From an uncultured Bifidobacteriaceae bacterium (GTDB taxonomy: Bacteria > Verrucomicrobiota > Verrucomicrobiia > Limisphaerales > JADLHS01): a DNA stretch of 57,648 nucleotides. The stretch spans positions 1 to 57,648 of the forward strand of contig CAYWCK010000001.1 in the NCBI GenBank assembly GCA_964456685.1. The letters are read 5' to 3'. The stretch's first letter is position 1. Every line of letters begins with the position of its first letter. Made by a program: the position numbers and the translations under genes. The notes below the pieces were generated by a model. The model made no database searches, was not told the DNA's origin, and saw nothing but the letters and a program-made list of their open reading frames with translations. Positions 1-57,648 of the stretch are shown piece after piece.

Positions 1-525
1 GGCGAATTTGGTGGCGAATATTTTGGGGGGAAACCAGTGGGTCATCAAACGCGCGCAAGGCGGAAAGCCCATGCCTTGAACCCAGCCGTTGACGAGCCAG
101 AGCAGCCCGAGCGTGATCGCCGCCGAACTCAGGCCGAAGAAAATGTTCACCATGGCCGAGAGGAGCAGCCCCACTGCCATGAAGGTACGCGCGTTGGCCC
201 GGTCCCCGAGAAAGCCGTTGGCAAACTTGGACACACCGTAAAGCAAACCGTGCAGGGTCAGAAAAAGGCCGAGGTCGGCCTTCGTCAAACCGAGGTCCTT
301 GCCCATCGCCGGCATTGCCACGCTGAGATTCTTGCGGACGAAATAGAACATCGCATAGCCGACGATGGTGGAAAGCAGGATGCGCCATTGCCAGTAACGG
401 TACTGCCGCTGGATTTCAGCCGGGTCCGTGAGCATTGAGGCCGCGGGCGGCGCCGGGGCAAACACGCGCAGGAACGCCGGCAGGCGCGGGCGCGGGCTGG
501 CAGCGGAATCGAGCGATGAGTTCAT
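1..525 (-). CDS. glpT: Organophosphate:Pi antiporter (MFS, OPA family, GlpT-like). This is the N-terminal part; the gene runs off the left edge.
   Basis: It is absent from the ORF track because no stop lies inside the window. My own minus-strand translation from the ATG at 525 gives MNSSLDSAASPRPRLPAFLRVFAPAPPAASMLTDPAEIQRQYRYWQWRILLSTIVGYAMFYFVRKNLSVAMPAMGKDLGLTKADLG...LWLVNGWVQGMGFPPCARLMTHWFPPK. This matches the GlpT N-terminal signature (GYAxYYxVRKN ... GWFQGMGWPPCxRxMxHWW). An alternative start is Met31 at 435. Confidence 0.8.
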   Translation of the reverse strand, partial: MNSSLDSAASPRPRLPAFLRVFAPAPPAASMLTDPAEIQRQYRYWQWRILLSTIVGYAMFYFVRKNLSVAMPAMGKDLGLTKADLGLFLTLHGLLYGVSKFANGFLGDRANARTFMAVGLLLSAMVNIFFGLSSAAITLGLLWLVNGWVQGMGFPPCARLMTHWFPPKIFATKFA

Positions 526-561
526 GCCACTGGGCTGGTGCGTGAATTTGGTTCCCGGAAG

Positions 562-1914
562 TCAATCCTCGTGCCGGGCATTCCACACCAGCAAAGGCAG
601 CACCAGCGCAAAGACCGAGGCGATCACCCAGAAATGACCCACGGTTGTGAAATCGTAGATGGCCTTGCCATTCGCACCGATGGTTTGGTGGGCTTTGAGC
701 AGGTATCCTCCCACAGCCTCCTGCAAAGAGGCGCCCGCGTAACTAAAAAGACCGATGACTCCCATGACCGCGCCCGTGGCCTTCTTGGAACAGATGTCCA
801 CCGCCATCAAACCGCCGAGATAACTGACGAGGGCATAGACCGTGTAACCGAAGAACACCATGCTCGCGTAGTCGCTCCACGGATGGCCGGCCGGCACATA
901 GACAAAGGTCGCCGTGGACAGGACAAAAAAGATGCCAAACAACAGGCAGGGCACGCTGCGTTTGTGATGGAAGAATTTGTCGGAAATCCAGCCGCAGGTG
1001 ATCGCGCCGGCGATGCCGGCGAATTGCGAAATGGAGATGATCGCGCTGGCCTGCTTCAGGCTGTAGCCTTTGGCTTCAGTGAGGAACACCACGCCCCACG
1101 ATTCGAAGGCATACCGCGTCACGTAACAAGCCGCGGAGGACAAACCCAGAATCCAGACGGCGGGTCGGAGGATGACGCCCAATTGCGCTTTGAGCAGCGG
1201 TTTGTCCTTGGCTTGGTGTTCCGCGTGGGTCAGGTCGCCAGAATAAATGGCAATCGGCGGCAGACCGTACACCTGGGGGCGGTCGTACATGAACAGATAG
1301 AGAAAAACTGCGGCCGTGATGCCCAACAACCCGGGCGCAATGAAACCCATGTGCCAGCCGAAGGCGGCGACAATGTGAGCGGTAAAAATATAGGTCAGAC
1401 CCGTACCGATATTGTGCGCTGAAAACCAGACGCCATACAATGTGCCGCGTTCCTTGTTGGAGAACCACTGGTTCAACGAAACAACACAGGGTGCCGCCCC
1501 GAATGTTTGGAACCAACCACACAGCCCCCACAACACCGCGAACAGATAGAAGCTGGAACAAAATCCCAGGCAGACCAGCAAAGTGGACGAGCCCAGCAAG
1601 CCCAGGGCGAGGAAGCGTTTGATGTTCAGCCGATCCGCCAGAAAGCCGTTCACGCATTTGCCGATCATATACGTGAAATAAAACACGGACCCGATCTGGC
1701 CCAGTTGGGCGGCATCGAAAACGCCCGCCTCCAGCAGCGGCTTCTTCACCACGGCATAGCCCTGCCGGATGACGTAATACATCGCGTAGCCGAGCGTGAT
1801 CGAAAGAAAGACCGAGATGCGGCTGCGACGATAGCGGCGCTTTATTTCGGCCTCGTCACTCAGCGGCGTGGCCTCCGGACCCGTGAGGAAGAATTTGAGA
1901 ATCGCGTTAGCCAA
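562..1914 (-). CDS. glpT: Glycerol-3-phosphate/hexose-phosphate:Pi antiporter (MFS, OPA family, GlpT/UhpC-like)
   Basis: 450-aa multi-TM ORF. Motifs are RRYRRSRISVFLSITLGYAMYYVIRQ and GWFQTFGAAPCVVSLNQWFSNKERGTLYGVWFSAHNIGTG (compare E. coli GlpT GWFQGMGWPPC...[23 protein letters not shown]). It lies directly downstream of glpD on the same strand. Confidence 0.85.
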   Translation of the reverse strand: MANAILKFFLTGPEATPLSDEAEIKRRYRRSRISVFLSITLGYAMYYVIRQGYAVVKKPLLEAGVFDAAQLGQIGSVFYFTYMIGKCVNGFLADRLNIKRFLALGLLGSSTLLVCLGFCSSFYLFAVLWGLCGWFQTFGAAPCVVSLNQWFSNKERGTLYGVWFSAHNIGTGLTYIFTAHIVAAFGWHMGFIAPGLLGITAAVFLYLFMYDRPQVYGLPPIAIYSGDLTHAEHQAKDKPLLKAQLGVILRPAVWILGLSSAACYVTRYAFESWGVVFLTEAKGYSLKQASAIISISQFAGIAGAITCGWISDKFFHHKRSVPCLLFGIFFVLSTATFVYVPAGHPWSDYASMVFFGYTVYALVSYLGGLMAVDICSKKATGAVMGVIGLFSYAGASLQEAVGGYLLKAHQTIGANGKAIYDFTTVGHFWVIASVFALVLPLLVWNARHED

Positions 1915-2024
1915 GCCGCACCTCCGAGGGTGATGGGCTCAAGCCAAGGCGCCCCAACGCGCCCTGGCTTCGGTGGCATGATGATGCCGCGGCGGCGCCT
2001 GGCCGCGGTCGGCCCAGCGCAACT

Positions 2025-3554
2025 TCACGCCAGTGGATGAGCCGGCTGATCATGCGGTTGGTTGGCGGGCATCGTCGCGGGTTTCGCTCCCGATGTCGAG
2101 CCGGCGGCTTTGCGGTAGCGTTCCAATTCCGCCGCACGCTGCGCGGCGGACCAACCCAGCAATTCACCCATCCAATCCGCCGCGCGCTCGGCTTTTTGCG
2201 CCGCATCCCGGTGATAATAGTGCCAACTGGTGCGGCGGATCATGACGTCGTCGAGATGAATAGCCCACTCATTCGCCACGTAATGGTCCAGCGCGCGCCG
2301 GCTGAATTCGGGTGGCAGAATGCCGCTGAAGTTTTCAGTCTCGCTGGCGGGCAGCAACGGTTCCTGCGCAGTGCGACACGGTTGGAATACCTTGTTCCGG
2401 GGCAGAAACTTGACGATTTGGTCCACGGTTTGTTCGGCCATGAGCCGATAGGTGGTCAGCTTGCCGCCGGCCACATCCCACCAGCCCGGCTCGGGATGGG
2501 TGATCTCGTGCGAACGCGAGACGTCCGATGGCTTGCCGTTCGGATCGGCAATCAGCGGGCGCAACCCCGCCCAGGCGCTGATGACATCGGGTGCAGTCAG
2601 TCTGGCCGACGGGAAGAATTGATTCGTGATTTGCAGTACGTAGGCGATGTCGGATTCGTCCGCTGTCACATCGTCGAGCGGTCCATGATAATCGGTATCG
2701 GTCGTGCCGATGATCGTGCGTTCACCCCACGGAATCGCGAACAGGATGCGTTTGCCCTCGGTCATCACCACCGTGTCCGGCACCGGCACGCGCGTGCGCT
2801 CGACCACAAGATGAATGCCCTTGGTGACGCGCAATTTCACCTGGCTGTGCGGCAAACCGTCCGCCCACGGTCCGGTGGCGTTGACCACGGTGCGGGCGCG
2901 GACGGTGAATTTTGTTTCCGCCAACAGGTCTTCCATTTCGCATTCCCAAAACTCGCCCCGCTTGGCGTCGTTGAATCGGCAGTGGTTGAGGATGCTGGCC
3001 CCGTTCTTGGCGGCCGCGCGCAACGTGTCGAGCGTGAGCCGCGCGTCGTTGGTGAAGCCGTCGTAGTAGCGGACGGCGCCATTGAGATTACTTTCCGTGA
3101 GTGCGGGCACTTTGGCCAGCGTCTCCCGTTTGGTGAGCCAGGTGGACTTGCCCAGATTCCGGCCGCCGCAGAGCAGGTCGTAAATCTTGACGCCAATCTT
3201 CAACTGCCAGAGGACCCAGTGCTTGTTGCCGCGGTAGGTTGGAAAAATGAACGGCAGCGGATCCGCGAGATGGGGTGCGATCTGATGGATGATTTTCTTC
3301 TCTACGCTCGCTTCGTGCACAAGCCCGACCCGCCCTTGGGCCAGATAACGCAGCCCACCATGCAGCAACCGGCTCGAACGGCTGCTGGTGCCGAAGGCAA
3401 AGTCGAACTGTTCGACCAGGCCCACCTTGAGTCCCCGCATTGCCGCGTCCCGGGCCACCCCCGAACCGACAATGCCGCCGCCGATGATCAGCAGGTCCAG
3501 CGGACCTTGCGTCAGCGCGCGGAGTGATTGTTCCCGTTGTTGTCCAAGTTTCAT
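2025..3554 (-). CDS. glpD: FAD-dependent (aerobic) glycerol-3-phosphate dehydrogenase
   Basis: 509 aa. The N-terminal FAD fold is LDLLIIGGGIVGSGVARDAAMRGLKVGLVEQFDFAFGTSSRSSRLLHGGLRYL, which is collinear with E. coli GlpD. Its start overlaps the stop of the upstream HAD gene by 4 nt. Confidence 0.9.
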   Translation of the reverse strand: MKLGQQREQSLRALTQGPLDLLIIGGGIVGSGVARDAAMRGLKVGLVEQFDFAFGTSSRSSRLLHGGLRYLAQGRVGLVHEASVEKKIIHQIAPHLADPLPFIFPTYRGNKHWVLWQLKIGVKIYDLLCGGRNLGKSTWLTKRETLAKVPALTESNLNGAVRYYDGFTNDARLTLDTLRAAAKNGASILNHCRFNDAKRGEFWECEMEDLLAETKFTVRARTVVNATGPWADGLPHSQVKLRVTKGIHLVVERTRVPVPDTVVMTEGKRILFAIPWGERTIIGTTDTDYHGPLDDVTADESDIAYVLQITNQFFPSARLTAPDVISAWAGLRPLIADPNGKPSDVSRSHEITHPEPGWWDVAGGKLTTYRLMAEQTVDQIVKFLPRNKVFQPCRTAQEPLLPASETENFSGILPPEFSRRALDHYVANEWAIHLDDVMIRRTSWHYYHRDAAQKAERAADWMGELLGWSAAQRAAELERYRKAAGSTSGAKPATMPANQPHDQPAHPLA

Positions 3555-4477
3555 AAATTCTTTCCCAGCTTCGCCGCGTGGAGCTTCTCGCCGAATTCGG
3601 CGAGGTTGGCAGCTACCAGATCGGGGGCCGGCTGAAAAGCAGCGGCTTCGGCGGCGGTGGCTTCGCCCGTCAATACCAGCACGCCGAATGCGCCGGCGCG
3701 TCGGGCCATGGCCATGTCCGTGTAGAATCGATCGCCAACCATCGCGAGTTGATCGGCGCGCAATTCGTGGCGTTGCAGCAGACCGCGCAACATGCGCGGA
3801 TCCGGTTTGCCCAAGACCGCGTCCGGCTCACGTCCGGTTGCCGCCTTGATCGCGGCGATGACCGCACCGCAATCCACCAACACCGTCGGCGCGTCCGTGG
3901 GACAAATGCGATCCGGATGCGAAGCGAGATAAGGCTTGCCGCGCTTGACCCACCAGGCCGCGCGGCACAGGCGCGCATAAACCAGTTCGGTGTCAAAGCC
4001 CAGCACCACCGCTTCCGGTTCGTCGCCGGGGTTGTCGTGCGTAATCGTATAGCCCGCCTCCGCAAGTTCTTCACGCATGCTCACCGTGCCGAGCACAAAG
4101 AGCCGGCGCACCGCGGGCATCTGCTCACGCAGGAATTCAAGGGTGGCGTGGGTTGAGGTAAAAAGCTGGTCCGGCTTGGCCGCAACGCCCATCCGTTGCA
4201 GGTGCTTGAGGTAATCCTTGACGCTCTTGGAGGAATTGTTGGTCAGAAAAGAGTAGCCGACACCCAATTCGCGGAGGCCGTCCAGAAAGCGATTGGTGAA
4301 ATCGAACAACGTGCCGCCGCTGTAAATCGTGCCGTCCATGTCCAGCGCGACATGCTTGATCCGCTGCAACCGTTCCTGAAGTTCCATTCCGGTGCGCACA
4401 CCCGGGGTGGCGCCGACTGGCAGGGCGGGCAAGGCGGCGCTGCTTGCAGCTGCTGGCATGTTCATGGGAAGGCTCAT
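3551..4477 (-). CDS. HAD-superfamily subfamily IIA phosphatase (NagD/sugar-phosphatase-like)
   Basis: HAD motif I is ALDMDGTIY. LTNNSS and GKP are present, and motif IV is MVGDRFYTDM. The protein is collinear with NagD-type HAD-IIA enzymes. There are 4-nt overlaps with both neighbours. An alternative start is Met31 at 4387. Confidence 0.8.
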   Translation of the reverse strand: MSLPMNMPAAASSAALPALPVGATPGVRTGMELQERLQRIKHVALDMDGTIYSGGTLFDFTNRFLDGLRELGVGYSFLTNNSSKSVKDYLKHLQRMGVAAKPDQLFTSTHATLEFLREQMPAVRRLFVLGTVSMREELAEAGYTITHDNPGDEPEAVVLGFDTELVYARLCRAAWWVKRGKPYLASHPDRICPTDAPTVLVDCGAVIAAIKAATGREPDAVLGKPDPRMLRGLLQRHELRADQLAMVGDRFYTDMAMARRAGAFGVLVLTGEATAAEAAAFQPAPDLVAANLAEFGEKLHAAKLGKNL

Positions 4478-6591
4478 TTGGCGGCGGCCTTTGCCGGCTT
4501 TTTCTTGGAAGCCTTGTTGGTTGTTTTAACCACGATCAAAGGTGAATCGGCCAGGAAAGTGCGATACAAGGCGCGGTCCTTTGCCGCCGCCTGCACACGG
4601 GCATCCAGTTGACGGGTGAAATCCGCCGGGCGGTCCCGGTAAAGCAAGCCCAGCAGCTGGCCGGCGATAGCGTCATCGGCTTTGGTCAATTGGCCCCAGG
4701 CGCTTTCCAGGTCGCTTCCAATGCTCGCGAGGATCGCTCGGGCGGTCTCGCGCGGACTCGAGAACTTTCCATCGCCATCGTTGTCGAGATAGAGCGGGTT
4801 CACGACCGCGGCTGTGAACTTGCCCGTCGTTGGCCAGTAGGGTCCGGTGATCGCATCGCCAAAGACCCCGCACACCAGGTGCGTGTCGTGGGCCGGCAAC
4901 TTGATCGTGAATTCCAAGCGCTCCTCGAAGGGCTGATCGGCCAGTGGTTGAAGTTTTTTCTCCGCTACCGGTAGGCCATTGAGAAGGATGATTGCCCGCC
5001 GAGGTTTCACCCAGTCCGCCGCCGCGACCCGCAGCTGCACGGTCACCTGGCCGTTTTCGGGGCGCAACATTTCGCCGGGCCGGTGGCGGTGGTTCACCGT
5101 CGCTTGCGCGAAGATGCCGTAACTCACCGTGGTGTCGCCGGCGAGAAAGTTGCGGCAGAGTTCGTCCACCTGGAGGCGCGTGGGATCGTCCGTGGAACTG
5201 CGAAGGTAAGTGCGGCCCTGGCCAACCGGATTGAAAACCGTGTGCGAATCCGAACTGCCGACGCCGGTGACTTTCTCGCCGCGATTCATCACCGCGAACC
5301 AGTCGGCCAACAGATTGAGCTGGTTCGCGCGGATATCGTCGCGGTCCACGGTCGAGGGCGAACTGGAATTAACCAACTCCATGGCGTCGAAGGTGAAGGC
5401 GGTTCCCTTGGGGCGCTCACCCGTGGCGCGATTGAAGGCAAACTTGGCGAATGGATTGTTGGTCGGGTCGGGCCAGCGTGGGTGGTTCAACACCACGACG
5501 CGCGCGCCCTTGAGCCGCATGTCACTTACGAGCTTGACCCAGTTGTCCTCCTTGGAATCCGGCAGCGCACCGCCGATTGGCATGGGGAACGCGTTGAGAT
5601 GACCGTTGCGCGTGGTGACTTCATTCCCGGTCACTGGCGTGAAGAAATCATTCAGGGATTGTTGTTCCTGATAGGGCCGGTAATCGGTGTGATGGTTGTG
5701 GTCGGTGGCGATGGCCAGTTCGACGCCTTCGCCGGCAATGGTCAGCATGCGTTCCTCAATCGTGGCATCGCCGTGGCCGCTGAAGGTGACCGTATGAATG
5801 TGCGTATCCGCGGCCACAAAGCCGGTGGTGTCCACCTGCCGGCGCAACCGCAGATTCACCCGCGCAGTTTCGTTGGCAGAGACGGCCGCGGTTGCCCGGG
5901 CCAGACTCCATTCCATCCCGCGCGTGGCATAAATTTCGTAACGGCCTTCCGGCAATTCGAACTGAGTTTCCTTTCCGGTGGAATAAAAGAAACCATCGCG
6001 CACCGCGCCAGCGGGGGCACGCAAATCGAAAATCTCGGCCTTCCGCCCCTCGCTGTCCGTGAGCGTCAGACGCGCCGGCAGTGGCCGGCCGGTGTCCGCA
6101 TCGGTCACCGTCACGGTGACCGGCCGCAGCTTGAGCAGCGTGCGCAGCGGTTGGCGGTAGAGTTGAACCTGGCCAAAGGACATGCGCTTCATCGGCGCTG
6201 CGCCGACAACACTCAAGACATTCTGGCCGTCCCGCAGCGTGCCGGGCGGCAAGGTGAAATAGCTTTTCACTTCGCCACCATAGGAGCGGGGGATGGCTTG
6301 CAACGTGTGACCGTTCACCGCCAGGGACCAAACACTTGTCACCTGACGATGGCTCATTTGAATCACCACCTCAGCCTCATTCGCCGTGGACGTGAAGGCG
6401 ATTTCGCTGCGGGCATTCTCCGGTTTGTCACCGGCAGTCCGAAATTCCTCGGCGATGACGAGGTCGGGTTTCGGCAGCGCAGCCGGCAGCAACCCGGGCG
6501 AGGCCAGCAGCAGCGCTACCACTGCCGCGAGCGTGCGAAGCTCAGCGACTGGCCTGAATTTTCCTCTCAATTGCGCGCCGCGCCGATTCAT
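4474..6591 (-). CDS. Secreted PHP-domain metallohydrolase (CehA/McbA-like)
   Basis: 705 aa. It has an N-terminal signal-like segment (LRTLAAVVALLLASPGLLPAA). The PHP-type metal motifs are ADTHIHTVTFSGHGD ... LAIATDHNHH ... GSSDSH. The substrate is unknown. Confidence 0.7.
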   Translation of the reverse strand: MNRRGAQLRGKFRPVAELRTLAAVVALLLASPGLLPAALPKPDLVIAEEFRTAGDKPENARSEIAFTSTANEAEVVIQMSHRQVTSVWSLAVNGHTLQAIPRSYGGEVKSYFTLPPGTLRDGQNVLSVVGAAPMKRMSFGQVQLYRQPLRTLLKLRPVTVTVTDADTGRPLPARLTLTDSEGRKAEIFDLRAPAGAVRDGFFYSTGKETQFELPEGRYEIYATRGMEWSLARATAAVSANETARVNLRLRRQVDTTGFVAADTHIHTVTFSGHGDATIEERMLTIAGEGVELAIATDHNHHTDYRPYQEQQSLNDFFTPVTGNEVTTRNGHLNAFPMPIGGALPDSKEDNWVKLVSDMRLKGARVVVLNHPRWPDPTNNPFAKFAFNRATGERPKGTAFTFDAMELVNSSSPSTVDRDDIRANQLNLLADWFAVMNRGEKVTGVGSSDSHTVFNPVGQGRTYLRSSTDDPTRLQVDELCRNFLAGDTTVSYGIFAQATVNHRHRPGEMLRPENGQVTVQLRVAAADWVKPRRAIILLNGLPVAEKKLQPLADQPFEERLEFTIKLPAHDTHLVCGVFGDAITGPYWPTTGKFTAAVVNPLYLDNDGDGKFSSPRETARAILASIGSDLESAWGQLTKADDAIAGQLLGLLYRDRPADFTRQLDARVQAAAKDRALYRTFLADSPLIVVKTTNKASKKKPAKAAAK

Positions 6592-9500
6592 TGAATGACC
6601 TTGAGGCGGTAAAAGCGCTGACCGTTTGGCGGCGCGCCGCCCGTCTGGGTGTAATCATCCACGAAAGTCTCCGATGACGGTGTGCCGTATGGAGCCGGAT
6701 CCATTTCCACATTCAACGGACGGACGACATCGATGAAGTTTCCATCCACGCCCCCACCGCCGTTCCCATTCGCGTACTGCACGCGATAACGCGTGCCGCC
6801 CACGGTTGGCCAGACCAGGGTCACATGGCCATTGGCTGCGCGCGTGGCGCTGCCGATTTGCAGCACCGAAGCGGCATTGGTCGGATTCGTGTTGGCGTAG
6901 TACTCCTGCAGGTTCGTCTCGCCGTCGCCATCGTCATCGGCACCCGGATTGGAAATCCCGAACATCGCCTCCCAACCATCCGGCAGACCGCTGGCGTTGG
7001 CGTCCGGCGGGGCGACGATGTTGAAATTCATCGTGGCGATCGAACTTCCGGCGGTGCCGTCGTGGGCGCTGAAGGTGAAACGATCTGAGCCGCGATAACC
7101 CCGCACCGGGATGTAAGTGTAAGCGCCACCGACGGGAGTGAAGGGCTTGAGCACGCCGTGCGTGGGCAGGGTGTTCGTCTGGAAGGTGAGCGTGTCGCCG
7201 TTCGGATCCACCGCCACGAGATTTAGGTTCGTCGGCGCATCGCCGTAAATGGTGATGAGCGCGTTGGCCACCGTCGGCGCCGTGTTGGGTGCGGTGGTGA
7301 ATCGCCATGCCGGGCTGGTGGTCGAGTTGCCGACTTCGTCATTGACGACCACATACCATTCATAGGCGGTGTTCGACTGGCGGCTTGGCCAGGGCAGGCT
7401 GGCAAGGTTGCCGGAGGGAACATTCGAAATCGTGCCAATCAGTGCATACGGTCCGCCGTTCGAACCCACGGGATGCGACATGTCGTAATCAAACCAGAAG
7501 TCACTGATTGGTCCCGTGGCATAGGTCTTGAAGTACGGCGAGTAGGTGGTGAGCACCACCTGATTCAAGCTGGGTGAGAAATCAATGATCCGCATGAAGC
7601 CGCTGCCACCGTTGGTCCAGCCCTGGTAATCCGAAACGAACGTGCGGACAGTGTTGCCTTGATAGGTGTCCGCACGCCACCCCTCACCCGTGACGTGGCC
7701 GGCCAACATCATGAAAACGTTCTTGTTCGTCTTGACGGCGTTGTAAATGGCGGTGCCTTGCGCGCTGAAACTGACCGGGATGGACGTGTTGCCGAAATTG
7801 TGGGTGACGATGATCGCGCGCCGATTCTGGTTCGTGCGCAACACGTCGTTGGCCCAATTCAACCATTGCGGATTCAACGTGTTGTCGAATTGCAGATAAA
7901 CCACAACGAAGTCCATGCCCCCGGCACTGAAGAAATCGAAATGGTTGTTGTTGTTTGTTCCCCAGTGGCCGGCGTAATACGGCTTGCCGGTGAAGTGGGG
8001 CACGCCGAAATACTCGTTGTAAAAAAGCGTCGTACCGGTGGAATCCCCAATTGGTTCCTCGTCATGATTGCCCACCGCCACGCCGTAGGGAATGCCGCCC
8101 GGCAACAAGGTGCGCCCGGAATCTTCCAGGCGATAAATGGCATTCGTCCCGTTGCGCCATTCCGTCCGGTTGTCGGCGCCGCTCTTAATGTCGCCATTCT
8201 GACTGAAATCGCCCAGATGCGCCACGTAGGCAATGTTGCGCGACACACGGTTGGTGATGATCCACTCGGCCTGCGCGATAAACATCTCCTTCGTTCCGCC
8301 GTTCAGTTCGCCGGTGTAGAACTGCGTGTCCGGCAGCGCGACGATTGAAAAGTCCACCGCCGGATTCACCTGGGCCACGCGACCGTAATAACTCACGGTG
8401 AGATTGCCGGGGGCGGCGTTGGAAACATTGACCTGCAGGTTGGGCGAATTGGGCTGGCCGACGGCATTGTGCAACGGCGCGACGACCGCCGCCGTGGCTG
8501 CCGCAGGAATGAACACAAACGAAGCCACTGGTTCGCCGCCGCCGCCGGGTGTCTGCAATCCAGGTGAGCTGGCCGGTAAATCACGGGATTGAATGATCCA
8601 GCCGTCGCCGTCCGGCTGATAACTGACGATGTTGTCCTGATTCTGACTGAGCCCGCCTTCCGCCGAAATGATGAGCACGCCGCCATCGGGTGAATGCCCC
8701 GGAATGGTCAAGCGCCAAGTGCCCGTGGCGGTGTTCGTCACGGTGTATGCCGGAGTGGCGCCGCTATAAATCAGGCGCGTTCCGTCACCGCGGAAACGGC
8801 CGGAAATGACGGTCGTGTTGGTCTTTGGGATGTACACGAACGCCACCGGGTCCTGTTCATACGAGCCGGCATCCGTGCCGTTGTCTTTCACATAAACCGT
8901 CCAAGTGCCGTTGTTGCTGTTGACTTGGGAGAGGGCGTAGTTGTCTTCATTCTTCCCGTGCGTCACCAGCAATACGCCGTCGGTGCGCGCGTCCACACCA
9001 AAGCTCGTGAGATTGACGATGTTCGTGCCGCCGCCAACGTTGACGTAATGCGTGCCGAGCACGAGACCGGGCGAGCCGGTGAAGAGGTCGTTCGGCCCAC
9101 CGTTAGTGGCGCCCGAGTTCCGCGCAAAACCGGCGAGCCAGTTGGAGTACGAGAAAAAGGCAGCGGCGATGTTGATGTTGAATTCGTCACCGGTCGGCGC
9201 TTGAAAGACGGGGATGTAAAATGCGCCGGCGCTCCCGCCGGACCGGCTGTAATCGATTGCCGTGGTGCAATAATTTACGCCGGGATAGGTGGCTTCGCCG
9301 TTGTCCCGGCCATTCTGCGCCACGCAGGTCATGACCACCCCATTGTCCACATCGTCGCTGAAGCCGATACCGATCTGGAGATTGAAATCGCCGCGGTTGG
9401 AATCCTCGCGGATGGTCAGGTCCCCGACGGTGAGTGTGGCGGTGACGGTGACGGAATCCACCGTATTGCTGATGTCATGTTGAACGACATTGATCAGCGC

Positions 9501-9617
9501 GGCGGCCACTGCCGGGTCGGCGTCCTGTGCGGATAGCTTCAAGCCCAGGAATGCAGTTGCACCGAACAGCGAAACTGCCAGCAACCTCCTGCACGACGTT
9601 AGACTTCTTAGTTTCAT
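6588..9617 (-). CDS. Giant secreted protein: N-terminal module of unknown function, a calcineurin-like metallophosphoesterase domain, Ig/cadherin-like repeats, a thrombospondin-type-3-like Asp-rich segment and a C-terminal 'FYRL' domain
   Basis: The ORF track gives 6588..9719. I prefer Met35 (ATG at 9617), which begins a signal peptide (MKLRSLTSCRRLLAVSLFGATAFLGLKLSAQD). Metallophosphoesterase motifs are ALPDTQFY, HLGDFSQNGD, VGNHDEE, IIVTHN and LAGHVTGEG. The Asp-rich segment is GADDDGDGETNLQEYYANTNP. The protein ends ...GQRFYRLKVIQ. Confidence 0.75.
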   Translation of the reverse strand: MKLRSLTSCRRLLAVSLFGATAFLGLKLSAQDADPAVAAALINVVQHDISNTVDSVTVTATLTVGDLTIREDSNRGDFNLQIGIGFSDDVDNGVVMTCVAQNGRDNGEATYPGVNYCTTAIDYSRSGGSAGAFYIPVFQAPTGDEFNINIAAAFFSYSNWLAGFARNSGATNGGPNDLFTGSPGLVLGTHYVNVGGGTNIVNLTSFGVDARTDGVLLVTHGKNEDNYALSQVNSNNGTWTVYVKDNGTDAGSYEQDPVAFVYIPKTNTTVISGRFRGDGTRLIYSGATPAYTVTNTATGTWRLTIPGHSPDGGVLIISAEGGLSQNQDNIVSYQPDGDGWIIQSRDLPASSPGLQTPGGGGEPVASFVFIPAAATAAVVAPLHNAVGQPNSPNLQVNVSNAAPGNLTVSYYGRVAQVNPAVDFSIVALPDTQFYTGELNGGTKEMFIAQAEWIITNRVSRNIAYVAHLGDFSQNGDIKSGADNRTEWRNGTNAIYRLEDSGRTLLPGGIPYGVAVGNHDEEPIGDSTGTTLFYNEYFGVPHFTGKPYYAGHWGTNNNNHFDFFSAGGMDFVVVYLQFDNTLNPQWLNWANDVLRTNQNRRAIIVTHNFGNTSIPVSFSAQGTAIYNAVKTNKNVFMMLAGHVTGEGWRADTYQGNTVRTFVSDYQGWTNGGSGFMRIIDFSPSLNQVVLTTYSPYFKTYATGPISDFWFDYDMSHPVGSNGGPYALIGTISNVPSGNLASLPWPSRQSNTAYEWYVVVNDEVGNSTTSPAWRFTTAPNTAPTVANALITIYGDAPTNLNLVAVDPNGDTLTFQTNTLPTHGVLKPFTPVGGAYTYIPVRGYRGSDRFTFSAHDGTAGSSIATMNFNIVAPPDANASGLPDGWEAMFGISNPGADDDGDGETNLQEYYANTNPTNAASVLQIGSATRAANGHVTLVWPTVGGTRYRVQYANGNGGGGVDGNFIDVVRPLNVEMDPAPYGTPSSETFVDDYTQTGGAPPNGQRFYRLKVIQ

Positions 9618-9679
9618 CTCCACTTGTTTCCGACGGTGGTCCCGCTTTGGGGCGAGAAAAAATCCGTCTTTTTGAACAA

Positions 9680-9707
9680 GCCGCAGGGCGGTTGCCCACC
9701 CTGCGGC
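9680..9707 (-). other. GC-rich hairpin between the two giant genes (possible intra-operon attenuator or mRNA-stabilising stem)
   Basis: A 9-bp perfect stem gccgcaggg (9680-9688) / ccctgcggc (9699-9707) with a 10-nt loop. No convincing U-tract follows on the minus strand, so it is not a clear terminator. Confidence 0.35.
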
Positions 9708-9753
9708 GTTGTTACTCACCTACAACCCAATCCCACCAACTCCAAAGAACCGA

Positions 9754-12700
9754 TCAAGGTATGGACGCTTTGTAGAACGCCGCCCCAGCGGGAGCAGTGT
9801 TGTCCACAAAGGAACCGGTACCACCGCCCGTGAAACTACCACTGCCGATATTGACATAGGTGCCGTCAACTGTGGTCGAGCGCCAGATGGTGAAGCCAGC
9901 TCCCGCCGGCCCACTCAGACTGAGCGTGGCACTGGTGGCCCCGCGGCTGATGTAAGTAATCACCGGCGCGGGGCTATAATAGACGCGCAAGAGCGGGCGG
10001 CTTTCCACCCACCCGTGATCGGCCGAATTAAACGCCCAGCCGTTATTGCCATTCGGCCAAGGCATTATGGCCCAGCCATTGTTGGCCGCGGCACCGCTCG
10101 CCCACGCCTGAACGTCGGCTGTGATTTCGATGTTGTGTTTGGTTGGCTGCACGGTTTCGCCCAGACCAGCGACGGGCAAGGTCACAGTTGGAGAAACCGC
10201 TGCATCCACACCATCCGTGTCCACGCCATTGATCCAAATGTCCCAGGTGTCAGCCGCGTTCCAGGATTTCAAAACGCGATAGAACTGAGCACCCGCACCT
10301 TGAGCATCGGCATTGATACTGGTTAGTTCGAGGATAGCTGCATTGATCCTTGATCCCGCCGGCACCTGGCCAGCGCTGCTGCCAATAATGTTGTCGAACC
10401 GAACCAGCACGTCGTTCTGATTTGGAACTGGAGTGGCCGCGACCAGCCAGTCGGGCGAGAGCACTGTGTTGCCCGCAAAGCTGGTAGTGGGGGCCGTCAG
10501 GCGGACTTGGGTGTCCACGGCGGCGCTGTAACCATTGACACCCTGCTGGAAGGTGGCCACTTGGCTTGAAGCCGGTGGCAGCCAGCCGACGCGCAAACGC
10601 GGGCGCAAGGTGATGTTGGTAGCTTCACACGGACTGAAGGCGGTACCATTCGCCCCATTCGTCCACGTACTCATTACCCAGCCGTAATTGTTCGTTCCGT
10701 TTGCCCAAGCCTGCACATCCGCAGTGACGCCGATGGTCCGCAAGCCAGTGCCGCTGGTTGTATTAGCCGCTTCATCACCCAAAAACGCATTGGTGCCCGA
10801 CACCGCCTCGATATTGTCCAATTGGATGCCGCTGCCAACGCTGTTGAAGGTAATCCCTTCATCCCAATCGCCGAGCATCCGATTGAAACGCGCGCCGTGA
10901 CCGCTATCGGCCACGTTCATAATCAATTCCGCGAAGACGATCTTGGCGCCGAGCGGAATCTGACCATCAGCATTGCCGACCAAATTGGTGAACTTGATGA
11001 AGCACTGCATCTGATCCTCGGGAATGATACTCAACGTGTCGAAATCTATCCACAGCCCCGCCGAGCTATAACCAGCCGGGAATGGCGTGTCGGGGAACTC
11101 GTGGTGGATCTGGGTATCGAGCGCGCTGGTGAACACGCCAAACCCGCCGTCCGCATCCTGCTGGTAGCTGTCGATGCGCATCAGTCGGATGGTGATTGCT
11201 TTGCCAACAGTGCTGACACCCCCATCGCCATCAGCGAGGGCAAACGAAAGCGTGCGGCTTTGCGGTGCGGCGCTGGCGTCCACATTCTGATAAGAAATGG
11301 CCCGAGCCAGCGCTTGAGCCGCCGCTGGAGTTGCGGCAGCGCTATTAAACGTGATGCTTAACGGAGTAACACCCACGCCGCCACTCTTCGTTCCGATAGC
11401 AACGCCTTCATAGGAAACCGTGCTTCCGGAAACCGAGATTTGGCCCGTGCCGGTGCCGATGTTGCGGACATCCAGCCGGTCGGAAGCGGTCGCGCCAGCC
11501 GTGATCGTGACCGTCAAACCACCGCCATTATAATCGGCAGTGTCTGGATCGTTCACGGTGGCATAACCATCAATACCCTTGGCGGCTTCACCAATACCGT
11601 AGGTGAACGTGCCGGATGGCAGCGTAAGTACGGCTTCATTGTCGAGTGTGGTCACACCCACGTCGTCCGGATTGATTGCCGCATAAAGCGGGTCGGTGCT
11701 GCTGACGGTCGTGATGATGGTGAAGTCAATCGGGCCATCATTGGTGAGATCGTCCACCGCGGTGACTGTGACATTCTGCGGAACATTCCAGTTGGCGGGG
11801 GTGAAGACTACTGAAGGCGTGACGGTGCCCTCGGTTGTGTCGCTGGATGCGCAGTTGATCGTCACATTAGCCGTCGGCTGACTGCCGAGAACCAGAGCAA
11901 AATTTGCGGTCGTGTTTGGCTCCGAAATGGTGAGTTTGCTAGCGGGAACAATGACGCGGGCCTGATCGTTATCCAAGTTTACACCGGCAGGATCAAGGGC
12001 GTTAAATCCATTGTAAGCGCCATCAGTGCTGGTGGCTGGGCCCAGCACAACGGTGTATGCAATGTTCCCGTCCTGCACGTCGTCATTGACGCCGGTCACG
12101 GTCACCACCTGCGGCGTGGCATAATCCGCGGGGGTGAAGGTCAGGCTGCTCGGTGACACCGTGGCTTCAGTGGTGTCGCTGGAGGAAACTGGCACGGTTA
12201 CATTATCTGTGGGCGCTGAAGTGAGCCAGACCAGGAAAGTGTTGGTACCACCCGATTCCGTAGTGATCACAGTGCTGGCGTCAACCGAAACCGCGCCCGG
12301 CTCGTTGTCCAGATTAACCAAACCAACGGTGCCTCCGCTCAGGGCGTTGTAATTGAGGTCGGTACTGGTCGTCGCTGACAGAGTAACGTTGTATGCTTTG
12401 CTTCCATCTGTCAGAACATCTTCCACGCCTGTGACGGTGACGGATTGCGGTACGTTCCAATCCGAAGGAGTGAAAGTGAGCGTTGTCGGACTGACCGTTC
12501 CTTCGGCGGTATCGCTCGACGCGACATTAATGGTCACGTTGTTGGTCATCTTGGGATAACCGTTGATGGTGACGGTGAAATTCGTGGCGCCGCCAGACTC
12601 GGTGGTCTGGAGGTTTGCGGTGGGTGCAATTGTTACACCCGGCTTCTCCGCTGGGATAAATACAAACGAGCAAACCGCTTCGGTGTCGGGTGGCGTTTGG

Positions 12701-13866
12701 AGTCCGCAGCCCGGGAGGTCGCGCGACTGAATTATCCAGCCATCACCAGCTGTATTCTTAGCAAAGGTCACGATGTTATCACCATTGTTGGCGTCGCCGC
12801 CAGCGGGCGATACAATCAGGATGCCATCTGCGGGAGACCGTCCGGGAATCTTGAGTTCATATTGGCCGGTGCTGAAATTGGTCACGGTAAACGCCGGGGA
12901 AGCGCCGCTGTGAATGGCGATGGCAGCATCACCCATGAACATTCCTGAGACGATCGTTGTGTCGGCTTTCGGCACAAATACGAAAGCAACAGGGTCTTGT
13001 TCATAGGAACGGCCATTGGCCCGATTGTCATGGGTATAGATCGTCCAAGTGCCATCCATTTCGTCGTCATCATTGTTGACGCGAGAAAGGGCATAGTTGG
13101 CTTCGTTCTTTGCGTGGTTCACCAAGAGGACACCATCGCGGCGTGAGTCAATTCCAAAGGGCCGAAGATCGAGGTAGTAAACGCCATTTGCCACCGCGTC
13201 GCTGATGGCGCTGTTGGTCCAGTAATCCCGGAAATGCGTTCCCAAAACCAAATCTGGAGAAGCAATTAGATTCGTTAGTTCCAAGCCGTTGGCACCGTTC
13301 AAGGCGTAACCGCCACGCCACGTCGTAAACGGAAAATACGCCACGGTGACATCCACATTGTCCTCACCTTGGTTGGCCGTGGTGCTGGAATTCGGCGGGC
13401 AGCGGAATATGCCTGCTTCCCAATAGCCACCCCCGTAAGGAATCGCGCAGGGGGTTTGAAAGTTGTTCGTGAAAGCGCTCGCGCCGTTGGTCCAGTTGGC
13501 CCGGCCGTTTTGGGCCGATGAAACCATGATTACGCCAGCGTTTGTATCATCGGCGAAGCTATCGCCGATCTGGACTCGGTAGTCTCCCATGTTGACAACA
13601 TTACTCACCACCGACAGCCCATTTACACTCATCAGGAGTGCGGCGGTGGTGTTGGTGTTGTCGTAATATCCGGCGACGGTTTGATCGATCTTGAGATAGC
13701 CGGCCGAAATGTTGTGGCCGACGCGATCCGCGCGGGCGTTTGTGGCCAATCCCAAGCCCGCAAGAATTGCGAGTACTAGGAACAGCTGGTTCAAGCGCGG
13801 AAGCGCGTGCCTGAGGGAGTCGCCTGGGATGCGGCGCATTTCAGTGGTTCGTGCAGTTGGTTTCAT
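9754..13866 (-). CDS. Giant secreted protein (1370 aa): the same N-terminal unknown module as the 1043-aa ORF, three Calx-beta/cadherin-like repeats, two DNRLRE-like beta-sandwich repeats and a C-terminal 'FY' domain
   Basis: Signal peptide is LFLVLAILAGLGLATNARA. The N-terminal roughly 310 aa are collinear with the 1043-aa ORF at 6588..9719 (YEQDPVAFVF, GDGWIIQSRDLP, FVFIPA). Three repeats of about 110 aa contain SSDT(A/T)E(G/A)TV(S/T)P..LTFTP..W..PQ.VTVTGV.D. Two later repeats resemble DNRLRE-type domains (FDNIIGSSAGQVPAGSRINAAILEL...FYRVLKSWN). The domain family names are tentative. Confidence 0.75.
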   Translation of the reverse strand: MKPTARTTEMRRIPGDSLRHALPRLNQLFLVLAILAGLGLATNARADRVGHNISAGYLKIDQTVAGYYDNTNTTAALLMSVNGLSVVSNVVNMGDYRVQIGDSFADDTNAGVIMVSSAQNGRANWTNGASAFTNNFQTPCAIPYGGGYWEAGIFRCPPNSSTTANQGEDNVDVTVAYFPFTTWRGGYALNGANGLELTNLIASPDLVLGTHFRDYWTNSAISDAVANGVYYLDLRPFGIDSRRDGVLLVNHAKNEANYALSRVNNDDDEMDGTWTIYTHDNRANGRSYEQDPVAFVFVPKADTTIVSGMFMGDAAIAIHSGASPAFTVTNFSTGQYELKIPGRSPADGILIVSPAGGDANNGDNIVTFAKNTAGDGWIIQSRDLPGCGLQTPPDTEAVCSFVFIPAEKPGVTIAPTANLQTTESGGATNFTVTINGYPKMTNNVTINVASSDTAEGTVSPTTLTFTPSDWNVPQSVTVTGVEDVLTDGSKAYNVTLSATTSTDLNYNALSGGTVGLVNLDNEPGAVSVDASTVITTESGGTNTFLVWLTSAPTDNVTVPVSSSDTTEATVSPSSLTFTPADYATPQVVTVTGVNDDVQDGNIAYTVVLGPATSTDGAYNGFNALDPAGVNLDNDQARVIVPASKLTISEPNTTANFALVLGSQPTANVTINCASSDTTEGTVTPSVVFTPANWNVPQNVTVTAVDDLTNDGPIDFTIITTVSSTDPLYAAINPDDVGVTTLDNEAVLTLPSGTFTYGIGEAAKGIDGYATVNDPDTADYNGGGLTVTITAGATASDRLDVRNIGTGTGQISVSGSTVSYEGVAIGTKSGGVGVTPLSITFNSAAATPAAAQALARAISYQNVDASAAPQSRTLSFALADGDGGVSTVGKAITIRLMRIDSYQQDADGGFGVFTSALDTQIHHEFPDTPFPAGYSSAGLWIDFDTLSIIPEDQMQCFIKFTNLVGNADGQIPLGAKIVFAELIMNVADSGHGARFNRMLGDWDEGITFNSVGSGIQLDNIEAVSGTNAFLGDEAANTTSGTGLRTIGVTADVQAWANGTNNYGWVMSTWTNGANGTAFSPCEATNITLRPRLRVGWLPPASSQVATFQQGVNGYSAAVDTQVRLTAPTTSFAGNTVLSPDWLVAATPVPNQNDVLVRFDNIIGSSAGQVPAGSRINAAILELTSINADAQGAGAQFYRVLKSWNAADTWDIWINGVDTDGVDAAVSPTVTLPVAGLGETVQPTKHNIEITADVQAWASGAAANNGWAIMPWPNGNNGWAFNSADHGWVESRPLLRVYYSPAPVITYISRGATSATLSLSGPAGAGFTIWRSTTVDGTYVNIGSGSFTGGGTGSFVDNTAPAGAAFYKASIP
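11635..12636 (-). repeat. Three tandem in-frame coding repeats of about 330 bp (Calx-beta/cadherin-like domains) inside the 1370-aa gene
   Basis: They cover aa ~411-522, 523-635 and 636-744. Each contains (V/C)(A/S)SSDT.E.TV.P...FTP..(W/Y)..PQ.VTVT.V.D...DG. The repeats are diverged at the DNA level. Confidence 0.7.
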
Positions 13867-13940
13867 GGTTTGGGCTGGTTGTTCTTGGGTGGGGTCAAAT
13901 GAATTTACGGCGGGTAGGAGTTGGTGACGGCAACAGTTTT

Positions 13941-14765
13941 TCAGTACGGCCCGGTCGGTCCAAGATAATTAGAATCGCCGCCGATGTTCCAGACGCGGAG
14001 AAAGTTCTTCTTTGTGACCCACTCAGCATGACCGTCCAAGAACGCGAACACTTGGCCTTCGGCTCCGTGATTGTCCATCTTATCGGGCCAATTGTTATAG
14101 TCTCCGGCACCGGCGTCATCGTCACCATCGGTAATCATGAAGGCTTCGGAAGGGCTGACTCTGCGCCCGATTCCGCCCGGAACGTAATTCTGGAGCACAA
14201 AGCTCGACAACCGGCGTTCGCTCTTCTTGCCAGGAACAGTCGTGCTGGTGCCCCAGACACCGAAGCATTCATAGCTATGGCCGTTGGAATCAATCGCCCG
14301 TCCGTTGTTCGCCAAGTCCGCAATGACGACCTTGCTGTTCCAGCCGGCGGCAGCGATGGTAACCGTGTTGGTGCGGATTTTGTTGCGAGTGCCGGGGCAG
14401 ATAAAAGCCCCCGTGCCAGGAACATAAGTTGGGTTCAGCCAGCTCAAATCATCATCGGAGCCGCTGCGAGTACCACCGGAAGGGATGTTTGGAATCTCAC
14501 CAGGAACCCAAGTATCACCACAAAAGTCACCATTGCTATCATCGGCGTACATCATGGAGCCGAGACCCAATTGCTTTAGATTGTTCAGGCAGCTGGTTTG
14601 GATGGCTTTCCTCTTGGCGCGAGTCAGGGCCGGCAAAAGCATGGCGGCCAGAATTGCAATGATGGCAATAACGACCAGCAATTCGATCAAGGTAAAGCCG
14701 GTCCGGCCGGCGCGACGCGCATTTCCCCCGCACGTCGAGGACTTCAGATGGTGTTTCATTTTCAA
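13941..14765 (-). CDS. Prepilin-type N-terminal cleavage/methylation domain protein with a DUF1559-like 'H-X9-DG' C-terminus (pseudopilin-like)
   Basis: The N-terminus [27 protein letters not shown] is a canonical type IV pilin/T2SS pseudopilin leader plus hydrophobic helix. The C-terminus carries FLDGHAEWV. It is the first gene of the long minus-strand gene string. Confidence 0.8.
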
Positions 14766-14920
14766 TTACTCACGATAATAACTGACCGCGCTAATCTGAC
14801 GAGCGAAAGCCAAGGCCGAAGGGTAACTTTTCGATTACAACGTAACAAATCAGTAACCAGCCATCCCACACCCGCCGTGCCGCACCGTGCGGCACTGCCC
14901 ACAAGCTTTTACGCTTGGTT

Positions 14921-14938
14921 GCGCGTTAACGCACTAAG
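14921..14938. promoter_or_regulatory. Candidate operator, copy a: gcGCGTTAACGCactaag
   Basis: The core GCGTTAACGC (14923-14932) is a perfect palindrome. It lies in the 290-bp divergent region between the DUF1559 gene (start 14765) and the GDPD-LamG gene (start 15056). It shares TTAACGCACTA(A/G)G with the sites at 21248 and 23059. Confidence 0.5.
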
Positions 14939-15055
14939 CAAACACCGCCTGTAAAAGTTGTCAATGGTTTGGTTGGGTTCATTCCTGAATACCTATTCTG
15001 CCGTTGCCGCGATTGCTATTTGACGGTTTGTCGGCCAATGCAGTAACTCCAAGCT

Positions 15056-16837
15056 ATGTTTGGCCGTATTCTTTTCGGGCCGGTTCTTCTGGCGATCATT
15101 TGTCTTTCCGGTGCGGGACTGCAAGCGGCAGGGGTCTTGAGCATTGGGCACCGGGGCAACTCGCTTTTTGCTCCCGAAAACACTCTCGCGTCGTTTGCCG
15201 CCGCACAAGGCAAGGCGGATTTGGTGGAAACGGACGGGCGGCTAAGCGCAGACGGCGTGCTGGTGATCATGCACGATGCCACCGTGGATCGCACCACGGA
15301 CGGCACGGGCACGATTGGCAGCCAAACCGTAGCGCAGCTCAAACTGCTCGATGCAGGCTCCTGGTTCAGTTCCGCTTTCATCGGCGAACGCATTCCCACA
15401 ATGGAGGAAATGATCACCAACACGGTGCCCTTCGCCACCCCATTGATCGAGCAGAAGGATGGCCCGGCCACTGCCTACGTGGATGAATTGCGCCGGCTGA
15501 ACGCCGTCACCAACGTCATTCTTCAGTCCTTTGATTGGAATTTCCTCGCCGCCGTCCACGCGCTCGAACCCGCTGTGCGGCTGGGGGCGCTGGGCAGCGG
15601 CACGTTCACAACCGCGATCCTCACCAACATCATCAACAGCGGCGCGACCATCGTGGCCTGGGAAAAGACGTCCGTCACCCCCACGGTGCTCAACCAAGTG
15701 CATGGTGCCGGACTGAAATTGTTCGTCTGGACAGTGGACAGCGGCACGGAAATCCAGCAGTTCATCAACCTCGGGGTGGATGGGATCATCTCCAATGATC
15801 CGGCCACCGTCAAAGGCCTGCAGCAACCGCCGCCCACCAACGCGCCGGCCTATTTGGGTGACCGGCTCGTGGCGTATTGGAAGATGGATGATGGGCTGAC
15901 GAATGCTTTCACCACCACGGTCGCTGACAGCAAGGGCAGCAATGCAGGAGCGCTGGTGCGCAACGACGGCGCGTCCCACTGGTTCACCGAGCCTTTGGCC
16001 AAATTGGACGGCTGCCTGAAACTGGAAGGTCTCAATGCGTTCGTTACCCTGCCGCAAACGGCGGATCTGGACATCAATACCAACCAGTTCACGCTGTCCG
16101 CTTGGGTCCGGCTGCAAAACCTGCCGGCCCAACTCGCCGCCAGCTTCGGCGCCATCTTCGATTCGACCAATGATTGCTACGTTCTGTATCTCGACAAGGC
16201 GAACAATGAATTGCGGTTCAAAGTCACCACCGCCAACGGTCACGCCGCCCGTCCCGGGATTCCGGCAAGTTCGCTCCAGACCAATCAATGGCTGCATGTG
16301 GTGGCCACGTTTGACGGCCAGGCCTATCCCGCCTCCGGCGAGGCGGTCATTTACCTCAACGGCGTGGAGATGGATTCACACATTGGCAACGACGGCGGTG
16401 GCGGAACAGGTCTGACCGGCAATGTGAAGGCCGGGCAGTTGGCTGGCCTTGGCCGGGAAGGATGGGTGGGCGCCAACTATTTTACCGGCTATGTGGATGA
16501 TGTGGCCATCTGGAAGCGGGCACTTACGGCCGCCGAAGTTCAACAAGTGTTTGCCGCTGGGCAGGCCGGCGAAAGTCTGGGTGACCTGCTACGCCTCCCC
16601 ACCTCGCTGATTCAATTCGTTTCCGCGAGCAAAGCCACGGGGGACGGTGGGATCGAAATTGTGTTCACGAACCTGGGCTCGTGGAATTCGTTCCGGCTGC
16701 TACGTGCAACCCAGCTCGCCGGACCGTATCAGGCGGTTGAGGGTGTGAATGCGGTGGCGTTGGGGGGCGGCCAGTATCGCTTCAACTACTCCCCCACTGC
16801 GGGCGGACCGGAATACTTCCGCATCGAGGGCCGCTGA
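15056..16837 (+). CDS. Secreted glycerophosphodiester phosphodiesterase (GDPD) fused to a LamG/concanavalin-A-like domain and a C-terminal 'FYRI' domain
   Basis: Signal peptide is MFGRILFGPVLLAIICLSGAGLQAAG. GDPD motifs are GHRGNSLFAPENTLASF, ETDGRLSADGVLVIMHDATVDRTTDGTG and QSFDW. LamG-like region: LVAYWKMDDGL...FTLSAWVRL...WLHVVATFDG...IYLNGVE...GYVDDVAIWKRALTAAEV. The protein ends ...PEYFRIEGR. Confidence 0.85.
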   Translation: MFGRILFGPVLLAIICLSGAGLQAAGVLSIGHRGNSLFAPENTLASFAAAQGKADLVETDGRLSADGVLVIMHDATVDRTTDGTGTIGSQTVAQLKLLDAGSWFSSAFIGERIPTMEEMITNTVPFATPLIEQKDGPATAYVDELRRLNAVTNVILQSFDWNFLAAVHALEPAVRLGALGSGTFTTAILTNIINSGATIVAWEKTSVTPTVLNQVHGAGLKLFVWTVDSGTEIQQFINLGVDGIISNDPATVKGLQQPPPTNAPAYLGDRLVAYWKMDDGLTNAFTTTVADSKGSNAGALVRNDGASHWFTEPLAKLDGCLKLEGLNAFVTLPQTADLDINTNQFTLSAWVRLQNLPAQLAASFGAIFDSTNDCYVLYLDKANNELRFKVTTANGHAARPGIPASSLQTNQWLHVVATFDGQAYPASGEAVIYLNGVEMDSHIGNDGGGGTGLTGNVKAGQLAGLGREGWVGANYFTGYVDDVAIWKRALTAAEVQQVFAAGQAGESLGDLLRLPTSLIQFVSASKATGDGGIEIVFTNLGSWNSFRLLRATQLAGPYQAVEGVNAVALGGGQYRFNYSPTAGGPEYFRIEGR

Positions 16838-16846
16838 CCGGCGAAA

Positions 16847-17395
16847 TCAATCGAGCATGTTCGTGGGAAATTCCGGCGTTTTCCCTTCGTTGATCTCGCG
16901 GCTCCATTCGTCAAGCCGGTTGCGATTCCAGAATTTGGCGCAGGCCTTGAAGTAATCGAGGACGGCCTGCCGCTCGCCTTTCTGCAGAAGCTCCGAAGCC
17001 AGGCCCAGCTTGGGCCCGTAATCCATTAGGCGCGGTCCGGGTGTGCTCGCCGACTCCATCAATTGTCGCTTCGCCTCGTCCAACCGGCCGTCGCGCAACG
17101 CCACCCGGCCGAGCACTTGGTGGGCGACGTGTGCCGCGTCACCGGTGTTGGCGTTGCCGCGTGCGGACGTGAGAAGAGTAATCGCTTCCTGCGCGTATTT
17201 TTGCGATTCCGCCGTTTGTCCGGCCACCAGACTTTGCCGGGCCGCCTCCGCCAGCGCCGGCAGCCGCACTTCGGGGGTCGTGGCGGCCTTCAAATTCTCC
17301 AGCGCCGGTTGCAGCAGCGGATTGTCCTTGCCGGCGCCGCCTTTGCCGCAACCCAGGATCAAGCCACAGAGAATAATTACGATGAAGCCTCGCAT
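16847..17395 (-). CDS. Lipoprotein, helical/TPR-like, unknown function
   Basis: The ORF track gives 16847..17464. I prefer Met24 (ATG at 17395), which gives MRGFIVIILCGLILGCGKGG with a lipobox (LILGC) and removes the overlap with the upstream gene. No recognisable catalytic motif. Confidence 0.55.
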   Translation of the reverse strand: MRGFIVIILCGLILGCGKGGAGKDNPLLQPALENLKAATTPEVRLPALAEAARQSLVAGQTAESQKYAQEAITLLTSARGNANTGDAAHVAHQVLGRVALRDGRLDEAKRQLMESASTPGPRLMDYGPKLGLASELLQKGERQAVLDYFKACAKFWNRNRLDEWSREINEGKTPEFPTNMLD

Positions 17396-17442
17396 AGTGA
17401 ATGCCTCGCACCGGCGAACGATTTTCGCTTCCCTTGCCTGCT

Positions 17443-18324
17443 TCAGGGAATCCGGCGGGTGCAATTGTCCTGCATCCAGGCTACGTCTGGATTGTTGGGC
17501 GTAGGTTTGAAATTGAAATCGTAGTTTTGCCCCTTGATTAGCTTAGGGGTGGTGCGGGGATCCCGCCAATGTTTCAATTCCGAGTGACCGTCGGCGAACG
17601 AAAAGCCACCTGCGCCACCGTGATAAGCCGCCGGGTAATCAATGATGCCGTAGTTACCCGGCGAGGCCGCGCCGCCCAGCGTCGTTGCTGCACCTTCCAT
17701 GGCGATCACGAACATCCCGTCATTGATGCTGTCTTCGCGCTCATCCAGGAACACAGTGGTCCGGGACGGGCCCGGATCGGTCATGTCGTTAAACTTGCGG
17801 TAAATGCGCGCTTCCCCGCTGGAATTGCCAAGGGCAGTTTGCGACCAGTTCAACGCGGCGAGTTGTCCGCCGCTGCCACGGCCACCCACCCAGGCCACCA
17901 TGGACATGCTCCGCACGCGCGGCATCATGGTGCCCCGAACGTTCACGGCACTCTGGTCGGAGGGGCACCGGAAAATGCCGCCGCTCTTGCCGCAGTAGGG
18001 CCACAGGATGCCGACGCTAATGTCGTGATTAATGTCCCAGTTGTCGGCCGCCGAGCTGTAATCGAGCCAGCCATTACACCAGGCGTAGGGATCGTAATTG
18101 CCGTTCCCTTTGGTGAAAGGCAGGACGTCCCGGTTGTCATCCACATACATCTTCCACGCCAGCACCAGATGCTTGTGGTTATTCATGCAGTAAATGCCCT
18201 GGGCTTTGGTCTTGGCCCGCGACAGGGCGGGCAAAAGCATCGCCGCCAGGATGGCGATGATGGCAATCACCACCAGCAACTCGATCAAAGTAAAACCACG
18301 GCGGCCTGTCAGTTTGCATTTCAT
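17443..18324 (-). CDS. Prepilin-type N-terminal cleavage/methylation domain protein with a DUF1559-like 'H-X9-DG' C-terminus (pseudopilin-like), second copy
   Basis: The preferred start is Met17 (ATG at 18324): [38 protein letters not shown]. The C-terminus carries [13 protein letters not shown]. Confidence 0.8.
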
Positions 18325-18402
18325 AACTGTTCCTTTCGCGCCGGGACGATGGCGTCCATCGTCCCGGTTCAAACTAATCTCAGTGGCATCGTTCCGCCAC
18401 CA

Positions 18403-21153
18403 TCACCGATGGGCCACGATTCGATAGAACGCTCCGCCTGCCGGCGGCGCCGTATCGGTGTATTGCGTCGTGGTCAGGTCCCCGGTGAGATCCACCAGGT
18501 TGTTCACGGTCGTGCCGCGTTGGACGCGGTACCTCACTGCGCCCGCGTTCTGCCATTCCAGTTGGAAAGAGTTCCCTACGCGGACAGCCTTGGTAACGGG
18601 GAACGACGGCATGGCAAACGCCTCGTTGTGGAGGATGATCAATCGACCGCCGCCGCCATTCGAGAGGCTGCTGTCGGTGACGACCAGGAAGTCGCCATTG
18701 GGCGCAAATGCCATACCGGGATCGTGGAAATCAATCTGGCGATCCGGACGCAACAAGTCGGTGAGGGGGAATCCGATCTCGCGCACGTCGGCGCCGGTCG
18801 AGGCGTCCACCGACCACAACTCGTCCTTCAGGTCATCCGCCACCCAGATTCGGCCCGTCGTGATATCCGTGGCCAAAGCGGCGCCGGAAGCGGGACCACC
18901 CAAAGGCCATAGGGTGAGTGCGTTGATGTAGCGGAGCGCGCCGCTGCCATTGATCGCCACCAAATAGCCGTCTTCACTCAGCGTCACGACTTCGCCTGAC
19001 GCCGGCAGCGCCGTGATCGCATTGAGGTTGTTCCCGAGATCGGAGCCAGACGGGGCATTCAGGAACAGATTGTAATTGGTCTGGTCAAGAGATGTTGTGG
19101 CCGGATCCACCACATAAGTTGCGTTGGGCGCATCGCCGTCCACACCGCGGTCAGCCACGACGATCCAGCCCGGCTGACCAACACTGCCAGTGAAGTTGAA
19201 AGGTGCCACCGCAACGTCGATGGCATCGTCATCCAAATTGGGGGTTGCGGAAGAACTCACGTCCGCGATGATCGTTTCGGGCACATTGCTCGTCCACGGC
19301 CACTTCAAGCGGGCGAGGGAACGCGTGAAATCATTGTTGAAATCGTGCGTCCACCAGATCGTGCCGTTGGTCTGGATGGCCAGGCCGGAGGGCCGGTCCA
19401 AGCCGCTGACGATGGGAGTCGGATCAATGGCCCAGTTGCCGCTGCCGATTTTCTTCGCTTGGTAGATGCCACCCCCGGCGACATCGGTCGTGAAAAGAAT
19501 CGTGGAGTTATCCCGAGGATCCACCGCCGGCCGGCCCACGGGACCGTTCACGCTGACGATGCTCCAGTTGGTGAAACGCGTGCCGTAGTTCGTAATTCCA
19601 TAAGGTTCACCTAGAGATGCGGGATTCGACACCAGCGATTTGACCTCGATATCATCAATGTAAACCGGCGGATGGTTGGTCCCATTGGAGGTGCTCCATG
19701 CCGCCATGAAGGTAGGACCCCAATTGGCCGCCGAGCCGACGAAGGCGGCCCGATCGACCAGCAATATTGGGTTGGCGCTGCTGGGATTCTTCACAATGGT
19801 GTATCGTCCCTGAGTGTTGTGGGTCGTGAGTCTGTATTCCTCCCAAACATTGGGCGTGTAATCGGCCGTGGTATCCTGCCAGCCGTTCAAGAAATAGATC
19901 AGCGAGGTGCCGTCCACGCAGTTGGTATTGCTTTGCCGGCGAATGCCATGTCCCAAAAGCGCGGAGTCGCCCGCGATGGTGTTGCCACCTTCCGCACCAT
20001 ACAGCGACATGCGGAGGTAAACAGCATCGTCAGTGGGATTGATCTGAACGGCTTCCGGCACCTTGGCCCACCAGGTGACTTGAACATCTGATTGCGGCGG
20101 CACGCCCCAGGCCAGGCTCGCACCCGCGCGTTGTCCGCCTTCAAGCTTGAGGCACTTGCTGCCGGAGTGCGGCGTTACAACGTCCGTGCCCACCACTTGC
20201 ACTTTACCGGGAGCGCGCAGACGGCCCTGACCAGTGCCATCCACTTCGGTCGTAATCCACGGTCCCTGGGGATCGGCGTCATCTGTGGACAAACTCCGCG
20301 CGGGATAATTTTCAAAGCCATCCGTGAAGGTGGTGCTGAGGTCGCGCGAGTCATCCACCGTCAGGCTGATATCGTCCAAAAATACGCTCCCGTCGTCCGC
20401 CGTGTTGCCTTCATTGCGCAAAATGATGTGAGAAATGACTGGAACTTCGCACCGCGAGAGGTCCGCGTTACTGAGCACCGGCGTGACCATATCGTCAATG
20501 TAAAGCGTGAAGGTTTGTGCATTTGGATCGATCACCATGCGGTGATGCTGCCAGACATAATTCAGGTGGTTGGTACCTACCGCAGTGAATGCAGCTGTCC
20601 CAGGCCCCACGGCATCGAAGTAATACAGCGCAGAAGAATTAGTGGCGCGGTCGGTGCGATAGGCGAGGAAATCATCGCCGTTGATGTCGGTGCCCTCGCC
20701 CCGCAGGATGACGTAAAAACTCTGACTGCTGGTGGGCCCGCGGCCAATCCACGCGTTGAAGTCAAATTGATAGCGCGTCCCACTGCGTGCACCGGCGAGA
20801 TATAATTGCGCCTCGCTGCTGGGCCGCAGAAGCAGCGACTTGGTGGCGCCGCCGCTGGCATTGGTGTGCCAATTTACCACTTGCACACCGGCTCCGGCGG
20901 TCGTCGGGAGCAACGCCGTGTCGTCGGTAATGTTCCATTCCGAGCCGACGGGATCGGCGTCCTGGGTATCTCCGTCGCTGGTAGCGACCGTGCCGTAGCT
21001 CTCGAAGTCGTTGGCGTAAATCGTCGCCGTGGCGGCGTGAAGTGGCGACGGTACGAGGCAGACGGCCACCGCCAGAACAGCGGTGAAAGCAGCTGTGATG
21101 CGCGCCAATATGGATGATACCTCGCGAATTTTGCCCTTGGTGGTTGTTTGCAT
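18403..21153 (-). CDS. Large secreted protein (916 aa), unknown function, with beta-propeller-like C-terminal half and a C-terminal 'FYRI' domain
   Basis: Signal peptide is ITAAFTAVLAVAVCLVPSPLHAA. I recognise no catalytic motif. Repeated strand-like segments (GGIYQAKKIGSGNW..., GLAIQTNGTIWWTHD..., GRIWVADD..., GDFLVVTD) suggest a propeller. The protein ends ...GGAFYRIVAHR. Confidence 0.7.
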   Translation of the reverse strand: MQTTTKGKIREVSSILARITAAFTAVLAVAVCLVPSPLHAATATIYANDFESYGTVATSDGDTQDADPVGSEWNITDDTALLPTTAGAGVQVVNWHTNASGGATKSLLLRPSSEAQLYLAGARSGTRYQFDFNAWIGRGPTSSQSFYVILRGEGTDINGDDFLAYRTDRATNSSALYYFDAVGPGTAAFTAVGTNHLNYVWQHHRMVIDPNAQTFTLYIDDMVTPVLSNADLSRCEVPVISHIILRNEGNTADDGSVFLDDISLTVDDSRDLSTTFTDGFENYPARSLSTDDADPQGPWITTEVDGTGQGRLRAPGKVQVVGTDVVTPHSGSKCLKLEGGQRAGASLAWGVPPQSDVQVTWWAKVPEAVQINPTDDAVYLRMSLYGAEGGNTIAGDSALLGHGIRRQSNTNCVDGTSLIYFLNGWQDTTADYTPNVWEEYRLTTHNTQGRYTIVKNPSSANPILLVDRAAFVGSAANWGPTFMAAWSTSNGTNHPPVYIDDIEVKSLVSNPASLGEPYGITNYGTRFTNWSIVSVNGPVGRPAVDPRDNSTILFTTDVAGGGIYQAKKIGSGNWAIDPTPIVSGLDRPSGLAIQTNGTIWWTHDFNNDFTRSLARLKWPWTSNVPETIIADVSSSATPNLDDDAIDVAVAPFNFTGSVGQPGWIVVADRGVDGDAPNATYVVDPATTSLDQTNYNLFLNAPSGSDLGNNLNAITALPASGEVVTLSEDGYLVAINGSGALRYINALTLWPLGGPASGAALATDITTGRIWVADDLKDELWSVDASTGADVREIGFPLTDLLRPDRQIDFHDPGMAFAPNGDFLVVTDSSLSNGGGGRLIILHNEAFAMPSFPVTKAVRVGNSFQLEWQNAGAVRYRVQRGTTVNNLVDLTGDLTTTQYTDTAPPAGGAFYRIVAHR

Positions 21154-21247
21154 AATTGACTGGGTGGTGACTGTACTAATTTTCAGTTTTGCCCCGGCAT
21201 GGAAGCGGCGGCGCTTCTAACTATCTCCGTTCACACATTGGGTTAAT

Positions 21248-21266
21248 TGTGCGTTAACGCACTAGG
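21248..21266. promoter_or_regulatory. Candidate operator, copy b: tGTGCGTTAACGCACtagg
   Basis: A 14-bp perfect palindrome GTGCGTTAACGCAC (21249-21262) lies about 95 bp upstream of the 916-aa gene start (21153) and just downstream of the GntR stop (21288). It fits the general GntR-family operator shape GT-N-AC. Confidence 0.55.
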
Positions 21267-21287
21267 TAACAGGCTGACCAAGGCAAG

Positions 21288-22127
21288 TCAATGTGCTTTC
21301 TGTGATCGAGATGCCGCCGCCTCGCGCTGCGGGTTGGCTTTGGCGGCAAAACGGTACATGTCGCCGCGATAAACCGCATCTTCCATTTCGATGATCAGAT
21401 TCCGGCCGCAGAAAGACGCCCCCTCAACGCGGAAAGCCGGTACCGGGTTGGTCAGGTTAAAATGCTTTAGTTCCTCTTTTTCCAGAATGACGGCACTGAC
21501 CATCTGGTTGATTTCGGTGAGGTGAATGCCGTACTCGCGCTCAAAAACATCATAGAGCGACTGTTCCAAGTTCTTCTTGTGGATGTCGGGACACAAGCCG
21601 AGCGAAAGATAGCGCGTCTCCTTCATCATCGGGATGCCGTCGGCGTAACGGATGCGGACAATCTCACAAATGGGCGCTTTGAGAGTGAACTCGCGCCCAT
21701 TGATGGTCTGGGTGTGGTCGTCGTCGCGGAGATGAAAGCCGATCAACTTGGTCGCCGGCTTGCGGCCCGCTTCCAGCATGTTCTTGGTGAAACCGAAGAT
21801 GCGGTTGATGGTGCGCAGCACTGTGAAGTCGCGGACAAAGGTGCCCTTGCCCTTCATCCGGGTGACCCAGCCTTCTTTTTCCAATTCGTGCAGCGCTTTG
21901 CGGGCGGTGGTGTTGCTGACCCGATACTTCTCGATGATTTCGTTCTCCGAAGCCACGGGCGAGCCGGGCAAAAGCCGGCCGCTCTGAATCTGCGAGACAA
22001 TGTCCCGGGTGATCTGGAAATACTTGGGTGGGCCGTATTTTTCTGATTCCACAGCGCTGGATTGTTCCGTTGGAATTACCGCCACAGATCCACGGTTTGT
22101 CAAGACCGCCACCGGGCCAAGTTGCAT
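21288..22127 (-). CDS. GntR-family transcriptional regulator, HutC subfamily (winged HTH plus UTRA effector domain)
   Basis: HTH region: YFQITRDIVSQIQSGRLLPGSPVASENEIIEKYRVSNTTARKALHELEKEGWVTRMKGKGTFV. The C-terminal half resembles UTRA (ICEIVRIRYADGIPMMKETRYL). The true start may lie downstream of Met1. Confidence 0.85.
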   Translation of the reverse strand: MQLGPVAVLTNRGSVAVIPTEQSSAVESEKYGPPKYFQITRDIVSQIQSGRLLPGSPVASENEIIEKYRVSNTTARKALHELEKEGWVTRMKGKGTFVRDFTVLRTINRIFGFTKNMLEAGRKPATKLIGFHLRDDDHTQTINGREFTLKAPICEIVRIRYADGIPMMKETRYLSLGLCPDIHKKNLEQSLYDVFEREYGIHLTEINQMVSAVILEKEELKHFNLTNPVPAFRVEGASFCGRNLIIEMEDAVYRGDMYRFAAKANPQREAAASRSQKAH

Positions 22128-22175
22128 TTGAATTCGTGCGCCGCCGCTGGGCTGCGTGTGATCAGCGGTTCAGGC

Positions 22176-23075
22176 TCAGGGCAGAATTTTGGATTGCCGC
22201 AGCGCAACCGCCCGCCAGATGATGGAAGTGTTGTTGGTAATGATTCCGTCCACGCCCAAATCCATCAGGCGGTTCGCCTCGGCTTGATCATTGATCGTAT
22301 AAACCCAGATTCGGACACCTTTGCTGTGGGCGTAATCCACGGCTTCCTTCGTCACTTGATTATTCCACCCAATGACGCGCACGCCGCTTTTCAGGGCCAG
22401 ATCCACCCATTCCGGGTTGAGGACTTTCTCGGGCGCGGACAGCTTCTTGCCGTCCTTGCTGGAAAGCGGTCCCAGCGCGCCCAGCACCTGTTTTGCCTCC
22501 AACGCATGGAAATCAGCCAGGTAATTCCAGTCGAATGACTGGACCACCAGTTTGTTGACCAAGCCGCGGGCCTGCAACATCTTCACGCACGTGGCCGCAT
22601 CGCCTTCTTTGCGCTCGATCAAGGTCATGTTCCCGTCCTGAATCAAATCCAATGCTTCCTCTAATGTCGGGACTTTCGTGCCCGCGAATTGCGGATCAAA
22701 CCACTTGCCCGCATCCAACTCCTTCAGTTCCGCCAGCGTCTTGCTGTCGAGCTTGATCTTGCTGCCGCCCCAACGGCTCGTGGCGTCCGTGGTGCGGTCC
22801 AGCGTGCCGTCGTGCATCACCACCAGCTTCCCGTCCTTGGAATGGTAATAGTCCAGTTCAACCAGGTCCGCTCCGGCCTTCTTCGCCAGCTTGAATGAGG
22901 GCAAGGTGTTCTCCGGCGCAATCTCACTGTAGCCGCGATGCGCAATGACGAGCGTCCGAGGAGAGTTCACGAGCTTTTCCGCCGGGGAGCCGCCATCGGC
23001 GGCAGTGGCAGTGGTGAGGGTCATAGCCATAACTCCTCCGAGGAGGAAAAAGCGAATACTTAGTGCGTTAAGCAT
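22176..23075 (-). CDS. Secreted glycerophosphodiester phosphodiesterase (GDPD, GlpQ/UgpQ-like)
   Basis: GDPD motifs are VIAHRGYSEIAPENTLPSF, ELDYYHSKDGKLVVMHDGTLDRTTD and QSFDW. The ORF track start is 23105. I prefer Met11 (ATG at 23075), which gives a signal-like MLNALSIRFFLLGGVMAMTLTTATA. The start is uncertain. Confidence 0.85.
   Translation of the reverse strand: MLNALSIRFFLLGGVMAMTLTTATAADGGSPAEKLVNSPRTLVIAHRGYSEIAPENTLPSFKLAKKAGADLVELDYYHSKDGKLVVMHDGTLDRTTDATSRWGGSKIKLDSKTLAELKELDAGKWFDPQFAGTKVPTLEEALDLIQDGNMTLIERKEGDAATCVKMLQARGLVNKLVVQSFDWNYLADFHALEAKQVLGALGPLSSKDGKKLSAPEKVLNPEWVDLALKSGVRVIGWNNQVTKEAVDYAHSKGVRIWVYTINDQAEANRLMDLGVDGIITNNTSIIWRAVALRQSKILP
23059..23075. promoter_or_regulatory. 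Candidate operator, copy c (one good half-site): cTTAGTGCGTTAAgcat
   Basis: TTAGTGCGTTAA is the reverse complement of the TTAACGCACTAA seen at 14927-14938. The second half is degenerate (AAGCAT instead of AACGCAC). It overlaps the preferred ATG of the GDPD gene. Confidence 0.4.
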
Positions 23076-23142
23076 GGTGCGACTTTGCGACCCGTTGATA
23101 TCCAAGTCAAGAGACGTTTCGTTGCTACCTGCCGGCGCCAGG

Positions 23143-24696
23143 TTATTTGGCCAATGGCTTCATGGTCAGCGGATCGCGCAGCGGCAATTCGGTAAACTTG
23201 CCGCCCGCCAGCTCCGTCAGCTTGATCGGATGATCCGGATGACCTTTCAAGATTTCCTCTTTTTGGCCAACCACAACGATCACCAGTTTTTCCGGTGTCA
23301 GGTACTTTTTGGCCACGCGCTGCACGTCGGCCTTCGACACAGCTGAAATCCGATCGCGAAACTTTTTCCAAAATTCCGGGTCACGGGCGAAGCGTCCCGT
23401 GTATTCATCGTTCGCAAACGTGCCGGCAATCTGGCCTTTGGACGCAAAGTTGCGCGGGAAGCGATCCACATAGCCGCGCTTCGAACTATTCAATTCCTCG
23501 TCCGTCACCGGTTCATTCGCGATACGCTTGATCTCTTCGAGCACAATGGACGTCGCATAAGCAACCGTGCGAGACTTGGATTGGAAGCCCGCTGTGAAAG
23601 TCAGCGGCCAGAATGTCCCCCCGGGAAATGAGGAATACGCCGAATAAGCCAGCCCCTCATCCGAACGGACCCGATTCATGATGCGCGAAGTGAAACCGCC
23701 GCCGCCGAGAATGTCGTTCATGATGATGATGGGGAAGTAATCCGGATTGTCGCGCTTGATGCCCGGCAACATGATCGAGACGCGGCCTTGATTGACATCC
23801 TTGTCCACCAGGTAAACCCCCGCTTCCGCAAAGGTCGGGTTGCTTGGCACGGGCGGCGGTGTTTCGCCTTGGAACGGCCAGTCCGCGAACAATTTCTCCA
23901 GGCGCGCAATCATGTCCGCGCGATCAAAATCGCCGTTCACCGCCACGATAAAGTTGGCCGGCACAAACCACTTTTGATGAAACGCTTCGAGGTCAGCGCG
24001 CGTGATGGTTTCCACCGACGCCGCGGTGGAGTAACGGTTGTTGAAAAAGTTTTCGCCATAGGCCAGGCGGTTTGCTTCGCGGCCCTCGATGGCGGAAGAC
24101 TCATCGTTCCGCTGTTTCATGAACTGGATCATCTGCTTCTTGCGCAGCGTGAGTTTGTCCTCCTGAAAGCGCGGCGTGGTGAGCACCTCGCGCAAGATCG
24201 CGAGGCCTTCATCCAGATCCTTCGACAACAAATTCAGACTCACCCCGCCTTGGGAATCCGCGATGCTGGCATTGAGTTGGGCCGCCAAAAACGCGAGCCG
24301 CTCCTCCAGTTCTTCCGCAGATTTAGATTTGATGCCGCCCCGCGCGAGCAGGTAACCGGTCAGGTTGGCCAAACCCTCCTTGCCGTCCGGATCGAGATAA
24401 TCCCCGGTGCGGACGAGAATGGAAAAATTCACCAGCGGCAGCTCGCGATCCGGCACGACGTAGGCCACGGGGCCGGACTTGAGTTGCACGCGGAATTTTT
24501 CCGGCGCCGGCGATTCGTACGTCAGCGCAGGGAAGGAAAGTTTCTCCGGTCGTTCGGGAATCCCCGCGGTGGTCGTGCCGGTGGCGCCGGGCATGGGCGG
24601 GCAGCAGGTGCCGGTGGGTTTCTTGGCGCAACTGACCGCGCCCGCCAGCAGCAGAGCGATCAGCGAAAAGGCCAGGCGATCGTGTTTAAATTTCAT
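23143..24696 (-). CDS. M16-family (pitrilysin/insulinase-like) peptidase, probably the non-catalytic partner
   Basis: 517 aa with a lipoprotein-like N-terminus ([11 protein letters not shown]). It has the M16 two-domain layout by length and local similarity, but I saw no HxxEH motif. Confidence 0.75.
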
Positions 24697-24718
24697 TGGG
24701 CTAAATAAGTTCTGCCGT

Positions 24719-26293
24719 TTAGTTCGCGGCCGGTGGCGCCGGCTTCGCCGCTGCGGCTTTGCGCGTGTAAACCGCCACAGCGCGATTCTCCTTCGTAAAA
24801 TATTCGCGGGCCACGCGCTTTACATCGGCTGCGGTCACGGCTTGATATTTCGCCGCGGCATCGTTGATTTCCCGCCAGTTGCCGAGCCCGTCGCTGTGAA
24901 TCAGCTGCATCAAGATCGCCATGTTCGAAGAGAGCTTTCGATACTCGCTGGCGGCAAAATTATTTTTCACCTTCTGTAATTCCTCGGCCGGCACTTCGTC
25001 CTTCTGGAGCTTTTCCAGTTCCGCGTAGATCGTCGCTTCCACTTCGTCCAGCTTCACGCCGTCCTTGGCTTCGGCCCCGGCGTTGAACATGCCGGCCCAC
25101 TTCTGGGAGCCCTGCCACGCCCACGCCTCCGTCGCGAGTTCCTTGCCCAGCACGAGTCCTTTGTAAAGCCGCCCCGTACGCGTCGAGAGCAGCTGGCCCA
25201 GGATCGCCAGGGCGTACGAATCCTTGTGGCCGAACGGCACGGTGTGCCAGAGAACGTCCACCATCGGATTCGTCTCTGCCTCGGCGTTCATGCGCTTCTC
25301 CGCGATTTGCTTCACCTCGAGCGTCACCACGTCCGGGGCTTCAGTTTTGCCGCGCGGGATGCGCCCAAAAAATTTCTCCGCCTGGCTCGCGGTCTTTTCG
25401 GGATCGAAATCCCCGACGAGGATCAGCGTTATGTTCTGCGGCGCGTAATAAATTCCGTAGAATTCATCCGCCTGCGCCTTCGTGATCGCCGGAATGTCCG
25501 ACGGCCAGCCGACGGTGGGCCAGTTGTAGGGATGCGATTCCCAGAACATGGCGTTGAAAGTCTCCTCGAATTTTCCCGTGGGCGTGGATTCCGTGCGCAT
25601 CCGCCGCTCTTCGAATACCACGTCGCGCTCGGAATAAAACTCGCGGAAAACGGGGTGCAGCAATCGTTCCGACTCCATCCACATGAACAATTCCAGCTTG
25701 TTGGCCGGCACGTTGATGAAATAAGCCGTCATGTCGTCGGAGGTGAACGCATTCATGCCCGACGCGCCCGCGGTGGTGTAGATGCGGTCAAATTCATTCT
25801 TCACCAGGATCTGCCGTTGCTCCGCCACGAGGGCGGTGAATTTCTTTTCGAGTTCCTGATAACGTGCGGTTTTGTTTTCCGGCTTTTGCAGGTCTTCGAT
25901 TTCCCCCCGCCGATACGCCCCCCGCATCTTCGCCTCCTCCGCCCGCATCGCGTCGCGCAACTTTTCCTGCTCGGCGATGATCTCGAGGTCGCGCTGGTAA
26001 TTCGTGGTGCCGATGGTGGGCGTGCCCTTGAACATCATGTGCTCGAACAGGTGCGCGATGCCGGTGATGCCGGGCCGCTCGTTCGCGCTGCCCACGTGCG
26101 CCACCCAGCCGCCCGCCACGGCGGGATCGTCGTGGCGCGCCACCATGAGCAGCTTCATGCCGTTGGACAGCGACTTTTCCAGCACCGGAACTTGCTGCGC
26201 CCCGAGCGGCAGGACGGCACAGCACAACCCGGCGGCGCCGAGCAGAAATCTAAAACTCAATTTGGCAGGCATAAGCAAAAACCATTTGATCAC
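24719..26293 (-). CDS. M16-family zinc peptidase (catalytic, HxxEH)
   Basis: Signal peptide is [19 protein letters not shown]. The inverted zinc motif is [14 protein letters not shown], with ERxxVxxE downstream ([10 protein letters not shown]). Confidence 0.85.
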
Positions 26294-26420
26294 ACGGGTC
26301 GGACAAAACTAGACGCGCTCCGTTCAAGCGCAAAGGAAAAAGGCCGGCGCGCGGCGCCACGATTTCCTTTGGTCGCCTGCGGGCCCTCGTTTATGCTGGG
26401 TCCGCTCAGGAATCACCACC

Positions 26421-27797
26421 ATGCGTATCCTCAATCTCAATCCCGAAACCGACATCGGCGCCAGTTCGTGGTTTGTGGACCTGGAAGGCCATCACCTGCT
26501 GATGGATTCCGGCATGCATCCCAAGCTCGAGGGCCGGGCCGGCCTTCCGCTCTTCAAGGCCATCCAGAACGAGGACCTCGATGCCATCGCGATTTCCCAT
26601 TGTCACCATGATCATGTCGGCACGTTGCCGGTGGCGCTGCGGTATTTTCCCAAAGCGCACGTGCTTTTGCCGGAGCAAAGTTATTTCATCATCGAGCGCG
26701 TGCTGCACAACTCGGTCAACGTAATGACCCGTCAGCGCACGGAACTCGGGATCAAGGAATATCCGCTCTACACGCACGATGAAGTGGACGACATCGCGCC
26801 CCTCTTTCAAGGCTTCCGGTACAATCGGGAGATTGAATGGGCCTCCTTCCACAAGACGCGCGCCGGTCTCGGCTCGCCGACGCTCGAATTTTTCGACGCC
26901 GGCCACACGCTGGGCTCGGCGGGAATTCTGTTGCGCGGGCGGAAGGAAACTTTGTTCTACACCGGCGACGTTTGTTTCCACGACCAGACCATCCTGCGCG
27001 GCGCGCGTTTCGAGGATGTGCGCGCGGACGTGCTCATCATGGAAACCACCCGCGGCAACCGTGCCACGCCGCGCGGCTTCACGCGCCAGAAGGAAATTGA
27101 ACGCCTCGCCACCGCAATCCAGCGCGCCCTCAAACGCAAAGGTTGCGTGCTCATCCCGTCGTTCGCCTTGGGTCGCACGCAGGAGATCCTCGCCTTGTTG
27201 GCGTTGCTGATGCGCGAAGGGCGGTTGAAGGAACAACCGATCTACATTGGCGGCCTCGGCCGGGTGTTCACGGAAATCTACGACCTCGAAGCGCACCGCA
27301 CGCATCGCCAGCACACCGGCATGCAGTTGCACGAGGAACTGAATCTCGTGGTGTTGGAAAAAGGGCAGGCCGAAAATATGAAACTCAGCGGTGGCCGCAT
27401 CTTTGTGCTCACCTCCGGCATGATGGCGGAGAACACCGCCGCCCACGATCTCGCCATGCGGATGATCGAAGACGAACGCCAGTCCATCTTCTTCGTCGGC
27501 TATGCCGATCCCGAAACGCCGGGCGGACGGCTCAAGGCCAGCAAACCCGGCGAGACGTTCGTCTTCAGCCCGGGCGCCGGCCGCGTCACCCGTCGTTGCG
27601 ACCTCCAGGATTTCGACCTTACCGCGCACGCGCAGCGTGAAGACCTGCTGGATTTCGTCGGTCAGGTGGATCCGCGCGCGGTGTTGCTCGGCCACGGCGA
27701 TGCCAGTTCGCGGAAATGGTTCGAGGAGCAAATCCGCGCCCGGCATCCCAAAATCAAAATCATCCAGCCGCAGCCGGGCAAAGCGGTGGACGTTTGA
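26421..27797 (+). CDS. Metallo-beta-lactamase-fold nuclease of the beta-CASP family
   Basis: MBL motif ISHCHHDHVG, with FFDAGHTLGSAG downstream. The beta-CASP-like region is LIMETTRG...IPSFALGRTQEIL...LTSGMM..., followed by HAQREDL and LLGHGD. Confidence 0.8.
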   Translation: MRILNLNPETDIGASSWFVDLEGHHLLMDSGMHPKLEGRAGLPLFKAIQNEDLDAIAISHCHHDHVGTLPVALRYFPKAHVLLPEQSYFIIERVLHNSVNVMTRQRTELGIKEYPLYTHDEVDDIAPLFQGFRYNREIEWASFHKTRAGLGSPTLEFFDAGHTLGSAGILLRGRKETLFYTGDVCFHDQTILRGARFEDVRADVLIMETTRGNRATPRGFTRQKEIERLATAIQRALKRKGCVLIPSFALGRTQEILALLALLMREGRLKEQPIYIGGLGRVFTEIYDLEAHRTHRQHTGMQLHEELNLVVLEKGQAENMKLSGGRIFVLTSGMMAENTAAHDLAMRMIEDERQSIFFVGYADPETPGGRLKASKPGETFVFSPGAGRVTRRCDLQDFDLTAHAQREDLLDFVGQVDPRAVLLGHGDASSRKWFEEQIRARHPKIKIIQPQPGKAVDV

Positions 27798-27843
27798 GGC
27801 GAAATTTCTTTCCGCGTCCCGCCCTTTGCGCGAAAAGAAACCG

Positions 27844-30800
27844 GTGCAAGTGCAATTCCTTCTCGGCCCGGCCGGCAGCGGCAAGACCTTTCGCTGCCTG
27901 GCGGAGATCCGCGCGGAGTTGTTGCGCGCGCCGGACGGCCCACCATTGGTGCTCTTGGCGCCCAAGCAAGCCACCTTTCAACTCGAACGGCAGTTGCTCG
28001 CCGACGCCGCCTTGCCCGGCTACGCCCGGCTGCAAATCTTCTCCTTCGAACGGCTCGCGCGCCATGTGCTCGATGAATTCCGCCTCGCCCCCGCGCCGTC
28101 GTTGAGCGACGAGGGCCGCGTGATGGTGTTGCGCGCGTTGTTGCAACGGCACGCCGGGGAGCTGCAGCGCTTTCAACACAGCGCCCGCCGGACGGGTTTT
28201 GCCCAACTGCTCAGCGCGCTGCTGGCGGAGTTTCAAAGCCACCAGTTGCCGCCGGAGAAAATTCACGCCCTCGCGCAACGCGGCAAAGTTCCAGATGAAT
28301 TGCAGGCCAAGTTGCATGATCTCGGTTTGCTGGCGCAGGCATACGCTGATTGGCTGCGTGCGCATGAGCTGCAGGACGCGAATCATCTGCTCGATGCCGC
28401 CACGCGAGCGTTGCGCCGGGAACCGGAGAGCCGAGGGCGGGCGAGCGAAAACAACTCGCCCAATTCCGGCTCTCACCTTCTGGCCTCCGGGCTCTGGCTC
28501 GACGGATTCGCGGAGATGACGCCGGCGGAACTCGATCTCCTGGTCGCCGTGCTGCCGTATTGCGAGCGGGCAACGCTGGCCTTTTGTCTCGATCATGAAC
28601 CGGCCGGCGACGAATCGTGGCTCTCAATCTGGGCGGTGGTGGGTAAAACTTTTCAGCGCTGTCGCGACCGCGTTGCCGGCGTGCAGGGAGTACGGGCAAA
28701 CCTCGAGTGGTTGCCGCGTGACGCAGGCAAGGGGCGCTTCGCCAACAACCGCGCGCTTGCTCATCTCGAACGGCAGTGGGCGCAATCGCAGCCCAAGCCG
28801 GGCGACCGTTCGGCCGGCGATGCGGGTGCTCCCTCGCTGGTCGCCTGTGCCAGTCCCGAGGCGGAGGCCGCACTGGCCGCGCGGGAAATTTTGAAATTCG
28901 TTCGCGGTGGCGGACGTTTCCGTGAGGTGGCCGTGCTGGTGCGCAGTCTCGACGGCTATCACAAACCGCTGGCGCGCGCGTTTCGTCGCTATGGCATTCC
29001 GTTTTTTCTCGATCGGCGCGAAGGCGTGGCGCATCACCCGTTGGCCGAGCTCACGCGCAGTGCCCTGCGCACCGTGGCTTTCGACTGGCAGCACGAAGAT
29101 TGGTTCGCAGCGTTGAAGGCCGGCTTTTGTGCCGTTGAGGAAACGGAAATTGACCGGCTCGAGAACGAAGCGCTGGCCCGCGGCTGGCGCGGGGCGAAGT
29201 GGCGATCACCACTTTTGTTCCCCGAGTCGGAAGCTGAACTCGGCCGGCAGCTGGAACAATTGCGCGTAAAAATTCTCCCGCCGTTTGCCGAGCTGGCGGA
29301 ACGCCTCGCGAAACTTCGCCTGAAGCCCACTGGGGCCGAACTCGCGGAAATCTTGCGCGCTTTCTGGTCCGCCATGAAAGCGGGCGAGCGGCTGGAGGCG
29401 TGGGCGGAGGAATCCGCTTCCCGCTCCGTGCATGCCACCGTGTTCACGCAGATGAACGCGTGGCTCGAGAACGTCGCGCTGGCGTTCGCCCACGAAGCGC
29501 TGCCGCTCCGCGAGTGGCTGCCTGTGCTCGAGGCCGGCCTGGCGAATCTGACCGTGGGCGTGATTCCGCCCGCGCTCGATCAGGTGCTCATCGGGGCGAT
29601 TGACCGGGCGCGCAATCCGGATCTCCGACTCGCGTTTGTCCTGGGTTTGAACGAAGGCATTTTCCCCGCCGCGCCGGGTGCGCCGCCAATTCTTTCCGAG
29701 ACCGACCGGGACGAACTGGAATCCCGCGGCGTGGTGCTCGGTCCCAATCTGTACGACCGGCTGGCGAACGAGCGTTACTACGGATACATCGCCTGCACGC
29801 GGTCGAGTGAACGGCTCGTGTTGACGTGGAGCGAGCAGGATGCGGACGGACGCAAGCTGAACCCGTCGCCGTTCGTGTCACATTTGCGGCGATTGTTTCC
29901 GGAGATCGCTAGCGCGCGCTTCGTTCCCGCGGCATGGCCGGATGCGGAACATGTGAGCGAGCTCGCGAAGGCCCTGCTGGAAATCCGGAATCCGGAACCC
30001 AGCACCCGGAACTGGACCGCGCTCCAGGAAATTCCGGCAGTGCGCGAACTGGCCGCGAGTTTGAGCGCGCTGCACAATCCGGAACTGAACGCCGCGCTCG
30101 CGCCGTCGCTGGCGGAGAAGCTTTATGGCCAGACATTGAAAACTTCCGTGAGCCGGCTCGAGCAGTTCGCGTCGTGTCCGTTCCGCTTCTTTGTTCACTC
30201 CGGCATGCGCGCGGAGGAACGCAAAGTGTTTGAACTCGATTTCCGCGAGCAGGGCAGTTTTCAGCATGACGTGTTGCAGGCCTTCCACGAGCAACTCAGC
30301 CGCGAGGGCAAACGCTGGCGGGACATCACCACCGCCGACGCGCGGGCGCGCATCGGCCGCATCGCGCAGGAATTGATGGCGAATTATCGCGAGGGCTTGC
30401 TGCGCGATTCACCGCAAACCGTGTTCACGGCGCAAGTGTTGACGCGGTCGTTGCAGGATTTCATCGAAGTGCTCGTGGGCTGGATGCACACGCGTTACCA
30501 GTTCGATCCGGCGGCGGTGGAACTGGAGTTTTCCGACGCTGGAAATGTGCCGGCGTGGAAGCTGGATCTGGGCGGCGGGCGGCAATTGCTTTTGCGCGGC
30601 CGGATCGACCGCGTGGATTTGCATCGCCCGCCCGGAGCGGAGGCGGCGCTCGGGGTGGTGATTGATTACAAGTCGAGCCAGAAGAAACTCGATCCGCTGT
30701 TGCTGGAAAACGGCGTGCAGTTGCAGCTGCTGTCCTATCTTAACGTCCTGCAACAATGGCCGGCGCCGCAGGCGCTGCTGGGCGTGTCACGCATCGTGCC

Positions 30801-31254
30801 GGCGGGAGTTTTTTATGTGAACCTGCGCGCCCGCCCGGCGGCGGGAGATTCACGCGCCGCGCTCGGCGACGCCACGGCGGCGCGGAAGGAAGCCTACCGC
30901 CACACCGGGCGGTTCAATGCCGAAGTGTTGCGGCAGTTGGACGCCAGTGGCGCCGCTGTTGGTGAACAGTTCAAGTTTCGGCTCAAGAAGGACGGCACGC
31001 TCGACGCGCGCAGCACAGAGGTGTTGTCGACTCAGGAATTCGGCCAACTGCTGGCGCGGGTGGAATCGCAGTTGCGCGCGATGGGTGAACGGATCTTTGC
31101 CGGCGAAGCCAGTGTGGATCCGTACCGCAAAGGCACCAGCACGCCGTGTGAGTTTTGCGACTATGCGGCGGTTTGCCGGATTGATCCATGGACTCATGAG
31201 TATCGGGTGCTGCGGCGGGCGGGTGCGGTTGCCGACGAAGCCGATGAGAATTGA
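27844..31254 (+). CDS. addB: AddB-like PD-(D/E)XK nuclease/helicase subunit with a C-terminal Fe-S cluster motif
   Basis: The ORF track frame opens at 27502 but overlaps the previous gene. I prefer the GTG at 27844, giving (M)QVQFLLGPAGSGKTFRC (Walker A near the N-terminus, as in AddB). The C-terminal nuclease has CPFRFF, VVIDYKSS (the DYK nuclease motif) and TPCEFCDYAAVCR (the Cys...CxxCx5C Fe-S ligands of AddB). The start codon is uncertain. Confidence 0.75.
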   Translation: MQVQFLLGPAGSGKTFRCLAEIRAELLRAPDGPPLVLLAPKQATFQLERQLLADAALPGYARLQIFSFERLARHVLDEFRLAPAPSLSDEGRVMVLRALLQRHAGELQRFQHSARRTGFAQLLSALLAEFQSHQLPPEKIHALAQRGKVPDELQAKLHDLGLLAQAYADWLRAHELQDANHLLDAATRALRREPESRGRASENNSPNSGSHLLASGLWLDGFAEMTPAELDLLVAVLPYCERATLAFCLDHEPAGDESWLSIWAVVGKTFQRCRDRVAGVQGVRANLEWLPRDAGKGRFANNRALAHLERQWAQSQPKPGDRSAGDAGAPSLVACASPEAEAALAAREILKFVRGGGRFREVAVLVRSLDGYHKPLARAFRRYGIPFFLDRREGVAHHPLAELTRSALRTVAFDWQHEDWFAALKAGFCAVEETEIDRLENEALARGWRGAKWRSPLLFPESEAELGRQLEQLRVKILPPFAELAERLAKLRLKPTGAELAEILRAFWSAMKAGERLEAWAEESASRSVHATVFTQMNAWLENVALAFAHEALPLREWLPVLEAGLANLTVGVIPPALDQVLIGAIDRARNPDLRLAFVLGLNEGIFPAAPGAPPILSETDRDELESRGVVLGPNLYDRLANERYYGYIACTRSSERLVLTWSEQDADGRKLNPSPFVSHLRRLFPEIASARFVPAAWPDAEHVSELAKALLEIRNPEPSTRNWTALQEIPAVRELAASLSALHNPELNAALAPSLAEKLYGQTLKTSVSRLEQFASCPFRFFVHSGMRAEERKVFELDFREQGSFQHDVLQAFHEQLSREGKRWRDITTADARARIGRIAQELMANYREGLLRDSPQTVFTAQVLTRSLQDFIEVLVGWMHTRYQFDPAAVELEFSDAGNVPAWKLDLGGGRQLLLRGRIDRVDLHRPPGAEAALGVVIDYKSSQKKLDPLLLENGVQLQLLSYLNVLQQWPAPQALLGVSRIVPAGVFYVNLRARPAAGDSRAALGDATAARKEAYRHTGRFNAEVLRQLDASGAAVGEQFKFRLKKDGTLDARSTEVLSTQEFGQLLARVESQLRAMGERIFAGEASVDPYRKGTSTPCEFCDYAAVCRIDPWTHEYRVLRRAGAVADEADEN

Positions 31255-31421
31255 GGTGGCGGAGAGCAAGGGTGGGAATGGTTATCGGACGGCTTGAGGC
31301 TTTGATTCCATGACGCATATGCGGTGGGTGACGGCGCTTGACCCCGCAGGTAAAAATGAATTCCATGAGGTCGGACTGAGTCTTAACTCGCACCCGGCTT
31401 GGTCCACACCGCCCGCTTAAC

Positions 31422-32339
31422 ATGAAAACAAAAGTTCCATCCCTGTCTGCCAACCTGCTTTTCACCACCCTGCTTGCCGGTGCGTGCCTGTTGTTCAACG
31501 GCTGCGCCCAGCTCTCGCCCGGCAGCAAGTCTCCCAAACGCGTGCTGGTGGTCAGCACCACCACCGGATTCCGCCACAGCTCGATCCCGACGGCCGAAAA
31601 AGTCCTCGGCGAACTGGCGCAAAGCAGCGGCGCCTTCACGGTGGAGTATGCGCGGGTGGAGCCGAATGATCCCCAGTTCAAGGGCGCGGATGGCAAAACG
31701 GACAAGGCGAAGGTCGAGGCCGCCATCGCGGCCGTGCTGGCGGAAAAAATGAGCGTGGCGGCACTGAAGAATTACGACGGTATCATTTTCGCCAATACGA
31801 CGGGCGATCTGCCCATGCCGGACAAGGAGGCGTTCATCAATTGGGTCAAGGCAGGGCATGCGTTCGTGGGCATGCATTCCGCCTCGGATACTTTTCACGG
31901 ATTCCCGCCCTTCATTGAAATGCTGGGCGGTGAATTCCTCACGCACGGCGCGCAAGTAGAAGTGGATGCGATCAACCAGGACCAGCAGTGCCCCGCCTGC
32001 CGGCACCTGCCCGCGACGTGGAAGGTTTTCGACGAAATCTATCAGTTCAAAAACTTCGAGCGGTCCAAAGTCCACGGCCTGTTGACACTCGACCAGCATC
32101 CGAACAAGAAGACGCCCGGCGACTATCCGATTTCCTGGTGCAAGCAGTATGGCAAGGGCCGGGTCTTCTACACCTCGCTCGGCCATCGCGAAGACGTCTG
32201 GGACGCGAACACGCCGCCGGCCTTCCAGCGCAAGAACTCGCCGGAAGTGGCGCTCGCCTATCAACAGCACATTCTCGGCGGCATCAAATGGGCGCTCGGA
32301 CTCCTGCCCGGCGACGCCCGGCCGCAGACCGCCAAATAA
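31422..32339 (+). CDS. ThuA-domain protein (trehalose-utilisation-like, class-I glutamine amidotransferase-like fold), secreted or lipoprotein
   Basis: The N-terminus has a lipobox-like LLFNGC. ThuA-type motifs are VLVVSTTTGFRHSSIP, HAFVGMHSASDTF, MLGGEFLTHG and YTSLGHREDVW. Confidence 0.8.
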   Translation: MKTKVPSLSANLLFTTLLAGACLLFNGCAQLSPGSKSPKRVLVVSTTTGFRHSSIPTAEKVLGELAQSSGAFTVEYARVEPNDPQFKGADGKTDKAKVEAAIAAVLAEKMSVAALKNYDGIIFANTTGDLPMPDKEAFINWVKAGHAFVGMHSASDTFHGFPPFIEMLGGEFLTHGAQVEVDAINQDQQCPACRHLPATWKVFDEIYQFKNFERSKVHGLLTLDQHPNKKTPGDYPISWCKQYGKGRVFYTSLGHREDVWDANTPPAFQRKNSPEVALAYQQHILGGIKWALGLLPGDARPQTAK

Positions 32340-32357
32340 GCCGCGCATGAGGTCCGC

Positions 32358-33737
32358 ATGAATCTGCCGGAGAATCAAAACGCCGACGTCACGCGGCGGA
32401 ATTTTCTCAAAGGCGGATCGTTCGCCACCTTGATGGCGATGATGGGCGGAGTGGAGTTGATCGCGCAAACCCCGCCGGCGCCGGAAGCGGACGGCCCGAA
32501 GAAAATCAAATTGCCCCAGGTCAAGGTGGCGGTGGTCGGGCTCGGGCCGTGGGGCCGGGAGATTCTCGATCAGCTGGGGCGGCTCGAACAGGCGGACATC
32601 GTGGCGATCTGCGACAACTACGCCGCGATGCTCAAGCGCAGCGCCACGAAGGCGCCGAAGGCCGCGCCGGTGGAGGATTACCGGGCGGTGCTGGCGAATC
32701 GCGACGTGCAGGCGGTGATCGTGGCGACCGGTACGCATCAGCACAAAGAAATCGTCCTCGCGGCGTTGGCGGCCGGCAAACATGTTTATTGCGAAGCGCC
32801 GCTCGCCCATTCCGTCGCGGACGCCCAAGCCATCGCGCGGGCGGCGCGCAGTGCGCTGGGCCGGGTGTTTCAGGCCGGCTTGCAGTTGCGCTCGGATCCG
32901 CAGCGGCATTTTCTCCTGCCCTTCATCCGCTCGGGGGCGCTGGGGAAAACGGTCCGGGCGCAGGCGCAATGGAACAAGAAAACCAGCTGGCGCTTTCCTT
33001 CGCCGAATCCGGAGCGCGAGCAGGCGATCAACTGGCGCCTCCGCCAGGAGACTTCCAGTGGACTGCTCGGTGAAGTCGGCATTCACGCCCTGGAGCAGGC
33101 GGCGTGGTTGTTGAATCTGCAACCGGAAGCCGTCTCTGGATTCCAATCCACGCTGCTCTGGAAGGATGATGGCCGCGACGTCGCGGACACCGTGGAGGTG
33201 ACGATCGAATGTGGCGGCGGGGTGCGGATTGGTTACCGCGCGTCGCTGGCGAACTCGCACGAGGCCGAGCACGAACTGCTGTTGGGCAGCGACGGCACGA
33301 TCCTCTTGCGCGACGGCAAGGCCTGGATGTTCAAGGAAGTGGACTCGCCGTTGTTGGGTTGGGAGCTTTACGCGCGGAAAGAAAATTTCTACAACGAGAC
33401 GGGTATTGTGCTGGCGGCGGGCAGTTCGAAGCAGGTGGTGAATGCGGAAAAGGCCGCGGAGGATGCTCCGAACGCGCTGCCACCGTTGTATTACGCGCTG
33501 GAGGCTTTTCTCGGCAATTGCGCGGAGATCGGCGCGGCGGTCGAAGATTTTACGGCGACCTTCGGTGCGAAGGCCGATCCGAAGGCGCTGGCGGACAGCC
33601 TGGCGAGCATTGAATTGCGCAAATCCGCCTCGTGGAAAGAGGGTTTGTTTGCCACCGTGCTGGCGCTGACAGCGAACGAAGCGGTCAGGACCGGGAAACG
33701 AATTGCTTTGAAACCGGAAATGTTTGAACTGGCCTGA
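32358..33737 (+). CDS. Gfo/Idh/MocA-family oxidoreductase with a Tat signal
   Basis: The twin-arginine leader is TRRNFLKGGSFATLMAMMGG. The Rossmann motif is VKVAVVGLGPWGREIL. EAPLA is typical of the family. Confidence 0.8.
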   Translation: MNLPENQNADVTRRNFLKGGSFATLMAMMGGVELIAQTPPAPEADGPKKIKLPQVKVAVVGLGPWGREILDQLGRLEQADIVAICDNYAAMLKRSATKAPKAAPVEDYRAVLANRDVQAVIVATGTHQHKEIVLAALAAGKHVYCEAPLAHSVADAQAIARAARSALGRVFQAGLQLRSDPQRHFLLPFIRSGALGKTVRAQAQWNKKTSWRFPSPNPEREQAINWRLRQETSSGLLGEVGIHALEQAAWLLNLQPEAVSGFQSTLLWKDDGRDVADTVEVTIECGGGVRIGYRASLANSHEAEHELLLGSDGTILLRDGKAWMFKEVDSPLLGWELYARKENFYNETGIVLAAGSSKQVVNAEKAAEDAPNALPPLYYALEAFLGNCAEIGAAVEDFTATFGAKADPKALADSLASIELRKSASWKEGLFATVLALTANEAVRTGKRIALKPEMFELA

Positions 33738-33782
33738 TACGGCCGGCCGGGCCGAAGAATTTAGGAAAGGTTAACCAACATC

Positions 33783-34535
33783 ATGAAATCGAAAAATATG
33801 AAACGAATCCAAATCGCAACCGCAGCGGTATTCCTGACCTTGTTGATCGGGTGCGGGTCGAAGGAAACCGGGAACGATAACAAAGCGCCGGAAACGAAAG
33901 CGCCCGCCGCCGAGGCGCCCAAGGCAGCGGCGCCCGCCGCGCCCGCGCCTGCTGTCGCCGAGACGGCACCCGCCGCGGCTCCGGCCGCGCCTCTGGCCGA
34001 AGGCATGGTTCACTACGATGCTTTGCCGGCCGGCAGTCACATGAAGATCGAGGGCGACTCCACCATCCACGCGTGGCACATGGACAGCGCGGTGCTCGGT
34101 GGCTTCATGGAAGTGGACGCAAAATTCCCGGAGTCACTGCCCGCCGATGCGAAGACGAAGGCCGAAATTTTCATGCCGGTGCGTTCGTTCAAGAGCGGCA
34201 ACAAGACGATGGACAACAAGATGCAGGACACGATGAAGGAAACGCAGTTCAAGAAGATTGAATACAAGCTCACTGAGCTGAAGGCCAAGGCCGGCGCCGC
34301 CGGCCAGTTCGAAGCGACTGGTCAACTCACCATCGCGGGGCAAACGAAACCGCTGACCATGACCGTGACGGCGGAGAAGGTGGACGGAAAGAATCTGAAG
34401 ATCACCGGCTCCACTTCCTTCAAGATGAGCGAATATGGAGTGACGCCACCGCAGCTGACCATTGCCGGTGTCGGCCTCAAGACCGAGGACAGCATTACGA
34501 ATTCGTTCGAGTGGTTGCTCGCGCCGAAGCAGTAA
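33783..34535 (+). CDS. YceI-like lipoprotein with an Ala/Pro-rich linker
   Basis: Lipobox FLTLLIGCGS, then a low-complexity linker APAAEAPKAAAPAAPAPAVAETAPAAAPAAP. The remainder is a beta-barrel-like domain of about 170 aa resembling YceI (IEGDSTIHAWHMDS..GGF..., TGQLTIAGQTKPLTM). The family call is tentative. Confidence 0.6.
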   Translation: MKSKNMKRIQIATAAVFLTLLIGCGSKETGNDNKAPETKAPAAEAPKAAAPAAPAPAVAETAPAAAPAAPLAEGMVHYDALPAGSHMKIEGDSTIHAWHMDSAVLGGFMEVDAKFPESLPADAKTKAEIFMPVRSFKSGNKTMDNKMQDTMKETQFKKIEYKLTELKAKAGAAGQFEATGQLTIAGQTKPLTMTVTAEKVDGKNLKITGSTSFKMSEYGVTPPQLTIAGVGLKTEDSITNSFEWLLAPKQ

Positions 34536-34556
34536 GCCATTCCATTTTCAAAACCC

Positions 34557-34592
34557 GAAAGGCCGCAGGTCCTGCCTGCGGCCTTTTGCTTT
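34557..34592. terminator. Bidirectional rho-independent terminator between convergent genes
   Basis: Stem ggccgcagg (34561-34569) / cctgcggcc (34575-34583) with a 5-nt loop. It is followed by ttttgcttt on the plus strand and preceded by gaaa. Confidence 0.55.
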
Positions 34593-34610
34593 CGCCATGA
34601 CGGGATTACT

Positions 34611-35276
34611 TCAAGCAAACTGAATTGTTCCGAAGCAGCGCGGCAGGTGGAAATTAAATTCATCCACCGGCGACCATGCCGCCCAGTGCGGATGCGAAAT
34701 GTCTTCGGCGCATTTGAAAAAATTTCCGCGCCACACCTGGCCGCTGGCTGCGCCGATGGGGCCGACAAATTCTTCCAGCACCTCAAACGGGATGTAGAAT
34801 TGCAGTTCCCATTCAACCGGCTCCGTGATTTCCGGTTCCACCAATTTCGGCAGCAGCGCGCGAACGCGCACCTGTTCCGCGAGTTTCTCGGGCAACGGCG
34901 TCGCTTCCTTCAAGCCGCCGTTGACGCGGGTCGGGTCCACCACATGGCTGCATAAAAATGTCCCGCCGCAATTGAACTCGAAATTGAAGTAGCCGCGTCC
35001 CGGTTTCGGTTCGACGAAGAACTCCACGCAACTGTCCTTCCAAACTTCACCGCCGTATTTCGTCCGGACGCAGCGCACATAACGGTCCCGCACCGTAAAC
35101 AGGCCATGAAGACCGCGCTGGTCATGGAGCAAACGCGCGTGCGTTTGCGGACGGTGGTCGCTGCTTTGGGGCAGGAAGTGGGCGACCGCCGCAACTTCGG
35201 CGACCTGCCAGGCAGGATTTTGCGAGTTCAGATCGAGCGCTTCCGGCCGCGCAGCATGAAAGACGTGATAGGTCAC
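34611..35276 (-). CDS. Carbohydrate-binding family 9-like domain protein
   Basis: 221 aa with no signal peptide. The motif VWKDSCVEFFVEPKPGRGYFNFEFNCGG resembles the CBM9-like/DOMON-like fold signature (D.vEvF..p...YyEfe.n). Tentative. Confidence 0.55.
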   Translation of the reverse strand: MTYHVFHAARPEALDLNSQNPAWQVAEVAAVAHFLPQSSDHRPQTHARLLHDQRGLHGLFTVRDRYVRCVRTKYGGEVWKDSCVEFFVEPKPGRGYFNFEFNCGGTFLCSHVVDPTRVNGGLKEATPLPEKLAEQVRVRALLPKLVEPEITEPVEWELQFYIPFEVLEEFVGPIGAASGQVWRGNFFKCAEDISHPHWAAWSPVDEFNFHLPRCFGTIQFA

Positions 35277-35308
35277 GAGAAGTCAGCATGGCCCGCGGGC
35301 GGACGTCG

Positions 35309-36025
35309 TCAATGCCAGAAAAGGTAATACAAGCCAGATAAACCGATGAAGGCGAAGACGCCTTGGCGCATGTGTTTCGGATGCACCCGCCCGAGCACGC
35401 AATGCCCGAGCCAGATGGTGCCATAAACCGGCACCACCATCGCCGCCAGCCACACGGGCGAGAGTTCGCTAAAATAACCAAAGCTCCCGTAGAAACCGAT
35501 CCGCAGAGCGCAACTCAACATGATCATCACTTGCAGAAACGCCATGATCTGGCCGCGGCTCCACGGGTTCGAGTACGCGTAGGCCGCGCTGGGCACGCCG
35601 CCGAGGTTGAACGCGCCGCTCAACGCGCCGCTGAACAAACCGAGCGGCATCACGAGCGCACGAGGAATGGATTTGGTTTCCGCACCCAACAAAAATTCCC
35701 GCGCCGCAAAAAGCAGCATGGTGGTCCCCAGCACCTTCAGCAACACGGCCTCGCTCGCCTTTTCCAGGAAGAAGACGCCGATCGGCACGCCGACGCCAAC
35801 GCAGAGGAGAAATGAAAAGCCCAGTCGCCAGTTGTATTCGCGGTAATGGCGCATGAACGTGACGATGGTGGCCAACAAAGTAAACGTGGTGGAAATGGCG
35901 GCAGCGGATTTGACACCGATGAGCAGCGGCATGAGCGACATCGAGACCAGGCCGAAGCCGAAACCGCTCAAACCCTGCACGAAACCGGCGATCAACACAG
36001 CCGTGGAGAGGAAGAGCCAGTTCAT
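35309..36025 (-). CDS. TauE/SafE (DUF81) family anion exporter
   Basis: 238 aa with about 7-8 TM segments. The N-terminus MNWLFLSTAVLIAGFVQGLSGFGFGLVSM is typical of the family. Confidence 0.75.
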   Translation of the reverse strand: MNWLFLSTAVLIAGFVQGLSGFGFGLVSMSLMPLLIGVKSAAAISTTFTLLATIVTFMRHYREYNWRLGFSFLLCVGVGVPIGVFFLEKASEAVLLKVLGTTMLLFAAREFLLGAETKSIPRALVMPLGLFSGALSGAFNLGGVPSAAYAYSNPWSRGQIMAFLQVMIMLSCALRIGFYGSFGYFSELSPVWLAAMVVPVYGTIWLGHCVLGRVHPKHMRQGVFAFIGLSGLYYLFWH

Positions 36026-36044
36026 GCGCGCGCGACGTGGCGAT

Positions 36045-37394
36045 TCACGCGCCCGCCATCTCCGGATGCTGCCACGGCGCGCGATACGGCCGCCGCAGCA
36101 ATTTGTTGGCTTCTGCGTCGCCGATGACCTCGCGCTTCACGGGATCCCACGCGAGCGTGCGGCCGAGTTGCATGGAGAGATTGGCAAGGATGCAGGATAC
36201 GCTGGAGATGACACCTTGCTCGATATCGGCGACCGGTTTCTCGCGCGAGGCGACGCACGCGAGCAGATTCTTCATGTGGCCGCGGACGGCGGAGGCGACA
36301 TGGCGCTCGAGGTTTTTCTCCGTTTCATCCTCGGGATATTTGTCGTACTCGAACAGGGCGGAGCCGCTCTTGGCGGATTGCGGCTGGCCGCTCGGATAGA
36401 AATCATAACTGTTCACACTGGCTTTCAGCGTGCCTTTGTCGCCGTAGAGCACGACGGCCCACGGATATTTTGGGTCCGGCGGATCGCCCCACGTGCGGTG
36501 CGTCCATACGGCATTCAGTTCCGGAAATTCAAAGGTCGCGATCTGGGTGTCGCTGATGTTGGCCTTGCTGGCCGGGTCCTGAAAAATTTTGCCCGCGGAA
36601 CTGACCCGGGTTGGCCAGCCGAGATCGAGCAGCCAACGGAGCATGTCGAGCATGTGCACGCACATGTCGCCCACGATGCCGTTGCCGTACTCGTTGAAGG
36701 CCCGCCAGCCACGCGGATGAACTAGTTTGTTGTACGGGCGCATCGGCGCGGGACCGGTCCACATCTCGTAATCCAGATGCTTCGGCGGCGCGGTGTCGGG
36801 CGGGTTCTCGCGGGTCCGCATGTGGTAATAGCAGCAGAGTTCCGCGTGGGAAATTTTTCCGAGTTTGCCGGATTTGACGATTTCCTCGCGCGCCTCGATG
36901 AGATGCGGAGTGCTGCGGCGTTGCGTGCCGACTTGCACCACGCGCTTGTGCTTTCGCGCCGCATCGAGCATCGCAAGACTTTCGATGACATCCACGCTCG
37001 TGGGTTTCTGGACGTAAACATCCGCGCCAGATTCGACAGCTGCAATCATGGTGAGCGCATGCCAGTGATCCGGTGTGGCAATCAGCACCAGATCAAGATC
37101 CTTCTCCCGAAGCAATTCGCGGTAGTCGCCGTACGTGCGCGGCTTCTTTTTGGATCTTTGACGCCCGGCGACGATGTCCGCCGCTTCCCCGAGCATCTGG
37201 CTGTCAACATCACAGAGCGAGACAACTTCCACGGGCGCGACCTGGATGAGGCGAAGTAAATCCACCTTTCCATACCAACCGCAACCGATCAGGCCGACGC
37301 GCTTCCTGACGTCGGTGAACTCAGCAGCGTAACTTGGCAGGGTGGCCAGGGCGAGGGAGGCCGCCGTGGTGCGAAGGAATTGACGACGAGTCAT
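36045..37394 (-). CDS. Gfo/Idh/MocA-family oxidoreductase with a Tat signal
   Basis: The preferred start is Met39 (ATG at 37394), giving MTRRQFLRTTAASLALATLPSYA. The Rossmann motif is RVGLIGCGWYGKVDL. The motif VYVQKP is typical of the family. Confidence 0.8.
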   Translation of the reverse strand: MTRRQFLRTTAASLALATLPSYAAEFTDVRKRVGLIGCGWYGKVDLLRLIQVAPVEVVSLCDVDSQMLGEAADIVAGRQRSKKKPRTYGDYRELLREKDLDLVLIATPDHWHALTMIAAVESGADVYVQKPTSVDVIESLAMLDAARKHKRVVQVGTQRRSTPHLIEAREEIVKSGKLGKISHAELCCYYHMRTRENPPDTAPPKHLDYEMWTGPAPMRPYNKLVHPRGWRAFNEYGNGIVGDMCVHMLDMLRWLLDLGWPTRVSSAGKIFQDPASKANISDTQIATFEFPELNAVWTHRTWGDPPDPKYPWAVVLYGDKGTLKASVNSYDFYPSGQPQSAKSGSALFEYDKYPEDETEKNLERHVASAVRGHMKNLLACVASREKPVADIEQGVISSVSCILANLSMQLGRTLAWDPVKREVIGDAEANKLLRRPYRAPWQHPEMAGA

Positions 37395-37491
37395 GCGGGC
37401 GTTTTTGCACAAGGTCGCGTGGATTACAAGCATCGTCTCCCAGCGCAGGCTTGCGACGCAGGGCGGGCGGCGGGTAGTTTGCGGGCCATTG

Positions 37492-38616
37492 ATGCGTCTG
37501 CTGGACAAATATCTTTTGCGCGAGTTGCTCGTGCCGCTGTTTTACTGTCTCGCGGGTTTCTTCATGTTTTGGGTGGCGTTTGAATTGTTGCAGGAACTCA
37601 GTTCGCTGCAGGAACACAAACTGACCGCGTGGGAGATTGTTTTGTATTACGCCGTCAAATCGCCCGCGCTCATCGTGGTCATGCTGCCGATTGCCTTGCT
37701 GCTCGGGTTGCTGTTTGCGTTGACGAACCACGCGCGCCATCACGAGATCACCGCGATTCGCGCCGCGGGTGTCAGTTTGTGGCGCTTGAGTTTGCCATAC
37801 TTCGCGGTGGGGTTGATTGCGGGCGGGGTGTTGTTTCTGCTGAACGAGTTGTTGGTGCCGGATAGCGAAAGCGCGGCGCTTGGCATCAAACAGCGGCATG
37901 TGCAAGTGGAACGGGCCGGCAGCGTGCAGGGCCGGGTGCAGAATCTTGGTTTTACCAACGCACGGGAACAGCGTGAGTGGTTGATCGGATTGTACGTGGT
38001 GGAACAGGCCGTGATGATTAACCCGCAGGTGAAGTGGCTCCAACCGGATGGTTCGGAGCGATGGTTGAAAGCTGCGCGCGCGCAACGCGTCAACGGTGTC
38101 TGGACGTTTTACGAGGCGGTCGAGTATCAAACCGATCCCCGGACCAATGCGGCGCCGGTGCCTTTGGCGGCCGCGGGCACGGTGGCGCGACCGGAGTTTT
38201 CCGAAACCCCGGACGAGATTAGGAGTGAGATCAAGATCGCCAGTCGCCTCGCGGCGGTCAGTACCCGGGAGGCGGATTTGTCGTTGTCGGAAATTTATGA
38301 TTATCTGCGCTTCCATCCGAACCTGAAGCGGAGTGATGAGTGGTGGCTCTACACCAAGTTGCACGGCCGGTTGGCGGCGCCGTGGACGTGCGTGGTGGTG
38401 GTGCTGATTGCGCTGCCATTTGGCGCGGCGTCCGGTCGGCGCAACGTTTTTGTCGGTGTGGCCAGCAGCATCTTCATCGCCTTCGGCTTCATGGTGCTGA
38501 CGCGGGTGGGGCTGGCGCTGGGAACGGCGGGCAGCGTGCCGGCCTGGCTCGCGGGTTGGTTGCCTAATATTTTCTTTGGCGCCATGGGTCTGTGGCTGAC
38601 GGCGCGGGCCCGGTGA
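37492..38616 (+). CDS. LptF/LptG-family (YjgP/YjgQ) lipopolysaccharide export permease
   Basis: The preferred start is Met34 (ATG at 37492), giving MRLLDKYLLRELLVPLFYCLAGFFMFWV, the canonical start of this family. It has six TM segments with a periplasmic insertion. Confidence 0.8.
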   Translation: MRLLDKYLLRELLVPLFYCLAGFFMFWVAFELLQELSSLQEHKLTAWEIVLYYAVKSPALIVVMLPIALLLGLLFALTNHARHHEITAIRAAGVSLWRLSLPYFAVGLIAGGVLFLLNELLVPDSESAALGIKQRHVQVERAGSVQGRVQNLGFTNAREQREWLIGLYVVEQAVMINPQVKWLQPDGSERWLKAARAQRVNGVWTFYEAVEYQTDPRTNAAPVPLAAAGTVARPEFSETPDEIRSEIKIASRLAAVSTREADLSLSEIYDYLRFHPNLKRSDEWWLYTKLHGRLAAPWTCVVVVLIALPFGAASGRRNVFVGVASSIFIAFGFMVLTRVGLALGTAGSVPAWLAGWLPNIFFGAMGLWLTARAR

Positions 38617-38671
38617 TTGAACGAGGAAGGCCGATCCGTATGACTTTCGCGGTGCGACACCTGGATTTTTC

Positions 38672-40399
38672 ATGCACGACGAATTAAGCGAGTTGAAAGC
38701 CCGATACGAGCGGCTGCGGTTGCTGTATCAGGTCGCAACGGTCATTCATTCGACGCTCGAGCCACAGGAGGCATTGCAGCTGATCGTGCGCGAGGCGGTG
38801 CGGATCACAGGCGCCACCAGCGGGTCGTTGGTTTTGCTGAATCCGACAACGGGGCTGATTGAGATTCTCGCCGCGCAAGGTTTGCCCGCAACCGCGGTGG
38901 ATTTGAAGCTGCGTCTCGGCGAAGGGATCACCGGTTGGGTGGCGCGCACCGGCAAGGCGGTGCGGATTGATGATGTGGCCAAAGACGCGCGGTATGTGAT
39001 GGTGCGTGACGATGTGCGCTCGGAGCTTGCAGTGCCATTGGAAGTTAAAGGAGAAGTGCGTGGCGTCTTGAATGTTGATGCGGATCGGGTGGCGGCATTT
39101 AGCGAAGCGGACGAAGAATTGTTAACTGGACTGGCGGCGCAGGCGGTGCGGGTCATTGAAAATCTGTGGCTGGTTGAGCAATTGCGCTTGAAGGCCCGCC
39201 TGCTGGAATCGCTCGCCAGCGTCAGTCGCACGATCAACTCGACATTGAGTCTGGATGAAGCGCTCACGGTCATCACGCGCGAGGCTTGCGGTCTGATGCA
39301 GGCGAAAGTTTGTTCGTTGATGATGATTGATCCCTCGCAAAGCTGGCTGGATGTGCGGTCGAGCCACGGAGCGGGCGAAGCGTACTTGAACAAGGCGCGC
39401 CTGAGTTTGCACGAGAGCTTGATTGGTGGTGTGGTCCGGCGAAAGAAGCCGGCGCAGGTGGAGGACGTAAGAACTTCAAGCCGATATCAAAGTGTGGAGG
39501 TCGCCCGATTGGAGGGATTGGTTTCGCTGTTGAGCGTGCCGCTGATTTTTAACGGTGAAGCCGTGGGCGCGCTCAACATTTATAAAAACCAGCGGTACAC
39601 ATTTTCCAACGAGGAAATCCGTATTCTCTCGGCGTTTGCCGAGTTGTCCGCAATCGCCATCGAAAAGGCCCAGCTTTATGAACGAGTGATGGATGTGGAG
39701 GAGCAGCTTCGTCGCAATGAGAAGTTGTCTGCACTGGGATTACTGGCGGCTGAGGTGGCGCATGAGATTCGGAATCCGCTGACCGTAATGAAGATGTTGT
39801 ATCACTCGCTAGATCTGAAATTTCCTGCAACGGATCCCCGCGCTCAGGATGCCCGGGTCATGGAAGAAAAGTTCCAGCAGATGAACCGGATTGTGGAACG
39901 AATTTTGGATTTTGCCCGGACGGCGGAGCCAGAATTTTCGCCGGTGAATCTAAATGAGTTGATCGAAGAACTGGGCTTGCTGGTGCGCCATAAATTCAGT
40001 CATCAGGGTGTTCGTCTGATCTGCGAACTGCAGCCTGATCTGCCAATGGTCACCGGGGACGCTGAGCAATTGGAGCAGGCGTTTCTGAATTTGTTGCTTA
40101 ACGCCGCCGAGGCGATGCCGAATGGGGGCACCATCACGGTTCGCTCCTTTATCGAAAAGGGTGTGACGGGATCTGTTTCCGATGCTGCCGTCGTGCTGGA
40201 GTTCGAGGACACCGGTACGGGAATGACCGAAGAGCAGCGTGCGCGCGCTTTTAGTTCGTTGCTGACCACGACGAAGTCGAAAGGAACTGGCTTAGGGTTG
40301 GCAATTGTGGGTCGAATCGTCGAAGCGCACCATGGAACAGCTGTCATCCTGCCCTGCGATCACGGCGGAACAAATATTCGCCTCTGTTTCCCTAACTGA
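38672..40399 (+). CDS. Cytoplasmic sensor histidine kinase with two GAF domains
   Basis: There are two GAF-like segments (GSLVLLNPTTG...GEGITGWVARTGKAVRIDDV and a second at aa ~200-340). The H-box is LAAEVAHEIRNPLTVM. The N-box is LLNAAEAM. The G-boxes are FEDTGTGM and GTGLGLAIV. No response regulator is adjacent. Confidence 0.85.
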   Translation: MHDELSELKARYERLRLLYQVATVIHSTLEPQEALQLIVREAVRITGATSGSLVLLNPTTGLIEILAAQGLPATAVDLKLRLGEGITGWVARTGKAVRIDDVAKDARYVMVRDDVRSELAVPLEVKGEVRGVLNVDADRVAAFSEADEELLTGLAAQAVRVIENLWLVEQLRLKARLLESLASVSRTINSTLSLDEALTVITREACGLMQAKVCSLMMIDPSQSWLDVRSSHGAGEAYLNKARLSLHESLIGGVVRRKKPAQVEDVRTSSRYQSVEVARLEGLVSLLSVPLIFNGEAVGALNIYKNQRYTFSNEEIRILSAFAELSAIAIEKAQLYERVMDVEEQLRRNEKLSALGLLAAEVAHEIRNPLTVMKMLYHSLDLKFPATDPRAQDARVMEEKFQQMNRIVERILDFARTAEPEFSPVNLNELIEELGLLVRHKFSHQGVRLICELQPDLPMVTGDAEQLEQAFLNLLLNAAEAMPNGGTITVRSFIEKGVTGSVSDAAVVLEFEDTGTGMTEEQRARAFSSLLTTTKSKGTGLGLAIVGRIVEAHHGTAVILPCDHGGTNIRLCFPN

Positions 40400-40637
40400 T
40401 CAGCAATTTCAGGTTTGAGCTGTTTTCCGAGTTTTCGGTAATTCTCCCATCTGACTAACAGGCCGAGTTTTCCAGGGGCAGTTATCCTTTTCCCTGCCTG
40501 AGAGTCAGAGTTGTTGGGGCTTTCCTCGACGTCGATTCTCGGCGCCTCATTTCTCGCCGCTTGCCAATACCATTTTCCTTGCTCTGCGGCAGGGCAAAGT
40601 TTAACCAACAATCGGTCTTTGCAGCCTTCGAGATTAT

Positions 40638-42251
40638 ATGAACGATGATAGAATCAAACTTTGGGAACGTTTTCAGAAATACTATTTTGAATTCCCCTCT
40701 TTGGGGATGCGTTTGGACCTGAGCAGGATGCAGTTCGAGGACGATTTTATAGAGAGAATGCAGCCGCGTTTAGACGCTGCACTTGACGAAATGGAGGCGC
40801 TGGAAGCTGGTGCCATCGCTAACAAGGACGAAAATCGCATGGTGGGTCATTACTGGTTGCGTAATCCGGCACTCGCGCCATCTCCCCAGATCCGCCAAGA
40901 GATCGAATCAACCGTAACGAGAATCAAAGAATTTGCCGAGGATGTGCACTCCGGAAAGATTCGTGGGGAGAGGGGGCAGTTTAAGAACATTTTGGTGATC
41001 GGCATAGGGGGGTCGTGTCTCGGACCTCAGTTTGTTGCAAATGCCCTTGGCCATCCTAAGACTAATCGCCTGACTCCATATTTTTTCGATAACACCGATT
41101 CTGATGGGATGGAGCGAGTCCTTGCAACGATTGGCGAGGGATTAGGTACTACTCTTTGCATCGTGATCTCCAAGTCTGGAGGGACGCATGAAACCCGTAA
41201 TGGCATGATGGAGGCAATGGCTGCCTACGCAAATTTAGGTTTCGAATTCCGGAAGCACGCAATTGCTATAACACGTGAAGATAGCGAGTTACACAAATCC
41301 TCTGTCGCAAATTCGTGGCTTTGTTCTTTCCCAATGTGGGATTGGGTTGGAGGTCGAACGAGCGAACTTTCGGCAGTTGGATTACTTCCTGCGGCGCTTC
41401 TGGGCCTTGATATTGACGCCATGCTTTCAGGCGCGAAGCAATGCGACTCGGCTACAAGGAATAGACGATTTCGCGAAAACCCCGCATCGCAGTTAGCCTC
41501 GATGTGGTTTCACGCTGGCAATGGTAATGGGCTAAAGAATATGGTAGTGCTTCCATACAGAGATCGGCTGGAGCTGTTGTCGAAGTACCTTCAGCAACTC
41601 ATAATGGAATCCATCGGCAAACGATTCGACAGGGATGGACGCCAAGTATGTCAAGGCTTGACTGTGTTCGGCAATAAGGGTGCAACAGATCAACATTCTT
41701 ACGTACAACAGCTTAGAGACGGTGCAAACGACTTTTTTGTGCTCTTCTTGCAGGTCTTAAAATCCTCAAGAAGCTCGAATGTGCTGGTTGATGGTGAGTC
41801 CTCATCGGATGATTACTTGGCCGGTTTCTTCTTAGGTACGCGTCAGGCCTTGACCGAAGGTAACCGCGAGTCGGTGTCGCTGATATTTGATGAGGTGACG
41901 TCATTTTCTATCGGTGCCGTAATCGCATTGTTTGAGCGAGCGGTGGGTATTTATGCATCGCTTATTGGTGTGAATGCTTATCATCAACCAGGTGTTGAAG
42001 CTGGAAAAGCGGCCGCAGCTCAAGTCTTAGCCCTGCAGCGCAAGGTCATTTCGACCCTCAAGTCGGCTCCTGGAACAACCATGAACGCGTCTGAGATTGC
42101 AACAAGAATCGGCAATCCATCAAGCGTGGAGCACGTATTCAGTGTAGCCGAGCGATTAGCGATGTCAGGAAAGCATGGCATAAATCGACTAAATGGCGGG
42201 GGACCAAACTTGGTTCAGTTTGCTTATTTGCATACCGAAGTAGTCCGATGA
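40638..42251 (+). CDS. pgi: Glucose-6-phosphate isomerase
   Basis: 537 aa. Motifs are MVGHYWLRNP, VIGIGGSCLGPQF, ISKSGGTHET and GGRTSELSAVGL (PGI family signatures). GC is clearly lower than in the flanks. There is a 4-nt overlap with mnmG. Confidence 0.9.
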   Translation: MNDDRIKLWERFQKYYFEFPSLGMRLDLSRMQFEDDFIERMQPRLDAALDEMEALEAGAIANKDENRMVGHYWLRNPALAPSPQIRQEIESTVTRIKEFAEDVHSGKIRGERGQFKNILVIGIGGSCLGPQFVANALGHPKTNRLTPYFFDNTDSDGMERVLATIGEGLGTTLCIVISKSGGTHETRNGMMEAMAAYANLGFEFRKHAIAITREDSELHKSSVANSWLCSFPMWDWVGGRTSELSAVGLLPAALLGLDIDAMLSGAKQCDSATRNRRFRENPASQLASMWFHAGNGNGLKNMVVLPYRDRLELLSKYLQQLIMESIGKRFDRDGRQVCQGLTVFGNKGATDQHSYVQQLRDGANDFFVLFLQVLKSSRSSNVLVDGESSSDDYLAGFFLGTRQALTEGNRESVSLIFDEVTSFSIGAVIALFERAVGIYASLIGVNAYHQPGVEAGKAAAAQVLALQRKVISTLKSAPGTTMNASEIATRIGNPSSVEHVFSVAERLAMSGKHGINRLNGGGPNLVQFAYLHTEVVR

Positions 42252-44203
42252 CATTTCTATATCCCAAAGCGTACGATATAATTGTTATCGGTGGAGGGCA
42301 TGCCGGTGTAGAAGCCGCATTGGCAGCTGCTAGGATGCAATGTCAAGTTTTGCTGCTTACCATGAATCCGGACAGCATAGGCCAGATGTCTTGCAATCCC
42401 GCGATCGGCGGTCTTGGAAAGGGTCACTTGGTTAGAGAAATCGATGCGTTAGGTGGGGAAATGGGAATGAATACTGATCTTACAGGCATTCAATTCCGGA
42501 TGTTGAATACAAAGAAGGGTCCAGCCGTTCAGTCACCGCGCGCTCAATGTGATAAAAAGCTGTACCAGCAGCGAATGAAATGGGTTTGTGAGCGCGAGCC
42601 AAATCTCGACGTCAAGCAGGCGAATACCACAGCCCTTGTTTGCACGGATGGTAAAGTGGATGGGGTTGATACTTCAATTGGCGTTCGTTTTAGTTGTAGG
42701 GCTGTAATTGTCACGACTGGCACATTCCTTCACGGCCTAATGCACGTTGGTAGATCACAAGCTCAAGGCGGTCGCTTGGGAGATTCGGCGTCAACACATT
42801 TGTCATCATCACTGAAACAGCTTGGTCTTGAACTCGGCCGGTTGAAGACGGGAACTCCACCAAGGCTTTTGCGGAAGAGTATTGAGTTTTCAAAAATGCA
42901 GAGGCAGGTTGGGGATGACCCGCCCCCGTTCTTCTCCTACCGAGATCATCGCCTGTTCCACGTGGAACAAGCGCCTAGGATTACCGCTGGAAGTCATAGC
43001 AATATTGTGGCATTTCCAACAGGATCGGCACTTGCCCAAATTGGAAGTCAGCTTGATTGCTACATCACGTTTACAACTGAAGTAACGGCAGGATTGATCA
43101 AATCCAATATTTCCAAGTCGCCACTTTATGCCGGATCGATCAAGGGAGTTGGACCTCGATATTGCCCTTCCATTGAGGACAAAATCATGCGATTCCCCGA
43201 TAAGGAGCGTCATCAAGTCTTTCTTGAGCCAGAGGGGATAAAAACAGACGAGTTTTACTTGAATGGCGTTTCTACAAGCCTCCCATACGAAATCCAAGTC
43301 GAAATAGTGCGAAGCATCCCGGGTTGCGAATCGGCAGAATTGTTGCGTCCAGCCTACGCAGTAGAATATGATTTTGTTCTACCAACTCAGCTTAGTGCTA
43401 ACTTGGAAACGAAGTGTTGTAATGGACTGTTCTTGGCTGGCCAGATCAACGGAACATCTGGTTATGAAGAGGCAGCTGCACAAGGTTTGATGGCTGGCAT
43501 CAACGCCGCACACTTTGTTCGAAATAAATCTCCACTCGTACTAAGGAGAGATCAATCCTACATCGGTGTGCTCATTGACGATCTTGTAACAAAAGGAACT
43601 ACAGAGCCATATAGAATGTTTACTTCTAGGGCAGAGTATAGGCTTTTGTTGAGGCATGATAATGCTGACCAAAGATTGTCGCAGATTGGATACGAGCTCG
43701 GATTATTAAGTAGCGATGATTACAAACTGTACGTTGACAAGCAAACATCTATCAATGAAGAAGTTGTGAGATTGAAGAGCGTCCGATCTGGAACTCAAAC
43801 GCTGGCCCAATTGTTAAGAAGGCCGGAGGTGACTTACGATCAACTGCCAAGCAAAAACCCGGTTCTGCCGGATGAGGTTGTCCGCCAGGTTGAAATAGCG
43901 ATCAAGTATCAAGGTTACATAGATCGCCAAGGGAAGGATGCTGAGCGCCTCAAATCACTTGAAAAAAAAGGAATTCCCGACGGAATGGACTTTCTGTCCA
44001 TACGGAATTTGAAGATGGAGGCGCGCCAAAAGTTAGATCGAATTAGGCCTAAGACCCTAGGTCAGGCCGCAAGGATTTCGGGCGTATCACCTGCGGACAT
44101 CAGCGCCTTAGCTGTTTGGCTGAAGCGGTCACGCGCAAACTCAAAACCGCTTGGCGATGATGGACAGTCTCACACTTCGTGTGATTGCAGTGGTGAAGAG
44201 TAG
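42248..44203 (+). CDS. mnmG: tRNA uridine-5-carboxymethylaminomethyl(34) synthesis enzyme MnmG (GidA)
   Basis: YDIIVIGGGHAGVEAALAAARM at the N-terminus. Further motifs are MSCNPAIGGLGKGHLVREIDALGG, GPRYCPSIEDK, LAGQINGTSGYEEAAAQG and FTSRAEYRLLLRHDNAD. Confidence 0.95.
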   Translation: MTFLYPKAYDIIVIGGGHAGVEAALAAARMQCQVLLLTMNPDSIGQMSCNPAIGGLGKGHLVREIDALGGEMGMNTDLTGIQFRMLNTKKGPAVQSPRAQCDKKLYQQRMKWVCEREPNLDVKQANTTALVCTDGKVDGVDTSIGVRFSCRAVIVTTGTFLHGLMHVGRSQAQGGRLGDSASTHLSSSLKQLGLELGRLKTGTPPRLLRKSIEFSKMQRQVGDDPPPFFSYRDHRLFHVEQAPRITAGSHSNIVAFPTGSALAQIGSQLDCYITFTTEVTAGLIKSNISKSPLYAGSIKGVGPRYCPSIEDKIMRFPDKERHQVFLEPEGIKTDEFYLNGVSTSLPYEIQVEIVRSIPGCESAELLRPAYAVEYDFVLPTQLSANLETKCCNGLFLAGQINGTSGYEEAAAQGLMAGINAAHFVRNKSPLVLRRDQSYIGVLIDDLVTKGTTEPYRMFTSRAEYRLLLRHDNADQRLSQIGYELGLLSSDDYKLYVDKQTSINEEVVRLKSVRSGTQTLAQLLRRPEVTYDQLPSKNPVLPDEVVRQVEIAIKYQGYIDRQGKDAERLKSLEKKGIPDGMDFLSIRNLKMEARQKLDRIRPKTLGQAARISGVSPADISALAVWLKRSRANSKPLGDDGQSHTSCDCSGEE

Positions 44204-44550
44204 GTGTCTCCGGTGCGGCTCCGCAAGGAGGACATTGGAGGATAAGAATGCGCTTTGCCATTGCCGGGGCAAACTCATGAACGAAGTCTGGAGAGCACTT
44301 CTCACGTCCGACAAAATCTGTTCAAACTCCCCCACACTCAGAGGAACAGAACGACCGCCTGAACCTCACTCAATACATAACACTCGTGCAGACCGCTGCT
44401 GGTGCAATTGTTCCTTCTTGCCGGAAGTTTGGCCGCACATCGAACTCAATCAACTCAGCCTGATTGACACCGAGACTGGGCGGCGCGTTGACGTGGGGGC
44501 ATGCCCGGGACTATGCTGCGCCGCACTCCAGAATTTTCAGGCAATCGCCC

Positions 44551-46077
44551 ATGCGCCCACGGTTGCAACTCTTGAATCGCCAGCCCTTCCGCGGCATGTG
44601 GATTACGGCTCTGGTTGGCGTTGTGCTGGTTAGCCTGCCGCCTCTGGCTTGGCTGAGCTACGATGTTTCCCATCTCGCGCGGCCGCTCGTCGGGCCGGCG
44701 CACCCGATTACCAATGTTGCAATAATCTACGCCGACGAACTCACCAGTCGGGAACTCGGCGACGGTCGGCGTGTGCATTGGACGAACCACGCCCGATTGT
44801 TGGACCGGTTGACCCAAGACGGCGCCCGGGCGGTGCTGTACGATTTTGTGTTCGATGTCACCAACTCCGAGCCGCGCGCCGCCACCGTCTTTGCAGACGC
44901 CATTCGCCGACAGCAATCGGTGATTTTAGTGCGCCCTAAAGTAGCGCGCGACGGCGTTGAGATTTTGGAGTCTCCGTTGACCACGCTCGATAACGCTGCA
45001 CGCGGTGCCGGCCATGGAGAGCTTTTCGATGATGTGGTGCGCCGCTTGTCCGGGGATTACCTCGGCGTGGAATACGCCGGTTGGTTGGTGGCGCAGATCG
45101 GTGATTCCAATCGCTTGAGTTCGATGAATCGCAATGAAGAGCGCTGGCTTTGCTACCACGGGCTGCCGCCGAATCTCGGTCTGCAGACCTATCCTTTCGA
45201 GGACGTGATTTCCAACGCGGTTCCGCCAGGAACATTTGCTGGCAAGCTCGTCGTTGTAGGTGCGCAGTCTTCGGTGAGTGACATCGGTGCGCTCAAGGAA
45301 ACTTTTGCCACGCCATACGGACTATTCCGTTATCCGCGCGCGCCCGGGGCCGCCATTCACGCAACTGCCATCGCCAATCTGATGCATGGCGAGACAATGC
45401 GTCTCCTGTCTCGTTGGGAAGAATACTCGATCGCGGTTCTTTACGGTGTTGCGCTGATCGGGTTGCTATACAACTTGGCGCGACGCAGCCGGTTCGTGCT
45501 GATCGCGGGAGCCGTTATCAGCGGGCTGCTGCTCACACTCATTTCGCTCTGGGTGCAATGGCATTTCCACGTCTGGTGGGTGTGGCTGGCTGGTGCGGTG
45601 GGACAAACCACCACGGCGACGGTTTATGTTTGGAGGCATCGTCCGCGCGATCGATATGTCGCCTTCATCAGCTACCGCACCGAAGATGATGGCGCGGCGG
45701 CGTTGCTGATTCAGCGCAGTCTGGCCGACCGCGGCCTTAATCTTTTTCTCGACGTGAAAAGCCTCGAGGCCGGCCATTTTGATGCGCAACTGTTGCGTGA
45801 GATCGAGTCCGCCAGCTTCTTCGTGTTGATCCTCTCACCCAAGTCACTGGCGCGCTGTGCAAATCCAGATGACTGGGTGCTGCGCGAGTTGACGCACGCG
45901 CTGAGCAAAGGCAAACCCATTGTGCCCGTGTTCCGCGGCGGATTTAACTTTGACGCCAAGGAGCACATCCCCGACCTGCCGCAGATCGCCGAACTCCGCC
46001 GCTTTCAGGGGGTGCTGTATTCCAACGCCGACTTTGACGGCTTCATGGAAAAACTGGTGAAGCTGTTGAAGACTTAG
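44551..46077 (+). CDS. Membrane protein with an extracytoplasmic CHASE2 sensor domain, three further TM helices and a C-terminal cytoplasmic TIR domain
   Basis: The preferred start is Met30 (ATG at 44551).
- TM1: MWITALVGVVLVSLPPLAWL.
- CHASE2-like pattern: VAIIYADELTSRELG...WTNHARLLDRLTQDGARAVLYDFVF ... DDVVRR ... GKLVVVGAQSS..D...TPYG...PGAAIHATAIANLMHG.
- Three further TM helices span aa ~320-400 of the ORF.
- TIR-like C-terminus: YVAFISYRTEDDGAAALLIQRSLADRGLNLFLDVKSLEAGHFDAQLLREIESASFFVLILSPKSLARCANPDDWVLRELTHAL. Confidence 0.75.
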   Translation: MRPRLQLLNRQPFRGMWITALVGVVLVSLPPLAWLSYDVSHLARPLVGPAHPITNVAIIYADELTSRELGDGRRVHWTNHARLLDRLTQDGARAVLYDFVFDVTNSEPRAATVFADAIRRQQSVILVRPKVARDGVEILESPLTTLDNAARGAGHGELFDDVVRRLSGDYLGVEYAGWLVAQIGDSNRLSSMNRNEERWLCYHGLPPNLGLQTYPFEDVISNAVPPGTFAGKLVVVGAQSSVSDIGALKETFATPYGLFRYPRAPGAAIHATAIANLMHGETMRLLSRWEEYSIAVLYGVALIGLLYNLARRSRFVLIAGAVISGLLLTLISLWVQWHFHVWWVWLAGAVGQTTTATVYVWRHRPRDRYVAFISYRTEDDGAAALLIQRSLADRGLNLFLDVKSLEAGHFDAQLLREIESASFFVLILSPKSLARCANPDDWVLRELTHALSKGKPIVPVFRGGFNFDAKEHIPDLPQIAELRRFQGVLYSNADFDGFMEKLVKLLKT

Positions 46078-46184
46078 GGCGTGGCTCATTCGTGATTCCA
46101 GTGGGGCGAGCGTCCCCGCGAGCCGGCTCGTCAGGAGACTTGCCCGACCAGGCTCCTTCACCACTAAACCTCGCAGGCCCGACC

Positions 46185-46688
46185 TCAATAATCGTAAAGC
46201 CCGCTGTCCTTTGTGTAACCGCCGCCGCTCCCGCCGCCTTCCGGGCCGCCCATGAAATCGCCCAGCACATCGCCCATGTCCGCCTCGATCTTCTCCGGAT
46301 CTTCTCCGGCTTCAAGACGCTTGATGGCGATGTCCATTTCCTTCGGCATCGTGCCGGGCGGCATGAGATCCTTCATCTTCCGCATCATGTGCGCCATGTG
46401 CTTGGGGTTGTTCTCGTCGAGGCTCTCCATGTCGCGTTCCATTTCCATCATCGCGCGCTCGACGCGTGGATCATCCATGTCCGGCATCGGCGGGCCACCG
46501 GGATCCGCGCCGCCGGGGACGGGGGCAGCCTCCTTCAAGCCGCGCATCATGGCGAAGCGGCTGATCTCCTTCTTCAACTTCTTGTTCCCGCACTTCGGGC
46601 AGACGGGGAGGCGGTCGGGATTAATGCGCTTCGAGAGGAAGCTGTAAATCCGCCGGCACTTGGGACAGGCAAACTCGTAAATCGGCAT
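46185..46688 (-). CDS. FmdB-family zinc-ribbon protein with a long acidic, Met-rich C-terminal extension
   Basis: MPIYEFACPKCRRIYSF...LPVCPKCGNKKLKKEISRF has the CxxC...CxxC putative regulatory zinc ribbon. The C-terminus carries a Gly-rich tail (GGPEGGGSGGG). Confidence 0.75.
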   Translation of the reverse strand: MPIYEFACPKCRRIYSFLSKRINPDRLPVCPKCGNKKLKKEISRFAMMRGLKEAAPVPGGADPGGPPMPDMDDPRVERAMMEMERDMESLDENNPKHMAHMMRKMKDLMPPGTMPKEMDIAIKRLEAGEDPEKIEADMGDVLGDFMGGPEGGGSGGGYTKDSGLYDY

Positions 46689-46701
46689 GGCGAAAATTTA
46701 G

Positions 46702-46728
46702 CCACGGATGCCACGGATTTTCACGGAA
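46702..46728. repeat. Three phased CACGGA(T/A) heptamers 9 nt apart, immediately upstream of the FmdB-like gene
   Basis: The plus strand reads cCACGGATgcCACGGATttTCACGGAAg. On the minus strand this is TCCGTG x3, ending about 14 nt before the ATG at 46688. Confidence 0.6.
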
Positions 46729-46854
46729 GAAATTTCAAGCCACAACGGGAACTGCGCGGCGTTCGTGGTATTTAAAGCGCTGCGGCAACAGTGGTTCATG
46801 GGGCAGAGCTAGTGCGGGATGGGAGCTAAGTAGATATTGCAGCCAATCTACAGA

Positions 46855-47295
46855 TTAGGCCGCTCGTATTTCATCTCTCGGTGTCCTGAACTCAAAAGCC
46901 AACGCTACTAGTGATGCCAAAGTCACCGCAATCCACCACCAACCATAGAAAGCTATCTCGTCGAAAATCAAAATTTTTGGCCACTGTGACTCTGTGGCGA
47001 TGAGAAGTACGATAAACGCAGAATTGAAGACAGCTGAGAACAACCAAAAGGCAGCGGACAGAACAAGTGCTCGGCACTGTCGGCTGCGCCACCGCCAGCC
47101 AAGCCACACACCATATCCAACAAGAAAATAGATGCCTAACTGCCACATGCGCCACGCACGGTCGAAGGCAGACAGCAACCCGCCGAGAGTTGGAAGCAAA
47201 AGTATCACTGCCCAGATGATGCCAATGCGAAAGAGCCAGCGTGCGATGGTGCCGGGAATGTCACGTTGAGCAATCATGGCGTGTAAATCGGTCAA
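46855..47295 (-). CDS. Small integral membrane protein, unknown function
   Basis: 146 aa with four predicted hydrophobic helices and many Trp residues. GC is lower (about 45% by eye) than in the neighbours. I recognise no family. Confidence 0.5.
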   Translation of the reverse strand: MTDLHAMIAQRDIPGTIARWLFRIGIIWAVILLLPTLGGLLSAFDRAWRMWQLGIYFLVGYGVWLGWRWRSRQCRALVLSAAFWLFSAVFNSAFIVLLIATESQWPKILIFDEIAFYGWWWIAVTLASLVALAFEFRTPRDEIRAA

Positions 47296-47519
47296 GCGTC
47301 TAGATTAGCTGCCACTGAACAGCCAATCATTTCTATGCGGCGACCGTAAATCCGGTGGCCGCTGGCTGTCGAGCCGTTTCGGCGGAGCGCGGCTGGGTCG
47401 CAGACCAGCCGCAGCAAATGGGCGCGCGCTGCGACTGGCTTTCAGCACAGTCGCGCTCCGGTGCTTTCCCGCCGATGACAGTTCGCGCCCGACTCGCGTG
47501 TGTCCGGCCGCCGCTTTGT

Positions 47520-47599
47520 AGTGGGACAGGCGTCTCGCCTGTCCGGTCAGGCAGCCAGGCTTCCTTGCGCCACCGGACAGGCGAGACGCCTGTCCCACT
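47520..47599. repeat. Perfect 28-bp inverted repeat with a 24-nt spacer. Each arm is itself a hairpin (REP/MITE-like nested palindrome).
   Basis: Arm 1 at 47520-47547 is aGTGGGACAGGCGTCTCGCCTGTCCGGT. Arm 2 at 47572-47599 is ACCGGACAGGCGAGACGCCTGTCCCACt, its exact reverse complement. Inside each arm, GACAGGCG-N3-CGCCTGTC can fold on its own. Confidence 0.85.
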
Positions 47600-47779
47600 C
47601 CCTGTCGCGGAGCGGAAGCCGCCCGCGCGGGCTTTCCGCCGAGGCAGGAGATCGTGTTGGATCGTCATCGCACTCGATCTCCCGGGGCGGCGGATTGAGC
47701 GTTGGGACGCGCGGGCGTGCATTTTTGCGGTAATCCTGCCGTTGACCGCGCCGTTGTGACTGTGTCGTCGGTCCTTCTC

Positions 47780-47809
47780 AAAAGCAAAAGCCCCGGCTCG
47801 CGCCGGGGC
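47780..47809 (-). terminator. Rho-independent terminator of the korAB operon
   Basis: On the minus strand: GCCCCGGC-GCGA-GCCGGGGC followed by TTTTGCTTTTG. It begins about 20 nt after the korB stop (47830). Confidence 0.65.
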
Positions 47810-47829
47810 TGGAGGTGAACCAAATCGGT

Positions 47830-48762
47830 TTACTTCAAACGCTCGAAAGTTTTTTGGAGAATCTGCCAGTCTTTCAAACCTTTGACCTTATCCTGCGCGG
47901 CTTTGTTGATGCCGGCTTCCTTCGCGTTCTTCGTGGGTTTCGTGCTCTTGTAGAAAATGCCGAAGTGGCCCGGGAACGGATCGCCAGCGAGTTTGTAGGC
48001 CGCGGCCTCATCTGTGACGTCGTGATTGGCGGGCACGAGATTGAACTGGCCGCCCTTGCGCGGATTGCTGGCGTCGAACGCACCTTCGTAGAACTCGACG
48101 CATTCGCTCAGGCATTCGATGAAGCTGAAGCCGTCGTGATCCATCGCGGCTTCCATCATCTGGAGAACGTGATTGGGATTGCTGTGCGTGGTGCGCGCCA
48201 CGAAGGTCGCGCCGGCCGCGATGGCCTGCTTCATCGGGTTGATCGGATAATCCACGGCGCCCCAGCCGTCGGTCTTGCTCTTGAAGCCGAGCGGTGAGGT
48301 GGGCGAGGTTTGTTTCTTCGTGAGACCGTAAACCCAGTTGTCCATCACGCAGTAGGTGAGCTTGATGTTCTTGCGCGCCGTGTGGGTGAAGTGATTGCCG
48401 CCGATGGAGAAGGCGTCGCCGTCGCCACCGAACACGAACACGTGCAGGTCGGGGCGGCTCAGGGAAACGCCGCTCGCAAACGGCAGCGCGCGGCCGTGAA
48501 TGAAGTGCGCCCCGTGCGCTTGCACGAAATACGGGAAGCGGCTGGAGCAACCGATGCCGGCGATGGTGGTGATCTTCTCGTGATGCAACTTGCGCTTTTC
48601 AATTAGCTTGAAGTAGAGCGCGAGCACGGAGAAATCGCCGCAACCGGGACACCACGTCGGGTGGTCGGCGGCGAGTTCTTTTTTCGTCAGGCCTTTGCGT
48701 TCAGTGCCGGTGGCGGTGGCCGGTGCGGCGGACGCAGGAATTTCAGATACGGATTGGCTCAT
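47830..48762 (-). CDS. korB: 2-oxoglutarate/2-oxoacid:ferredoxin oxidoreductase, beta subunit (TPP-binding)
   Basis: TWCPGCGDFSVL, GIGCSSR and GGDGDAFSIGGNHF are the canonical OFOR beta-subunit TPP-binding motifs. Confidence 0.9.
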   Translation of the reverse strand: MSQSVSEIPASAAPATATGTERKGLTKKELAADHPTWCPGCGDFSVLALYFKLIEKRKLHHEKITTIAGIGCSSRFPYFVQAHGAHFIHGRALPFASGVSLSRPDLHVFVFGGDGDAFSIGGNHFTHTARKNIKLTYCVMDNWVYGLTKKQTSPTSPLGFKSKTDGWGAVDYPINPMKQAIAAGATFVARTTHSNPNHVLQMMEAAMDHDGFSFIECLSECVEFYEGAFDASNPRKGGQFNLVPANHDVTDEAAAYKLAGDPFPGHFGIFYKSTKPTKNAKEAGINKAAQDKVKGLKDWQILQKTFERLK

Positions 48763-48786
48763 GGTCGTAAATTGGGATTGCGGGGT

Positions 48787-50610
48787 TCAGGCTTTCTTCG
48801 CGGCGGCGAGGCTGGCTTTCACGCGTTCGAGAATTTCCTTCACCTTCCAGGTCAGGCCGTCGGTTTTGTTGATGCCGCGGATTTTGGCGTCCACGAAGCG
48901 GGCGCGCAGCAGCGAGCAGAGCTGGCCGCCTTGATTGTAAAGGCCTTCATCGTTGGTCTCGACAACGAGCACGTGATGGAAGCCGGAGAAAATGTTTTCG
49001 AGCCCGTTCGGAAACGGATTCATGTGGCGCATGGTCAGGCCGGAAATGCTGTCGCCAGCGGCACGCGCGCGGTCCACCGCTTCACGTATCGTTCCTTCCG
49101 TCGAACCCCAGCCGACCAGCAAGACGTTGCCTTCGGGCGGACCGTAAACTTTTGGCGTGGGCAGCGTCGCAGCGAGGGCCTGTAGTTTTTTGCGGCGCTT
49201 GGCGGTCATGGCCATGTGCAACTTCGGCGAGCCAGTCGGATGGCCGAGTTCATCGTGCTCGAGGCCCGTGGCGATGGGATATTTGCCGCTCAAAATTTGC
49301 GTGCCGGGCACAACGCGCTTCACCGTTCCGTCCGGAGTGGAAAGATCGTATGGCTTGTAATCGGCCACAGGAGTCAGATCGGGCGAAAGGTCCTGACAGA
49401 TTTTCTCGAGGTTCGGCTCGGAAAACGCCTCGATGCGCGTGGCGATGGCTTGATCGCTGAGGATGAACACCGGGACGTTGTATTTGTTCGCAATGTTCAC
49501 GGCCTCGATGGCGGTGTAAAAACAGTCCTCGACATTGGAAGGCGCGAGGACAACGCGCGGGGCGTCGCCATGACTGCCGTAGCATGCGATGAAAAGGTCA
49601 GACTGTTCGATGTTCGTCGGCATGCCGGTCGAGGGACCGCCGCGTTGGATGTCGCAAATAATCAGCGGCACTTCGGCGTTGATCGCCCAGCCAATGGCTT
49701 CGCTCTTGAGCGAGATGCCCGGACCGCTGGAGCCAGTGATGGCGAGCTTGCCCGCAAAACTGGCGCCAAGCGCCATGGAGATGGAGGCGATCTCGTCCTC
49801 GCATTGGATGAATGAGCCACCGTACTTCGGAAGTTCCCGGCGGAGGATTTCCATGACGTCGGACCACGGCGTGATTGGATAACCCGCGCCGAAACGGACG
49901 CCAGCGGCGATCAGTCCGTAAGCGATGGCTTCGTTGCCGTTCATGACGACCTGTGCGCCGCCGCGCTTCTGGCTGTCGAGGAACTTGAAGGTGTCCATCA
50001 CGTTGCCCAGTGTGTAGCCGTAGCCGGCATGAAACGCGGTGAGGGCATTCTTGACGATGCTTGAATCCTTGCCCGTGAAGCGTTCAGTGACCAAGGCTTC
50101 GAGCTTAGGCACGTTCAGATCAAACATGCGGGCGATGAGACCGAGCGAGAAAATGTTTTTGCCCTTGTCCTTGGCCGTGCCACCGATGGCTTCGATGGTC
50201 AGGCTGGAGATCTTGATGCCGACGTGGTGGAAGTCCTTCTGGAATTCGGGCTTGGGCTCAACGTGGTCGGCGTCGTAGAGGACGATGCCGCCCTTCTTCA
50301 AAGAATTCAGGTGGCCTTCGTAGGAGTGCTGGTAGAAAGCGAGCAGCACATCCGCCTCGTCGCCGGAACTCAGTACTTCGCCCGAGCCGATGCGGACTTG
50401 GAAAATGGACGGACCACCGGAAATGGTGGACGGAATGGTCATGAAAGTCATGACGTCCTGCTCGCTGCGCCCAGCGAGCCGTGCCAGGAAGCCGCCGATG
50501 GCTTGGATGCCGTCCTGCGAGTTGCCCGCGATACGGATGACTGCCTCGGAAATCTTCGAGACCTTCGGTGTGCCGCCCGATAAAGGGACGGCTAGTGTTG
50601 TTTCGCTCAT
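48787..50610 (-). CDS. korA: 2-oxoglutarate/2-oxoacid:ferredoxin oxidoreductase, alpha subunit (fused gamma-alpha type)
   Basis: 607 aa. The gamma-like N-terminus reads IRIAGNSQDGIQAIGGFLARLAG. The alpha core reads MNGNEAIAYGLIAAGVRFGAGYPITPWS...TGSSGPGISLKSEAIG...RGGPSTGMPT. Confidence 0.9.
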   Translation of the reverse strand: MSETTLAVPLSGGTPKVSKISEAVIRIAGNSQDGIQAIGGFLARLAGRSEQDVMTFMTIPSTISGGPSIFQVRIGSGEVLSSGDEADVLLAFYQHSYEGHLNSLKKGGIVLYDADHVEPKPEFQKDFHHVGIKISSLTIEAIGGTAKDKGKNIFSLGLIARMFDLNVPKLEALVTERFTGKDSSIVKNALTAFHAGYGYTLGNVMDTFKFLDSQKRGGAQVVMNGNEAIAYGLIAAGVRFGAGYPITPWSDVMEILRRELPKYGGSFIQCEDEIASISMALGASFAGKLAITGSSGPGISLKSEAIGWAINAEVPLIICDIQRGGPSTGMPTNIEQSDLFIACYGSHGDAPRVVLAPSNVEDCFYTAIEAVNIANKYNVPVFILSDQAIATRIEAFSEPNLEKICQDLSPDLTPVADYKPYDLSTPDGTVKRVVPGTQILSGKYPIATGLEHDELGHPTGSPKLHMAMTAKRRKKLQALAATLPTPKVYGPPEGNVLLVGWGSTEGTIREAVDRARAAGDSISGLTMRHMNPFPNGLENIFSGFHHVLVVETNDEGLYNQGGQLCSLLRARFVDAKIRGINKTDGLTWKVKEILERVKASLAAAKKA

Positions 50611-50853
50611 GAAATCAAAAATTAAATCGGACGAACCAATTGCAAGGTGAAGCCAAAAAACCCTGAAGACCCTTCAGCAAGGACACCGTTGCCCAAACAG
50701 GCTAGCACCGAGGTAGCTTGTGTCAAATTCTAATCCCTACGCAATGCTGTTGTAAATCAACCATTTATATCGCTTTGCCTGGTTCTGTTCCGGACGTCGT
50801 ATTAAGGCGATAAGGCACGGTAATTTCACGCGGGCAAGCAATGAAGATAATTG

Positions 50854-51663
50854 TTATGCCTCCACCTGCCTGAGCCAGTAACGCAACCCATCTGCAACTC
50901 CGTCGCCGCGGTTCAAGGGGCTTACGTAGCCGCCTTGCTCCCGGACTGTGGCTTTAACCGGCTCGATGGCGTTTGCCGGGGCAGTCAAGCAACGAGCACG
51001 GGTGTGATCCAGCATTGGCAGGTCGTTCAGCCAATCACCCGCCGCAAAAATCAGGTCCGGGCCGACTCCAAGCCGGCGACCGAGTTCAGTCAGGGCGGTG
51101 CCCTTGTTAAAATCGGCGTGGCTGAAGCGGGCATAAACATCGTTTCGCACCACGGTCAGATGGGGAATCCGGGCGCAGAGTTGATCCAAGTGCGCGTGGA
51201 TTTCATCCGCGTCGCCGTTGTTCTCGGCGATCAGGCAAAACGGAGAAAAAGCGTCTTCATAGACCGTGGCGCGATATTGGCGATTGACCCATTCGACGAG
51301 CGCTGGGACATGCGGTCGGACCTGCGCGAACAACTCCGCATGTTGGCGGGCGCACGCGGCGTTCCAGTCGGTGAGACCGACATATTGCGCACCGTCGTGA
51401 GCGAAGATTTCGCGCTCCACGAGCACCAGATAATCCGGCTGGATGGGAATGTGGGAGCGAGCGAGCGCCTCCATCAAGCTGGACATATCACGGCCGGTAT
51501 TGATCACCCATTTGGCGCCGCGGCTCTGCAGGTCTTGGATCAAGGAAGTAACCGAGGTTGGAATCGGCGGGTTCTCAAATTCGGCGAACAATGTGCCGTC
51601 GAAATCGGTGGAGATGATTCTGATGGGTGCAGTCGAATTAAGCTTGGATGCGTCTGGCTTCAT
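50854..51663 (-). CDS. HAD-superfamily hydrolase, subfamily IIB (Cof/sugar-phosphatase-like)
   Basis: Motif I is IISTDFDGTLF. NTGR is present, and the C-terminal motif is AAGDWLNDLPML. Confidence 0.75.
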   Translation of the reverse strand: MKPDASKLNSTAPIRIISTDFDGTLFAEFENPPIPTSVTSLIQDLQSRGAKWVINTGRDMSSLMEALARSHIPIQPDYLVLVEREIFAHDGAQYVGLTDWNAACARQHAELFAQVRPHVPALVEWVNRQYRATVYEDAFSPFCLIAENNGDADEIHAHLDQLCARIPHLTVVRNDVYARFSHADFNKGTALTELGRRLGVGPDLIFAAGDWLNDLPMLDHTRARCLTAPANAIEPVKATVREQGGYVSPLNRGDGVADGLRYWLRQVEA

Positions 51664-51775
51664 GGGTTGGCCCGGTCAAGGGCGGCGATTGCAGTTTAGT
51701 AGAGATTGTTGAGGTGGCGCAACACACGCGCGCTTGCCCGACAGTCGGTGACTGGACTAGCTTGCACGCATCGCG

Positions 51776-52213
51776 ATGAATCTGCAGGAGCAATACGACG
51801 AAGCCATGTTCGCCTTCAGCCAGGGCGACTTTGCCGCGACGATTGAAAAATTGCGCGCGGTGTTGGTGGCGGATCCTGCGCACTTCGACGCGCAACTGGC
51901 TTTGGGAATGGCGTATTATCGCCAAGGCGATTTCGCGGCCGCCATTCTCGAAGGCCACAAGGCGGAACAACTCAAACCGCGGGAACAACTCGTCCACACC
52001 AACCTCTCACTGTTCTACATGAAGGCGGGCGACAAACAAAAAGCGGAACACCACGGTTTGCAGGCGCGGATCGCATCCTGGCGGGAGGACACGTCCCGGC
52101 CGGGTGATGCACCGGTTGGAGATCCCGAACTGGCAATGGCGAAGCCTTCTGCCTCAACTTTACCGGTACCAAAGAATTTTCCGGAGATGCCCTGGAAGAA
52201 GAAAGCGACGTAA
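51776..52213 (+). CDS. Tetratricopeptide-repeat protein
   Basis: 145 aa with two to three TPR-like units (FSQGDFAATIEKLRAVLVADPAHFDAQLALGMAYYRQGDFAAAILEGHKA). Confidence 0.65.
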   Translation: MNLQEQYDEAMFAFSQGDFAATIEKLRAVLVADPAHFDAQLALGMAYYRQGDFAAAILEGHKAEQLKPREQLVHTNLSLFYMKAGDKQKAEHHGLQARIASWREDTSRPGDAPVGDPELAMAKPSASTLPVPKNFPEMPWKKKAT

Positions 52214-52222
52214 CATTAAACC

Positions 52223-52510
52223 ATGAAGTCTGCCTACGAACTCGCCATGGAACGGTTGAGCAAACAGTCGCCGACCATCAAGCTTACGGACCGCCAAAAG
52301 CAGGAACTGGCCGACTTGGATTCGCGCTACGCTGCGAAGATCGCCGAGCGCGAGATTGCCTGGAAAGGGGAGGTCGAAAACCAGTTGGCCGCCGGTGACC
52401 TGGAGAAAGTGGAAGCTGCGCAGAAGCAACTTGTGTCCGAGCGAAAATCTTTGCAGGCTGAACTCGAAGATAAGAAGGAACGGATCCGCCAGCAAGGCCG
52501 GGGCAAATAA
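52223..52510 (+). CDS. Small coiled-coil protein, unknown function
   Basis: 95 aa, highly charged and helical (MKSAYELAMERLSKQ...). It has good coding periodicity and starts 10 nt after the TPR gene. Confidence 0.5.
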   Translation: MKSAYELAMERLSKQSPTIKLTDRQKQELADLDSRYAAKIAEREIAWKGEVENQLAAGDLEKVEAAQKQLVSERKSLQAELEDKKERIRQQGRGK

Positions 52511-52562
52511 GGGTGCGCTTCCTGCAGAACTGACTTGGTAATCCTCGGGATGGGGCAAGCAC

Positions 52563-53381
52563 ATGCAACAATTCAGCGTCAATAACACTACCTTGGTCGG
52601 TGAAGAACGCGGGACGGGGGAATTACTGATCCTTGTCCACGGTGCCGTGGGTGATTATCGGAGTTGGGAAAATGTGTTGCCGTTGTTGGCCACACGTTAT
52701 CGCACCGTGACCTTCAGCCGGCGTTGGCATCATCCGAATCCTTTTCCATCCAACGGCGAACCGTACACGCAAGGTGGTCACGCTGCGGACTTGGCGGCGC
52801 TCATTCGCTCGCTGACGAATGAACCAGTGCGACTGCTTGCCCATTCGTATGGCGCCGCGATTTGTGCCGAGCTGGCCGCAAAGCAACCCGCTTTGGTGCG
52901 CTGCATGGTGCTCGCAGAGCCTTCCCTCTTTGGCATGGCCATGACCAATCCGATTGGCGCCGTTGCCATGGCGCAGACCGCGGCCTCCACCATGCACGTT
53001 GTCCCGTTGTTGCGAAAAGGCGAACGCGAGAAGGCACTGCAGGAATTTCTCTACAGCGTGATTGGCAAGGACGGTTACGTGCGTTTGTCCGAACGGGTCA
53101 AGGCCGTCATGTTCGAAAACGTGCATACGTTGGAGCCCATGCTCAACGGTATGAGTTCGGGCCTGTCCTTCACCGGCAAAAACGCCGCGCAGATCAAAGC
53201 TCCGACTTTGCTGATGGAGGGTGAGCACACGACGACGCTCTTCCGCGCGACGATGAAGGCGCTCGCCAATTCCATCCCGGCTGCTGAACGATACGTGATG
53301 CCCAAGGTGGGGCACGGATTACACCTCGAAGAACCGGATGCGTTTACCGGCGTGGCGATGGATTTTCTGGCGAAGCACTGA
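52563..53381 (+). CDS. Alpha/beta-fold hydrolase
   Basis: The oxyanion region is LILVHGAVGDYRSW. The nucleophile elbow is LLAHSYGAAI (G/A-x-S-x-G). The C-terminal His lies in GHGLHLEEP. Confidence 0.8.
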   Translation: MQQFSVNNTTLVGEERGTGELLILVHGAVGDYRSWENVLPLLATRYRTVTFSRRWHHPNPFPSNGEPYTQGGHAADLAALIRSLTNEPVRLLAHSYGAAICAELAAKQPALVRCMVLAEPSLFGMAMTNPIGAVAMAQTAASTMHVVPLLRKGEREKALQEFLYSVIGKDGYVRLSERVKAVMFENVHTLEPMLNGMSSGLSFTGKNAAQIKAPTLLMEGEHTTTLFRATMKALANSIPAAERYVMPKVGHGLHLEEPDAFTGVAMDFLAKH

Positions 53382-53407
53382 GGTTTCAGACCGCGGCGCA
53401 GCGCAGT

Positions 53408-53962
53408 TCAAGCCGGCTTCAACCCACGCCGCCACAGGTCAAAATAGCTCAAACCCACCACGACCAACGAATGACGGATCTTCTCGGCGGCCACGAGTTT
53501 CATGACTTCGTCCACCGGCACGAGGCGGGTGATCAAATCTTCGCCGGAATCAAACTGCACGGGGTGCACGAGCCGGCAATTCTCCACAAGCACCGTGTAA
53601 CAGGTGTTGTTTTGGATCGCCGGATTCGGTGAGATCGTGCCCAGCAATCGCGCGTTCACGCCTTCGTAACCGGTTTCCTCACGCAGCTCGCGCACGGCTG
53701 CGGCGACCGGAGATTCGTCCCCATCGATCAACCCGCCGGGGATTTCCAGTTCCACAGTTTCCGAGCCGACGCGGAATTGCTCGATCATCACCACCTGCTG
53801 ATCCGTGGTGAGGGCCACAACATTTACCCAGTTCGCGCTCTCGAGCACGAAGAAGTCGTGCTCCTGGTTCGTTCGCGGGGAAATGCGTCGGTCGGAGCGC
53901 AGCTTGAAAATGCGAAAGTCTCCGAGCGGTTTTGAGCTAATCTTTTTCCACGGACGGATCAT
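53408..53962 (-). CDS. NUDIX hydrolase (ADP-ribose pyrophosphatase-like)
   Basis: The Nudix box is GGLIDGDESPVAAAVRELREETGY. Confidence 0.85.
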   Translation of the reverse strand: MIRPWKKISSKPLGDFRIFKLRSDRRISPRTNQEHDFFVLESANWVNVVALTTDQQVVMIEQFRVGSETVELEIPGGLIDGDESPVAAAVRELREETGYEGVNARLLGTISPNPAIQNNTCYTVLVENCRLVHPVQFDSGEDLITRLVPVDEVMKLVAAEKIRHSLVVVGLSYFDLWRRGLKPA

Positions 53963-53963
53963 G

Positions 53964-54158
53964 TCAGAGTCCTTTTTCTTTTGCGGCCCAACCTTGTTTC
54001 ATCAACGAAAGGAGATGCGCCAGAGCCTCCTCATGGGAACGGCCTTTCGCTTCCGCAAGCTGGCGGGCCCGCTTGTCCAGTTGTGCCGCCAGCGTGGCGG
54101 ATTTTTCGATCGGGCAGCCCAGTTGCTCCAGCACGCGCGCGAGTTGCTCCAGGTTCAT
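53964..54158 (-). CDS. Small helical protein, unknown function
   Basis: The preferred start is Met12 (ATG at 54158), giving MNLEQLARVLEQLG... Its stop lies 1 nt before the NUDIX start. I recognise no family. Confidence 0.4.
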   Translation of the reverse strand: MNLEQLARVLEQLGCPIEKSATLAAQLDKRARQLAEAKGRSHEEALAHLLSLMKQGWAAKEKGL

Positions 54159-54212
54159 CAAAACAAAACGCGAATGAAGCCAAAGCTCCATTCGCGCGTT
54201 TGGCTTGGAAAA

Positions 54213-54713
54213 TTATTGCGCGCTTTCCTGTGCGACGATGCGCACGCTTTCCACGTTCATGCGCTTCACCGGGCGGTCGCCGGGCTGGGTTTGCGTGGTG
54301 GCAATTTTTTCCAGCACCTCGTCGCCTTTGATGAGCTTCCCGAACGCCGTGTATTGCCGGTCGAGAAACCGCGGATCGCCGTGGCAGATGAAGAACTGCG
54401 AGCCCGCGGAATCGGGATTATTCGAGCGCGCCATTGAAAGCACGCCACGCACGTGGGCCTTGTCATTGAACTCAGCCTTGATCGTGTGGCCGGGGCCACC
54501 CGTGCCCCAGCTTCCCTTCTTCGCCTCGTCCTTGGTCAACGGGTCGCCGCCTTGAATCATGAAGCCCTTGATGACGCGGTGAAAACACGTGCCGTCATAA
54601 AAGCCTTGCTTCGCGAGTTTCGTGAAATTGGCTACGTGACCGGGCGCAACTTCGGGCCAGAATTCGAGGACCATTTCCCCTTCCGACGTCTTGATAATGG
54701 CAACTTCGCTCAT
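54213..54713 (-). CDS. ppiB: Cyclophilin-type peptidyl-prolyl cis-trans isomerase (cytoplasmic)
   Basis: FHRVIKGFMIQGGDP and MARSNNPDSAGSQFFI are canonical cyclophilin motifs. There is no signal peptide. Confidence 0.9.
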   Translation of the reverse strand: MSEVAIIKTSEGEMVLEFWPEVAPGHVANFTKLAKQGFYDGTCFHRVIKGFMIQGGDPLTKDEAKKGSWGTGGPGHTIKAEFNDKAHVRGVLSMARSNNPDSAGSQFFICHGDPRFLDRQYTAFGKLIKGDEVLEKIATTQTQPGDRPVKRMNVESVRIVAQESAQ

Positions 54714-54731
54714 GGTATGCAGGTTTGAGGG

Positions 54732-55346
54732 TTACTTGACTGAGTCCGCCGGTACAATCTTGATGCTTTCCACGTTCATGCGCTTGACCGGGCGGTTCGG
54801 CCCTTCCGTGGGCGTGGTCGCAATCTTGTCCAACACGTCTTCGCCTTTGATTAATTTACCGAACGCGGTGTACTGCCGGTCGAGATGGGGCGCTTCCGCG
54901 TGGCAGATGAAGAACTGTGAGCCCGCGGAGTTGGGATCCGCCGAGCGGGCCGCCGAAAGCACGCCCCGCACATGATGACGATCATTAAACTCCGCTTTCA
55001 ACTTCTCCTTGGGCCCGCCCGTGCCCCAAGAGCCTTTCATCTTCTCATCCTTCGTGAGGGGATCACCACCCTGGATCATGAACCCGGCGATCACCCGATG
55101 GAAGCAGGTGCCGTCATAAAATCCCTCTTTCGCGAGTTTCTTGAAATTGGCTACGTGATTCGGCGCCACTTCCGGCCAGAACTCCAGCACCATCGTGCCT
55201 TCTGAAGTCTTGATGACTGCGACCTCTTTGACCTCCGCTTTGGCAGGTTCTTCCTTCTTGGTCGCGTCCTTCTTTGGTTCCTCGGCACGGACGAGCGCCG
55301 CACCGCACAAAAGCGCCAGCATGCTGGCGAAAAGCATCTTTTTCAT
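54732..55346 (-). CDS. ppiA: Cyclophilin-type peptidyl-prolyl cis-trans isomerase (secreted/periplasmic)
   Basis: The preferred start is Met14 (ATG at 55346), giving MKKMLFASMLALLCGAALVRA followed by a Lys/Glu-rich linker. Then come FHRVIAGFMIQGGDP and AARSADPNSAGSQFFI. Confidence 0.85.
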   Translation of the reverse strand: MKKMLFASMLALLCGAALVRAEEPKKDATKKEEPAKAEVKEVAVIKTSEGTMVLEFWPEVAPNHVANFKKLAKEGFYDGTCFHRVIAGFMIQGGDPLTKDEKMKGSWGTGGPKEKLKAEFNDRHHVRGVLSAARSADPNSAGSQFFICHAEAPHLDRQYTAFGKLIKGEDVLDKIATTPTEGPNRPVKRMNVESIKIVPADSVK

Positions 55347-55469
55347 AGGGGGCGGGAGTCTTCCATGAACCACCGCGGAAGTCACGCGCGGAATTTACCG
55401 CAACCAGCTCGAACCGTGGCCACGGTCAAGTAAGCGCAAAGCAATCCCAGCCACCGCTACGGTCCGGCT

Positions 55470-55613
55470 TTAGGCGGCGATGCTTTTGAGAATCCAGTCG
55501 TAACCTTTGGCCTCGAGTTCGAGCGCCAGGTCTTTGCCGCCCGTCTTAACGATACGGCCATCTACCAGGACGTGGACGAAGTCAGGGACAATGAAGTTCA
55601 GCAACCGTTGGTA
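55470..55613 (-). pseudogene. Detached copy of the last 47 codons plus stop of sufC
   Basis: 138 of 144 nt are identical to 56458-56601. It encodes the identical peptide [47 protein letters not shown]. Upstream of 55613 the similarity to sufC ends abruptly. The 100-aa track ORF 55470..55772 is this fragment plus unrelated read-through. Confidence 0.85.
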
Positions 55614-55680
55614 AACCGACCCCGACCTAAAGCTTGAACAGCCGCTTTGATTTGGTAGAAAGCCTTGGGCAAAGTAATAT

Positions 55681-56451
55681 ATGATACCAAGGCGTGATCT
55701 GTTGCTCGCACTGGCGTTGGCATTAATAACCGGCACTGTCTCCATTGCACGCGCGGATTTTGATGCAGTCATACCGGCCTTTTATTCAGATGGTCTCGGA
55801 TACGGTCATTGGTCTGTTTACAACAGCTTTACGGTCCATACAAATCTTCGAGTCACCAGTGTCGAGTATTTCAATACTGTGGAGAGTAATGCAGTCATCA
55901 GGTTTTGGGCTGGGACCAACGTCCCGCTCGCTTCGTATGTGTTCCCGACCATTACCAATGGTCCTTTCGGGCCGGAAATGATCCGCAGCAATGCCGCGCT
56001 AACTTTGTTGGCCGGGCGACGTTATTCCATTTCACTCCAAAGTGGAGCGCCGGCAGGCGGGTGGGTTCAATTCGGGTATTACATGAATGCCGCCGTGACC
56101 AATTTTAAGTTAGGCCCATATCTAAGCGATCCCGTGGCGTCCACGCTTTCAACGCGTACGGGGCTGTGGCAAGCCGGGAGCAATTATTTTTTTGAAGGCG
56201 CGAACTTTCGCTATCAGCTTCAAAGCGACCCGATCTCCCAACCACGGTTGACTGTCAAGCGGAGCAATTACAACACCGTTGTCCTTTCGTGGCCGCTTCA
56301 GCCAACAGTTTTTATGCTGCAGGAAAGTGTTGACCTACCGGGTAATAACTGGACTTACACAACAAACGAAGTTGACTCCCTCAGTGGTTCCAACCGAGTG
56401 GTCATTTCGACATCGGCAAGCAATCGATTTTACCGCCTGTTCCTCCCTTAA
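55681..56451 (+). CDS. Secreted protein of unknown function with a C-terminal 'FYRL' domain (cargo of the sufC-flanked insertion)
   Basis: The signal peptide is [27 protein letters not shown] is lower than in the flanks. The last ~70 aa ([20 protein letters not shown]...NRFYRLFLP) resemble the C-termini of the large proteins at 6.6-21 kb. Confidence 0.6.
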
Positions 56452-56457
56452 GAATCG

Positions 56458-56601
56458 TCAGGCTGCGATGCTTTTGAGAATCCAGTCGTAACCTTTGGCC
56501 TCGAGTTCGAGCGCCAGATCTTTGCCGCCCGTCTTCACGATGCGGCCATCCACCAGGACGTGGACGAAGTCAGGGACAATGAAGTTCAGCAACCGTTGGT
56601 A
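56458..56601 (-). repeat. Direct-repeat partner of 55470-55613 (the 3' end of the intact sufC)
   Basis: See the pseudogene entry. There are six mismatches, and every one is silent (five third-position changes plus TGA/TAA). Confidence 0.85.
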
Positions 56602-57225
56602 GTGCGTAATGACCAACTGCGCATTTTCCGGGCGCTTGAGCTTGTTCACACCCTGGGAAACCACTTTCAGAGCGTCAATGTCGAGGCCGGAATCGGTTTC
56701 GTCCAGGATGGCGAGCTTCGGTTCGAGCACGGCCATCTGGAAAATCTCGGCGCGCTTCTTTTCGCCGCCGGAGAAACCCTCGTTCACGGAGCGCTTGAGC
56801 AGATCGTCCTTCAACTCGAGGAGCTTCATCTTCTCTTTCACCAGCGTGAGGAACTCCATCGCATCAAGTTCGGGCTGGCCGTGATGCTTGCGGACTTCAT
56901 TCAGCGCGGCCTTGAGGAAATAGGTGCTGTTTACACCCGGGATTTCAACCGGATATTGGAATGCCAGAAACACTCCCTCGCGCGCGCGCTCCTCGGGATC
57001 GAGTTCGAGCAAATCCTTGCTTTGGTAAATAACCTCGCCGCCGGTGACATCGTAGCCATCGCGCCCGGCAAGCACCGCTGCCAGCGTGCTCTTGCCGCTC
57101 CCGTTCGGGCCCATGACCGCGTGGACTTCGCCTGCATTGATCGTCAGACTCACGCCCTTGAGAATTTGTTTCCCCTCAACCCCCGCGCTGAGGTTTCGGA
57201 TTTCGAGAATAGTTTGCTTGCTCAT
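56458..57225 (-). CDS. sufC: Fe-S cluster assembly ATPase SufC
   Basis: Walker A is GPNGSGKST. The ABC signature is FSGGEKKR. Walker B is ILDETDSGLDID. The H-loop is ITHYQRLL. Confidence 0.95.
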   Translation of the reverse strand: MSKQTILEIRNLSAGVEGKQILKGVSLTINAGEVHAVMGPNGSGKSTLAAVLAGRDGYDVTGGEVIYQSKDLLELDPEERAREGVFLAFQYPVEIPGVNSTYFLKAALNEVRKHHGQPELDAMEFLTLVKEKMKLLELKDDLLKRSVNEGFSGGEKKRAEIFQMAVLEPKLAILDETDSGLDIDALKVVSQGVNKLKRPENAQLVITHYQRLLNFIVPDFVHVLVDGRIVKTGGKDLALELEAKGYDWILKSIAA

Positions 57226-57236
57226 TTTCTAAAAAA

Positions 57237-57648
57237 TCATCCAACGCTTCCTTCCAAACTTACTCCGAGCAGCTTTTGCGCTTCCACCGCAAATTCCATC
57301 GGCAGCTCCTTGAACACTTCCTTGCAGAAGCCGTTCACGATCATGTTCACGGCGTCCTGCGTTGCGATCCCCCGGGCGTTGCAGTAAAAAATTTGGTCCT
57401 CGCCGATCTTCGAGGTGCTCGCCTCGTGTTCAACCGATGACGACGTGTTTTTCACTTCGATGTATGGAAACGTATGTGCGCCACACTTCGCGCCGATCAA
57501 CATCGAGTCGCATTGTGAAAAGTTGCGCGAGTTCGCCGCGCTCTTACGAATTTCCACCAACCCGCGATAGCTGTTTTGCCCACGTCCCGCTGAGATGCCC
57601 TTCGACACGATCGTGCTGCTCGTGTTCTTGCCGATGTGGATCATCTTC
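57237..57648 (-). CDS. sufB: Fe-S cluster assembly scaffold SufB. This is the C-terminal part; the gene runs off the right edge.
   Basis: ...[28 protein letters not shown]...[20 protein letters not shown]...[16 protein letters not shown]...[18 protein letters not shown] is collinear with the E. coli SufB C-terminus. Confidence 0.9.

Follow-up and report, generated by a model that had tools for sequence, protein, structure and literature searches.

The question raised by this locus is whether secreted phosphodiesterases, giant exoproteins, prepilin-like proteins and genes for glycerol-3-phosphate (G3P) import and oxidation, which lie close together in the DNA of an uncultured Limisphaerales-like verrucomicrobium, belong to one system. 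We consider it likely that the window (the whole 57,648-nucleotide stretch that was analysed) carries one GntR/HutC-controlled regulon that harvests extracellular glycerophosphodiesters and passes the resulting G3P to central metabolism. The positions and strands of the ORFs match those of the initial annotation (Table 1), whose gene map was essentially borne out, including the 4-nt start/stop overlaps at 6588-6591, 4474-4477 and 3551-3554 that chain the phosphoesterase, PHP, HAD and GlpD genes. The length of one exoprotein, given there as 1043 aa, changes to 1009 aa since its real start is an internal Met (9617), as in its 99% twin P0001. We refer to pilinA, the 1370-aa protein and the 1009-aa phosphoesterase, all encoded on the minus strand, as module A, and to the 916-aa protein, pilinB and the GDPD-LamG fusion as module B.

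Table 1. Features of the locus in order of position in the window
Feature	Position	Strand	Basis
MFS_a, N-terminal part of organophosphate:Pi antiporter (OPA) paralogue; window edge cuts gene	1..435	-	MFS_1 2e-19
MFS_b, GlpT-like OPA transporter	562..1914	-	MFS_1 1.9e-43
GlpD/GlpO-type glycerol-3-phosphate dehydrogenase/oxidase, FAD oxidoreductase	2025..3554	-	DAO 1.3e-54, DAO_C 2.1e-9
HAD-IIA (NagD/PGP-type) phosphatase, candidate G3P phosphatase	3551..4477	-	TIGR01460 121.3 bits vs cut-off 100.15
Secreted CehA/McbA-family PHP-type metallohydrolase	4474..6591	-	NF038032 6.8e-41, 140.7 bits vs cut-off 80
1009-aa exoprotein, predicted divergent metallophosphoesterase	6588..9617	-	signal peptide, motifs, homologues
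1009-aa exoprotein, C-terminal domain common to large exoproteins	6591-6875	-	
1009-aa exoprotein, TSP3-like repeat between Big_9 and C-terminal domain			
1009-aa exoprotein, Big_9 Ig domain	7023-7286	-	Big_9 3.8e-11
1009-aa exoprotein, Fn3-flanked predicted divergent metallophosphoesterase domain	7293-8462	-	motifs, homologues
1009-aa exoprotein, N-domain	8463-9500	-	model pLDDT 89
1370-aa exoprotein: N-domain, three Calx-beta-like repeats, two DNRLRE domains, common C-terminal domain	9754..13866	-	DNRLRE 2.5e-16
pilinA, prepilin-type N-terminal cleavage/methylation protein, C-terminal H-X10-DG motif	13941..14759	-	N_methyl 5.9e-8
Promoter/operator copy 1, divergent pilinA / GDPD-LamG intergenic region	14925..14964	-	-35 TTGACA 14959-14964; TTAGTGCGTTAAC 14925-14937
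Secreted GDPD-LamG fusion with common C-terminal domain	15056..16837	+	GDPD 3.2e-38, Laminin_G_3 7e-27
Small helical lipoprotein	16847..17395	-	lipobox ILGC; no family match
pilinB, prepilin-type protein, H-X9-DG motif at residue 251	17443..18324	-	N_methyl 1.2e-8
916-aa exoprotein: two beta-sandwich domains, beta-propeller, common C-terminal domain	18403..21153	-	AF2 pLDDT 86
Promoter/operator copy 2, upstream of 916-aa unit	21249..21291	-	-35 TTGACT 21286-21291; CTAGTGCGTTAAC 21253-21265
GntR/HutC-type regulator, winged HTH + UTRA effector domain	21288..22127	-	GntR 5.7e-16, UTRA 3.4e-25
Secreted GDPD (GlpQ-like)	22176..23075 (ORF 22176-23105)	-	GDPD 8.6e-42
Operator copy 3, inverted, over codons 1-6 of second GDPD	23060..23072	+	TTAGTGCGTTAAG

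A comparison of synteny across Verrucomicrobiota, proposed with the original reading, came out in its favour. The order pilin→1370-aa protein→phosphoesterase is found again in 11 of 15 related loci and the order 916-aa protein→pilin←GDPD-LamG in 4 of 4, while HAD–GlpD–transporter genes lie downstream of the phosphoesterase, at no more than 10 kb, in 7 of 20. Besides a twin contig that is 99% identical (L078), there is a near-complete copy of the window arrangement (L080), and module B is intact at 51-60% identity in L081-L083, with GDPD-HAD-GlpD 3.5 kb away in L082. In L079 a GntR orthologue (77% identity) heads a compact pilin-1373aa-phosphoesterase-HAD-GlpD-MFS unit that is flanked by unrelated genes. 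Related Verrucomicrobiota thus conserve the two exoprotein modules together with the genes for G3P import/oxidation, and because the arrangement is found in many species-level relatives that have a specific cis-element in common, it is far beyond chance. The PHP gene is a recent lineage-specific insertion outside the conserved system: it is present only in the window and L078 and absent from all other related loci compared, and although its assignment as a metallohydrolase stands through the CehA/McbA model, it scores only 17 bits with Pfam PHP, under the cut-off. The lipoprotein has a lipobox, its real start lies at 17395, and among the related loci it is present only in L078.

A promoter/operator element that these genes have in common, beside the GntR gene, is a new result that was not part of the initial annotation. 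The element, TTGAC-N20–21-TACTTAGTGCGTTAACGC, has three copies in the window where 0.01 would be expected; these three occurrences of TAGTGCGTTAAS each mark the 5' end of a unit. The copy-1 element also lies upstream of pilinA orthologues in L001, L003, L023, L024, L079 and L080. In copy 2 the -35 box overlaps the GntR stop codon, and CTAGTGCGTTAAC includes a perfect 14-bp palindrome, GTGCGTTAACGCAC; copy 3, with a TTGAC nearby at 23106-23110 (-), is individually less certain because its geometry departs from that of the other copies. Across related genome loci the element is found in front of pilinA, the 1370-aa/phosphoesterase genes, HAD-GlpD, the 916-aa gene and GDPD-LamG. A metagenome scan that used the motif alone yielded 102 contigs, where the first gene behind the motif was HAD(–GlpD–transporter) in 48, most of them with GlpD after HAD, pilinA(–1370-aa–phosphoesterase) in 22, the 916-aa gene in 5, and GlpD and the 1370-aa gene in 1 each. 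Positions left free in the search were kept as well: about 70 of 75 sites have TA in front of the motif, and about 70 of 75 have GC behind it. The spacer from TTGAC to the C opening CTTAG was 20-21 nt in 61 of 75 sites. Directly upstream of the motif, 37 of the 102 contigs have a GntR orthologue (59-85% identity) on the same strand. Given a common element that is linked to GntR in the window, in the related loci and in the metagenome, we therefore read the modules as one regulon ending in G3P catabolism, which agrees with the earlier proposal that these genes are functionally coupled. The GntR protein is a candidate repressor of this regulon, paired with the operator by proximity only; it would sit on the dyad TACTTAGTGCGTTAACGC, which would overlap the -10 region of each promoter, and an organophosphate, with G3P or a diester as the likeliest candidates, might be the effector that releases it.

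It seems very improbable to us that the exoprotein/pilin modules are instead general surface or adhesion cassettes of a kind plentiful in Verrucomicrobiota, which only happen to lie beside an ordinary glp-type operon and have no function in common with it. Such cassettes would account for prepilin-like H-X9-DG genes adjoining large exoproteins in many unrelated contexts, for giant proteins that match no enzyme family and for the 13 of 20 phosphoesterase loci without G3P genes within 10 kb, but not for one 18-20-nt dyad that, both in the window and in more than 75 independent contigs, is found ahead of module A, module B and HAD-GlpD with constant spacing to a -35 box and is tied to one orthologous regulator. 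The chain of overlapping genes in the window and the GDPD found in every copy of module B (L080-L083) also argue against it.

The end-point of the proposed regulon, namely uptake, oxidation and dephosphorylation of G3P, is well supported, and the annotated import/oxidation module was confirmed at the level of families for the OPA transporters, GlpD and the HAD-IIA protein. The top NCBIfam models for MFS_a are UhpC (9.1e-48) and GlpT (1.4e-37), and MFS_b matches the PgtP, UhpC and GlpT models at about 1e-75 each, all under the equivalog cut-offs; GlpD reaches 328.6 bits with NF008899 against a cut-off of 360. The closest solved structure to MFS_b is E. coli GlpT (1pw4, 3.9e-64; next family 7.7e-24), and its orthologues (78-86% identity) come after GlpD in L004, L005, L006, L016 and L080. 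The HAD-IIA sequence, whose start overlaps the PHP stop, has DMDGT and GDRxxTD motifs, and its PDB relatives include the G3P phosphatases 4i9f (3.5e-26) and 7po7. We suggest that G3P would be imported by the GlpT-like Pi antiporters and oxidised to DHAP by GlpD, while the HAD-IIA phosphatase may convert part of it to glycerol and Pi, also resupplying Pi for antiport.

Two secreted modules would work extracellularly, with module B and the free GDPD releasing sn-glycerol-3-phosphate from glycerophosphodiester ends. The best PDB matches of GDPD-LamG are 2pz0 (6.1e-31) and B. subtilis GlpQ 5t91 (1.5e-26), and 5t91 is also the best match of the free GDPD (7.5e-31), with HR, PENT, ExD, HD, IExK and QSF all aligned. 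Both enzymes retain the full set of seven active-site residues known from B. subtilis GlpQ (residue list from PMC7086022), so that the check on catalytic residues proposed earlier supports them. In L080-L083 GDPD-LamG is convergent with the 916-aa/pilinB unit, in which pilinB (51-58% identity) comes after the 916-aa gene. The 916-aa protein has a signal peptide but no enzyme family and no Pfam or NCBIfam match; its Foldseek matches are YncE, Drp35, NHL and BACOVA_00264-type propellers.

It is possible, though on balance doubtful, that the regulon is specific for poly(glycerol-phosphate) teichoic acid from Gram-positive necromass, with the phosphoesterase acting as an endo-enzyme, the GDPDs as exo-enzymes and the giant proteins binding the polymer. 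A precedent exists in the teichoicases that B. subtilis uses under phosphate starvation, exo-acting GlpQ and endo-acting PhoD (PMC7086022), and the closest solved relative of the free GDPD is this same teichoic-acid-trimming GlpQ. The LamG, Calx-beta, DNRLRE, propeller and tail-fibre-like domains fit polymer binding, but the phosphoesterase is not of the PhoD family. GDPDs of this type also cleave small deacylated phospholipids, and the LamG fusion matches 2pz0 equally well. Four relatives have a second GDPD type and a glycerol-1-phosphate (G1P)-dehydrogenase-like gene beside the MFS_a paralogue (MFS_a orthologues with 66-76% identity adjoin the latter gene in L013, L016, L018 and L080), which would permit use of sn-G1P, the enantiomer in lipoteichoic acid, whereas a G1P dehydrogenase gene was not seen in the window.

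Under the broader glycerophosphodiester reading, module A would add a second phosphoester-cleaving activity. We read the 1009-aa protein as a phosphoesterase because of its motifs and homologues: the protein itself has no match to Pfam Metallophos at E<=1, but this model matches 5 of 17 orthologues and, among 24 domain relatives from across phyla, 12 (best 2.9e-10), and Pur_ac_phosph_N matches 5 of those 24. Like purple-acid-phosphatase-like enzymes it has an Fn3-like N-domain followed by a core that contains the motifs GD, GNHD, H and GH; unlike purple acid phosphatases it lacks the Tyr ligand and, across phyla, DTQ replaces DxH and GHV(T)GE replaces GHxH. The metallophosphoesterase domain of the initial annotation thus survives as a predicted divergent, purple-acid-phosphatase-like one with two canonical His ligands replaced. 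Since these histidines are missing and no solved structural relative was found by sequence, the domain could be inactive or have an unrelated target. A weak Amuc_1099-family match falls on the TSP3-like repeat of this protein.

The N-domains of the 1370-aa and phosphoesterase proteins are 46% identical (E 1e-74), the best structural matches of the N-domain model (pLDDT 89) are phage tail-fibre tips, and all four large exoproteins have one C-terminal domain in common. The 1370-aa protein has a signal peptide and matches no enzyme family. The giant-protein folds are of binding type, and the giant and pilin-like proteins may capture substrate; we infer that the tail-fibre-like N-domain and the common C-terminal domain serve in substrate binding and/or in tethering to a structure that the prepilin-like proteins form or help to form. 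The annotated DUF1559 pseudopilins hold up as prepilin-type proteins, both with N_methyl above cut-off, while SBP_bac_10 (DUF1559) stays sub-threshold (about 20 bits against 23.3). They resemble the H-X9-DG/DUF1559 expansions of PVC bacteria and the Akkermansia Amuc_1098-1102 cluster in their N-terminal cleavage/methylation motif and H-X9-DG-type C-terminus; here, in contrast, they fall short of the DUF1559 model, the window shows no genes for pilus or T2SS assembly, and two such proteins lie inside a defined regulon beside phosphodiesterases. We know of no established function for the PVC families. We note that neighbouring pilin modules rich in phosphoesterases occur in L083 and L085.

We regard it as unlikely that the system is aimed chiefly at other phosphoesters, for instance extracellular nucleic acids or phosphorylated glycans, with the phosphoesterase and PHP proteins as nucleases or phosphatases, the HAD-IIA protein as a nucleotidase and G3P metabolism as one of several outputs. 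Of the operons that follow the operator, HAD-GlpD-OPA transporter is the most frequent (48 of 102 contigs), a GDPD belongs to each module B, and nucleoside or sugar catabolic genes are absent from the conserved set, even though the families of the phosphoesterase and the CehA/McbA enzyme do not define their substrates, some HAD-IIA enzymes of NagD type are phosphatases for nucleotides and sugar phosphates, and in relatives these modules contain or adjoin genes for PF04185 phosphoesterases and a gene of the sulfatase/alkaline-phosphatase superfamily.

The glycerophosphodiester regulon we favour resembles several known systems. As in the E. coli glp regulon (GlpT, GlpD, GlpQ), a periplasmic or secreted GDPD, a GlpT-type G3P:Pi antiporter and GlpD lie behind a dyad operator, but the regulator is GntR/HutC rather than the DeoR-type repressor GlpR, the core operon opens with a HAD-IIA phosphatase, there are two OPA paralogues, the transporters and GlpD fall under the NCBIfam equivalog cut-offs, and the large extracellular modules have no counterpart there. 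As with GlpQ and PhoD of B. subtilis, a secreted GDPD with identical active-site residues is paired with a second, here predicted, secreted phosphodiesterase, and the freed G3P would be a nutrient. The host here is, however, a diderm, an apparently GntR/HutC-linked operator takes the place of PhoPR control, the second enzyme is outside the PhoD family, LamG is fused to one GDPD, and the units include giant accessory proteins and prepilin-like ones. The "PUL-style" description holds as an analogy of logic with Bacteroidota, in that binding proteins and enzymes at the surface are combined with import and catabolism in one substrate-specific regulon, and the Foldseek matches of the 916-aa protein include one auxiliary nutrient-binding propeller protein from Bacteroides. 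It does not extend to a SusC/SusD pair or TonB-dependent transporter, which were not found in the locus; the target here would be phosphodiester rather than glycosidic, and pilin-like proteins are a peculiarity of this lineage.

The suggestion that such a combined locus had gone undescribed in PVC bacteria agrees with the literature searched, where we found no earlier account of a locus of this kind. There are no pst or pho genes near the locus, and GlpT-type antiport with GlpD looks more like a carbon/energy pathway than classic Pho-type phosphorus scavenging. The locus is a conserved gene system of uncultured Verrucomicrobiota, whose natural substrate would be either a polymer or a small diester.

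A shared promoter/operator element is the strongest evidence that the G3P (glycerol-3-phosphate) catabolic operon and both exoprotein modules of the window would belong to one regulon. Module A comprises the genes for the prepilin-type protein pilinA, the 1370-aa exoprotein and the 1009-aa phosphoesterase exoprotein, and module B those for the 916-aa exoprotein and pilinB together with the GDPD-LamG fusion. A k-mer comparison upstream of pilinA orthologues yielded TTAGTGCGTTAAC, and TAGTGCGTTAAS is present in three copies in the window versus 0.01 expected, copies 1 and 2 being preceded 20-21 nt upstream by a TTGAC(A/T) -35 box. The conserved dyad is GTGCGTTAACGCAC-like, and the element can also be stated as the search pattern TTGAC-N19-22-TACTTAGTGCGTTAACGC. 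In genome loci from relatives the element precedes pilinA, the 1370-aa/phosphoesterase genes, HAD–GlpD, the 916-aa gene, the GDPD-LamG gene and a sulfatase-superfamily gene. Scanning metagenomes by DNA pattern alone (TTGAC-N18-25-CTTAGTGCGTTAAC) returned 102 contigs, which we sorted by the first gene within 700 nt downstream of the motif: the HAD gene in 48 (GlpD and an OPA transporter usually next), pilinA in 22 (with the 1370-aa and phosphoesterase genes behind it), the 916-aa protein in 5, and GlpD and the 1370-aa protein in 1 each; 9 contigs were too short to judge and 16 had an unrecognised first gene. These 16 we set aside as chance or unrelated occurrences, since they include duplicates (L088/L112/L145, AT-rich and ORF-poor; L117/L125/L184, with one short ORF in common) and a few others carry unrelated genes. 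Positions that the search had left free were also kept, with TA in front of the motif and GC behind it, at ~70 of 75 non-identical sites in either case, and the extended consensus is an imperfect dyad, TACTTAGTGCGTTAACGCTCAA, overlapping the expected -10 region. That the surface modules and the G3P genes are merely neighbours is now very unlikely.

The candidate regulator exceeds the cut-offs for both GntR (58.4 bits) and UTRA (88.9 bits). An orthologue of it (59-85% identity) lies directly upstream of the motif on the same strand in 37 motif-scan contigs, and upstream in 20 of the 58 that have at least 1.2 kb of upstream sequence. Proximity, the sole basis for pairing protein with element, suggests that this GntR/HutC protein is the local regulator of the regulon. 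Sites of the GGTNTANACC type, corresponding to the canonical HutC operator GT-N-TA-N-AC, were not enriched and none fell within promoters, and a generic scan for sigma-70 promoters and terminators stayed at chance level. Between the operator and pilinA, in what is probably the 5' leader of that gene, the divergent intergenic region also contains a near-perfect palindrome, GTGCCGCAC-C-GTGCGGCAC; we set it aside, as it is not conserved in relatives. We note that a sulfatase/alkaline-phosphatase-superfamily gene stands directly behind an operator copy in one related locus (L005, 3433-4896) and upstream of a pilin gene in another (L082, 5040-6536); it may be a further regulon member.

The ORF positions and the 4-nt start/stop overlaps claimed for the locus in the initial annotation proved genuine, and the HMM searches it had proposed, run with Pfam and NCBIfam, confirmed most of its labels. 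One exoprotein had been assigned 1043 aa; its true start is an internal Met that gives 1009 aa, as in the 99% twin, which was retrieved by homology search, exact-sequence look-ups of both products having found no match. The right border of the system is at ~23.1 kb, because the window from 26 to 57 kb holds housekeeping genes unrelated to it; the left border is beyond the window. Two M16 (insulinase-type) peptidase genes (23143-26293) lie on the same strand, and the 37-bp gap between their end and the listed GDPD ORF (23105) contains a TTGAC box; we left this pair out of the system, as no relative links it to the other genes. Elsewhere in the window a low-G+C patch at 40000-44200 (0.48-0.50 versus ~0.59 outside it) spans pgi and mnmG/gidA, and 44464-46077 encodes a CHASE2-TIR fusion (CHASE2 3.4e-26, TIR_2 3e-13) that may be a signalling or defence-type protein.

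Table. Features of the locus, by window position unless a related locus (L-number) is named.
Feature	Position	Remarks
OPA-type MFS transporter MFS_a	1-435	cut by window edge
OPA-type MFS transporter MFS_b	562-1914	
GlpD/GlpO-type oxidoreductase	2025-3554	Pfam
HAD-IIA phosphatase	3551-4477	NCBIfam
Secreted CehA/McbA PHP-type metallohydrolase	4474-6591	NCBIfam
Phosphoesterase exoprotein	6588-9617	1009 aa
Phosphoesterase domain	7293-8462	aa ~386-775 of 1009-aa protein
1370-aa exoprotein	9754-13866	
Prepilin-type protein pilinA	13941-14759	
GDPD-LamG fusion	15056-16837	plus strand
Lipoprotein, second prepilin-type protein (pilinB) and 916-aa exoprotein	across 16847-21153	
GntR+UTRA regulator	21288-22127	
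Secreted GDPD	22176-23075	
N-domain	8463-9500; 12607-13734	
Shared C-terminal domain	6591-6875; 9757-10030; last ~90 codons of 15056-16837; 18406-18680	
Operator copy 1	14925-14937	divergent pilinA / GDPD-LamG region
Operator copy 2	21253-21265	24 nt past GntR stop, ~100 nt upstream of 916-aa gene; perfect 14-bp palindrome
Operator copy 3	23060-23072	inverted; over first GDPD codons
20-bp dyad	14921-14940; 21247-21266	
Near-perfect palindrome	14874-14898	
G1P-dehydrogenase-like gene	L080:16548-17936; L016:16827-18185; L013:14216-15574; L018:5653-7011	between second GDPD type and MFS_a orthologue

The synteny check proposed earlier was run on 77 genome loci gathered around relatives of the phosphoesterase protein, plus further contigs around homologues, all scored by tblastn with every window protein, and it bore out the grouping of the genes. 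Module A is present in 11 of the 15 loci with enough upstream sequence; HAD–GlpD–OPA transporter genes, sometimes with a GDPD, lie within 10 kb downstream of the phosphoesterase in 7/20 loci; and module B, its 916-aa and pilinB genes in convergent orientation to GDPD-LamG, is complete in each of the four independent contexts (51-62% identity), a GDPD–HAD–GlpD group being near it in L082. One locus, L079, is a compact GntR–pilin–1373aa–phosphoesterase–HAD–GlpD–MFS unit flanked by rnpA/yidC and sigma-factor genes, and another, L080, reproduces nearly the whole window arrangement. In four loci (L013, L016, L018 and L080) a second GDPD type and a gene resembling glycerol-1-phosphate (G1P) dehydrogenase (NF002022 1.9e-48; PDB 9h4x 3.3e-43) adjoin the MFS_a orthologue, which points to catabolism of the sn-G1P enantiomer in these relatives; the window ends inside MFS_a, and the stretch where such a gene would follow lies outside it. 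We also observed that in L013, L015 and L022 (about 1-17 kb) module A is expanded to tandem arrays of proteins with the N-domain (the N-terminal domain common to the 1009-aa and 1370-aa proteins), whose members are of the 1370-aa type, an N-domain+Calx+phosphoesterase type, the phosphoesterase, a phosphoesterase-only protein and another 1370-like protein.

Both GDPDs far exceed the PF03009 cut-off (132.7 and 144.4 bits versus 23.6), their best solved relatives being GlpQ of B. subtilis (5t91), which trims teichoic acid, and 2pz0, with which HR(G), PENT, ExD, HD, IExK and QSF align. Missing catalytic residues would have counted against the initial reading, but the full GlpQ active-site set listed in PMC7086022 (His43, Arg44, Glu70, Asp72, His85, Glu152 and Gln188) is matched in both. 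For MFS_b the best PDB match is E. coli GlpT (1pw4, 3.9e-64), the next family being forty orders of magnitude worse, and the score is below the GlpT equivalog cut-off (TIGR00712, 253 versus 632); we infer from context that this OPA-family member has GlpT-type specificity. The oxidoreductase likewise falls short of an equivalog call (GlpD model NF008899, 328.6 versus 360; GlpO model, 339 versus 840) and is assigned to the GlpD/GlpO family because DAO and DAO_C exceed their Pfam cut-offs. The HAD-IIA protein (TIGR01460, 121.3 bits versus 100.15) has the motifs DMDGT (DxDxT) and GDRFYTD (GDxxxTD) and two glycerol-3-phosphate phosphatases among its solved relatives, and is a candidate G3P phosphatase.

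The metallophosphoesterase domain claimed for the 1009-aa exoprotein stands in part. The window protein has no match to Pfam Metallophos (PF00149) at E<=1, but PF00149 is matched by 5/17 orthologues and by 12/24 cross-phylum relatives (best 2.9e-10), and the purple-acid-phosphatase (PAP) N-domain by 5/24 relatives of the domain. The family spans Verrucomicrobiota, Acidobacteriota, Bacteroidota, Chloroflexota and other phyla; GD, GNHD, H606 and GH641 are invariant in it, whereas the canonical DxH and GHxH are replaced by DTQ and GHV(T)GE, the Glu after GH being retained across several phyla (alignment A4). Given these matches in relatives and motifs that are invariant save for DTQ and GHV(T)GE, the domain is probably a metallophosphoesterase of divergent, PAP-like type, altered at its first metal site, and not a canonical member, and loss of both first-metal-site histidines suggests a different metal or chemistry. 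Sequence and profile searches against solved structures gave Ig-domain matches or none, and when the domain was compared by hhalign with one bona fide Metallophos protein, from L083, the probability was 8.6% and the alignment covered the motif IV region alone. Akkermansia Amuc_1901 is reported as a separately characterised metallophosphoesterase. The secreted PHP metallohydrolase clearly matches the NCBIfam CehA/McbA domain (NF038032, 140.7 bits versus 80), but Pfam PHP alone is under threshold (17 versus 26.4). Of the loci compared, just the window and the 99% twin carry its gene, which is therefore ruled out as a core component and is a recent insertion.

Both prepilin-type proteins contain N_methyl (32.4 and 34.6 bits versus 21.2) and the C-terminal H-X9/10-DG typical of PVC bacteria; for the DUF1559 label given to them, Pfam SBP_bac_10 stays under its gathering score (20.1 and 19.3 bits versus 23.3). 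No pilus or T2SS assembly genes (ATPase, platform, secretin) are encoded within the window. The N-domain (~330 aa; 46% identity between the two proteins, E 1e-74) gave an all-beta AF2 model (pLDDT 89, pTM 0.89) with no Foldseek match in the PDB at E<1e-3, the top entries being single-chain C1q-type trimers; the model resembles cyanophage tail-fibre proteins (1.6e-8), with many matches of ~110 residues on tail-fibre tip domains. We read it as several jelly-roll subdomains with a binding-type fold, apparently representing a domain family not described before. The model of the 916-aa protein (pLDDT 86) has two beta-sandwiches, a YncE/Drp35/NHL-type beta-propeller and a small C-terminal sandwich. 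Each of the four large secreted proteins closes with a related beta-sandwich domain of 70-90 aa that ends in [FY][YF][RK]; no other window ORF was matched by a small HMM made from the four, and the domain may serve lineage-specific sorting or anchoring. Beside pilin modules in two other loci (L083:17878-21414 and L085:8780-13897) we find large proteins that combine a propeller with PF04185 (phospholipase C / acid phosphatase), which reinforces the phosphoester theme for pilin cassettes. A more speculative scheme, and a somewhat improbable one in our judgement, has the prepilin-like H-X9-DG proteins building or priming a surface fibre on which giant exoproteins and enzymes dock via the tail-fibre-like N-domain and/or the C-terminal domain; in relatives the regulon would also pair GlpD with a catabolic G1P dehydrogenase and a second antiporter, so that both glycerol phosphate enantiomers, from wall or lipoteichoic acids or archaeal lipids, could be consumed. 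If true, the scheme would describe a 'pilus-tethered enzyme display' system of a kind not recognised before, and the PVC pilin-like families, hugely expanded as they are, would gain a function.

Taken as a whole, the locus is probably a regulon for the use of extracellular glycerophosphodiesters. The secreted GDPDs and the PAP-like phosphoesterase, assisted by the binding-type giant proteins and the pilin-like proteins, would free glycerol phosphate; OPA antiporters would bring it in; GlpD and the HAD phosphatase would process it; and a GntR-type repressor would cover the -10 region as long as no organophosphate effector is present. The presence of antiporters and GlpD, with Pho-type genes not nearby, suggests that phosphorus matters to the system no more than carbon and energy do. 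A more specific version, in which the substrates are teichoic acid polymers, is plausible if tentative: it has a precedent in GlpQ/PhoD, and the lectin-like domains and the G1P dehydrogenase of relatives favour it. A broader range of phosphoester targets is, we think, unlikely. The glycerophosphodiester regulon follows the pathway logic of the E. coli glp regulon and the B. subtilis GlpQ/PhoD teichoicases. Its description as 'PUL-style' holds for organisation, by analogy only, because the SusC/SusD pair of Bacteroidota PULs is lacking: Pfam and NCBIfam found neither a SusC-like TonB-dependent transporter nor a SusD-like protein among any ORFs of the locus.

In searches of the literature we came across no account of a combined locus of this kind. 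What is new is the architecture, in which prepilin-like proteins and giant exoproteins with two uncharacterised shared domains are joined to phosphodiesterases, and also the regulator/operator pair, the ligand-substituted phosphoesterase family and the taxon. The analysis yields a defined operator together with a candidate regulator, both open to direct assay, and brings to light the N-domain, the C-terminal domain and a ligand-substituted metallophosphoesterase family of several phyla. It also assigns two proteins from the PVC prepilin-like (H-X9-DG/DUF1559-type) families, which are enigmatic and massively expanded, to a substrate-specific regulon beside identifiable enzymes, and their function therefore becomes experimentally approachable. 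Soils, sediments and sludge, where Verrucomicrobiota are abundant and mostly uncultured, contain a large pool of organic phosphorus and carbon in the form of phosphodiesters, among them teichoic acids and phospholipid head groups, and the regulon is a concrete, testable pathway by which these bacteria may exploit that pool.

Follow-up and report, generated by a model that had tools for sequence, protein, structure and literature searches.

The glp regulon of E. coli and Pseudomonas is repressed by GlpR, a DeoR-family protein. NagR (YvoA) of Bacillus subtilis and DasR of Streptomyces are HutC-subfamily GntR repressors that act through dre operators in amino-sugar use, and PhnF/PhnR and HutC control the catabolism of phosphorus or nitrogen compounds. 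The NagR operator is the 14-bp palindrome GTGGTCTAGACCAC, and natural NagR sites are asymmetric (PMC4333415). Here we followed up a short motif that a first-pass annotation had noticed in a 57,648-nucleotide stretch of DNA (the window) from an uncultured member of the Verrucomicrobiota. As judged from sequence comparisons, the motif is very probably the operator of a HutC-subfamily GntR regulator encoded at the same locus, and the system is most likely a well-supported but ordinary gene switch, which would govern a regulon for the utilisation of glycerophosphodiesters and glycerol-3-phosphate (G3P).

The repeated 13-base motif is real. All three strings reported in the first-pass annotation were found in place, at 14921-14938 (gcgcgttaacgcactaag), 21248-21266 (tgtgcgttaacgcactagg), and 23059-23075 (cttagtgcgttaagcat), hereafter sites 1, 2, and 3. 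An exact scan for TTAACGCACTARG agreed with the earlier by-eye impression that the motif occurs nowhere else in the window, and in the whole 5,804,902-base assembly it returned only the same three matches, all inside 8.2 kb at the locus; allowing one mismatch added none. About 0.2 matches were expected genome-wide (base-composition estimate), and each of 100 dinucleotide-preserving shuffles of the window contained 0 exact matches versus 3 in the window itself. When half-sites were scored genome-wide with a weight matrix, sites 1 and 3 ranked highest (20.7 bits each), and site 2, which carries the TAGG variant, scored 15.1, within the range of unrelated one-mismatch matches (15.4-14.1). When both halves were scored, site 2 came second genome-wide (18.6; next match, 10.3), and two further near-palindromes (C46 and C251) lay inside long open frames.

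The full predicted operator is an imperfect 22-bp palindrome, with CTTAGTGCGTT and AACGCACTAAG as its halves and GTGCGTTAACGCAC as its 14-bp core, in which a nearly invariant half is paired with a degenerate one. When the unbiased seed GTGCGTYAA was used, conservation was still seen in the far half (C+3 at 71%, G+4 at 52%, C+5 at 65%, and A+9 at 63%). This is the form of a HutC-type operator, i.e., a short GT...AC palindrome of about 14-16 bp with NagR-DNA geometry. The core and the NagR operator occupy the same 14-bp frame and have G-7, T-6, G-5, and T-1/A+1 in common, and natural sites are asymmetric in both systems. In contrast, the inner core is CGTT/AACG here and GTCT/AGAC in NagR/DasR, and conservation of the present operator reaches four bases further outward (CTTA at -11 to -8), beyond that of NagR/DasR.

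Predicted site 1 (14917-14938, minus strand; 22-bp frame GGTTGCGCGTT and AACGCACTAAG) has class A promoter geometry, its strong half at 14928-14938, and its core, GCGCGTTAACGCAC, at 14921-14934. Within predicted site 2 (21245-21266, minus strand; frame AATTGTGCGTT and AACGCACTAGG), positions 21249-21262 form a perfect 14-bp palindrome, and the distance to the ATG of the 916-aa gene at 21153 is 96 bp, matching the roughly 95 bp first noted. Predicted site 3 (23059-23071, minus strand) is a bare half-site that reads TTAACGCACTAAG in the sense direction. It had been described as overlapping the likely ATG of a glycerophosphodiester phosphodiesterase (GDPD) gene; the 23059-23075 string does include this ATG (23075-23073, minus strand), but the half-site itself corresponds to codons 2-6 (LNALS). 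The same arrangement (CCATGCYTRACGCACTAAG) recurs in three other genomes from two other genera, giving three genera including that of the window.

The regulator is a 279-aa open frame (21288-22127, minus strand) that Pfam searches and structure alignments place in the HutC subfamily. An N-terminal GntR-type winged helix-turn-helix (PF00392, E = 5.7e-16, residues 36-98) is joined to a C-terminal UTRA domain (PF07702, E = 3.4e-25, residues 120-259), the same pair as in NagR and DasR, to which the protein aligns over its full length (1e-29 and 1e-23, respectively). The wing Gly69 of NagR is kept as G93, and the phosphate-binding pocket is conserved, with T114, R158, R160, and S190-L191-Y192 aligned to the NagR phosphate ligands Thr90, Arg133, Arg135, and Ser165-Ile166-Tyr167. 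The guanine-reading Arg38 and Arg48 of NagR (G-5, G-4), however, correspond to N62 and N72 in all Verrucomicrobiota orthologs, whereas the outgroup has Arg/Arg. Likeness to PhnF/PhnR and HutC is at the subfamily level (NCBIfam E 1e-21 to 1e-29): the regulator scores under every NCBIfam equivalog cut-off, far under in these cases (e.g., HutC, 101.9 bits vs 220), and the present regulon, unlike theirs, is without phn or hut genes. An identity as NagR/DasR ortholog with a dre regulon was rejected on account of Asn62/Asn72 for Arg38/Arg48, the lack of amino-sugar genes, and the scores below equivalog cut-offs. Identity as GlpR was rejected as well, since there is no DeoRC match and the Pfam HTH_DeoR match is marginal beside the strong GntR one. 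The single DeoR-family (DeoRC) gene of the assembly lies elsewhere, on contig C408, and the organism may thus also encode a classical GlpR.

The gene identities first given were borne out by Pfam (GntR+UTRA, GDPD, GDPD+Laminin_G_3, and N_methyl with weak DUF1559). Directly upstream of the regulator gene, across a gap of 48 bp, lies the GDPD gene (22176-23075, minus strand; Pfam GDPD, 8.6e-42), whose product has a signal-peptide-like N-terminus and is probably secreted, and a GDPD-LamG gene (GDPD+Laminin_G_3) is found at 15056-16837 on the plus strand. Site 2 precedes a predicted minus-strand operon of three genes (16847-21153), in an order kept downstream of class A sites, which encode a 916-aa exoprotein (18403-21153), an N-methyl/DUF1559-like protein (17443-18372; N_methyl, weak DUF1559), and a 205-aa putative lipoprotein (16847-17464). 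By sequence, the 916-aa protein matches nothing but designed Pizza (NHL-type) beta-propellers, over residues ~550-611. Downstream of site 1, co-directional minus-strand genes form a probable long operon (1-14759) that runs from a DUF1559 gene (13941-14759) through genes for proteins of 1370 aa (9754-13866), 1043 aa (6588-9719), and 705 aa (4474-6591) to genes assigned by Pfam to HAD (3551-4477), GlpD (2025-3554), a GlpT-like MFS transporter (562-1914), and a second GlpT-like MFS transporter cut by the window end (1-525). Neighbouring genes in it overlap by 4 nt or are separated by gaps of at most 110 bp, and a search of these gaps found no terminator-like site. HAD-GlpD, with GlpT in most loci, lies downstream of a class A site in the window and, among relatives, at 16 of the 17 loci with these genes, and the M16 peptidase genes have no site. 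The long operon probably brings HAD, glpD, and the two GlpT-like genes into the regulon; the regulon proposed in the first-pass annotation is supported, but it is probably larger than the small one envisaged.

Motif and regulator occur together and are lost together among relatives. Across 61 related genomes, whose shared descent means that counts overstate independence, exact TTRACGCACTAAG was present in 22 and a GntR ortholog in 21, and the motif was found in 21/21 genomes with the ortholog vs 1/40 without it (with G033 left out of the count, 38 of 39 had none); within genus g3, the split was 12/12 with the regulator vs 1/12 without. A reversed pattern, searched as a control, gave 13 scattered matches. 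In three genomes (G045, G055, and G059), the regulator is absent and the 916-aa gene, its N-methyl partner, and partly GDPD-LamG remain; no site was found there at up to two mismatches, and at three mismatches none was correctly placed. The motif is conserved near orthologous genes in many genomes, at a position constant across at least six genera: at least 16 relatives have a site orthologous to site 2 ahead of the 916-aa gene, DUF1559 homologs are preceded by orthologous class A sites at four loci (L024, L041, L042, and L047), and sites at orthologous genes persist even when unlinked to GntR (L044-L046 and L049-L051). The two computational checks named in the first-pass annotation, on frequency throughout the genome and on conservation upstream of orthologous genes, thus both favoured its reading. 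Of 62 GntR loci from Verrucomicrobiota, with identities down to 50%, about 40 have a site within 3 kb, compared with 0/6 GntR loci of the Granulicatella outgroup. Motif, targets, and regulator could be co-inherited as one block.

These distributions bear on whether the motif, though a genuine transcription-factor site, is bound by another protein (the DeoR-family protein on C408 or an unrecognised factor) while GntR controls something else. Co-occurrence cannot tell GntR from any gene co-inherited with the regulon, a DeoR-family gene is present in the window genome (G000), and in the single exception to the pairing, G033 (assembly 88% complete), the 916-aa gene is preceded by two good sites, with no regulator ortholog found (best match E = 4.8e-8, HTH only). 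Those genus-g3 relatives whose regulator gene stands first also show no site upstream of it, so that the autoregulation suggested in the first-pass annotation finds support where GntR follows GDPD (site 3) but not at these loci. On the other hand, the site lies about 100-300 bp from the GntR gene in most loci of 62 genomes, core length and outer bases are those of a HutC (NagR) operator, the GntR recognition helix is invariant to the same degree as the motif (VSNTTARK is unchanged in 62 regulator orthologs), and the conserved neighbourhood shows no further regulator gene. We consider binding by another regulator unlikely; the local GntR/HutC protein, to which the motif had first been attributed, is the better candidate.

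The placement of the sites points to promoters. Read on the minus strand, site 1 spans the -10/+1 region of a putative DUF1559-operon promoter, whose -35-like TTGACA (14959-14964, minus strand) is 20 nt upstream of CTTAGTGCGTTAA, and site 2 spans that of a putative promoter for the 916-aa gene operon, whose -35-like TTGACT (21286-21291, minus strand) overlaps the GntR stop codon (21288-21290). The motif had been said to precede all three transcription units of the locus; the three sites stand, but site 1 is assigned to the minus-strand DUF1559 operon and not to GDPD-LamG because the conserved -35 box beside it points to the minus strand. GDPD-LamG has a putative promoter of its own (TTGACG at 15020-15025, 17 nt, GTAACT, 7 nt, ATG), the spacer of which carries no operator in the window genome and carries the motif in relatives (class B sites). 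The putative GDPD-GntR promoter (23082-23110, minus strand) consists of TTGACT (23110-23105), 17 nt, CAAAGT (23087-23082), 6 nt, and ATG (23075), a geometry kept in G010, G004, and G039, and this spacing implies a leaderless GDPD transcript. A strict E. coli-type scan called none of the proposed promoters, which have weak -10 hexamers, and called one alternative promoter at 14802-14775. Of the 103 distinct sites, 50 have TTGAC 19-21 nt upstream and 12 have it 6-8 nt upstream, with all remaining offsets combined accounting for 6, and this fixed spacing to a conserved TTGAC (62/103 at two offsets) strongly suggests that the sites overlap promoters. Such overlap fits repression and would be shared with NagR/DasR, as expected of a repressor.

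The same spacing would also suit a motif that serves mainly as part of the promoter itself (an unusual -10 or a discriminator recognised by RNA polymerase or by a dedicated sigma factor) rather than as a repressor site, as half of the sites have TTGAC at a constant distance of 19-21 nt, (TA)CTTAGT of the invariant half occupies the expected -10 hexamer position, and this half is consistently oriented relative to the downstream gene. However, copies of the 13-mer are also found within the -35/-10 spacer (class B), 47-78 bp past the promoter (a second copy, without TTGAC), and inverted within the first GDPD codons, so that no single promoter role fits all positions; with the partner half palindromically conserved, and the motif absent from genomes that have orthologous targets without the regulator, we regard this role as very unlikely. 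It is scarcely credible that the motif acts in RNA (as a short hairpin, terminator, or leader) or is a functionless remnant of duplicated or mobile DNA, for although a 5-bp stem is possible in the core and site 2 is 22 nt past the GntR stop codon, no T-run follows the site, a terminator search finds none there, most copies are not self-complementary (the sequence is kept, the pairing is not), no compensatory changes preserving pairing were seen, both orientations relative to transcription occur, and the flanks are unalignable between copies, which speaks against a repeat element.

If the motif is the operator of the local GntR regulator, a regulator dimer would cover the -10/+1 region of sigma-70-like promoters at sites 1 and 2, the -35/-10 spacer at the relatives' GDPD-LamG promoter, and the first transcribed bases (+4 to +17) of a GDPD-GntR transcript that appears to be leaderless at site 3, a placement that implies repression by blocking RNA polymerase. 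The predicted regulon would comprise two secreted glycerophosphodiesterases, the 916-aa secreted protein, which probably includes an NHL-type beta-propeller region, and its pseudopilin-like partner, and the long operon that leads from the DUF1559 gene, by way of giant exoproteins, to HAD, glpD, and GlpT-like transporters; it would thus serve glycerophosphodiester/G3P use, whereas NagR/DasR serve amino-sugar use. As the NagR phosphate-binding residues are kept, the effector is probably phosphorylated, and it is probably a phosphorylated pathway product, most likely sn-glycerol-3-phosphate. With G3P as effector, the regulator would fill the role of GlpR in E. coli, since in both cases one repressor would act over glpD, glpT (G3P:Pi antiporter), and a glpQ-type GDPD, and the likely inducer would be phosphorylated (G3P). 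The two proteins nevertheless belong to unrelated families and their operators differ, and the present regulon, unlike that of GlpR, includes giant exoproteins and pseudopilin-like N-methyl/DUF1559 proteins.

With the half-site forming codons 2-6 (MLNALS) of a GDPD mRNA that is apparently leaderless, the signal-peptide sequence would be constrained by the regulator. A related possibility, which we put forward tentatively, is that the operator defines dedicated extracellular glycerol-phosphate harvesting, in which a G3P-sensing HutC repressor would co-induce the secreted GDPDs, an exoprotein group (the 916-aa secreted protein and the giant exoproteins with pseudopilin-like N-methyl/DUF1559 proteins), and G3P uptake and oxidation. 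If true, this would provide the first defined physiological context for the DUF1559/N-methyl family, which is very large in the Planctomycetota-Verrucomicrobiota group and obscure in function; that context would be the capture or processing of phosphodiester-linked polymers (teichoic acids, phospholipid head groups).

The three copies of the repeated 13-mer in the window (14921-14938, 21248-21266 and 23059-23075; hereafter sites 1, 2 and 3) lie exactly at the positions reported in the first-pass annotation. The pattern TTAACGCACTARG matched three times in the window and not at all in any of 100 dinucleotide-preserving shuffles, and the whole assembly (5.8 Mb, 780 contigs) returned the same three matches only, even with one mismatch allowed, where about 0.2 would be expected by chance (our own calculation from base composition, 60% G+C). 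A weight-matrix scan of the whole genome with the half-site ranked two of the three sites at the top (20.7 bits each); as a half-site, site 2 reached 15.1 bits, which does not set it apart from unrelated one-mismatch matches, but it scored 18.6 over both halves, which placed it second genome-wide, with the next match at 10.3. Together, the exact and weight-matrix scans found the motif confined to the locus and not spread over the genome. The next-best palindromes, on contigs C46, C251 and C250, were considered as further regulon members and set aside as chance matches, as they sit within long open frames.

By Pfam, the locus encodes a 279-aa HutC-type regulator with GntR and UTRA domains (21288-22127, minus strand), a GDPD protein (22176-23075, minus), a GDPD-LamG protein (15056-16837, plus) and two N-methyl proteins with weak DUF1559 matches (13941-14759 and 17443-18372, both minus). 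The 916-aa protein (18403-21153, minus) matched no Pfam or NCBIfam family; its residues ~550-611 resemble designed 'Pizza' (NHL-type) six-bladed beta-propellers (best E = 6e-12), with a faint NHL-repeat match near 760-773 and a weak match to an Fn3-like domain at the C-terminus. Two M16 peptidase genes (23143-26293) lie directly upstream of the GDPD gene on the same strand, an order also seen in one relative (G010, locus L029); no operator precedes them, and the GDPD gene has its own putative promoter. The only DeoRC-domain (DeoR-family) gene of this assembly is found at C408:6-458, at one end of this 4.9-kb contig.

The reading of the motif as the putative operator of the local GntR/HutC regulator stands by its specificity, conservation and co-occurrence with the regulator, although it needs three corrections. 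The genome belongs to the Limisphaerales/Pedosphaera type of uncultured Verrucomicrobiota, an affiliation at which Verru_Chthon and Amuc_1099 matches also hint. Regulator orthologs were detected in 20 of the 60 sampled relatives (68-80% identity), and 62 were found across species-representative genomes of Verrucomicrobiota (50-81% identity). Footprinting of the orthologous loci found the motif adjoining the regulator ortholog in most of them, including L113, whose ortholog is only 50% identical; beside the regulator homologs of the Granulicatella outgroup loci (31-33% identity), no motif was found. Exact TTRACGCACTAAG occurred in 22 of 61 genomes, among them all 21 that carry the regulator, while 38 of 39 regulator-negative genomes besides G033 were without it. 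The same split was seen within one well-sampled genus (g3), where the motif was present in 12/12 genomes with the regulator versus 1/12 without, and matches to a reversed control pattern were scattered at random. Three genomes (G045, G055 and G059) have orthologs of the 916-aa gene and of the N-methyl gene that accompanies it, with no regulator ortholog and no upstream motif. In the lone exception, G033, two good sites precede the 916-aa gene and no regulator was detected in an assembly that is 88% complete. A second copy of the cluster in G017 (L124; C160:1-7795) holds the 916-aa, N-methyl, lipoprotein and GDPD-LamG genes and no operator, and the other copy in that genome (L045) has one. Seven of the records (L055, L057, L058, L061, L066, L088 and L105) are titled 'uncultured Bifidobacterium/Bifidobacteriaceae' despite a verrucomicrobial locus, which is probably a labelling error of these genome bins.

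Site anatomy was resolved from 89 distinct occurrences seeded only with GTGCGTYAA. Because (C/G)TTA stands immediately 5' of the seed in 69 of them and the opposite half is conserved as well (C+3 71%, G+4 52%, C+5 65%, C+7 45%, A+9 63%), the predicted unit is an imperfect 22-bp palindrome with halves CTTAGTGCGTT and AACGCACTAAG, one strong and one weak. The HutC-family repressor NagR binds a 14-bp palindrome, GTGGTCTAGACCAC, in which wing Gly69 reads G-7, Arg38 reads G-5 and Arg48 reads G-4, and its natural sites are all non-palindromic (PMC4333415). The core here, GTGCGTTAACGCAC, is of equal length and shares G-7, T-6, G-5 and T-1/A+1; its strong/weak asymmetry fits the HutC subfamily, and in the alignment the wing glycine is retained (G93), whereas Asn62 and Asn72 stand in place of Arg38 and Arg48. 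Across all 62 orthologs, the recognition segment SEN..VSNTTARK shows essentially no variation, and the outgroup has Arg/Arg. With this Asn/Asn reading head, the regulator is not an ortholog of NagR or DasR, its closest structural relatives; an invariant reading head and an invariant site, both unlike those of NagR and DasR, are how a cognate pair should look.

Putative promoters were located by the spacing between the sites and an upstream TTGAC, with each of 103 distinct sites read in the orientation CTTAGTGCGTYAA. In 50 of these, the distance to the TTGAC upstream is 19-21 nt (class A), and in 12 it is 6-8 nt (class B), compared with only 6 sites at any other of 50-odd offsets; an A-rich tract usually stands before the TTGAC. 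We infer that the strong half in class A would cover the -10 region, with the palindrome centre near +1, and that class B sites would fall within the -35/-10 spacer; many relatives also carry a second motif copy in the leader, 47-78 bp further downstream. Such a layout would be typical of a repressor. Since an E. coli-type promoter scan did not call the proposed promoters, whose -10 hexamers were below threshold, and returned one background-level alternative (14802-14775), the promoter assignments rest on the conserved TTGAC spacing.

Applied to the window, this spacing makes site 2 a class A site of the 916-aa operon, with a putative -35 TTGACT (21291-21286, minus) that overlaps the GntR stop codon. 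The possibility that site 2 is instead a terminator or RNA hairpin was rejected, as it has no T-run and its sequence is kept rather than its pairing. Site 1 is likewise a class A site on the minus strand (putative -35 TTGACA, 14964-14959) and therefore faces the DUF1559 gene rather than GDPD-LamG, which is the first of the corrections. The putative GDPD-LamG promoter reads TTGACG (15020-15025, plus), 17 nt, GTAACT, 7 nt, ATG, and no proximal operator was found in its spacer, where relatives carry a class B site. A perfect 9+1+9 palindrome, GTGCCGCAC-C-GTGCGGCAC (14877-14895), lies ~35-50 nt past the transcription start inferred for site 1, within what would be a 165-nt leader of the DUF1559 operon; this 19-bp element is unique within the genome and was not found in any related locus.

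Site 3 is inverted, consists of a half-site only and encodes GDPD residues 2-6 (LNALS). The layout that precedes it (TTGACT, 17 nt, CA(A/T)(A/T)(G/T)T, 6 nt, ATG) is kept in four genomes of three genera, and this conserved promoter-to-ATG spacing implies that the GDPD-GntR transcript would be leaderless, with the half-site spanning +4 to +17. For the window, transcription is predicted to begin near 14929 and near 21256 (both minus), at the A of the GDPD ATG (23075) and at the GDPD-LamG ATG (15056). Autoregulation would hold only where GntR follows GDPD, not for genus-g3 loci in which the regulator gene comes first and no upstream site was found in a sensible place at up to 4 mismatches. GDPD and GDPD-LamG genes share a TTGAC that is separated by 17 nt from a weak -10 hexamer, with the start codon just 6-7 nt beyond it (window 23073-23110 and 15020-15058; also L059, L065, L014, L024 and L038), and these starts have no Shine-Dalgarno sequence, which suggests that these Verrucomicrobiota have leaderless mRNAs, some with a GTG start in genus g3. 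A literature search on leaderless promoters in Verrucomicrobia returned nothing relevant.

The small regulon of the first-pass annotation is supported as a regulon, but it is probably larger, extending to glpD and GlpT genes and not to the M16 peptidases. From site 1 to the window edge all genes are minus-strand genes that overlap by 4 nt or are separated by short gaps, in the order DUF1559, 1370-aa exoprotein, 1043-aa exoprotein, 705-aa protein, HAD hydrolase, GlpD (DAO and DAO_C domains) and two GlpT-like MFS proteins, and no terminator-like site was found in the gaps. Among relatives, 17 loci hold HAD and GlpD genes, followed in most by a GlpT-like gene, and in 16 of these loci the genes have a class A site upstream; none was seen in the exception, L040. 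These genes come directly after the site in L023, L025 and L038, and elsewhere they close an operon that starts with the 916-aa gene or with N-methyl genes. In L038 (G031; 6271-10654), the class A site is immediately followed by glpD, then by a sulfatase inserted within the glp operon, a GlpT-like MFS gene, GntR and GDPD. A one-mismatch variant, CTTAGAGCGTTAA, encodes LRALT in the part of glpD that codes for the N-terminus in five genus-g3 genomes (L039:12079, L040:14062, L041:14470, L042:13980 and L047:3967) and may be a weak internal operator or a coding coincidence; GlpD of the window has the same peptide (SLRALT) in other codons, without the motif.

Mechanistically, secreted GDPDs would release G3P from glycerophosphodiesters, GlpT would import it and GlpD would oxidise it. 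The predicted regulon is therefore a coherent glycerophosphodiester/G3P pathway, with the exoproteins putatively co-regulated. All six effector-phosphate residues of NagR (Thr90, Arg133, Arg135, Ser165-Ile166-Tyr167) are kept as T114, R158, R160 and S190-L191-Y192, so the inducer is likely phosphorylated, and G3P is the obvious candidate. GlpR is the DeoR-family repressor of the E. coli glp regulon; the same working mode would apply here, although built from a HutC-family protein, and our search found no description of a HutC/GntR regulator of glycerophosphodiester genes in the library covered.

Overall, the system is a solid comparative-genomics regulon with predicted operators, and a testable one for Limisphaerales/Pedosphaera-type Verrucomicrobiota, a clade known solely from metagenome-assembled genomes, in which a HutC-family protein apparently takes the role of the DeoR-family GlpR. 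Its conserved promoter-operator cassettes offer an initial picture of how promoters are built in this group (TTGAC -35, upstream A-rich tracts and probable leaderless starts), and a HutC operator apparently read by Asn/Asn, not the canonical Arg/Arg, is useful for specificity rules of the GntR family. The regulon links glycerophosphodiester/G3P metabolism with the pseudopilin-like DUF1559 proteins and with the uncharacterised exoproteins, which offers a lead on what these proteins do, and its main value lies in this functional context for DUF1559/N-methyl proteins and in the variant HutC recognition code.

Follow-up and report, generated by a model that had tools for sequence, protein, structure and literature searches.

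The gene at 44551-46077 of the window (the whole 57.6-kb stretch of DNA that was analysed) encodes a membrane protein in which a CHASE2 sensor is fused to a TIR domain predicted to be a SARM1-type NADase. The explanation that we favour, with slightly better than even confidence, is that CHASE2-TIR proteins are envelope-triggered receptors with an NAD-processing TIR output, and that they operate in Thoeris-like signalling together with FecR-barrel and SLOG-SLATT/patatin partners. The window copy is the exception in its family, being without partner genes in cis. No paper describing a CHASE2-TIR fusion was found in the literature searched, and the earlier note had likewise called the architecture uncharacterised.

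Results

A CHASE2 sensor domain joined to a cytoplasmic TIR

The plus-strand ORF is intact and comprises 508 aa plus a stop codon; an alternative TTG start at 44464, possible but unsupported, would lengthen it. Pfam finds two domains in the protein: CHASE2 (PF05226) at aa 20-304, scoring 93 bits (E = 2.9e-26; cut-off 26.3 bits), and TIR_2 (PF13676) at aa 372-491, scoring 51 bits (E = 2.6e-13; cut-off 28 bits). All of the protein ahead of the TIR is assigned to the membrane or the periplasm. The order is TM1, periplasmic CHASE2, three TM helices and cytoplasmic TIR_2. Approximately 35 full-length relatives share 40-63% identity with the window protein; the family is small and, among the relatives found, is seen in Verrucomicrobiota only. 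It is by these relatives alone that the window was assigned to this phylum.

Hydropathy delineates TM1 (aa 14-39) and TM2/TM3 (aa 292-339), while the fourth helix (aa 345-362) is supplied by the AF2 model (pLDDT 84, pTM 0.71). Lys and Arg residues number four in the N-terminal tail, three in the TM2-TM3 loop (RRSR, cytoplasmic), none in the TM3-TM4 loop and four just past TM4, a distribution that therefore places the TIR in the cytoplasm. Hydropathy, positive-inside charges and AF2 helices thus predict a 1+3 TM topology with an extracytoplasmic CHASE2 and a cytoplasmic TIR. The domain identities, the membrane layout and the TIR motifs that the earlier note had claimed all hold, with FISYRTED, DVKSLEAGHFD (45751-45783) and DWVLRE (45871-45888) present in the translation. 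Foldseek of the AF2 model matched no solved structure to the CHASE2 region (aa 40-291).

Features of the CHASE2-TIR gene and its flanks (window coordinates)
Feature	Position	Strand	Basis
Promoter-like TTGACG-18 nt-TATGCT, 34 nt 5' of the ATG	44488..44517	+	Consensus scan
CDS of the CHASE2-3TM-TIR receptor	44551..46077	+	ORF, Pfam, relatives, AF2 model
TM1 (aa 14-39), after predicted cytoplasmic N-tail with 4 K/R	44590..44667	+	Hydropathy, charge; AF2 helices 12-27, 30-42
Predicted periplasmic CHASE2 sensor (aa 40-291)	44668..45423	+	PF05226, 93 bits; alpha/beta fold in AF2 model
TM2-TM4 bundle (aa 292-362)	45424..45636	+	Hydropathy, charges; AF2 helices 288-309, 314-339, 345-362
Predicted cytoplasmic SARM1-type TIR (aa 369-508), beginning ~7 residues past TM4	45655..46074	+	TIR_2, PDB search, Foldseek, BLASTP
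BB-loop segment DVKSLEAGHFD	45751..45783	+	Translation; alignment to SARM1 D594-E604
Codon of candidate catalytic Glu E446, within DWVLRE	45886..45888	+	Translation; aligns with SARM1 E642
Imperfect palindrome between convergent CHASE2-TIR and zinc-ribbon genes	46101..46148	.	Inverted repeat I3

The TIR domain resembles that of SARM1

Both in sequence and in fold, the best matches to the window TIR are SARM1 and C. elegans TIR-1, with which it has the Glu, the Trp, the BB loop and the Tyr/Arg pair in common. In the PDB sequence search these two scored 4e-20 to 1e-17 (34-38% identity) and the next-best TIR had an E value of 0.013; BLASTP against the SARM1 TIR gave 1.5e-25, and Foldseek of the AF2 model against SARM1 TIR crystal structures gave TM scores of 0.82-0.84 with rmsd 2.5-3.0. 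DWVLRE aligns with SARM1 DWVHKE such that E446 corresponds to E642 and W442 to W638; both residues are invariant in 30/30 sequences, and the equivalent Glu is also invariant in 108 further clade representatives. In the BB loop, D401, G408 and F410 correspond to SARM1 D594, G601 and F603, on which TIR-TIR assembly depends, with G408, F410 and D411 invariant and D401 nearly so in the family alignment of 30 sequences. Y375 and R376, shared with SARM1 Y568/R569, are nearly invariant among the 30 relatives. The SARM1 H685 position is occupied by Asn (N492).

Judged by these residues, the domain is a SARM1-type TIR with a conserved active site and a predicted NADase. The earlier note had proposed the Glu of DWVLRE as catalytic and had suggested checking it and the BB loop on a model: the Glu stands as a candidate, both elements are conserved in the alignment and the modelled fold is SARM1-like. 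Mean pairwise identity within the family is 60% for the TIR, 47-48% for CHASE2 and TM2-4, and 46% for the N-terminus and TM1. A TIR-only homologue search gave mostly short fragments, and an exhaustive representative search served for the architecture instead.

An alternative is that the TIR is non-enzymatic: it could serve only to bring proteins together, as adaptor or scaffold TIRs do in animal TLR signalling, or the gene could have been decaying since its partners were lost. The Asn at the H685 position and the partner-free window fit such a reading. Against it stand the invariant or nearly invariant catalytic Glu, W442, BB-loop Gly and Y375/R376, together with an unbroken ORF that has a conserved promoter and recurs at 99.98-100% identity across independent samples; we therefore regard a non-enzymatic TIR as very improbable indeed. 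The likeness to SARM1 ends at the TIR. SARM1 has the architecture ARM-SAM-SAM-TIR, whereas the window protein has neither ARM nor SAM and so does not have the architecture of a SARM1 orthologue. In SARM1, moreover, it is the ARM domain that senses NMN and NAD+, whereas in this membrane-bound protein, whose sensor is periplasmic, the regulation would have to come from the membrane bundle.

Related loci pair the receptor with an outer-membrane protein

At 13/13 other orthologue loci, a gene for a FecR-TPR-beta-barrel outer-membrane protein of ~1170 aa lies divergently next to CHASE2-TIR. The same partner adjoins 19 paralogue loci (outputs scanned: Guanylate_cyc, Pkinase or PAS-HK-REC), including those of verrucomicrobial CHASE2-cyclases, beside which members of the same barrel family are found. 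Pairing of CHASE2 with a FecR or outer-membrane protein has precedents (PMC5192318, PMC9239204, PMC13001267). Known receptors of this kind are CyaD1/CyaD2/CyaK with NsrA in S. meliloti, the Burkholderia BiofilmReg operon and the Campylobacterota CHASE2-cyclase cluster. In sensor module and 1+3 TM topology the window protein matches CHASE2 receptors; the cyclase and kinase receptors differ from it in output, since here a TIR starts ~7 residues past TM4. Gene orientation differs as well: the partner is co-directional in the known CHASE2 systems, divergent in the CHASE2-TIR relatives and absent from the window.

Related loci encode SLOG-SLATT and patatin proteins

Within 10 kb of CHASE2-TIR, 8/12 loci encode a SLOG-SLATT membrane protein and/or a CapV-like patatin, as opposed to none of the 25 paralogue loci used for comparison (Fisher p = 1.3e-5). 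At the L004 locus the cassette comprises the FecR-barrel (6241-9765), CHASE2-TIR (9962-11512), SLOG-SLATT (11855-13180) and patatin (13196-14332) genes. The N-terminus of the SLATT protein has a SLOG fold, its best Foldseek matches being YpsA (TM 0.70), ShosA, DprA and LOG proteins; this is visible by fold search, and a PDB sequence search with the SLATT protein returned chance antibody matches alone. For the neighbouring patatin, the matches are to CBASS phospholipase effector models (1.8e-42) and to CBASS_lipase (122 bits). In Acidobacteria and Planctomycetes, members of the SLOG-SLATT family adjoin other TIR or TIR-like proteins. Since partners are conserved in the other loci, the family reads as part of a multi-gene pathway.

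Neither SLATT nor patatin is present within 10 kb in four of the 12 relatives (L007, L046, L049 and the P0021 locus); L049 has RelA/SpoT, NUDIX and inositol-phosphatase genes nearby. Some loci add SIR2-TIR and nSTAND1, and in L002 and L050 the effectors belong to a SIR2-TIR/nSTAND1 cassette, which could be a separate neighbouring system.

The gene content of these loci also bears on the idea of a physiological second-messenger receptor, in which the TIR would replace adenylate cyclase and an ADPR-type messenger would regulate envelope or nutrient responses rather than immunity. Such a role would accord with a FecR-TPR-barrel partner common to CHASE2-cyclase, CHASE2-kinase and CHASE2-HK paralogues, with the housekeeping context of the window copy, with the genes found near L049, and with the TIR being the most conserved part of the protein (60% versus 46-48%), unlike a fast-evolving arms-race enzyme. 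Typical cell-killing effectors, which is what SLATT and CapV-like patatin are, speak against it, as do the conflict genes SIR2-TIR and nSTAND1 at some loci, and we consider this role distinctly unlikely. A defence role of CHASE2-TIR is plausible.

Likeness to Thoeris lies in layout

[quoted passage not shown] TIR with "SLOG and 4TM" and TIR with "SLOG Patatin" are predicted Thoeris configurations; in E. coli, the candidates of these two kinds conferred no defence (bioRxiv 10.64898/2025.12.03.692087). The layout of 8/12 related loci is like that of type VII (TIR plus the SLATT effector ThsH, canonical cADPR) and type III (TIRs plus a SLOG effector). At the level of the TIR itself, type III TIR4 is a weak match (8e-8, 28% identity over 90 aa), and type VII/VIII TIRs are not significant against the window TIR, so that membership of type VII through TIR sequence is not supported. 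The NCBIfam model ThcB4 scored 29 bits against a cut-off of 220, and PADLOC ThsB gave 8e-5, again below the family cut-off; both are TIR-only matches. As described, Thoeris TIRs sense infection inside the cell, whereas in CHASE2-TIR a transmembrane receptor, paired in relatives with an outer-membrane co-sensor, has the TIR as its output.

The window copy lacks partner genes in cis

Neither recurrent arrangement is found around the window copy: the adjacent FecR/outer-membrane partner present at 13/13 other orthologue loci is absent, and so is the effector gene that lies beside the TIR gene in Thoeris and in 8/12 related loci. In tblastn searches of the 57.6-kb window, no counterpart was found for FecR-barrel, SLOG-SLATT, patatin, SIR2-TIR, nSTAND1 or further proteins from the related neighbourhoods, the two FecR-TPR-barrel queries giving nothing better than E 0.04. 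Pfam assigned solely housekeeping or metabolic domains to 38 further window ORFs, and no SLOG, SLATT, patatin, SIR2 or Macro. These two scans led us to reject the possibility that partner genes are hidden or degraded in the window, and they agree with the absence of a partner reported earlier. The partner-free span extends 44 kb upstream and 11.5 kb downstream, and the surroundings are housekeeping genes, not a defence island. Considered as a possible effector, the small 4-TM neighbour (46855-47295) belongs to no Pfam family and is encoded on the opposite strand, past the zinc-ribbon gene.

In the earlier note the protein was proposed to be a one-protein sensor-effector. The solitary state of the window copy agrees with this; the orthologue loci, 13/13 of which have a FecR-barrel and 8/12 SLATT/patatin, do not. 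In its full form the proposal is that an envelope signal activates the TIR and that NAD+ depletion alone, with no downstream effector, leads to dormancy or abortive death. SARM1 acts by NAD+ depletion, and a SARM1-type TIR would be suited to such a mechanism; the window copy, although partnerless across 57.6 kb, is an unbroken gene with a conserved promoter and the same sequence in six assemblies, and SLATT and patatin are missing nearby in 4/12 relatives. Still, the window copy could have partners whose genes lie beyond the contig, and partner genes at the related loci, where effectors occur in 8/12 as opposed to none in paralogue loci, weigh against the proposal, which we rate as unlikely. 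The window copy would have to rely on partners from another part of the genome, or else work by NAD+ consumption alone.

Promoter, downstream element and assembly

Both promoter hexamers and an identical 20-nt block (ACTATGCTGCGCCGCACTCC) are kept upstream of the closest orthologue (L002), and the window gene thus appears to retain its own conserved, predicted promoter. The palindrome downstream of the gene is a REP-like repeated element with copies in the intergenic DNA of L006, and is a possible bidirectional terminator. Four Logan contigs stop inside it, 53 nt past the stop codon. Six independently assembled metagenome contigs match the region at 99.98-100% identity. A chimera or assembly artefact at the junction between mnmG and CHASE2-TIR was rejected, because five independent assemblies span this junction at the same identity. 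A copy more than 90% identical (P0320) lies on an 87-kb contig.

The gene had been described as a high-GC gene between low-GC segments, and here the direction was inverted: its GC of 0.57-0.61 is at the window norm (0.55-0.65), the low-GC outlier is the upstream pgi-mnmG block (0.43-0.51, 40.6-44.2 kb), and 3' of the gene there is merely a brief dip. A high-GC foreign island was rejected on the same grounds.

Discussion

We propose that CHASE2-TIR is an inner-membrane receptor in which the periplasmic CHASE2 domain would control TIR self-association via the three-helix membrane bundle, and in which the juxtamembrane SARM1-type TIR would cleave or cyclise NAD+. In the family at large, the outer-membrane FecR-TPR-barrel may relay an envelope or extracellular cue to CHASE2; such a relay would have parallels in the NsrA/CHASE2-cyclase pathway of S. 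meliloti and in the phylum's own CHASE2-cyclase paralogues. Once clustered, the cytoplasmic TIRs would make an NAD-derived nucleotide, most likely cADPR or a related ADPR signal, which the SLOG domain of the SLOG-SLATT protein, and perhaps the CapV-like patatin, would read. The outcome would probably be membrane damage or growth arrest, i.e. the logic of Thoeris with the trigger shifted outside the cytoplasm. Counted against our favoured explanation were the absence of partners from the window, the 4/12 relatives without effectors, N492 at the H685 position, the possibly separate L002/L050 cassette, a TIR unlike those of types VII/VIII and the E. coli-negative candidates.

SARM1 is the enzyme that executes axon death, and the window TIR could offer a simple bacterial model for the control of a SARM1-type NADase by clustering close to the membrane. 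CHASE2 inputs are poorly understood, and a lethal or measurable output would make ligand screens for CHASE2 and the FecR-barrel practical. The window copy, for its part, presents a natural 'partner-less' case that tests the sufficiency of the TIR alone.

Characterised bacterial TIR signalling, in Thoeris and related systems, is described as intracellular sensing; a TIR serving as direct receptor output, with an outer-membrane co-sensor, would shift sensing to the cell surface, as in animal Toll-like receptors. Toll-like and IL-1 receptors likewise combine an extracellular sensor, a membrane span and a cytoplasmic TIR. The resemblance is one of analogy only: these receptors have LRR or Ig domains, one TM helix and an adaptor TIR, whereas CHASE2-TIR has CHASE2, four TM helices and a predicted enzymatic, SARM1-type TIR. 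With less than even confidence, we tentatively extend the analogy to a bacterial counterpart of the Toll-like-receptor pathway, in which the FecR-barrel and CHASE2 would detect a surface event and a messenger made by the SARM1-type TIR, NAD-derived and probably cADPR-like, would activate SLOG-SLATT/patatin. If true, this would be the first TIR or Thoeris-like pathway triggered from outside the cytoplasm, and its enzyme would be a relative of SARM1 that a prokaryote has coupled to a receptor. Candidate surface events are phage adsorption, envelope damage, a competitor's molecule and a host protein.

A CHASE2 receptor with a SARM1-type TIR output

Both domains that the earlier note had recognised by pattern in CHASE2-TIR score far above the curated Pfam cut-offs (CHASE2, aa 20–304, E = 2.9e-26, 93 bits; TIR_2, aa 372–491, E = 2.6e-13, 51 bits). 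Hydropathy places TM1 at aa 14–39 and TM2/TM3 at aa 292–339, and the AF2 model (alignment of 30 relatives; pLDDT 84, pTM 0.71) shows an additional, fourth membrane helix at aa 345–362, with the TIR beta-A strand beginning at residue 369; the proposed order of CHASE2, three helices and TIR is thus borne out. Given the Lys/Arg counts (four in the N-tail, three in the TM2–TM3 loop, four directly after TM4, none in the TM3–TM4 loop), the positive-inside rule predicts a periplasmic CHASE2 domain and a cytoplasmic TIR, in agreement with the same note.

An in-frame TTG at 44464 would lengthen the protein by 29 residues. We prefer the ATG at 44551 because orthologue starts align with it in the 30-relative alignment, because a promoter-like site lies upstream, and because both promoter hexamers, together with a 20-nt identical block, are kept upstream of the closest orthologue (locus L002). 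Conservation of this promoter block stops some 70 nt before the ATG; past this limit mnmG replaces the gene for the FecR-TPR-beta-barrel outer-membrane protein (FecR-barrel) found beside the orthologues. Since the CHASE2-TIR region is 99.98–100% identical across six metagenome contigs from independent assemblies, and the mnmG junction is present in five of them, an assembly chimera at this point is ruled out.

Features of the window around and beyond the CHASE2-TIR gene
Feature	Coordinates	Strand	Remarks
CHASE2-TIR CDS	44551-46077	+	intact ORF, 508 aa
Promoter-like site TTGACG-18-TATGCT	44488-44517	+	upstream of ATG 44551; 18 = spacer
pgi	40638-42251		low-GC block with mnmG
mnmG	42248-44203		low-GC block with pgi
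Imperfect palindrome	46101-46148		between convergent CHASE2-TIR and zinc-ribbon genes
Inverted pair, 33 nt, imperfect	47383-47460		in GC-rich intergenic 47383-47599
Inverted repeats, 28 nt, perfect	47520-47547 / 47572-47599		core GGACAGGCG.CTCGCCTGTCC
NUDIX hydrolase gene	53408-53962	-	7.3 kb downstream of CHASE2-TIR
Large ORF	4474-6591	-	705 aa; no Pfam match at E<=1e-5
Large ORF	9754-13866	-	1370 aa; no Pfam match at E<=1e-5
Large ORF	18403-21153	-	916 aa; no Pfam match at E<=1e-5
ORF beside the large ORFs	6588-9719		Big_9 and cadherin-like domains

When the TIR region (aa 362–508) was searched against all PDB sequences, the matches were SARM1 and C. elegans TIR-1 (E 4e-20 to 1e-17), the next-best TIR being a plant one at 0.013. 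SARM1 TIR was likewise the best Foldseek match of the model (TM 0.82–0.84, rmsd 2.5–3.0 Å, 34–38% identity), with TIR-STING, RUN1, AbTir, PdTIR and SPARTA reaching E values no better than 7e-4. Residues were mapped by HMMER alignment, with SARM1 numbering counted from known landmarks: SARM1 Y568/R569 correspond to Y375/R376, D594 to D401, G601 to G408, F603 to F410, W638 to W442 and the catalytic E642 to E446, while H685 is not conserved (N492). W442, E446, G408 and F410 are invariant and Y375, R376 and D401 near-invariant in the 30-sequence family alignment, and among 108 more representatives, from the wider TIR clade, the E446 equivalent is likewise invariant. The Glu of the DWVLRE motif, already singled out as a candidate, therefore aligns as the predicted catalytic residue. 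By profile, fold and catalytic residues, the protein belongs both to the CHASE2 receptors and to the TIR_2/SARM1-type TIR clade. A non-enzymatic or decaying gene, with which the loss of the H685 equivalent would be compatible and the intact ORF and invariant Glu would not, we regard as very improbable. SARM1 shares the active-site residues and TIR fold, but its ARM and SAM domains are absent from CHASE2-TIR, which is thus no SARM1 orthologue.

The wider clade is very large (3469 representatives at E<=1e-10 in an exhaustive HMMER search of 1.84 billion representatives) and varied in architecture: the 108 scanned included four CHASE2, six FGE-sulfatase, four protein kinase and three WD40 proteins. 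A Methylococcaceae MAG encodes another membrane-anchored SARM1-type TIR, a PAP2-family membrane phosphatase domain with a C-terminal TIR 46% identical to that of the window (contig L009, 5933-7111). We found about 35 full-length CHASE2+TIR_2 proteins (40–63% identity), those named coming from Verrucomicrobiota MAGs; at 50% clustering they form only a handful of representatives (P0011, P0168, P0075, P0196). PADLOC and NCBIfam match CHASE2-TIR weakly, in the TIR part only.

Against the gene of one relative, P0006 (contig L052, 3790-5322), nucleotide identity is 42–59% over the CHASE2 and membrane part and 81–87% from about nt 1100, the TM4/TIR boundary (window 45600-46077); protein identity is 35–36% for CHASE2 and 91–92% for TIR. 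This jump suggests that the gene is a mosaic, produced by a recombinational swap of a sensor or TIR module between lineages.

A probable shared input relay and TIR-specific neighbours

In all of the 13 distinct non-window CHASE2-TIR loci compared, a divergent gene immediately upstream encodes a FecR-barrel protein of about 1150–1190 aa, with a FecR domain at the N-terminus, TPR repeats and, at the C-terminus, a TonB-receptor-like beta-barrel whose last residue is Phe. At 19 further verrucomicrobial loci, members of this protein family (36–64% identity) adjoin paralogous CHASE2 receptors, for which the scanned outputs are adenylate/guanylate cyclase, Ser/Thr kinase or PAS-histidine kinase-REC. 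Because the FecR-barrel is common to both groups, the input is probably the phylum's generic outer-membrane-to-CHASE2 relay, kept by the TIR family with the output domain alone exchanged. [quoted passage not shown] A non-immune second-messenger role, for which the cyclase outputs of the paralogues offer a precedent and against which the SLATT and patatin neighbours described next speak, appears improbable.

Among the 12 loci with downstream sequence, eight (L001, L002, L004, L005, L006, L048, L050, L054) encode a SLATT_1 protein (~470 aa) and/or a patatin (~380 aa) within 10 kb of CHASE2-TIR; SLATT and patatin genes directly follow it on the same strand in L004, as does a SLATT gene in L054. 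Neither was found at the paralogue loci (25 in the computation; Fisher p = 1.3e-5), and these neighbours are thus specific to the TIR version of the receptor. The patatin matches CBASS phospholipase-effector models (PADLOC, 1.8e-42; NCBIfam CBASS_lipase, 122 bits, under the equivalog cut-off of 200). The AF2 model of the SLATT protein (pLDDT 86) has an N-terminal alpha/beta domain followed by long membrane helices; the best fold matches of this domain are YpsA (TM 0.70), ShosA, DprA and LOG-family proteins, all of the SLOG superfamily. The SLOG-SLATT family is widespread: its gene adjoins that of a 909-aa TIR protein on a Terriglobales contig, and in Pirellulales genes for a patatin and a DUF4062-TPR protein come after it.

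L002 and L050 also carry a recurrent cassette beside CHASE2-TIR, in differing orientations (L002 11490-21485; L050 6387-14652), of a 479-aa SIR2_2-TIR_2 protein (80% identical between the two), an nSTAND1 NTPase of 1399–1998 aa and the patatin; L050 adds RHS repeats within nSTAND1 and the SLATT gene, and L002 an S8 peptidase. In L049, CHASE2-TIR is followed (9841-19485) by genes for an 876-aa RyR-domain protein, a TIR_2-FGE-sulfatase, an inositol monophosphatase, a RelA/SpoT-TPR-RyR protein and a NUDIX hydrolase. Ryanodine receptors are targets of cADPR in animals, which makes the pairing of RyR domains with a SARM1-type TIR curious.

A candidate envelope-to-TIR signalling pathway

Canonical CHASE2 outputs (class III cyclases, histidine kinases, GGDEF) are dimers whose geometry is set by membrane helices, and SARM1-type TIRs are active only upon BB-loop-mediated TIR–TIR association. 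With the TIR ~7 residues past TM4, a receptor that rearranges or clusters could bring TIRs together directly into active pairs. Judged by the analogous SARM1 and type VII Thoeris, these would yield an NAD-derived nucleotide, cADPR or ADPR being the most plausible; at loci that encode it, the SLOG-SLATT protein would bind this nucleotide and breach or remodel the membrane, with the patatin as a possible second effector. For the family, we consider this pathway somewhat better than an even bet. According to a recent preprint, canonical cADPR is both the signal of type VII Thoeris (TIR plus SLATT effector) and a product of SARM1, and "SLOG and 4TM" and "SLOG Patatin" are predicted Thoeris effectors that gave no defence when tested in E. 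coli (bioRxiv 10.64898/2025.12.03.692087).

The window copy is the exception among these loci: tblastn with all partner proteins of the relatives found none encoded in the 57.6 kb, FecR-barrel, SLATT and patatin included. The identified ORFs are housekeeping or metabolic (MFS transporter, glycerol-3-phosphate-oxidase-like DAO, HAD hydrolases, GDPD, GntR regulator, two M16 peptidases, beta-CASP RNase, AddB, ThuA, GFO/IDH oxidoreductases, YceI, LptF/G, GAF histidine kinase, pgi, mnmG, zinc-ribbon protein, 2-oxoacid:ferredoxin oxidoreductase-like subunits, cyclophilins, NUDIX hydrolase, ABC ATPase). The earlier note was therefore right that the window holds no partner, and its stand-alone protein fits this copy but not the relatives, with their FecR-barrel and, at eight of 12 loci, SLATT/patatin genes. 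Stand-alone NAD+ depletion as the family's mode of action accordingly looks unlikely, if less so than the other alternatives. Under the pathway that we favour, the window organism may use unlinked partners or NAD+ consumption alone. At the level of the family the finding stands out for bacterial immunity and SARM1 biology, with a function that we infer, and the window copy itself lacks the partner genes on which the family case rests.

Validated type VII/VIII Thoeris TIRs are not similar to the window TIR, and TIR4 of type III is weakly similar. Given this and the lack of an adjacent effector, the window copy as it stands cannot be classed as a Thoeris system; we infer that CHASE2-TIR acts as a Thoeris TIR does, with an envelope receptor as its input. 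The resemblance to Toll-like receptors is one of analogy only. The literature searched contained no description of a CHASE2-TIR fusion, in keeping with the earlier view of an uncharacterised architecture, and CHASE2, PF05226 and FecR are absent from the text and the examined supplementary-table parts of bioRxiv 10.64898/2025.12.03.692087.

Other features of the window

The earlier picture of a high-GC gene between low-GC segments is inverted: CHASE2-TIR has the base composition of the window, and the pgi-mnmG block (40600-44200) is the sharp outlier (GC 0.43–0.51 vs 0.55–0.65 for the rest), unusual for a housekeeping pair. Because this low-GC block abuts the point where the gene order shared with the FecR-barrel loci breaks off, it is possibly a foreign replacement or insertion.

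The palindrome behind CHASE2-TIR looks like a REP-like repeated element; another verrucomicrobial genome has intergenic copies of it (L006, 17736-17769 and 19083-19107), and four Logan contigs all stop inside it, 53 nt past the CHASE2-TIR stop codon. The inverted repeats of the GC-rich intergenic region are REP-like hairpins. NUDIX enzymes can degrade ADP-ribose; nothing ties the window's NUDIX gene to the TIR gene. The three large Pfam-less ORFs may encode surface proteins.

Follow-up and report, generated by a model that had tools for sequence, protein, structure and literature searches.

A detached copy of the sufC gene end beside a small foreign cassette, and six similar loci in one genome, as probable scars of homology-guided gene addition

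The window analysed here (the whole stretch of DNA, 57,648 nucleotides in length) carries near its end a sufC gene that is followed by a small insert and then by a second copy of its own last codons. The features are arranged as follows.

57237 to beyond 57648: sufB, which precedes sufC (SUFBD_core)
56458..57225, minus strand: intact sufC, encoding the Fe-S cluster assembly ATPase, 255 aa (TIGR01978, 359 bits; PF00005)
56458..56601, minus strand: attached arm, the last 47 codons of sufC plus TGA (pairwise repeat alignment)
55614..56457, no strand: 844-bp insert (cassette), single copy in the genome (GC outlier; junctions present in independent runs and assemblies)
55681..56451, plus strand: cargo gene for a 256-aa secreted protein (open reading frame, convergent with sufC)
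55470..55613, minus strand: detached sufC' fragment, made up of codons 209-255 and TAA, with the first 208 codons missing (repeat alignment, SufC models)
55386..55469, no strand: spacer from the stop codon of the fragment to the next gene (alignment, no similarity to the insert side)
54732..55385, minus strand: secreted cyclophilin-type PPIase (PF00160)
54213-54713: cytoplasmic PPIase paralogue (repeats shared with the secreted PPIase gene)

The identity of sufC is given by its TIGR01978 score, which lies far above the cut-off of 212.8, and by the sufB gene immediately upstream; in contigs L029-L031 a Fur-family regulator is found upstream together with SufB, and no sufD is adjacent to sufC. 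The fragment matches SufC models at their C-terminal end only (positions 202-243 of 243 in TIGR01978 and 187-245 of 248 in NF007134). A preliminary description of this DNA had reported that 55470-55613 repeats 56458-56601 with only silent differences, and alignment reproduces both statements: the offset is 988, 138 of the 144 bases are identical, and the six differences (fragment/arm: GTA/GTG, CGT/CGC, GTT/GTG, GAC/GAT, GCC/GCA, TAA/TGA) consist of five synonymous changes and an exchange of stop codons, the same peptide, YQRLL...KSIAA*, being encoded by both copies. For this pair dS is 0.17 and dN is 0, and exact blocks of 50-53 nt are common to both copies. One limit of the similarity is precisely the stop codon, the other the Tyr codon of HYQRLL, and the repeat occurs as two copies only in the 5.8-Mb genome. 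The attached arm is continuous with the body of sufC in contigs L015, L016, and L028-L037, and it is probably the copy that came with the insert; the detached fragment, which L020 and L028 connect to both the left flank and the insert, is probably the displaced end of the resident sufC. The spacer at 55386-55469 is presumably the original sequence downstream of sufC, and at an empty site the PPIase gene at 54732-55385 would directly follow sufC.

The preliminary description had also pointed to a GC-poor segment of about 840 bp containing one gene, and this is what is found. The insert has a GC content of 50.6%, as against a genome mean of 59.8 +/- 2.8%, which places it in the lowest 0.4% of 844-bp windows; because it is such an outlier, the cassette is taken as the foreign part of the locus. 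The stop codons of sufC and of the cargo gene are only 6 nt apart. No integrase or transposase domain is present in the insert by Pfam scan and no relevant inverted repeats, terminal ones included, by repeat scan, as had been noted at the outset; a second copy of the insert is absent from the genome. Target duplications of transposons and insertion sequences are short (2-14 bp) and initially identical, and they go together with terminal inverted repeats and with either a transposase or a MITE that derives from one. Insertion of a transposon or insertion sequence was accordingly rejected for a single-copy segment with a 144-bp repeat that contains six silent differences and with neither terminal inverted repeats nor a transposase.

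In the cargo protein a signal peptide precedes a beta-sandwich (lectin/CBM/PHR-like) at the N-terminus, and the C-terminal domain, which is Ig/Fn3-like, ends in RFYRLFLP. It has no match in Pfam or NCBIfam; its homologues found with HMMER are full-length proteins of about 250 aa with 31-39% identity. An AlphaFold2 model (pLDDT 82) is all-beta and has only weak matches in the PDB. A profile built from the C-terminal 70-residue domain detects 36 open reading frames genome-wide, nearly all with the match at the extreme C-terminus. The proposed kinship of this domain with that of the exoproteins at 6.6-21 kb did not hold up, since the profile does not match them (the best E value, 2.6, involves the last 10 residues only). 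A search for the cargo in other contexts, which had been recommended, was carried out: a word-based search found none, and a genome scan for the cargo family gave one Verrucomicrobiota locus, which lies at a contig end and is uninformative on context. In metagenomes the cassette sits at the same place in every context recovered, always as the same 844-bp insert.

The genome is a metagenome bin of 780 contigs, the exact 50-53 nt blocks common to both copies collapse in k=31 graphs, and one Logan contig (L017) has the fragment haplotype beside the insert on the sufC side. Each of these points would fit an assembly artefact, in which two strain variants of the sufC end had been stitched together. 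However, a 911-nt Logan contig covering 55584-56494 spans both insert junctions, including that of sufC interior and insert at 55613|55614, with zero differences and occurs in four runs from four studies. Over 20 runs, from some 11 studies of activated-sludge metagenomes, hold most words of the region. The whole structure of sufB, sufC, insert, and fragment is found in one piece in four independent assemblies (L028, L029, L031, and L032; three by MEGAHIT at k141 and one from JGI) at 99.5-100% identity, and the longest of these contigs, L028, continues through both PPIase genes. In addition, phasing in L020 and L015 links each haplotype with its own flank, and depth in X1 is alike across the locus (25 in the left flank, 27.8 in the insert, 28.5 in the right flank). 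The duplication, whose validation against an artefact had been called for, is thus upheld by the junction-spanning contigs and the independent assemblies, which refute the artefact for practical purposes; the probability of an artefact is negligible.

Self-comparison of the genome, a search for further detached gene ends that had likewise been suggested, revealed six more loci with the architecture seen at sufC and with silent-biased divergence between the copies.

uvrB 5' end: ParDE cassette; 5 synonymous and 0 non-synonymous differences
MqnC-like gene: LRR exoprotein cassette; 21 synonymous and 2 non-synonymous
ThiF-rhodanese gene: three stacked copies of the gene end; 12 synonymous and 4 non-synonymous
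fumarase alpha: ParE cassette; 12 synonymous and 5 non-synonymous
C302 locus: 5 synonymous and 1 non-synonymous
symporter gene on C132: REP-like insert; 11 synonymous and 2 non-synonymous

The arms at these loci are 94-430 bp long with 86-96% identity, and both 3' and 5' gene ends are used. The cassettes carry small, mutually unrelated accessory modules (ParDE, ParE, IrrE/DUF4411/PIN, ankyrin and LRR proteins, and a REP-like element); no sequence is common to the inserts of different loci, and no word of at least 11 nt is common to the arms of the seven loci on either strand. At the ThiF-rhodanese locus two cassettes are stacked behind one gene, and the ankyrin gene cassette has margins of 3-12 nt. 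At uvrB, 11 SNPs relative to other populations run from the first base of the cassette to the seventh base of the fragment, with identical flanks (P = 5e-5). Loci with higher dS also have more non-synonymous change, with dN/dS of the sister stubs reaching 0.19, and one sister fragment is split by a 280-bp insertion, as is expected if fragments decay after displacement. A functional 91-100-aa open reading frame over the sufC stub is considered unlikely given this decay of the sister stubs.

Several other near-repeats in the genome were set aside. Those on C18 are clusters of a 118-bp REP-like palindrome, a different thing; that on C5 is a REP-flanked open reading frame that, by the look of its sequence, may encode an IS200/RAYT-type (Y1) transposase. 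Those on C11, C26, C62, C78, C167, C182, and C269 are paralogues or internal protein repeats, and those on C396, C31, and C505 are not in frame.

The sister loci bear directly on how the silent-only divergence at sufC is to be read. For sufC by itself, uniform or kappa models give a probability of 0.003-0.01 that six of six differences are silent, and with extreme GC-to-AT or transition-only spectra the value rises to 0.02-0.07; the formal test that had been proposed is only moderate at this one gene, where the pattern is suggestive. Pooled over the seven loci, 72 silent differences stand against 14 non-silent ones, and P ranges from 5e-6 to 6e-10 by mutation model, the former value belonging to the least favourable model. 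Because of this pooled silent excess at recurrent loci, the view that both sufC copies diverged under purifying selection, as parts of working genes in different lineages, is supported. It is the view taken in the preliminary description, which stands on the pooled counts, the contribution of sufC alone being moderate.

A simpler history would be a duplication of the sufC end in situ followed by neutral drift or gene conversion, with the silent-only pattern due to chance. The value of 0.07 for sufC alone, obtained with the GC-to-AT transition-only model, would be compatible with it, as would polarisation by the majority of family outgroups, which assigns four of the six changes to the fragment, all four of them GC-to-AT. 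(This polarisation was discarded as a guide to history, since the synonymous sites are saturated and it shows codon preference at most.) The pooled probability of 5e-6 or lower argues against such a history, as does the MqnC-like locus alone, with 21 synonymous against 2 non-synonymous differences. Furthermore, similarity ends exactly at start or stop codons despite coding parts that are 86-96% identical, which indicates that the flanks are not homologous; the composition of the insert is foreign; and neither a transposase nor a terminal inverted repeat is present. We know of no transposition mechanism that makes target duplications of 94-430 bp. Duplication in situ is therefore very improbable.

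No non-synonymous change is seen in the 107 such sites of the sufC pair, which limits the divergence to at most 0.028 substitutions per site. Only on this scale of neutral decay may the gene gain be called recent, as it had been; the arrangement is fixed and the sequence all but identical in every population sampled from 2015 to 2025. Searches for an ancestral state gave the same picture. The empty site, in which sufC would directly precede the 55386-55469 sequence and for which a search had been advised, was not found in JGI/ENA metagenome contigs with a degenerate 48-nt pattern for both haplotypes, and exact look-ups of the cargo and of SufC likewise returned the occupied form only. Neither a donor lineage nor a free circle came to light; all assemblies that extend beyond the insert, and all runs compared with the locus, have the occupied form, and a collection of 15 billion proteins holds no other SufC of at least 90% identity (the 90% cluster has a single member). 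In-register joints of an empty site are absent at sufC, the MqnC-like gene, and uvrB in Logan contigs, where k=31 cannot phase blocks of 50-53 nt and a minority empty-site or circular form may be missed. (One joint in X7 skips 976 nt with a 24-nt side; it is out of register and was ignored.)

Direct repeats made of a gene end, with the target intact and the copies differing mainly at silent positions, are also what a site-specific element would leave. The locus could then be a remnant or non-autonomous (CIME-like) element at the sufC 3' end, whose repeats would be attL and attR and whose integrase would have been lost or would act in trans. Well-studied elements of this kind rebuild their target gene, namely e14 and phage 21 in E. 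coli icd and the ICESt family in fda. Like the sufC locus, e14 and phage 21 at icd (with its icdC pseudogene) and ICESt and the CIMEs at fda have a replacement 3' end and a displaced native stub, most differences between the copies are silent, and the target remains functional. The compact cassette with its sharp boundaries would agree with this, and a relative in another genus also has a detached sufC 3' fragment, so that this end could be a preferred site. However, e14, phage 21, and ICESt/CIMEs have their own tyrosine integrase and a defined core and measure kilobases to tens of kilobases, whereas the sufC insert is only 844 bp long on a contig without an integrase. The genome has nine tyrosine-recombinase genes (PF00589), none of them on the contigs of the seven loci, and no recombinase domain is found in the insert or in eight open reading frames scanned from four of the six sister loci. 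Neither a recombinase beside an att site nor a related integrase-bearing element at this site was found, every context recovered having the same 844-bp insert, and neither a circular nor an attP form has been seen. The sister loci have unrelated targets, use both 5' and 3' ends, and share no core crossover sequence (no word of at least 11 nt, and unrelated inserts), so that many different lost integrases would be needed. An integrase-borne element is therefore unlikely. The preliminary description had left two routes open; homology-facilitated import of foreign DNA is the one now favoured, and an integrating element that carries a replacement gene end is disfavoured by the different targets, the use of both gene ends, and the missing core.

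Taken together, these observations argue that the locus is probably the scar of an additive, homology-guided recombination event, in which DNA from a diverged relative was acquired without a dedicated recombinase. The joining of the two copies by recombination, as first claimed, is supported by the silent-biased divergence and by its recurrence at other genes. In the proposed mechanism, the incoming DNA would be the foreign cassette, immediately adjoined by the sufC end of a relative (no fewer than the last 47 codons). The incoming arm would pair with the resident sufC, and the DNA would be added rather than swapped. The working sufC would now end in the imported arm, followed by the cassette, and the resident sufC end would have been pushed downstream, where it would persist as a dead 144-bp stub beside the PPIase gene. 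Survival would be limited to insertions that rebuild a complete sufC, which would account for an arm that extends precisely to the stop codon.

We infer homologous pairing of incoming and resident DNA from the 96% identity of the arm and from a recombination patch in sufB. In the strain contig L032 about 2.15 kb is identical, but a 142-nt stretch of sufB holds 11 differences, whose spacing is always a multiple of three bases and so fits third-codon positions; this patch is direct evidence that the population recombines with a diverged lineage at the suf operon. We also infer the recombination pathway and the route of DNA entry. Tentatively, the most likely intermediate would be a circular or recircularised molecule of arm plus cassette, inserted by one RecA-type crossover (Campbell-type insertion-duplication). 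Another possible, somewhat less favoured intermediate would be a linear fragment with homology on one side and an illegitimate joint inside the resident gene end (homology-facilitated illegitimate recombination, HFIR). Homologues of comEC, dprA, and mutS in the genome are compatible with DNA uptake and not diagnostic; they do not discriminate between explanations, because these genes occur in most bacteria. Arms of 86-96% identity and 94-430 bp are poor RecA substrates, which counts against the proposal. The tight bounds of the cassettes (6 nt at sufC, 3-12 nt at the ankyrin gene) are unexpected for random fragment ends and hint at a more defined unit.

Such a unit might, in this verrucomicrobial lineage, be mobile in its own right. 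The copy of the host gene end would then serve as the sole att site, a circle would form by crossover between arm and stub, and host recombination would re-insert it repeatedly. Recurrence at seven loci is in keeping with this, as are the stacked pair of cassettes that follows a single gene whose end is present three times, boundaries so tight that they leave no room for a promoter, and uvrB SNPs that lie only in the cassette and the initial bases of the fragment. Nevertheless, no circle, empty site, or second genomic context was found for any cassette, the sufC cassette is present once in the genome and always at the same place in metagenomes, and all the data are compatible also with rare one-off accidents that were kept by drift or by toxin-antitoxin addiction. 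Mobility of this kind is a doubtful reading with a small share of the probability. If true, it would describe an integrase-free, homology-arm-guided counterpart of integron cassettes, able to re-insert wherever a relative possesses the gene.

In bacteria, about half of the gene-gain hotspots have no recognisable mobility gene, and how DNA enters them is usually assumed. The seven-locus footprint offers a concrete case, with DNA from a diverged relative that would have been added rather than swapped while an essential gene was rebuilt in the process; the scars suggest that small gene cassettes can be added without a recombinase. If cassettes cycle through circles, this could be a general, recombinase-free movement of toxin-antitoxin and surface-protein genes. 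There is a practical side as well, in that such stubs get called as spurious small genes, the sufC stub being a 91-aa open reading frame in public assemblies.

Several known systems resemble the additive, homology-guided recombination proposed here. Integrons require IntI, attI, and attC hairpins. Their cassettes are, like those described here, compact, ORF-bounded, and often promoterless, with serial addition at a fixed place and with accessory or toxin-antitoxin payloads; at sufC, in contrast, the 'site' is a copy of the host gene end, with no recombinase on the contig and no hairpin-like site by Pfam, tyrosine-recombinase, and repeat scans. Campbell-type insertion-duplication is a laboratory tool in which a non-replicating circle with a cloned chromosomal fragment is introduced into transformable bacteria. 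It yields the same product geometry, that is, direct repeats around an insert and a gene that stays intact if the segment holds its end; the laboratory procedure uses identical arms, whereas the event considered here would be natural, with arms that are 4-14% diverged.

In the published model of Rhs tip displacement, which takes the circle and single-crossover route preferred here, a circle of a core fragment and a new tip is inserted by one homologous crossover and is excised by recombination between the repeats (Jackson et al. 2009, PMC2935791). As at sufC, the gene itself is intact and one or more detached fragments with part of its conserved body lie behind it, with no integrase and with foreign alleles, and the stacked Rhs fragments resemble the ThiF-rhodanese locus. 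In Rhs, however, the incoming tip changes the protein and brings a new toxin and an immunity gene, while at sufC the peptide is identical and the payload is an unrelated adjoining gene; the cargo is separate and convergent, and a polymorphic toxin end with a cognate immunity gene is absent from the locus. The targets here are moreover ordinary single-copy genes, and their 5' ends are used too. Displacement of T6SS effector-immunity modules has been proposed to occur by HFIR (Kirchberger et al. 2017, PMC5361080; for HFIR, de Vries & Wackernagel 2002 and Prudhomme et al. 2002, as cited therein). There too a conserved stretch anchors the incoming DNA, the non-homologous remainder is added, and the old material is shifted downstream and not deleted, with alleles that come from other strains and not from local duplication. 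The T6SS cases are polymorphic effector loci, and a silent-only duplicate of a housekeeping gene end lies outside that description. By analogy, the closest precedents would be Rhs and T6SS displacement and insertion-duplication, of which the present case appears to be a variant.

The 3' end of sufC is present twice in the window, once within the working gene (the arm) and once as a detached copy (the stub), and an insert carrying a single gene lies between the two:

57237 to beyond the window end, minus strand: sufB, adjoining sufC
56458-57225, minus strand: sufC (TIGR01978, 359 bits)
56458-56601, minus strand: the arm, last 47 codons plus stop of sufC (repeat copy 1)
55681-56451, plus strand: cargo gene, the sole gene in the insert, convergent with sufC
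55470-55613, minus strand: the stub, detached copy of the sufC 3' end (repeat copy 2)

The preliminary description of a 144-bp repeat with six silent differences, enclosing a GC-poor, one-gene insert that lacks an integrase or transposase, is borne out. Alignment gives 138 of 144 identical bases; five of the mismatches are synonymous and at third codon positions, the sixth is TGA versus TAA, and the translations of both copies are identical. Similarity runs exactly from the Tyr codon of the HYQRLL motif to the stop codon, and the genome contains only these two copies of the sufC end, both at this locus. With a GC content of 50.6%, the 844-bp insert ranks among the lowest 0.4% of windows of its length (genome mean 59.8 +/- 2.8%). 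A domain search of the insert finds no recombinase or transposase, and a repeat scan finds no terminal inverted repeat. The stop codons of sufC and the cargo gene are separated by 6 nt.

The suf locus itself has the order Fur-family regulator, sufB, sufC, and sufD, sufS and sufE do not follow (window 56458-57648 and metagenome loci L029-L031). This order is the same in all family relatives inspected, where sufBC likewise has no adjacent sufD; the gene order downstream of sufC varies across the family (LptF/G-like permease, prepilin-type proteins, others), and sufC lies far from the PPIase gene that flanks the stub here. That gene belongs to a tandem pair of cyclophilin-type PPIase genes (54213-55385; about 75% DNA identity in a 519-nt register), of which the downstream one is without the signal-peptide extension found on the upstream one. 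The last 55 nt of the window (57594-57648) are identical to the end of another contig of the genome (C155:10967-11021); the match is an assembly-graph overlap (k=55), and sufB therefore runs on into C155.

The duplication is real and fixed in every sampled population. Words of the region are present in >20 activated-sludge/wastewater runs from about 11 studies (2015-2025), and in 4 runs from 4 studies a 911-nt contig (55584-56494) spans both insert junctions with zero differences. Sequencing depth in these runs is alike over the insert and both flanks. (It should be noted that the Logan k=31 graph merges the shared 50-53-nt blocks and so leaves two haplotypes unphased, while larger-k assemblies phase them.) One locus (L020) contains the left flank, stub and insert in one piece, and two others (L015, L016) contain the insert, the full copy and the remainder of sufC; the whole structure is covered at 99.5-100% identity by four independent assemblies (L028, L029, L031 and L032; three MEGAHIT k141, one JGI). 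Together, the junction-crossing contigs and the larger-k assemblies uphold the duplication against an assembly artefact. An empty site, with sufC running directly into the PPIase flank, is seen in no contig examined.

The 256-aa cargo gene product carries a signal peptide, and its AlphaFold2 model (pLDDT 82) shows two beta-sandwich domains; the protein matches no Pfam or NCBIfam family. Compared with the PDB, the model gives weak matches, the N-terminal domain to PHR, CBM and lectin-like folds and the C-terminal domain to Fn3/Ig-like folds. Its relatives are secreted proteins of about 250 aa with 31-39% identity, and the sole one in a named genome is from a Verrucomicrobiota MAG. The N-terminal domain occurs once in the genome. 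A profile of the C-terminal 70 residues, which end in FYRL, matches 36 ORFs genome-wide (for example C143:3068-5740, C7:27906-31400 and C109:4479-8723); the pattern is ...SWP...GF.LQ...NW....N.FYRL, and one protein has triple tandem copies. No Pfam model covers this ~70-aa domain. Because about 33 of the matches lie at the extreme C-terminus of secreted proteins, it looks like a lineage-typical candidate sorting or anchoring tag. The profile fails to detect the exoproteins at 6.6-21 kb, with which the cargo had been said to share this domain.

The null model of in-situ duplication lets the stub decay neutrally but allows nothing except silent changes in the working copy. The six of six silent differences at sufC then have P 0.003-0.01 under uniform or kappa models, and P 0.02-0.07 when the spectrum is extreme (only transitions or only GC-to-AT changes). 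At this locus alone, the silent-only pattern is suggestive of more than chance, not decisive. The decisive result comes from comparison of the genome with itself, which reveals the same architecture at six further loci: a conserved gene that is intact, a small insert, and the gene's terminal 94-430 bp as a truncated copy. Similarity again halts at a start or stop codon.

Further loci in the same genome (contig and positions; gene end; synonymous/non-synonymous differences; insert)
C58:17106-18072 (L022:2107-3073); uvrB, first 41 codons; 5/0; 721-bp ParD-ParE cassette
C73:8865-12425 (L021); radical-SAM MqnC/CofH-type gene, last 90 codons; 21/2; 719-aa BspA-type LRR exoprotein
C117:6926-12900 (L023); ThiF-rhodanese gene, three stacked end copies; 12/4; cassettes with an ankyrin protein and with IrrE-HTH + DUF4411 + PIN
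C212:2159-4019 (L024); class I fumarase alpha; 12/5; ParE toxin + 86-aa partner gene
C132:494-900; solute symporter, 3' end; 11/2; 103-nt REP-like palindromic insert
C302:5023-6318; candidate locus, weaker, from an automated screen; 5/1

Independent data confirm three of these, C73, C58 and C212 (the last in JGI and ENA assemblies). At C58 the uvrB 5' copy lies upstream of the cassette, and the stub retains a GTG start of its own as well as its upstream region; relative to other populations there are 11 SNPs, none of them outside the stretch from the cassette's first base to the stub's seventh base, with identical flanks and at least three haplotypes. The C73 stub is interrupted by a 280-bp insertion and has an 81-nt REP-like element at its inner boundary. 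At C117, three ThiF-rhodanese 3' ends stand in a row with two cassettes between them, one encoding the secreted ankyrin-repeat protein and the other what looks like a toxin-antitoxin or defence module; the array suggests stepwise insertion at a single gene end, and a look-up in independent assemblies gave no match. The 86-aa partner at C212 has no family match. The C132 stop codons are TAA and TGA, as at sufC. The automated screen also yields weaker gene-end duplicates on C455, C532 and C749.

REP-like sequences occur elsewhere in the genome as well. Palindrome clusters of 118 bp (GTAGGACAGGC...GCCTGTCCTAC type) lie on both sides of a 1656-aa exoprotein gene (C18:9383-9500 and 14551-14668), and a 182-aa ORF that resembles an IS200/RAYT-type (Y1) transposase (C5:19468-20487) has inverted REP-like ends on either side, and these ends are repeated on many contigs. 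These elements may constitute a REP/RAYT system.

Pooled over the seven loci, there are 72 silent versus 14 non-silent differences; the least favourable spectrum still gives P = 5e-6, and the others give about 1e-9 to 1e-16. This excess supports the earlier proposal that the copies diverged in working sufC genes of different lineages and were joined by recombination; for each gene end, the two copies had been under purifying selection in separate lineages before they became adjacent. Between-copy dS is 0.17-0.49, and dN/dS climbs from 0 to 0.19 with rising dS, as expected if stubs diverged inside working genes before the event and decayed afterwards. Since the sufC insert is compositionally foreign, the cassette with its attached arm would most simply be the incoming part and the stub the displaced resident end. 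The sufC stub has 0 non-synonymous changes in 107 sites, giving a 95% upper bound of 0.028 neutral substitutions/site since displacement. The event, previously called recent, is young relative to the arm-stub dS of 0.17, yet older than the spread of the nearly clonal sampled population.

Placement of the cassettes by a dedicated site-specific recombinase is unlikely. The seven target genes are unrelated, the duplicated end may be the 3' or the 5' one, the arms have no word of >=11 nt in common, and the inserts share no common sequence. Domain scans of the sufC insert and of ORFs from four other loci detect no recombinase, and 0 of the genome's 9 tyrosine-recombinase matches are on the seven loci's contigs. 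Homologous exchange with a diverged lineage is seen directly at the suf operon. Over about 2.15 kb, the strain contig L032 departs from the window only by 11 differences within 142 nt of sufB (57450-57591). Their spacing, always a multiple of three bases, fits third-codon positions, and the patch derives by homologous recombination from a lineage about 8% diverged. A relative of a different genus (G043) also has a detached sufC 3' fragment (C592:524-677, L026), with its own sufC on another contig (C660; L027:2428-2581). The two are 84% identical (9 synonymous and 6 non-synonymous differences), with similarity extending 34 nt beyond the stop. This fragment, 18 nt past a secreted-protein gene ending FYRSRPQ, is more decayed than the window's stub.

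A single homologous crossover between a circle of arm plus cassette and the resident gene end would give exactly the observed product (Campbell-type insertion-duplication). Alternatively, a linear fragment could be anchored in sufC by homology and joined illegitimately at its far end inside the resident gene end (homology-facilitated illegitimate recombination, HFIR); either route could yield the same product. The stacking at C117 and the tight cassette boundaries (the 6 nt between stops at sufC, gaps of 12 and 3 nt on the two sides of the ankyrin gene, and a toxin-antitoxin partner gene starting right at the boundary of the stub) lean slightly toward a defined, recyclable unit. That arms always reach a gene terminus would reflect selection, since only insertions that rebuild the gene survive.

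Taken alone, the sufC locus, as a displaced gene end, is an ordinary case of a known type of scar. The novelty lies in the scar's integrase-free recurrence at seven housekeeping-gene termini of a single verrucomicrobial genome, where the payloads are of toxin-antitoxin, exoprotein and REP-like kinds. In the model for Rhs tip displacement (Jackson et al., PMC2935791), a circle arises by recombination between repeats and integrates by a single crossover, a proposed route that matches the product at sufC; HFIR, proposed for T6SS effector-immunity displacement (PMC5361080), could yield the same product.
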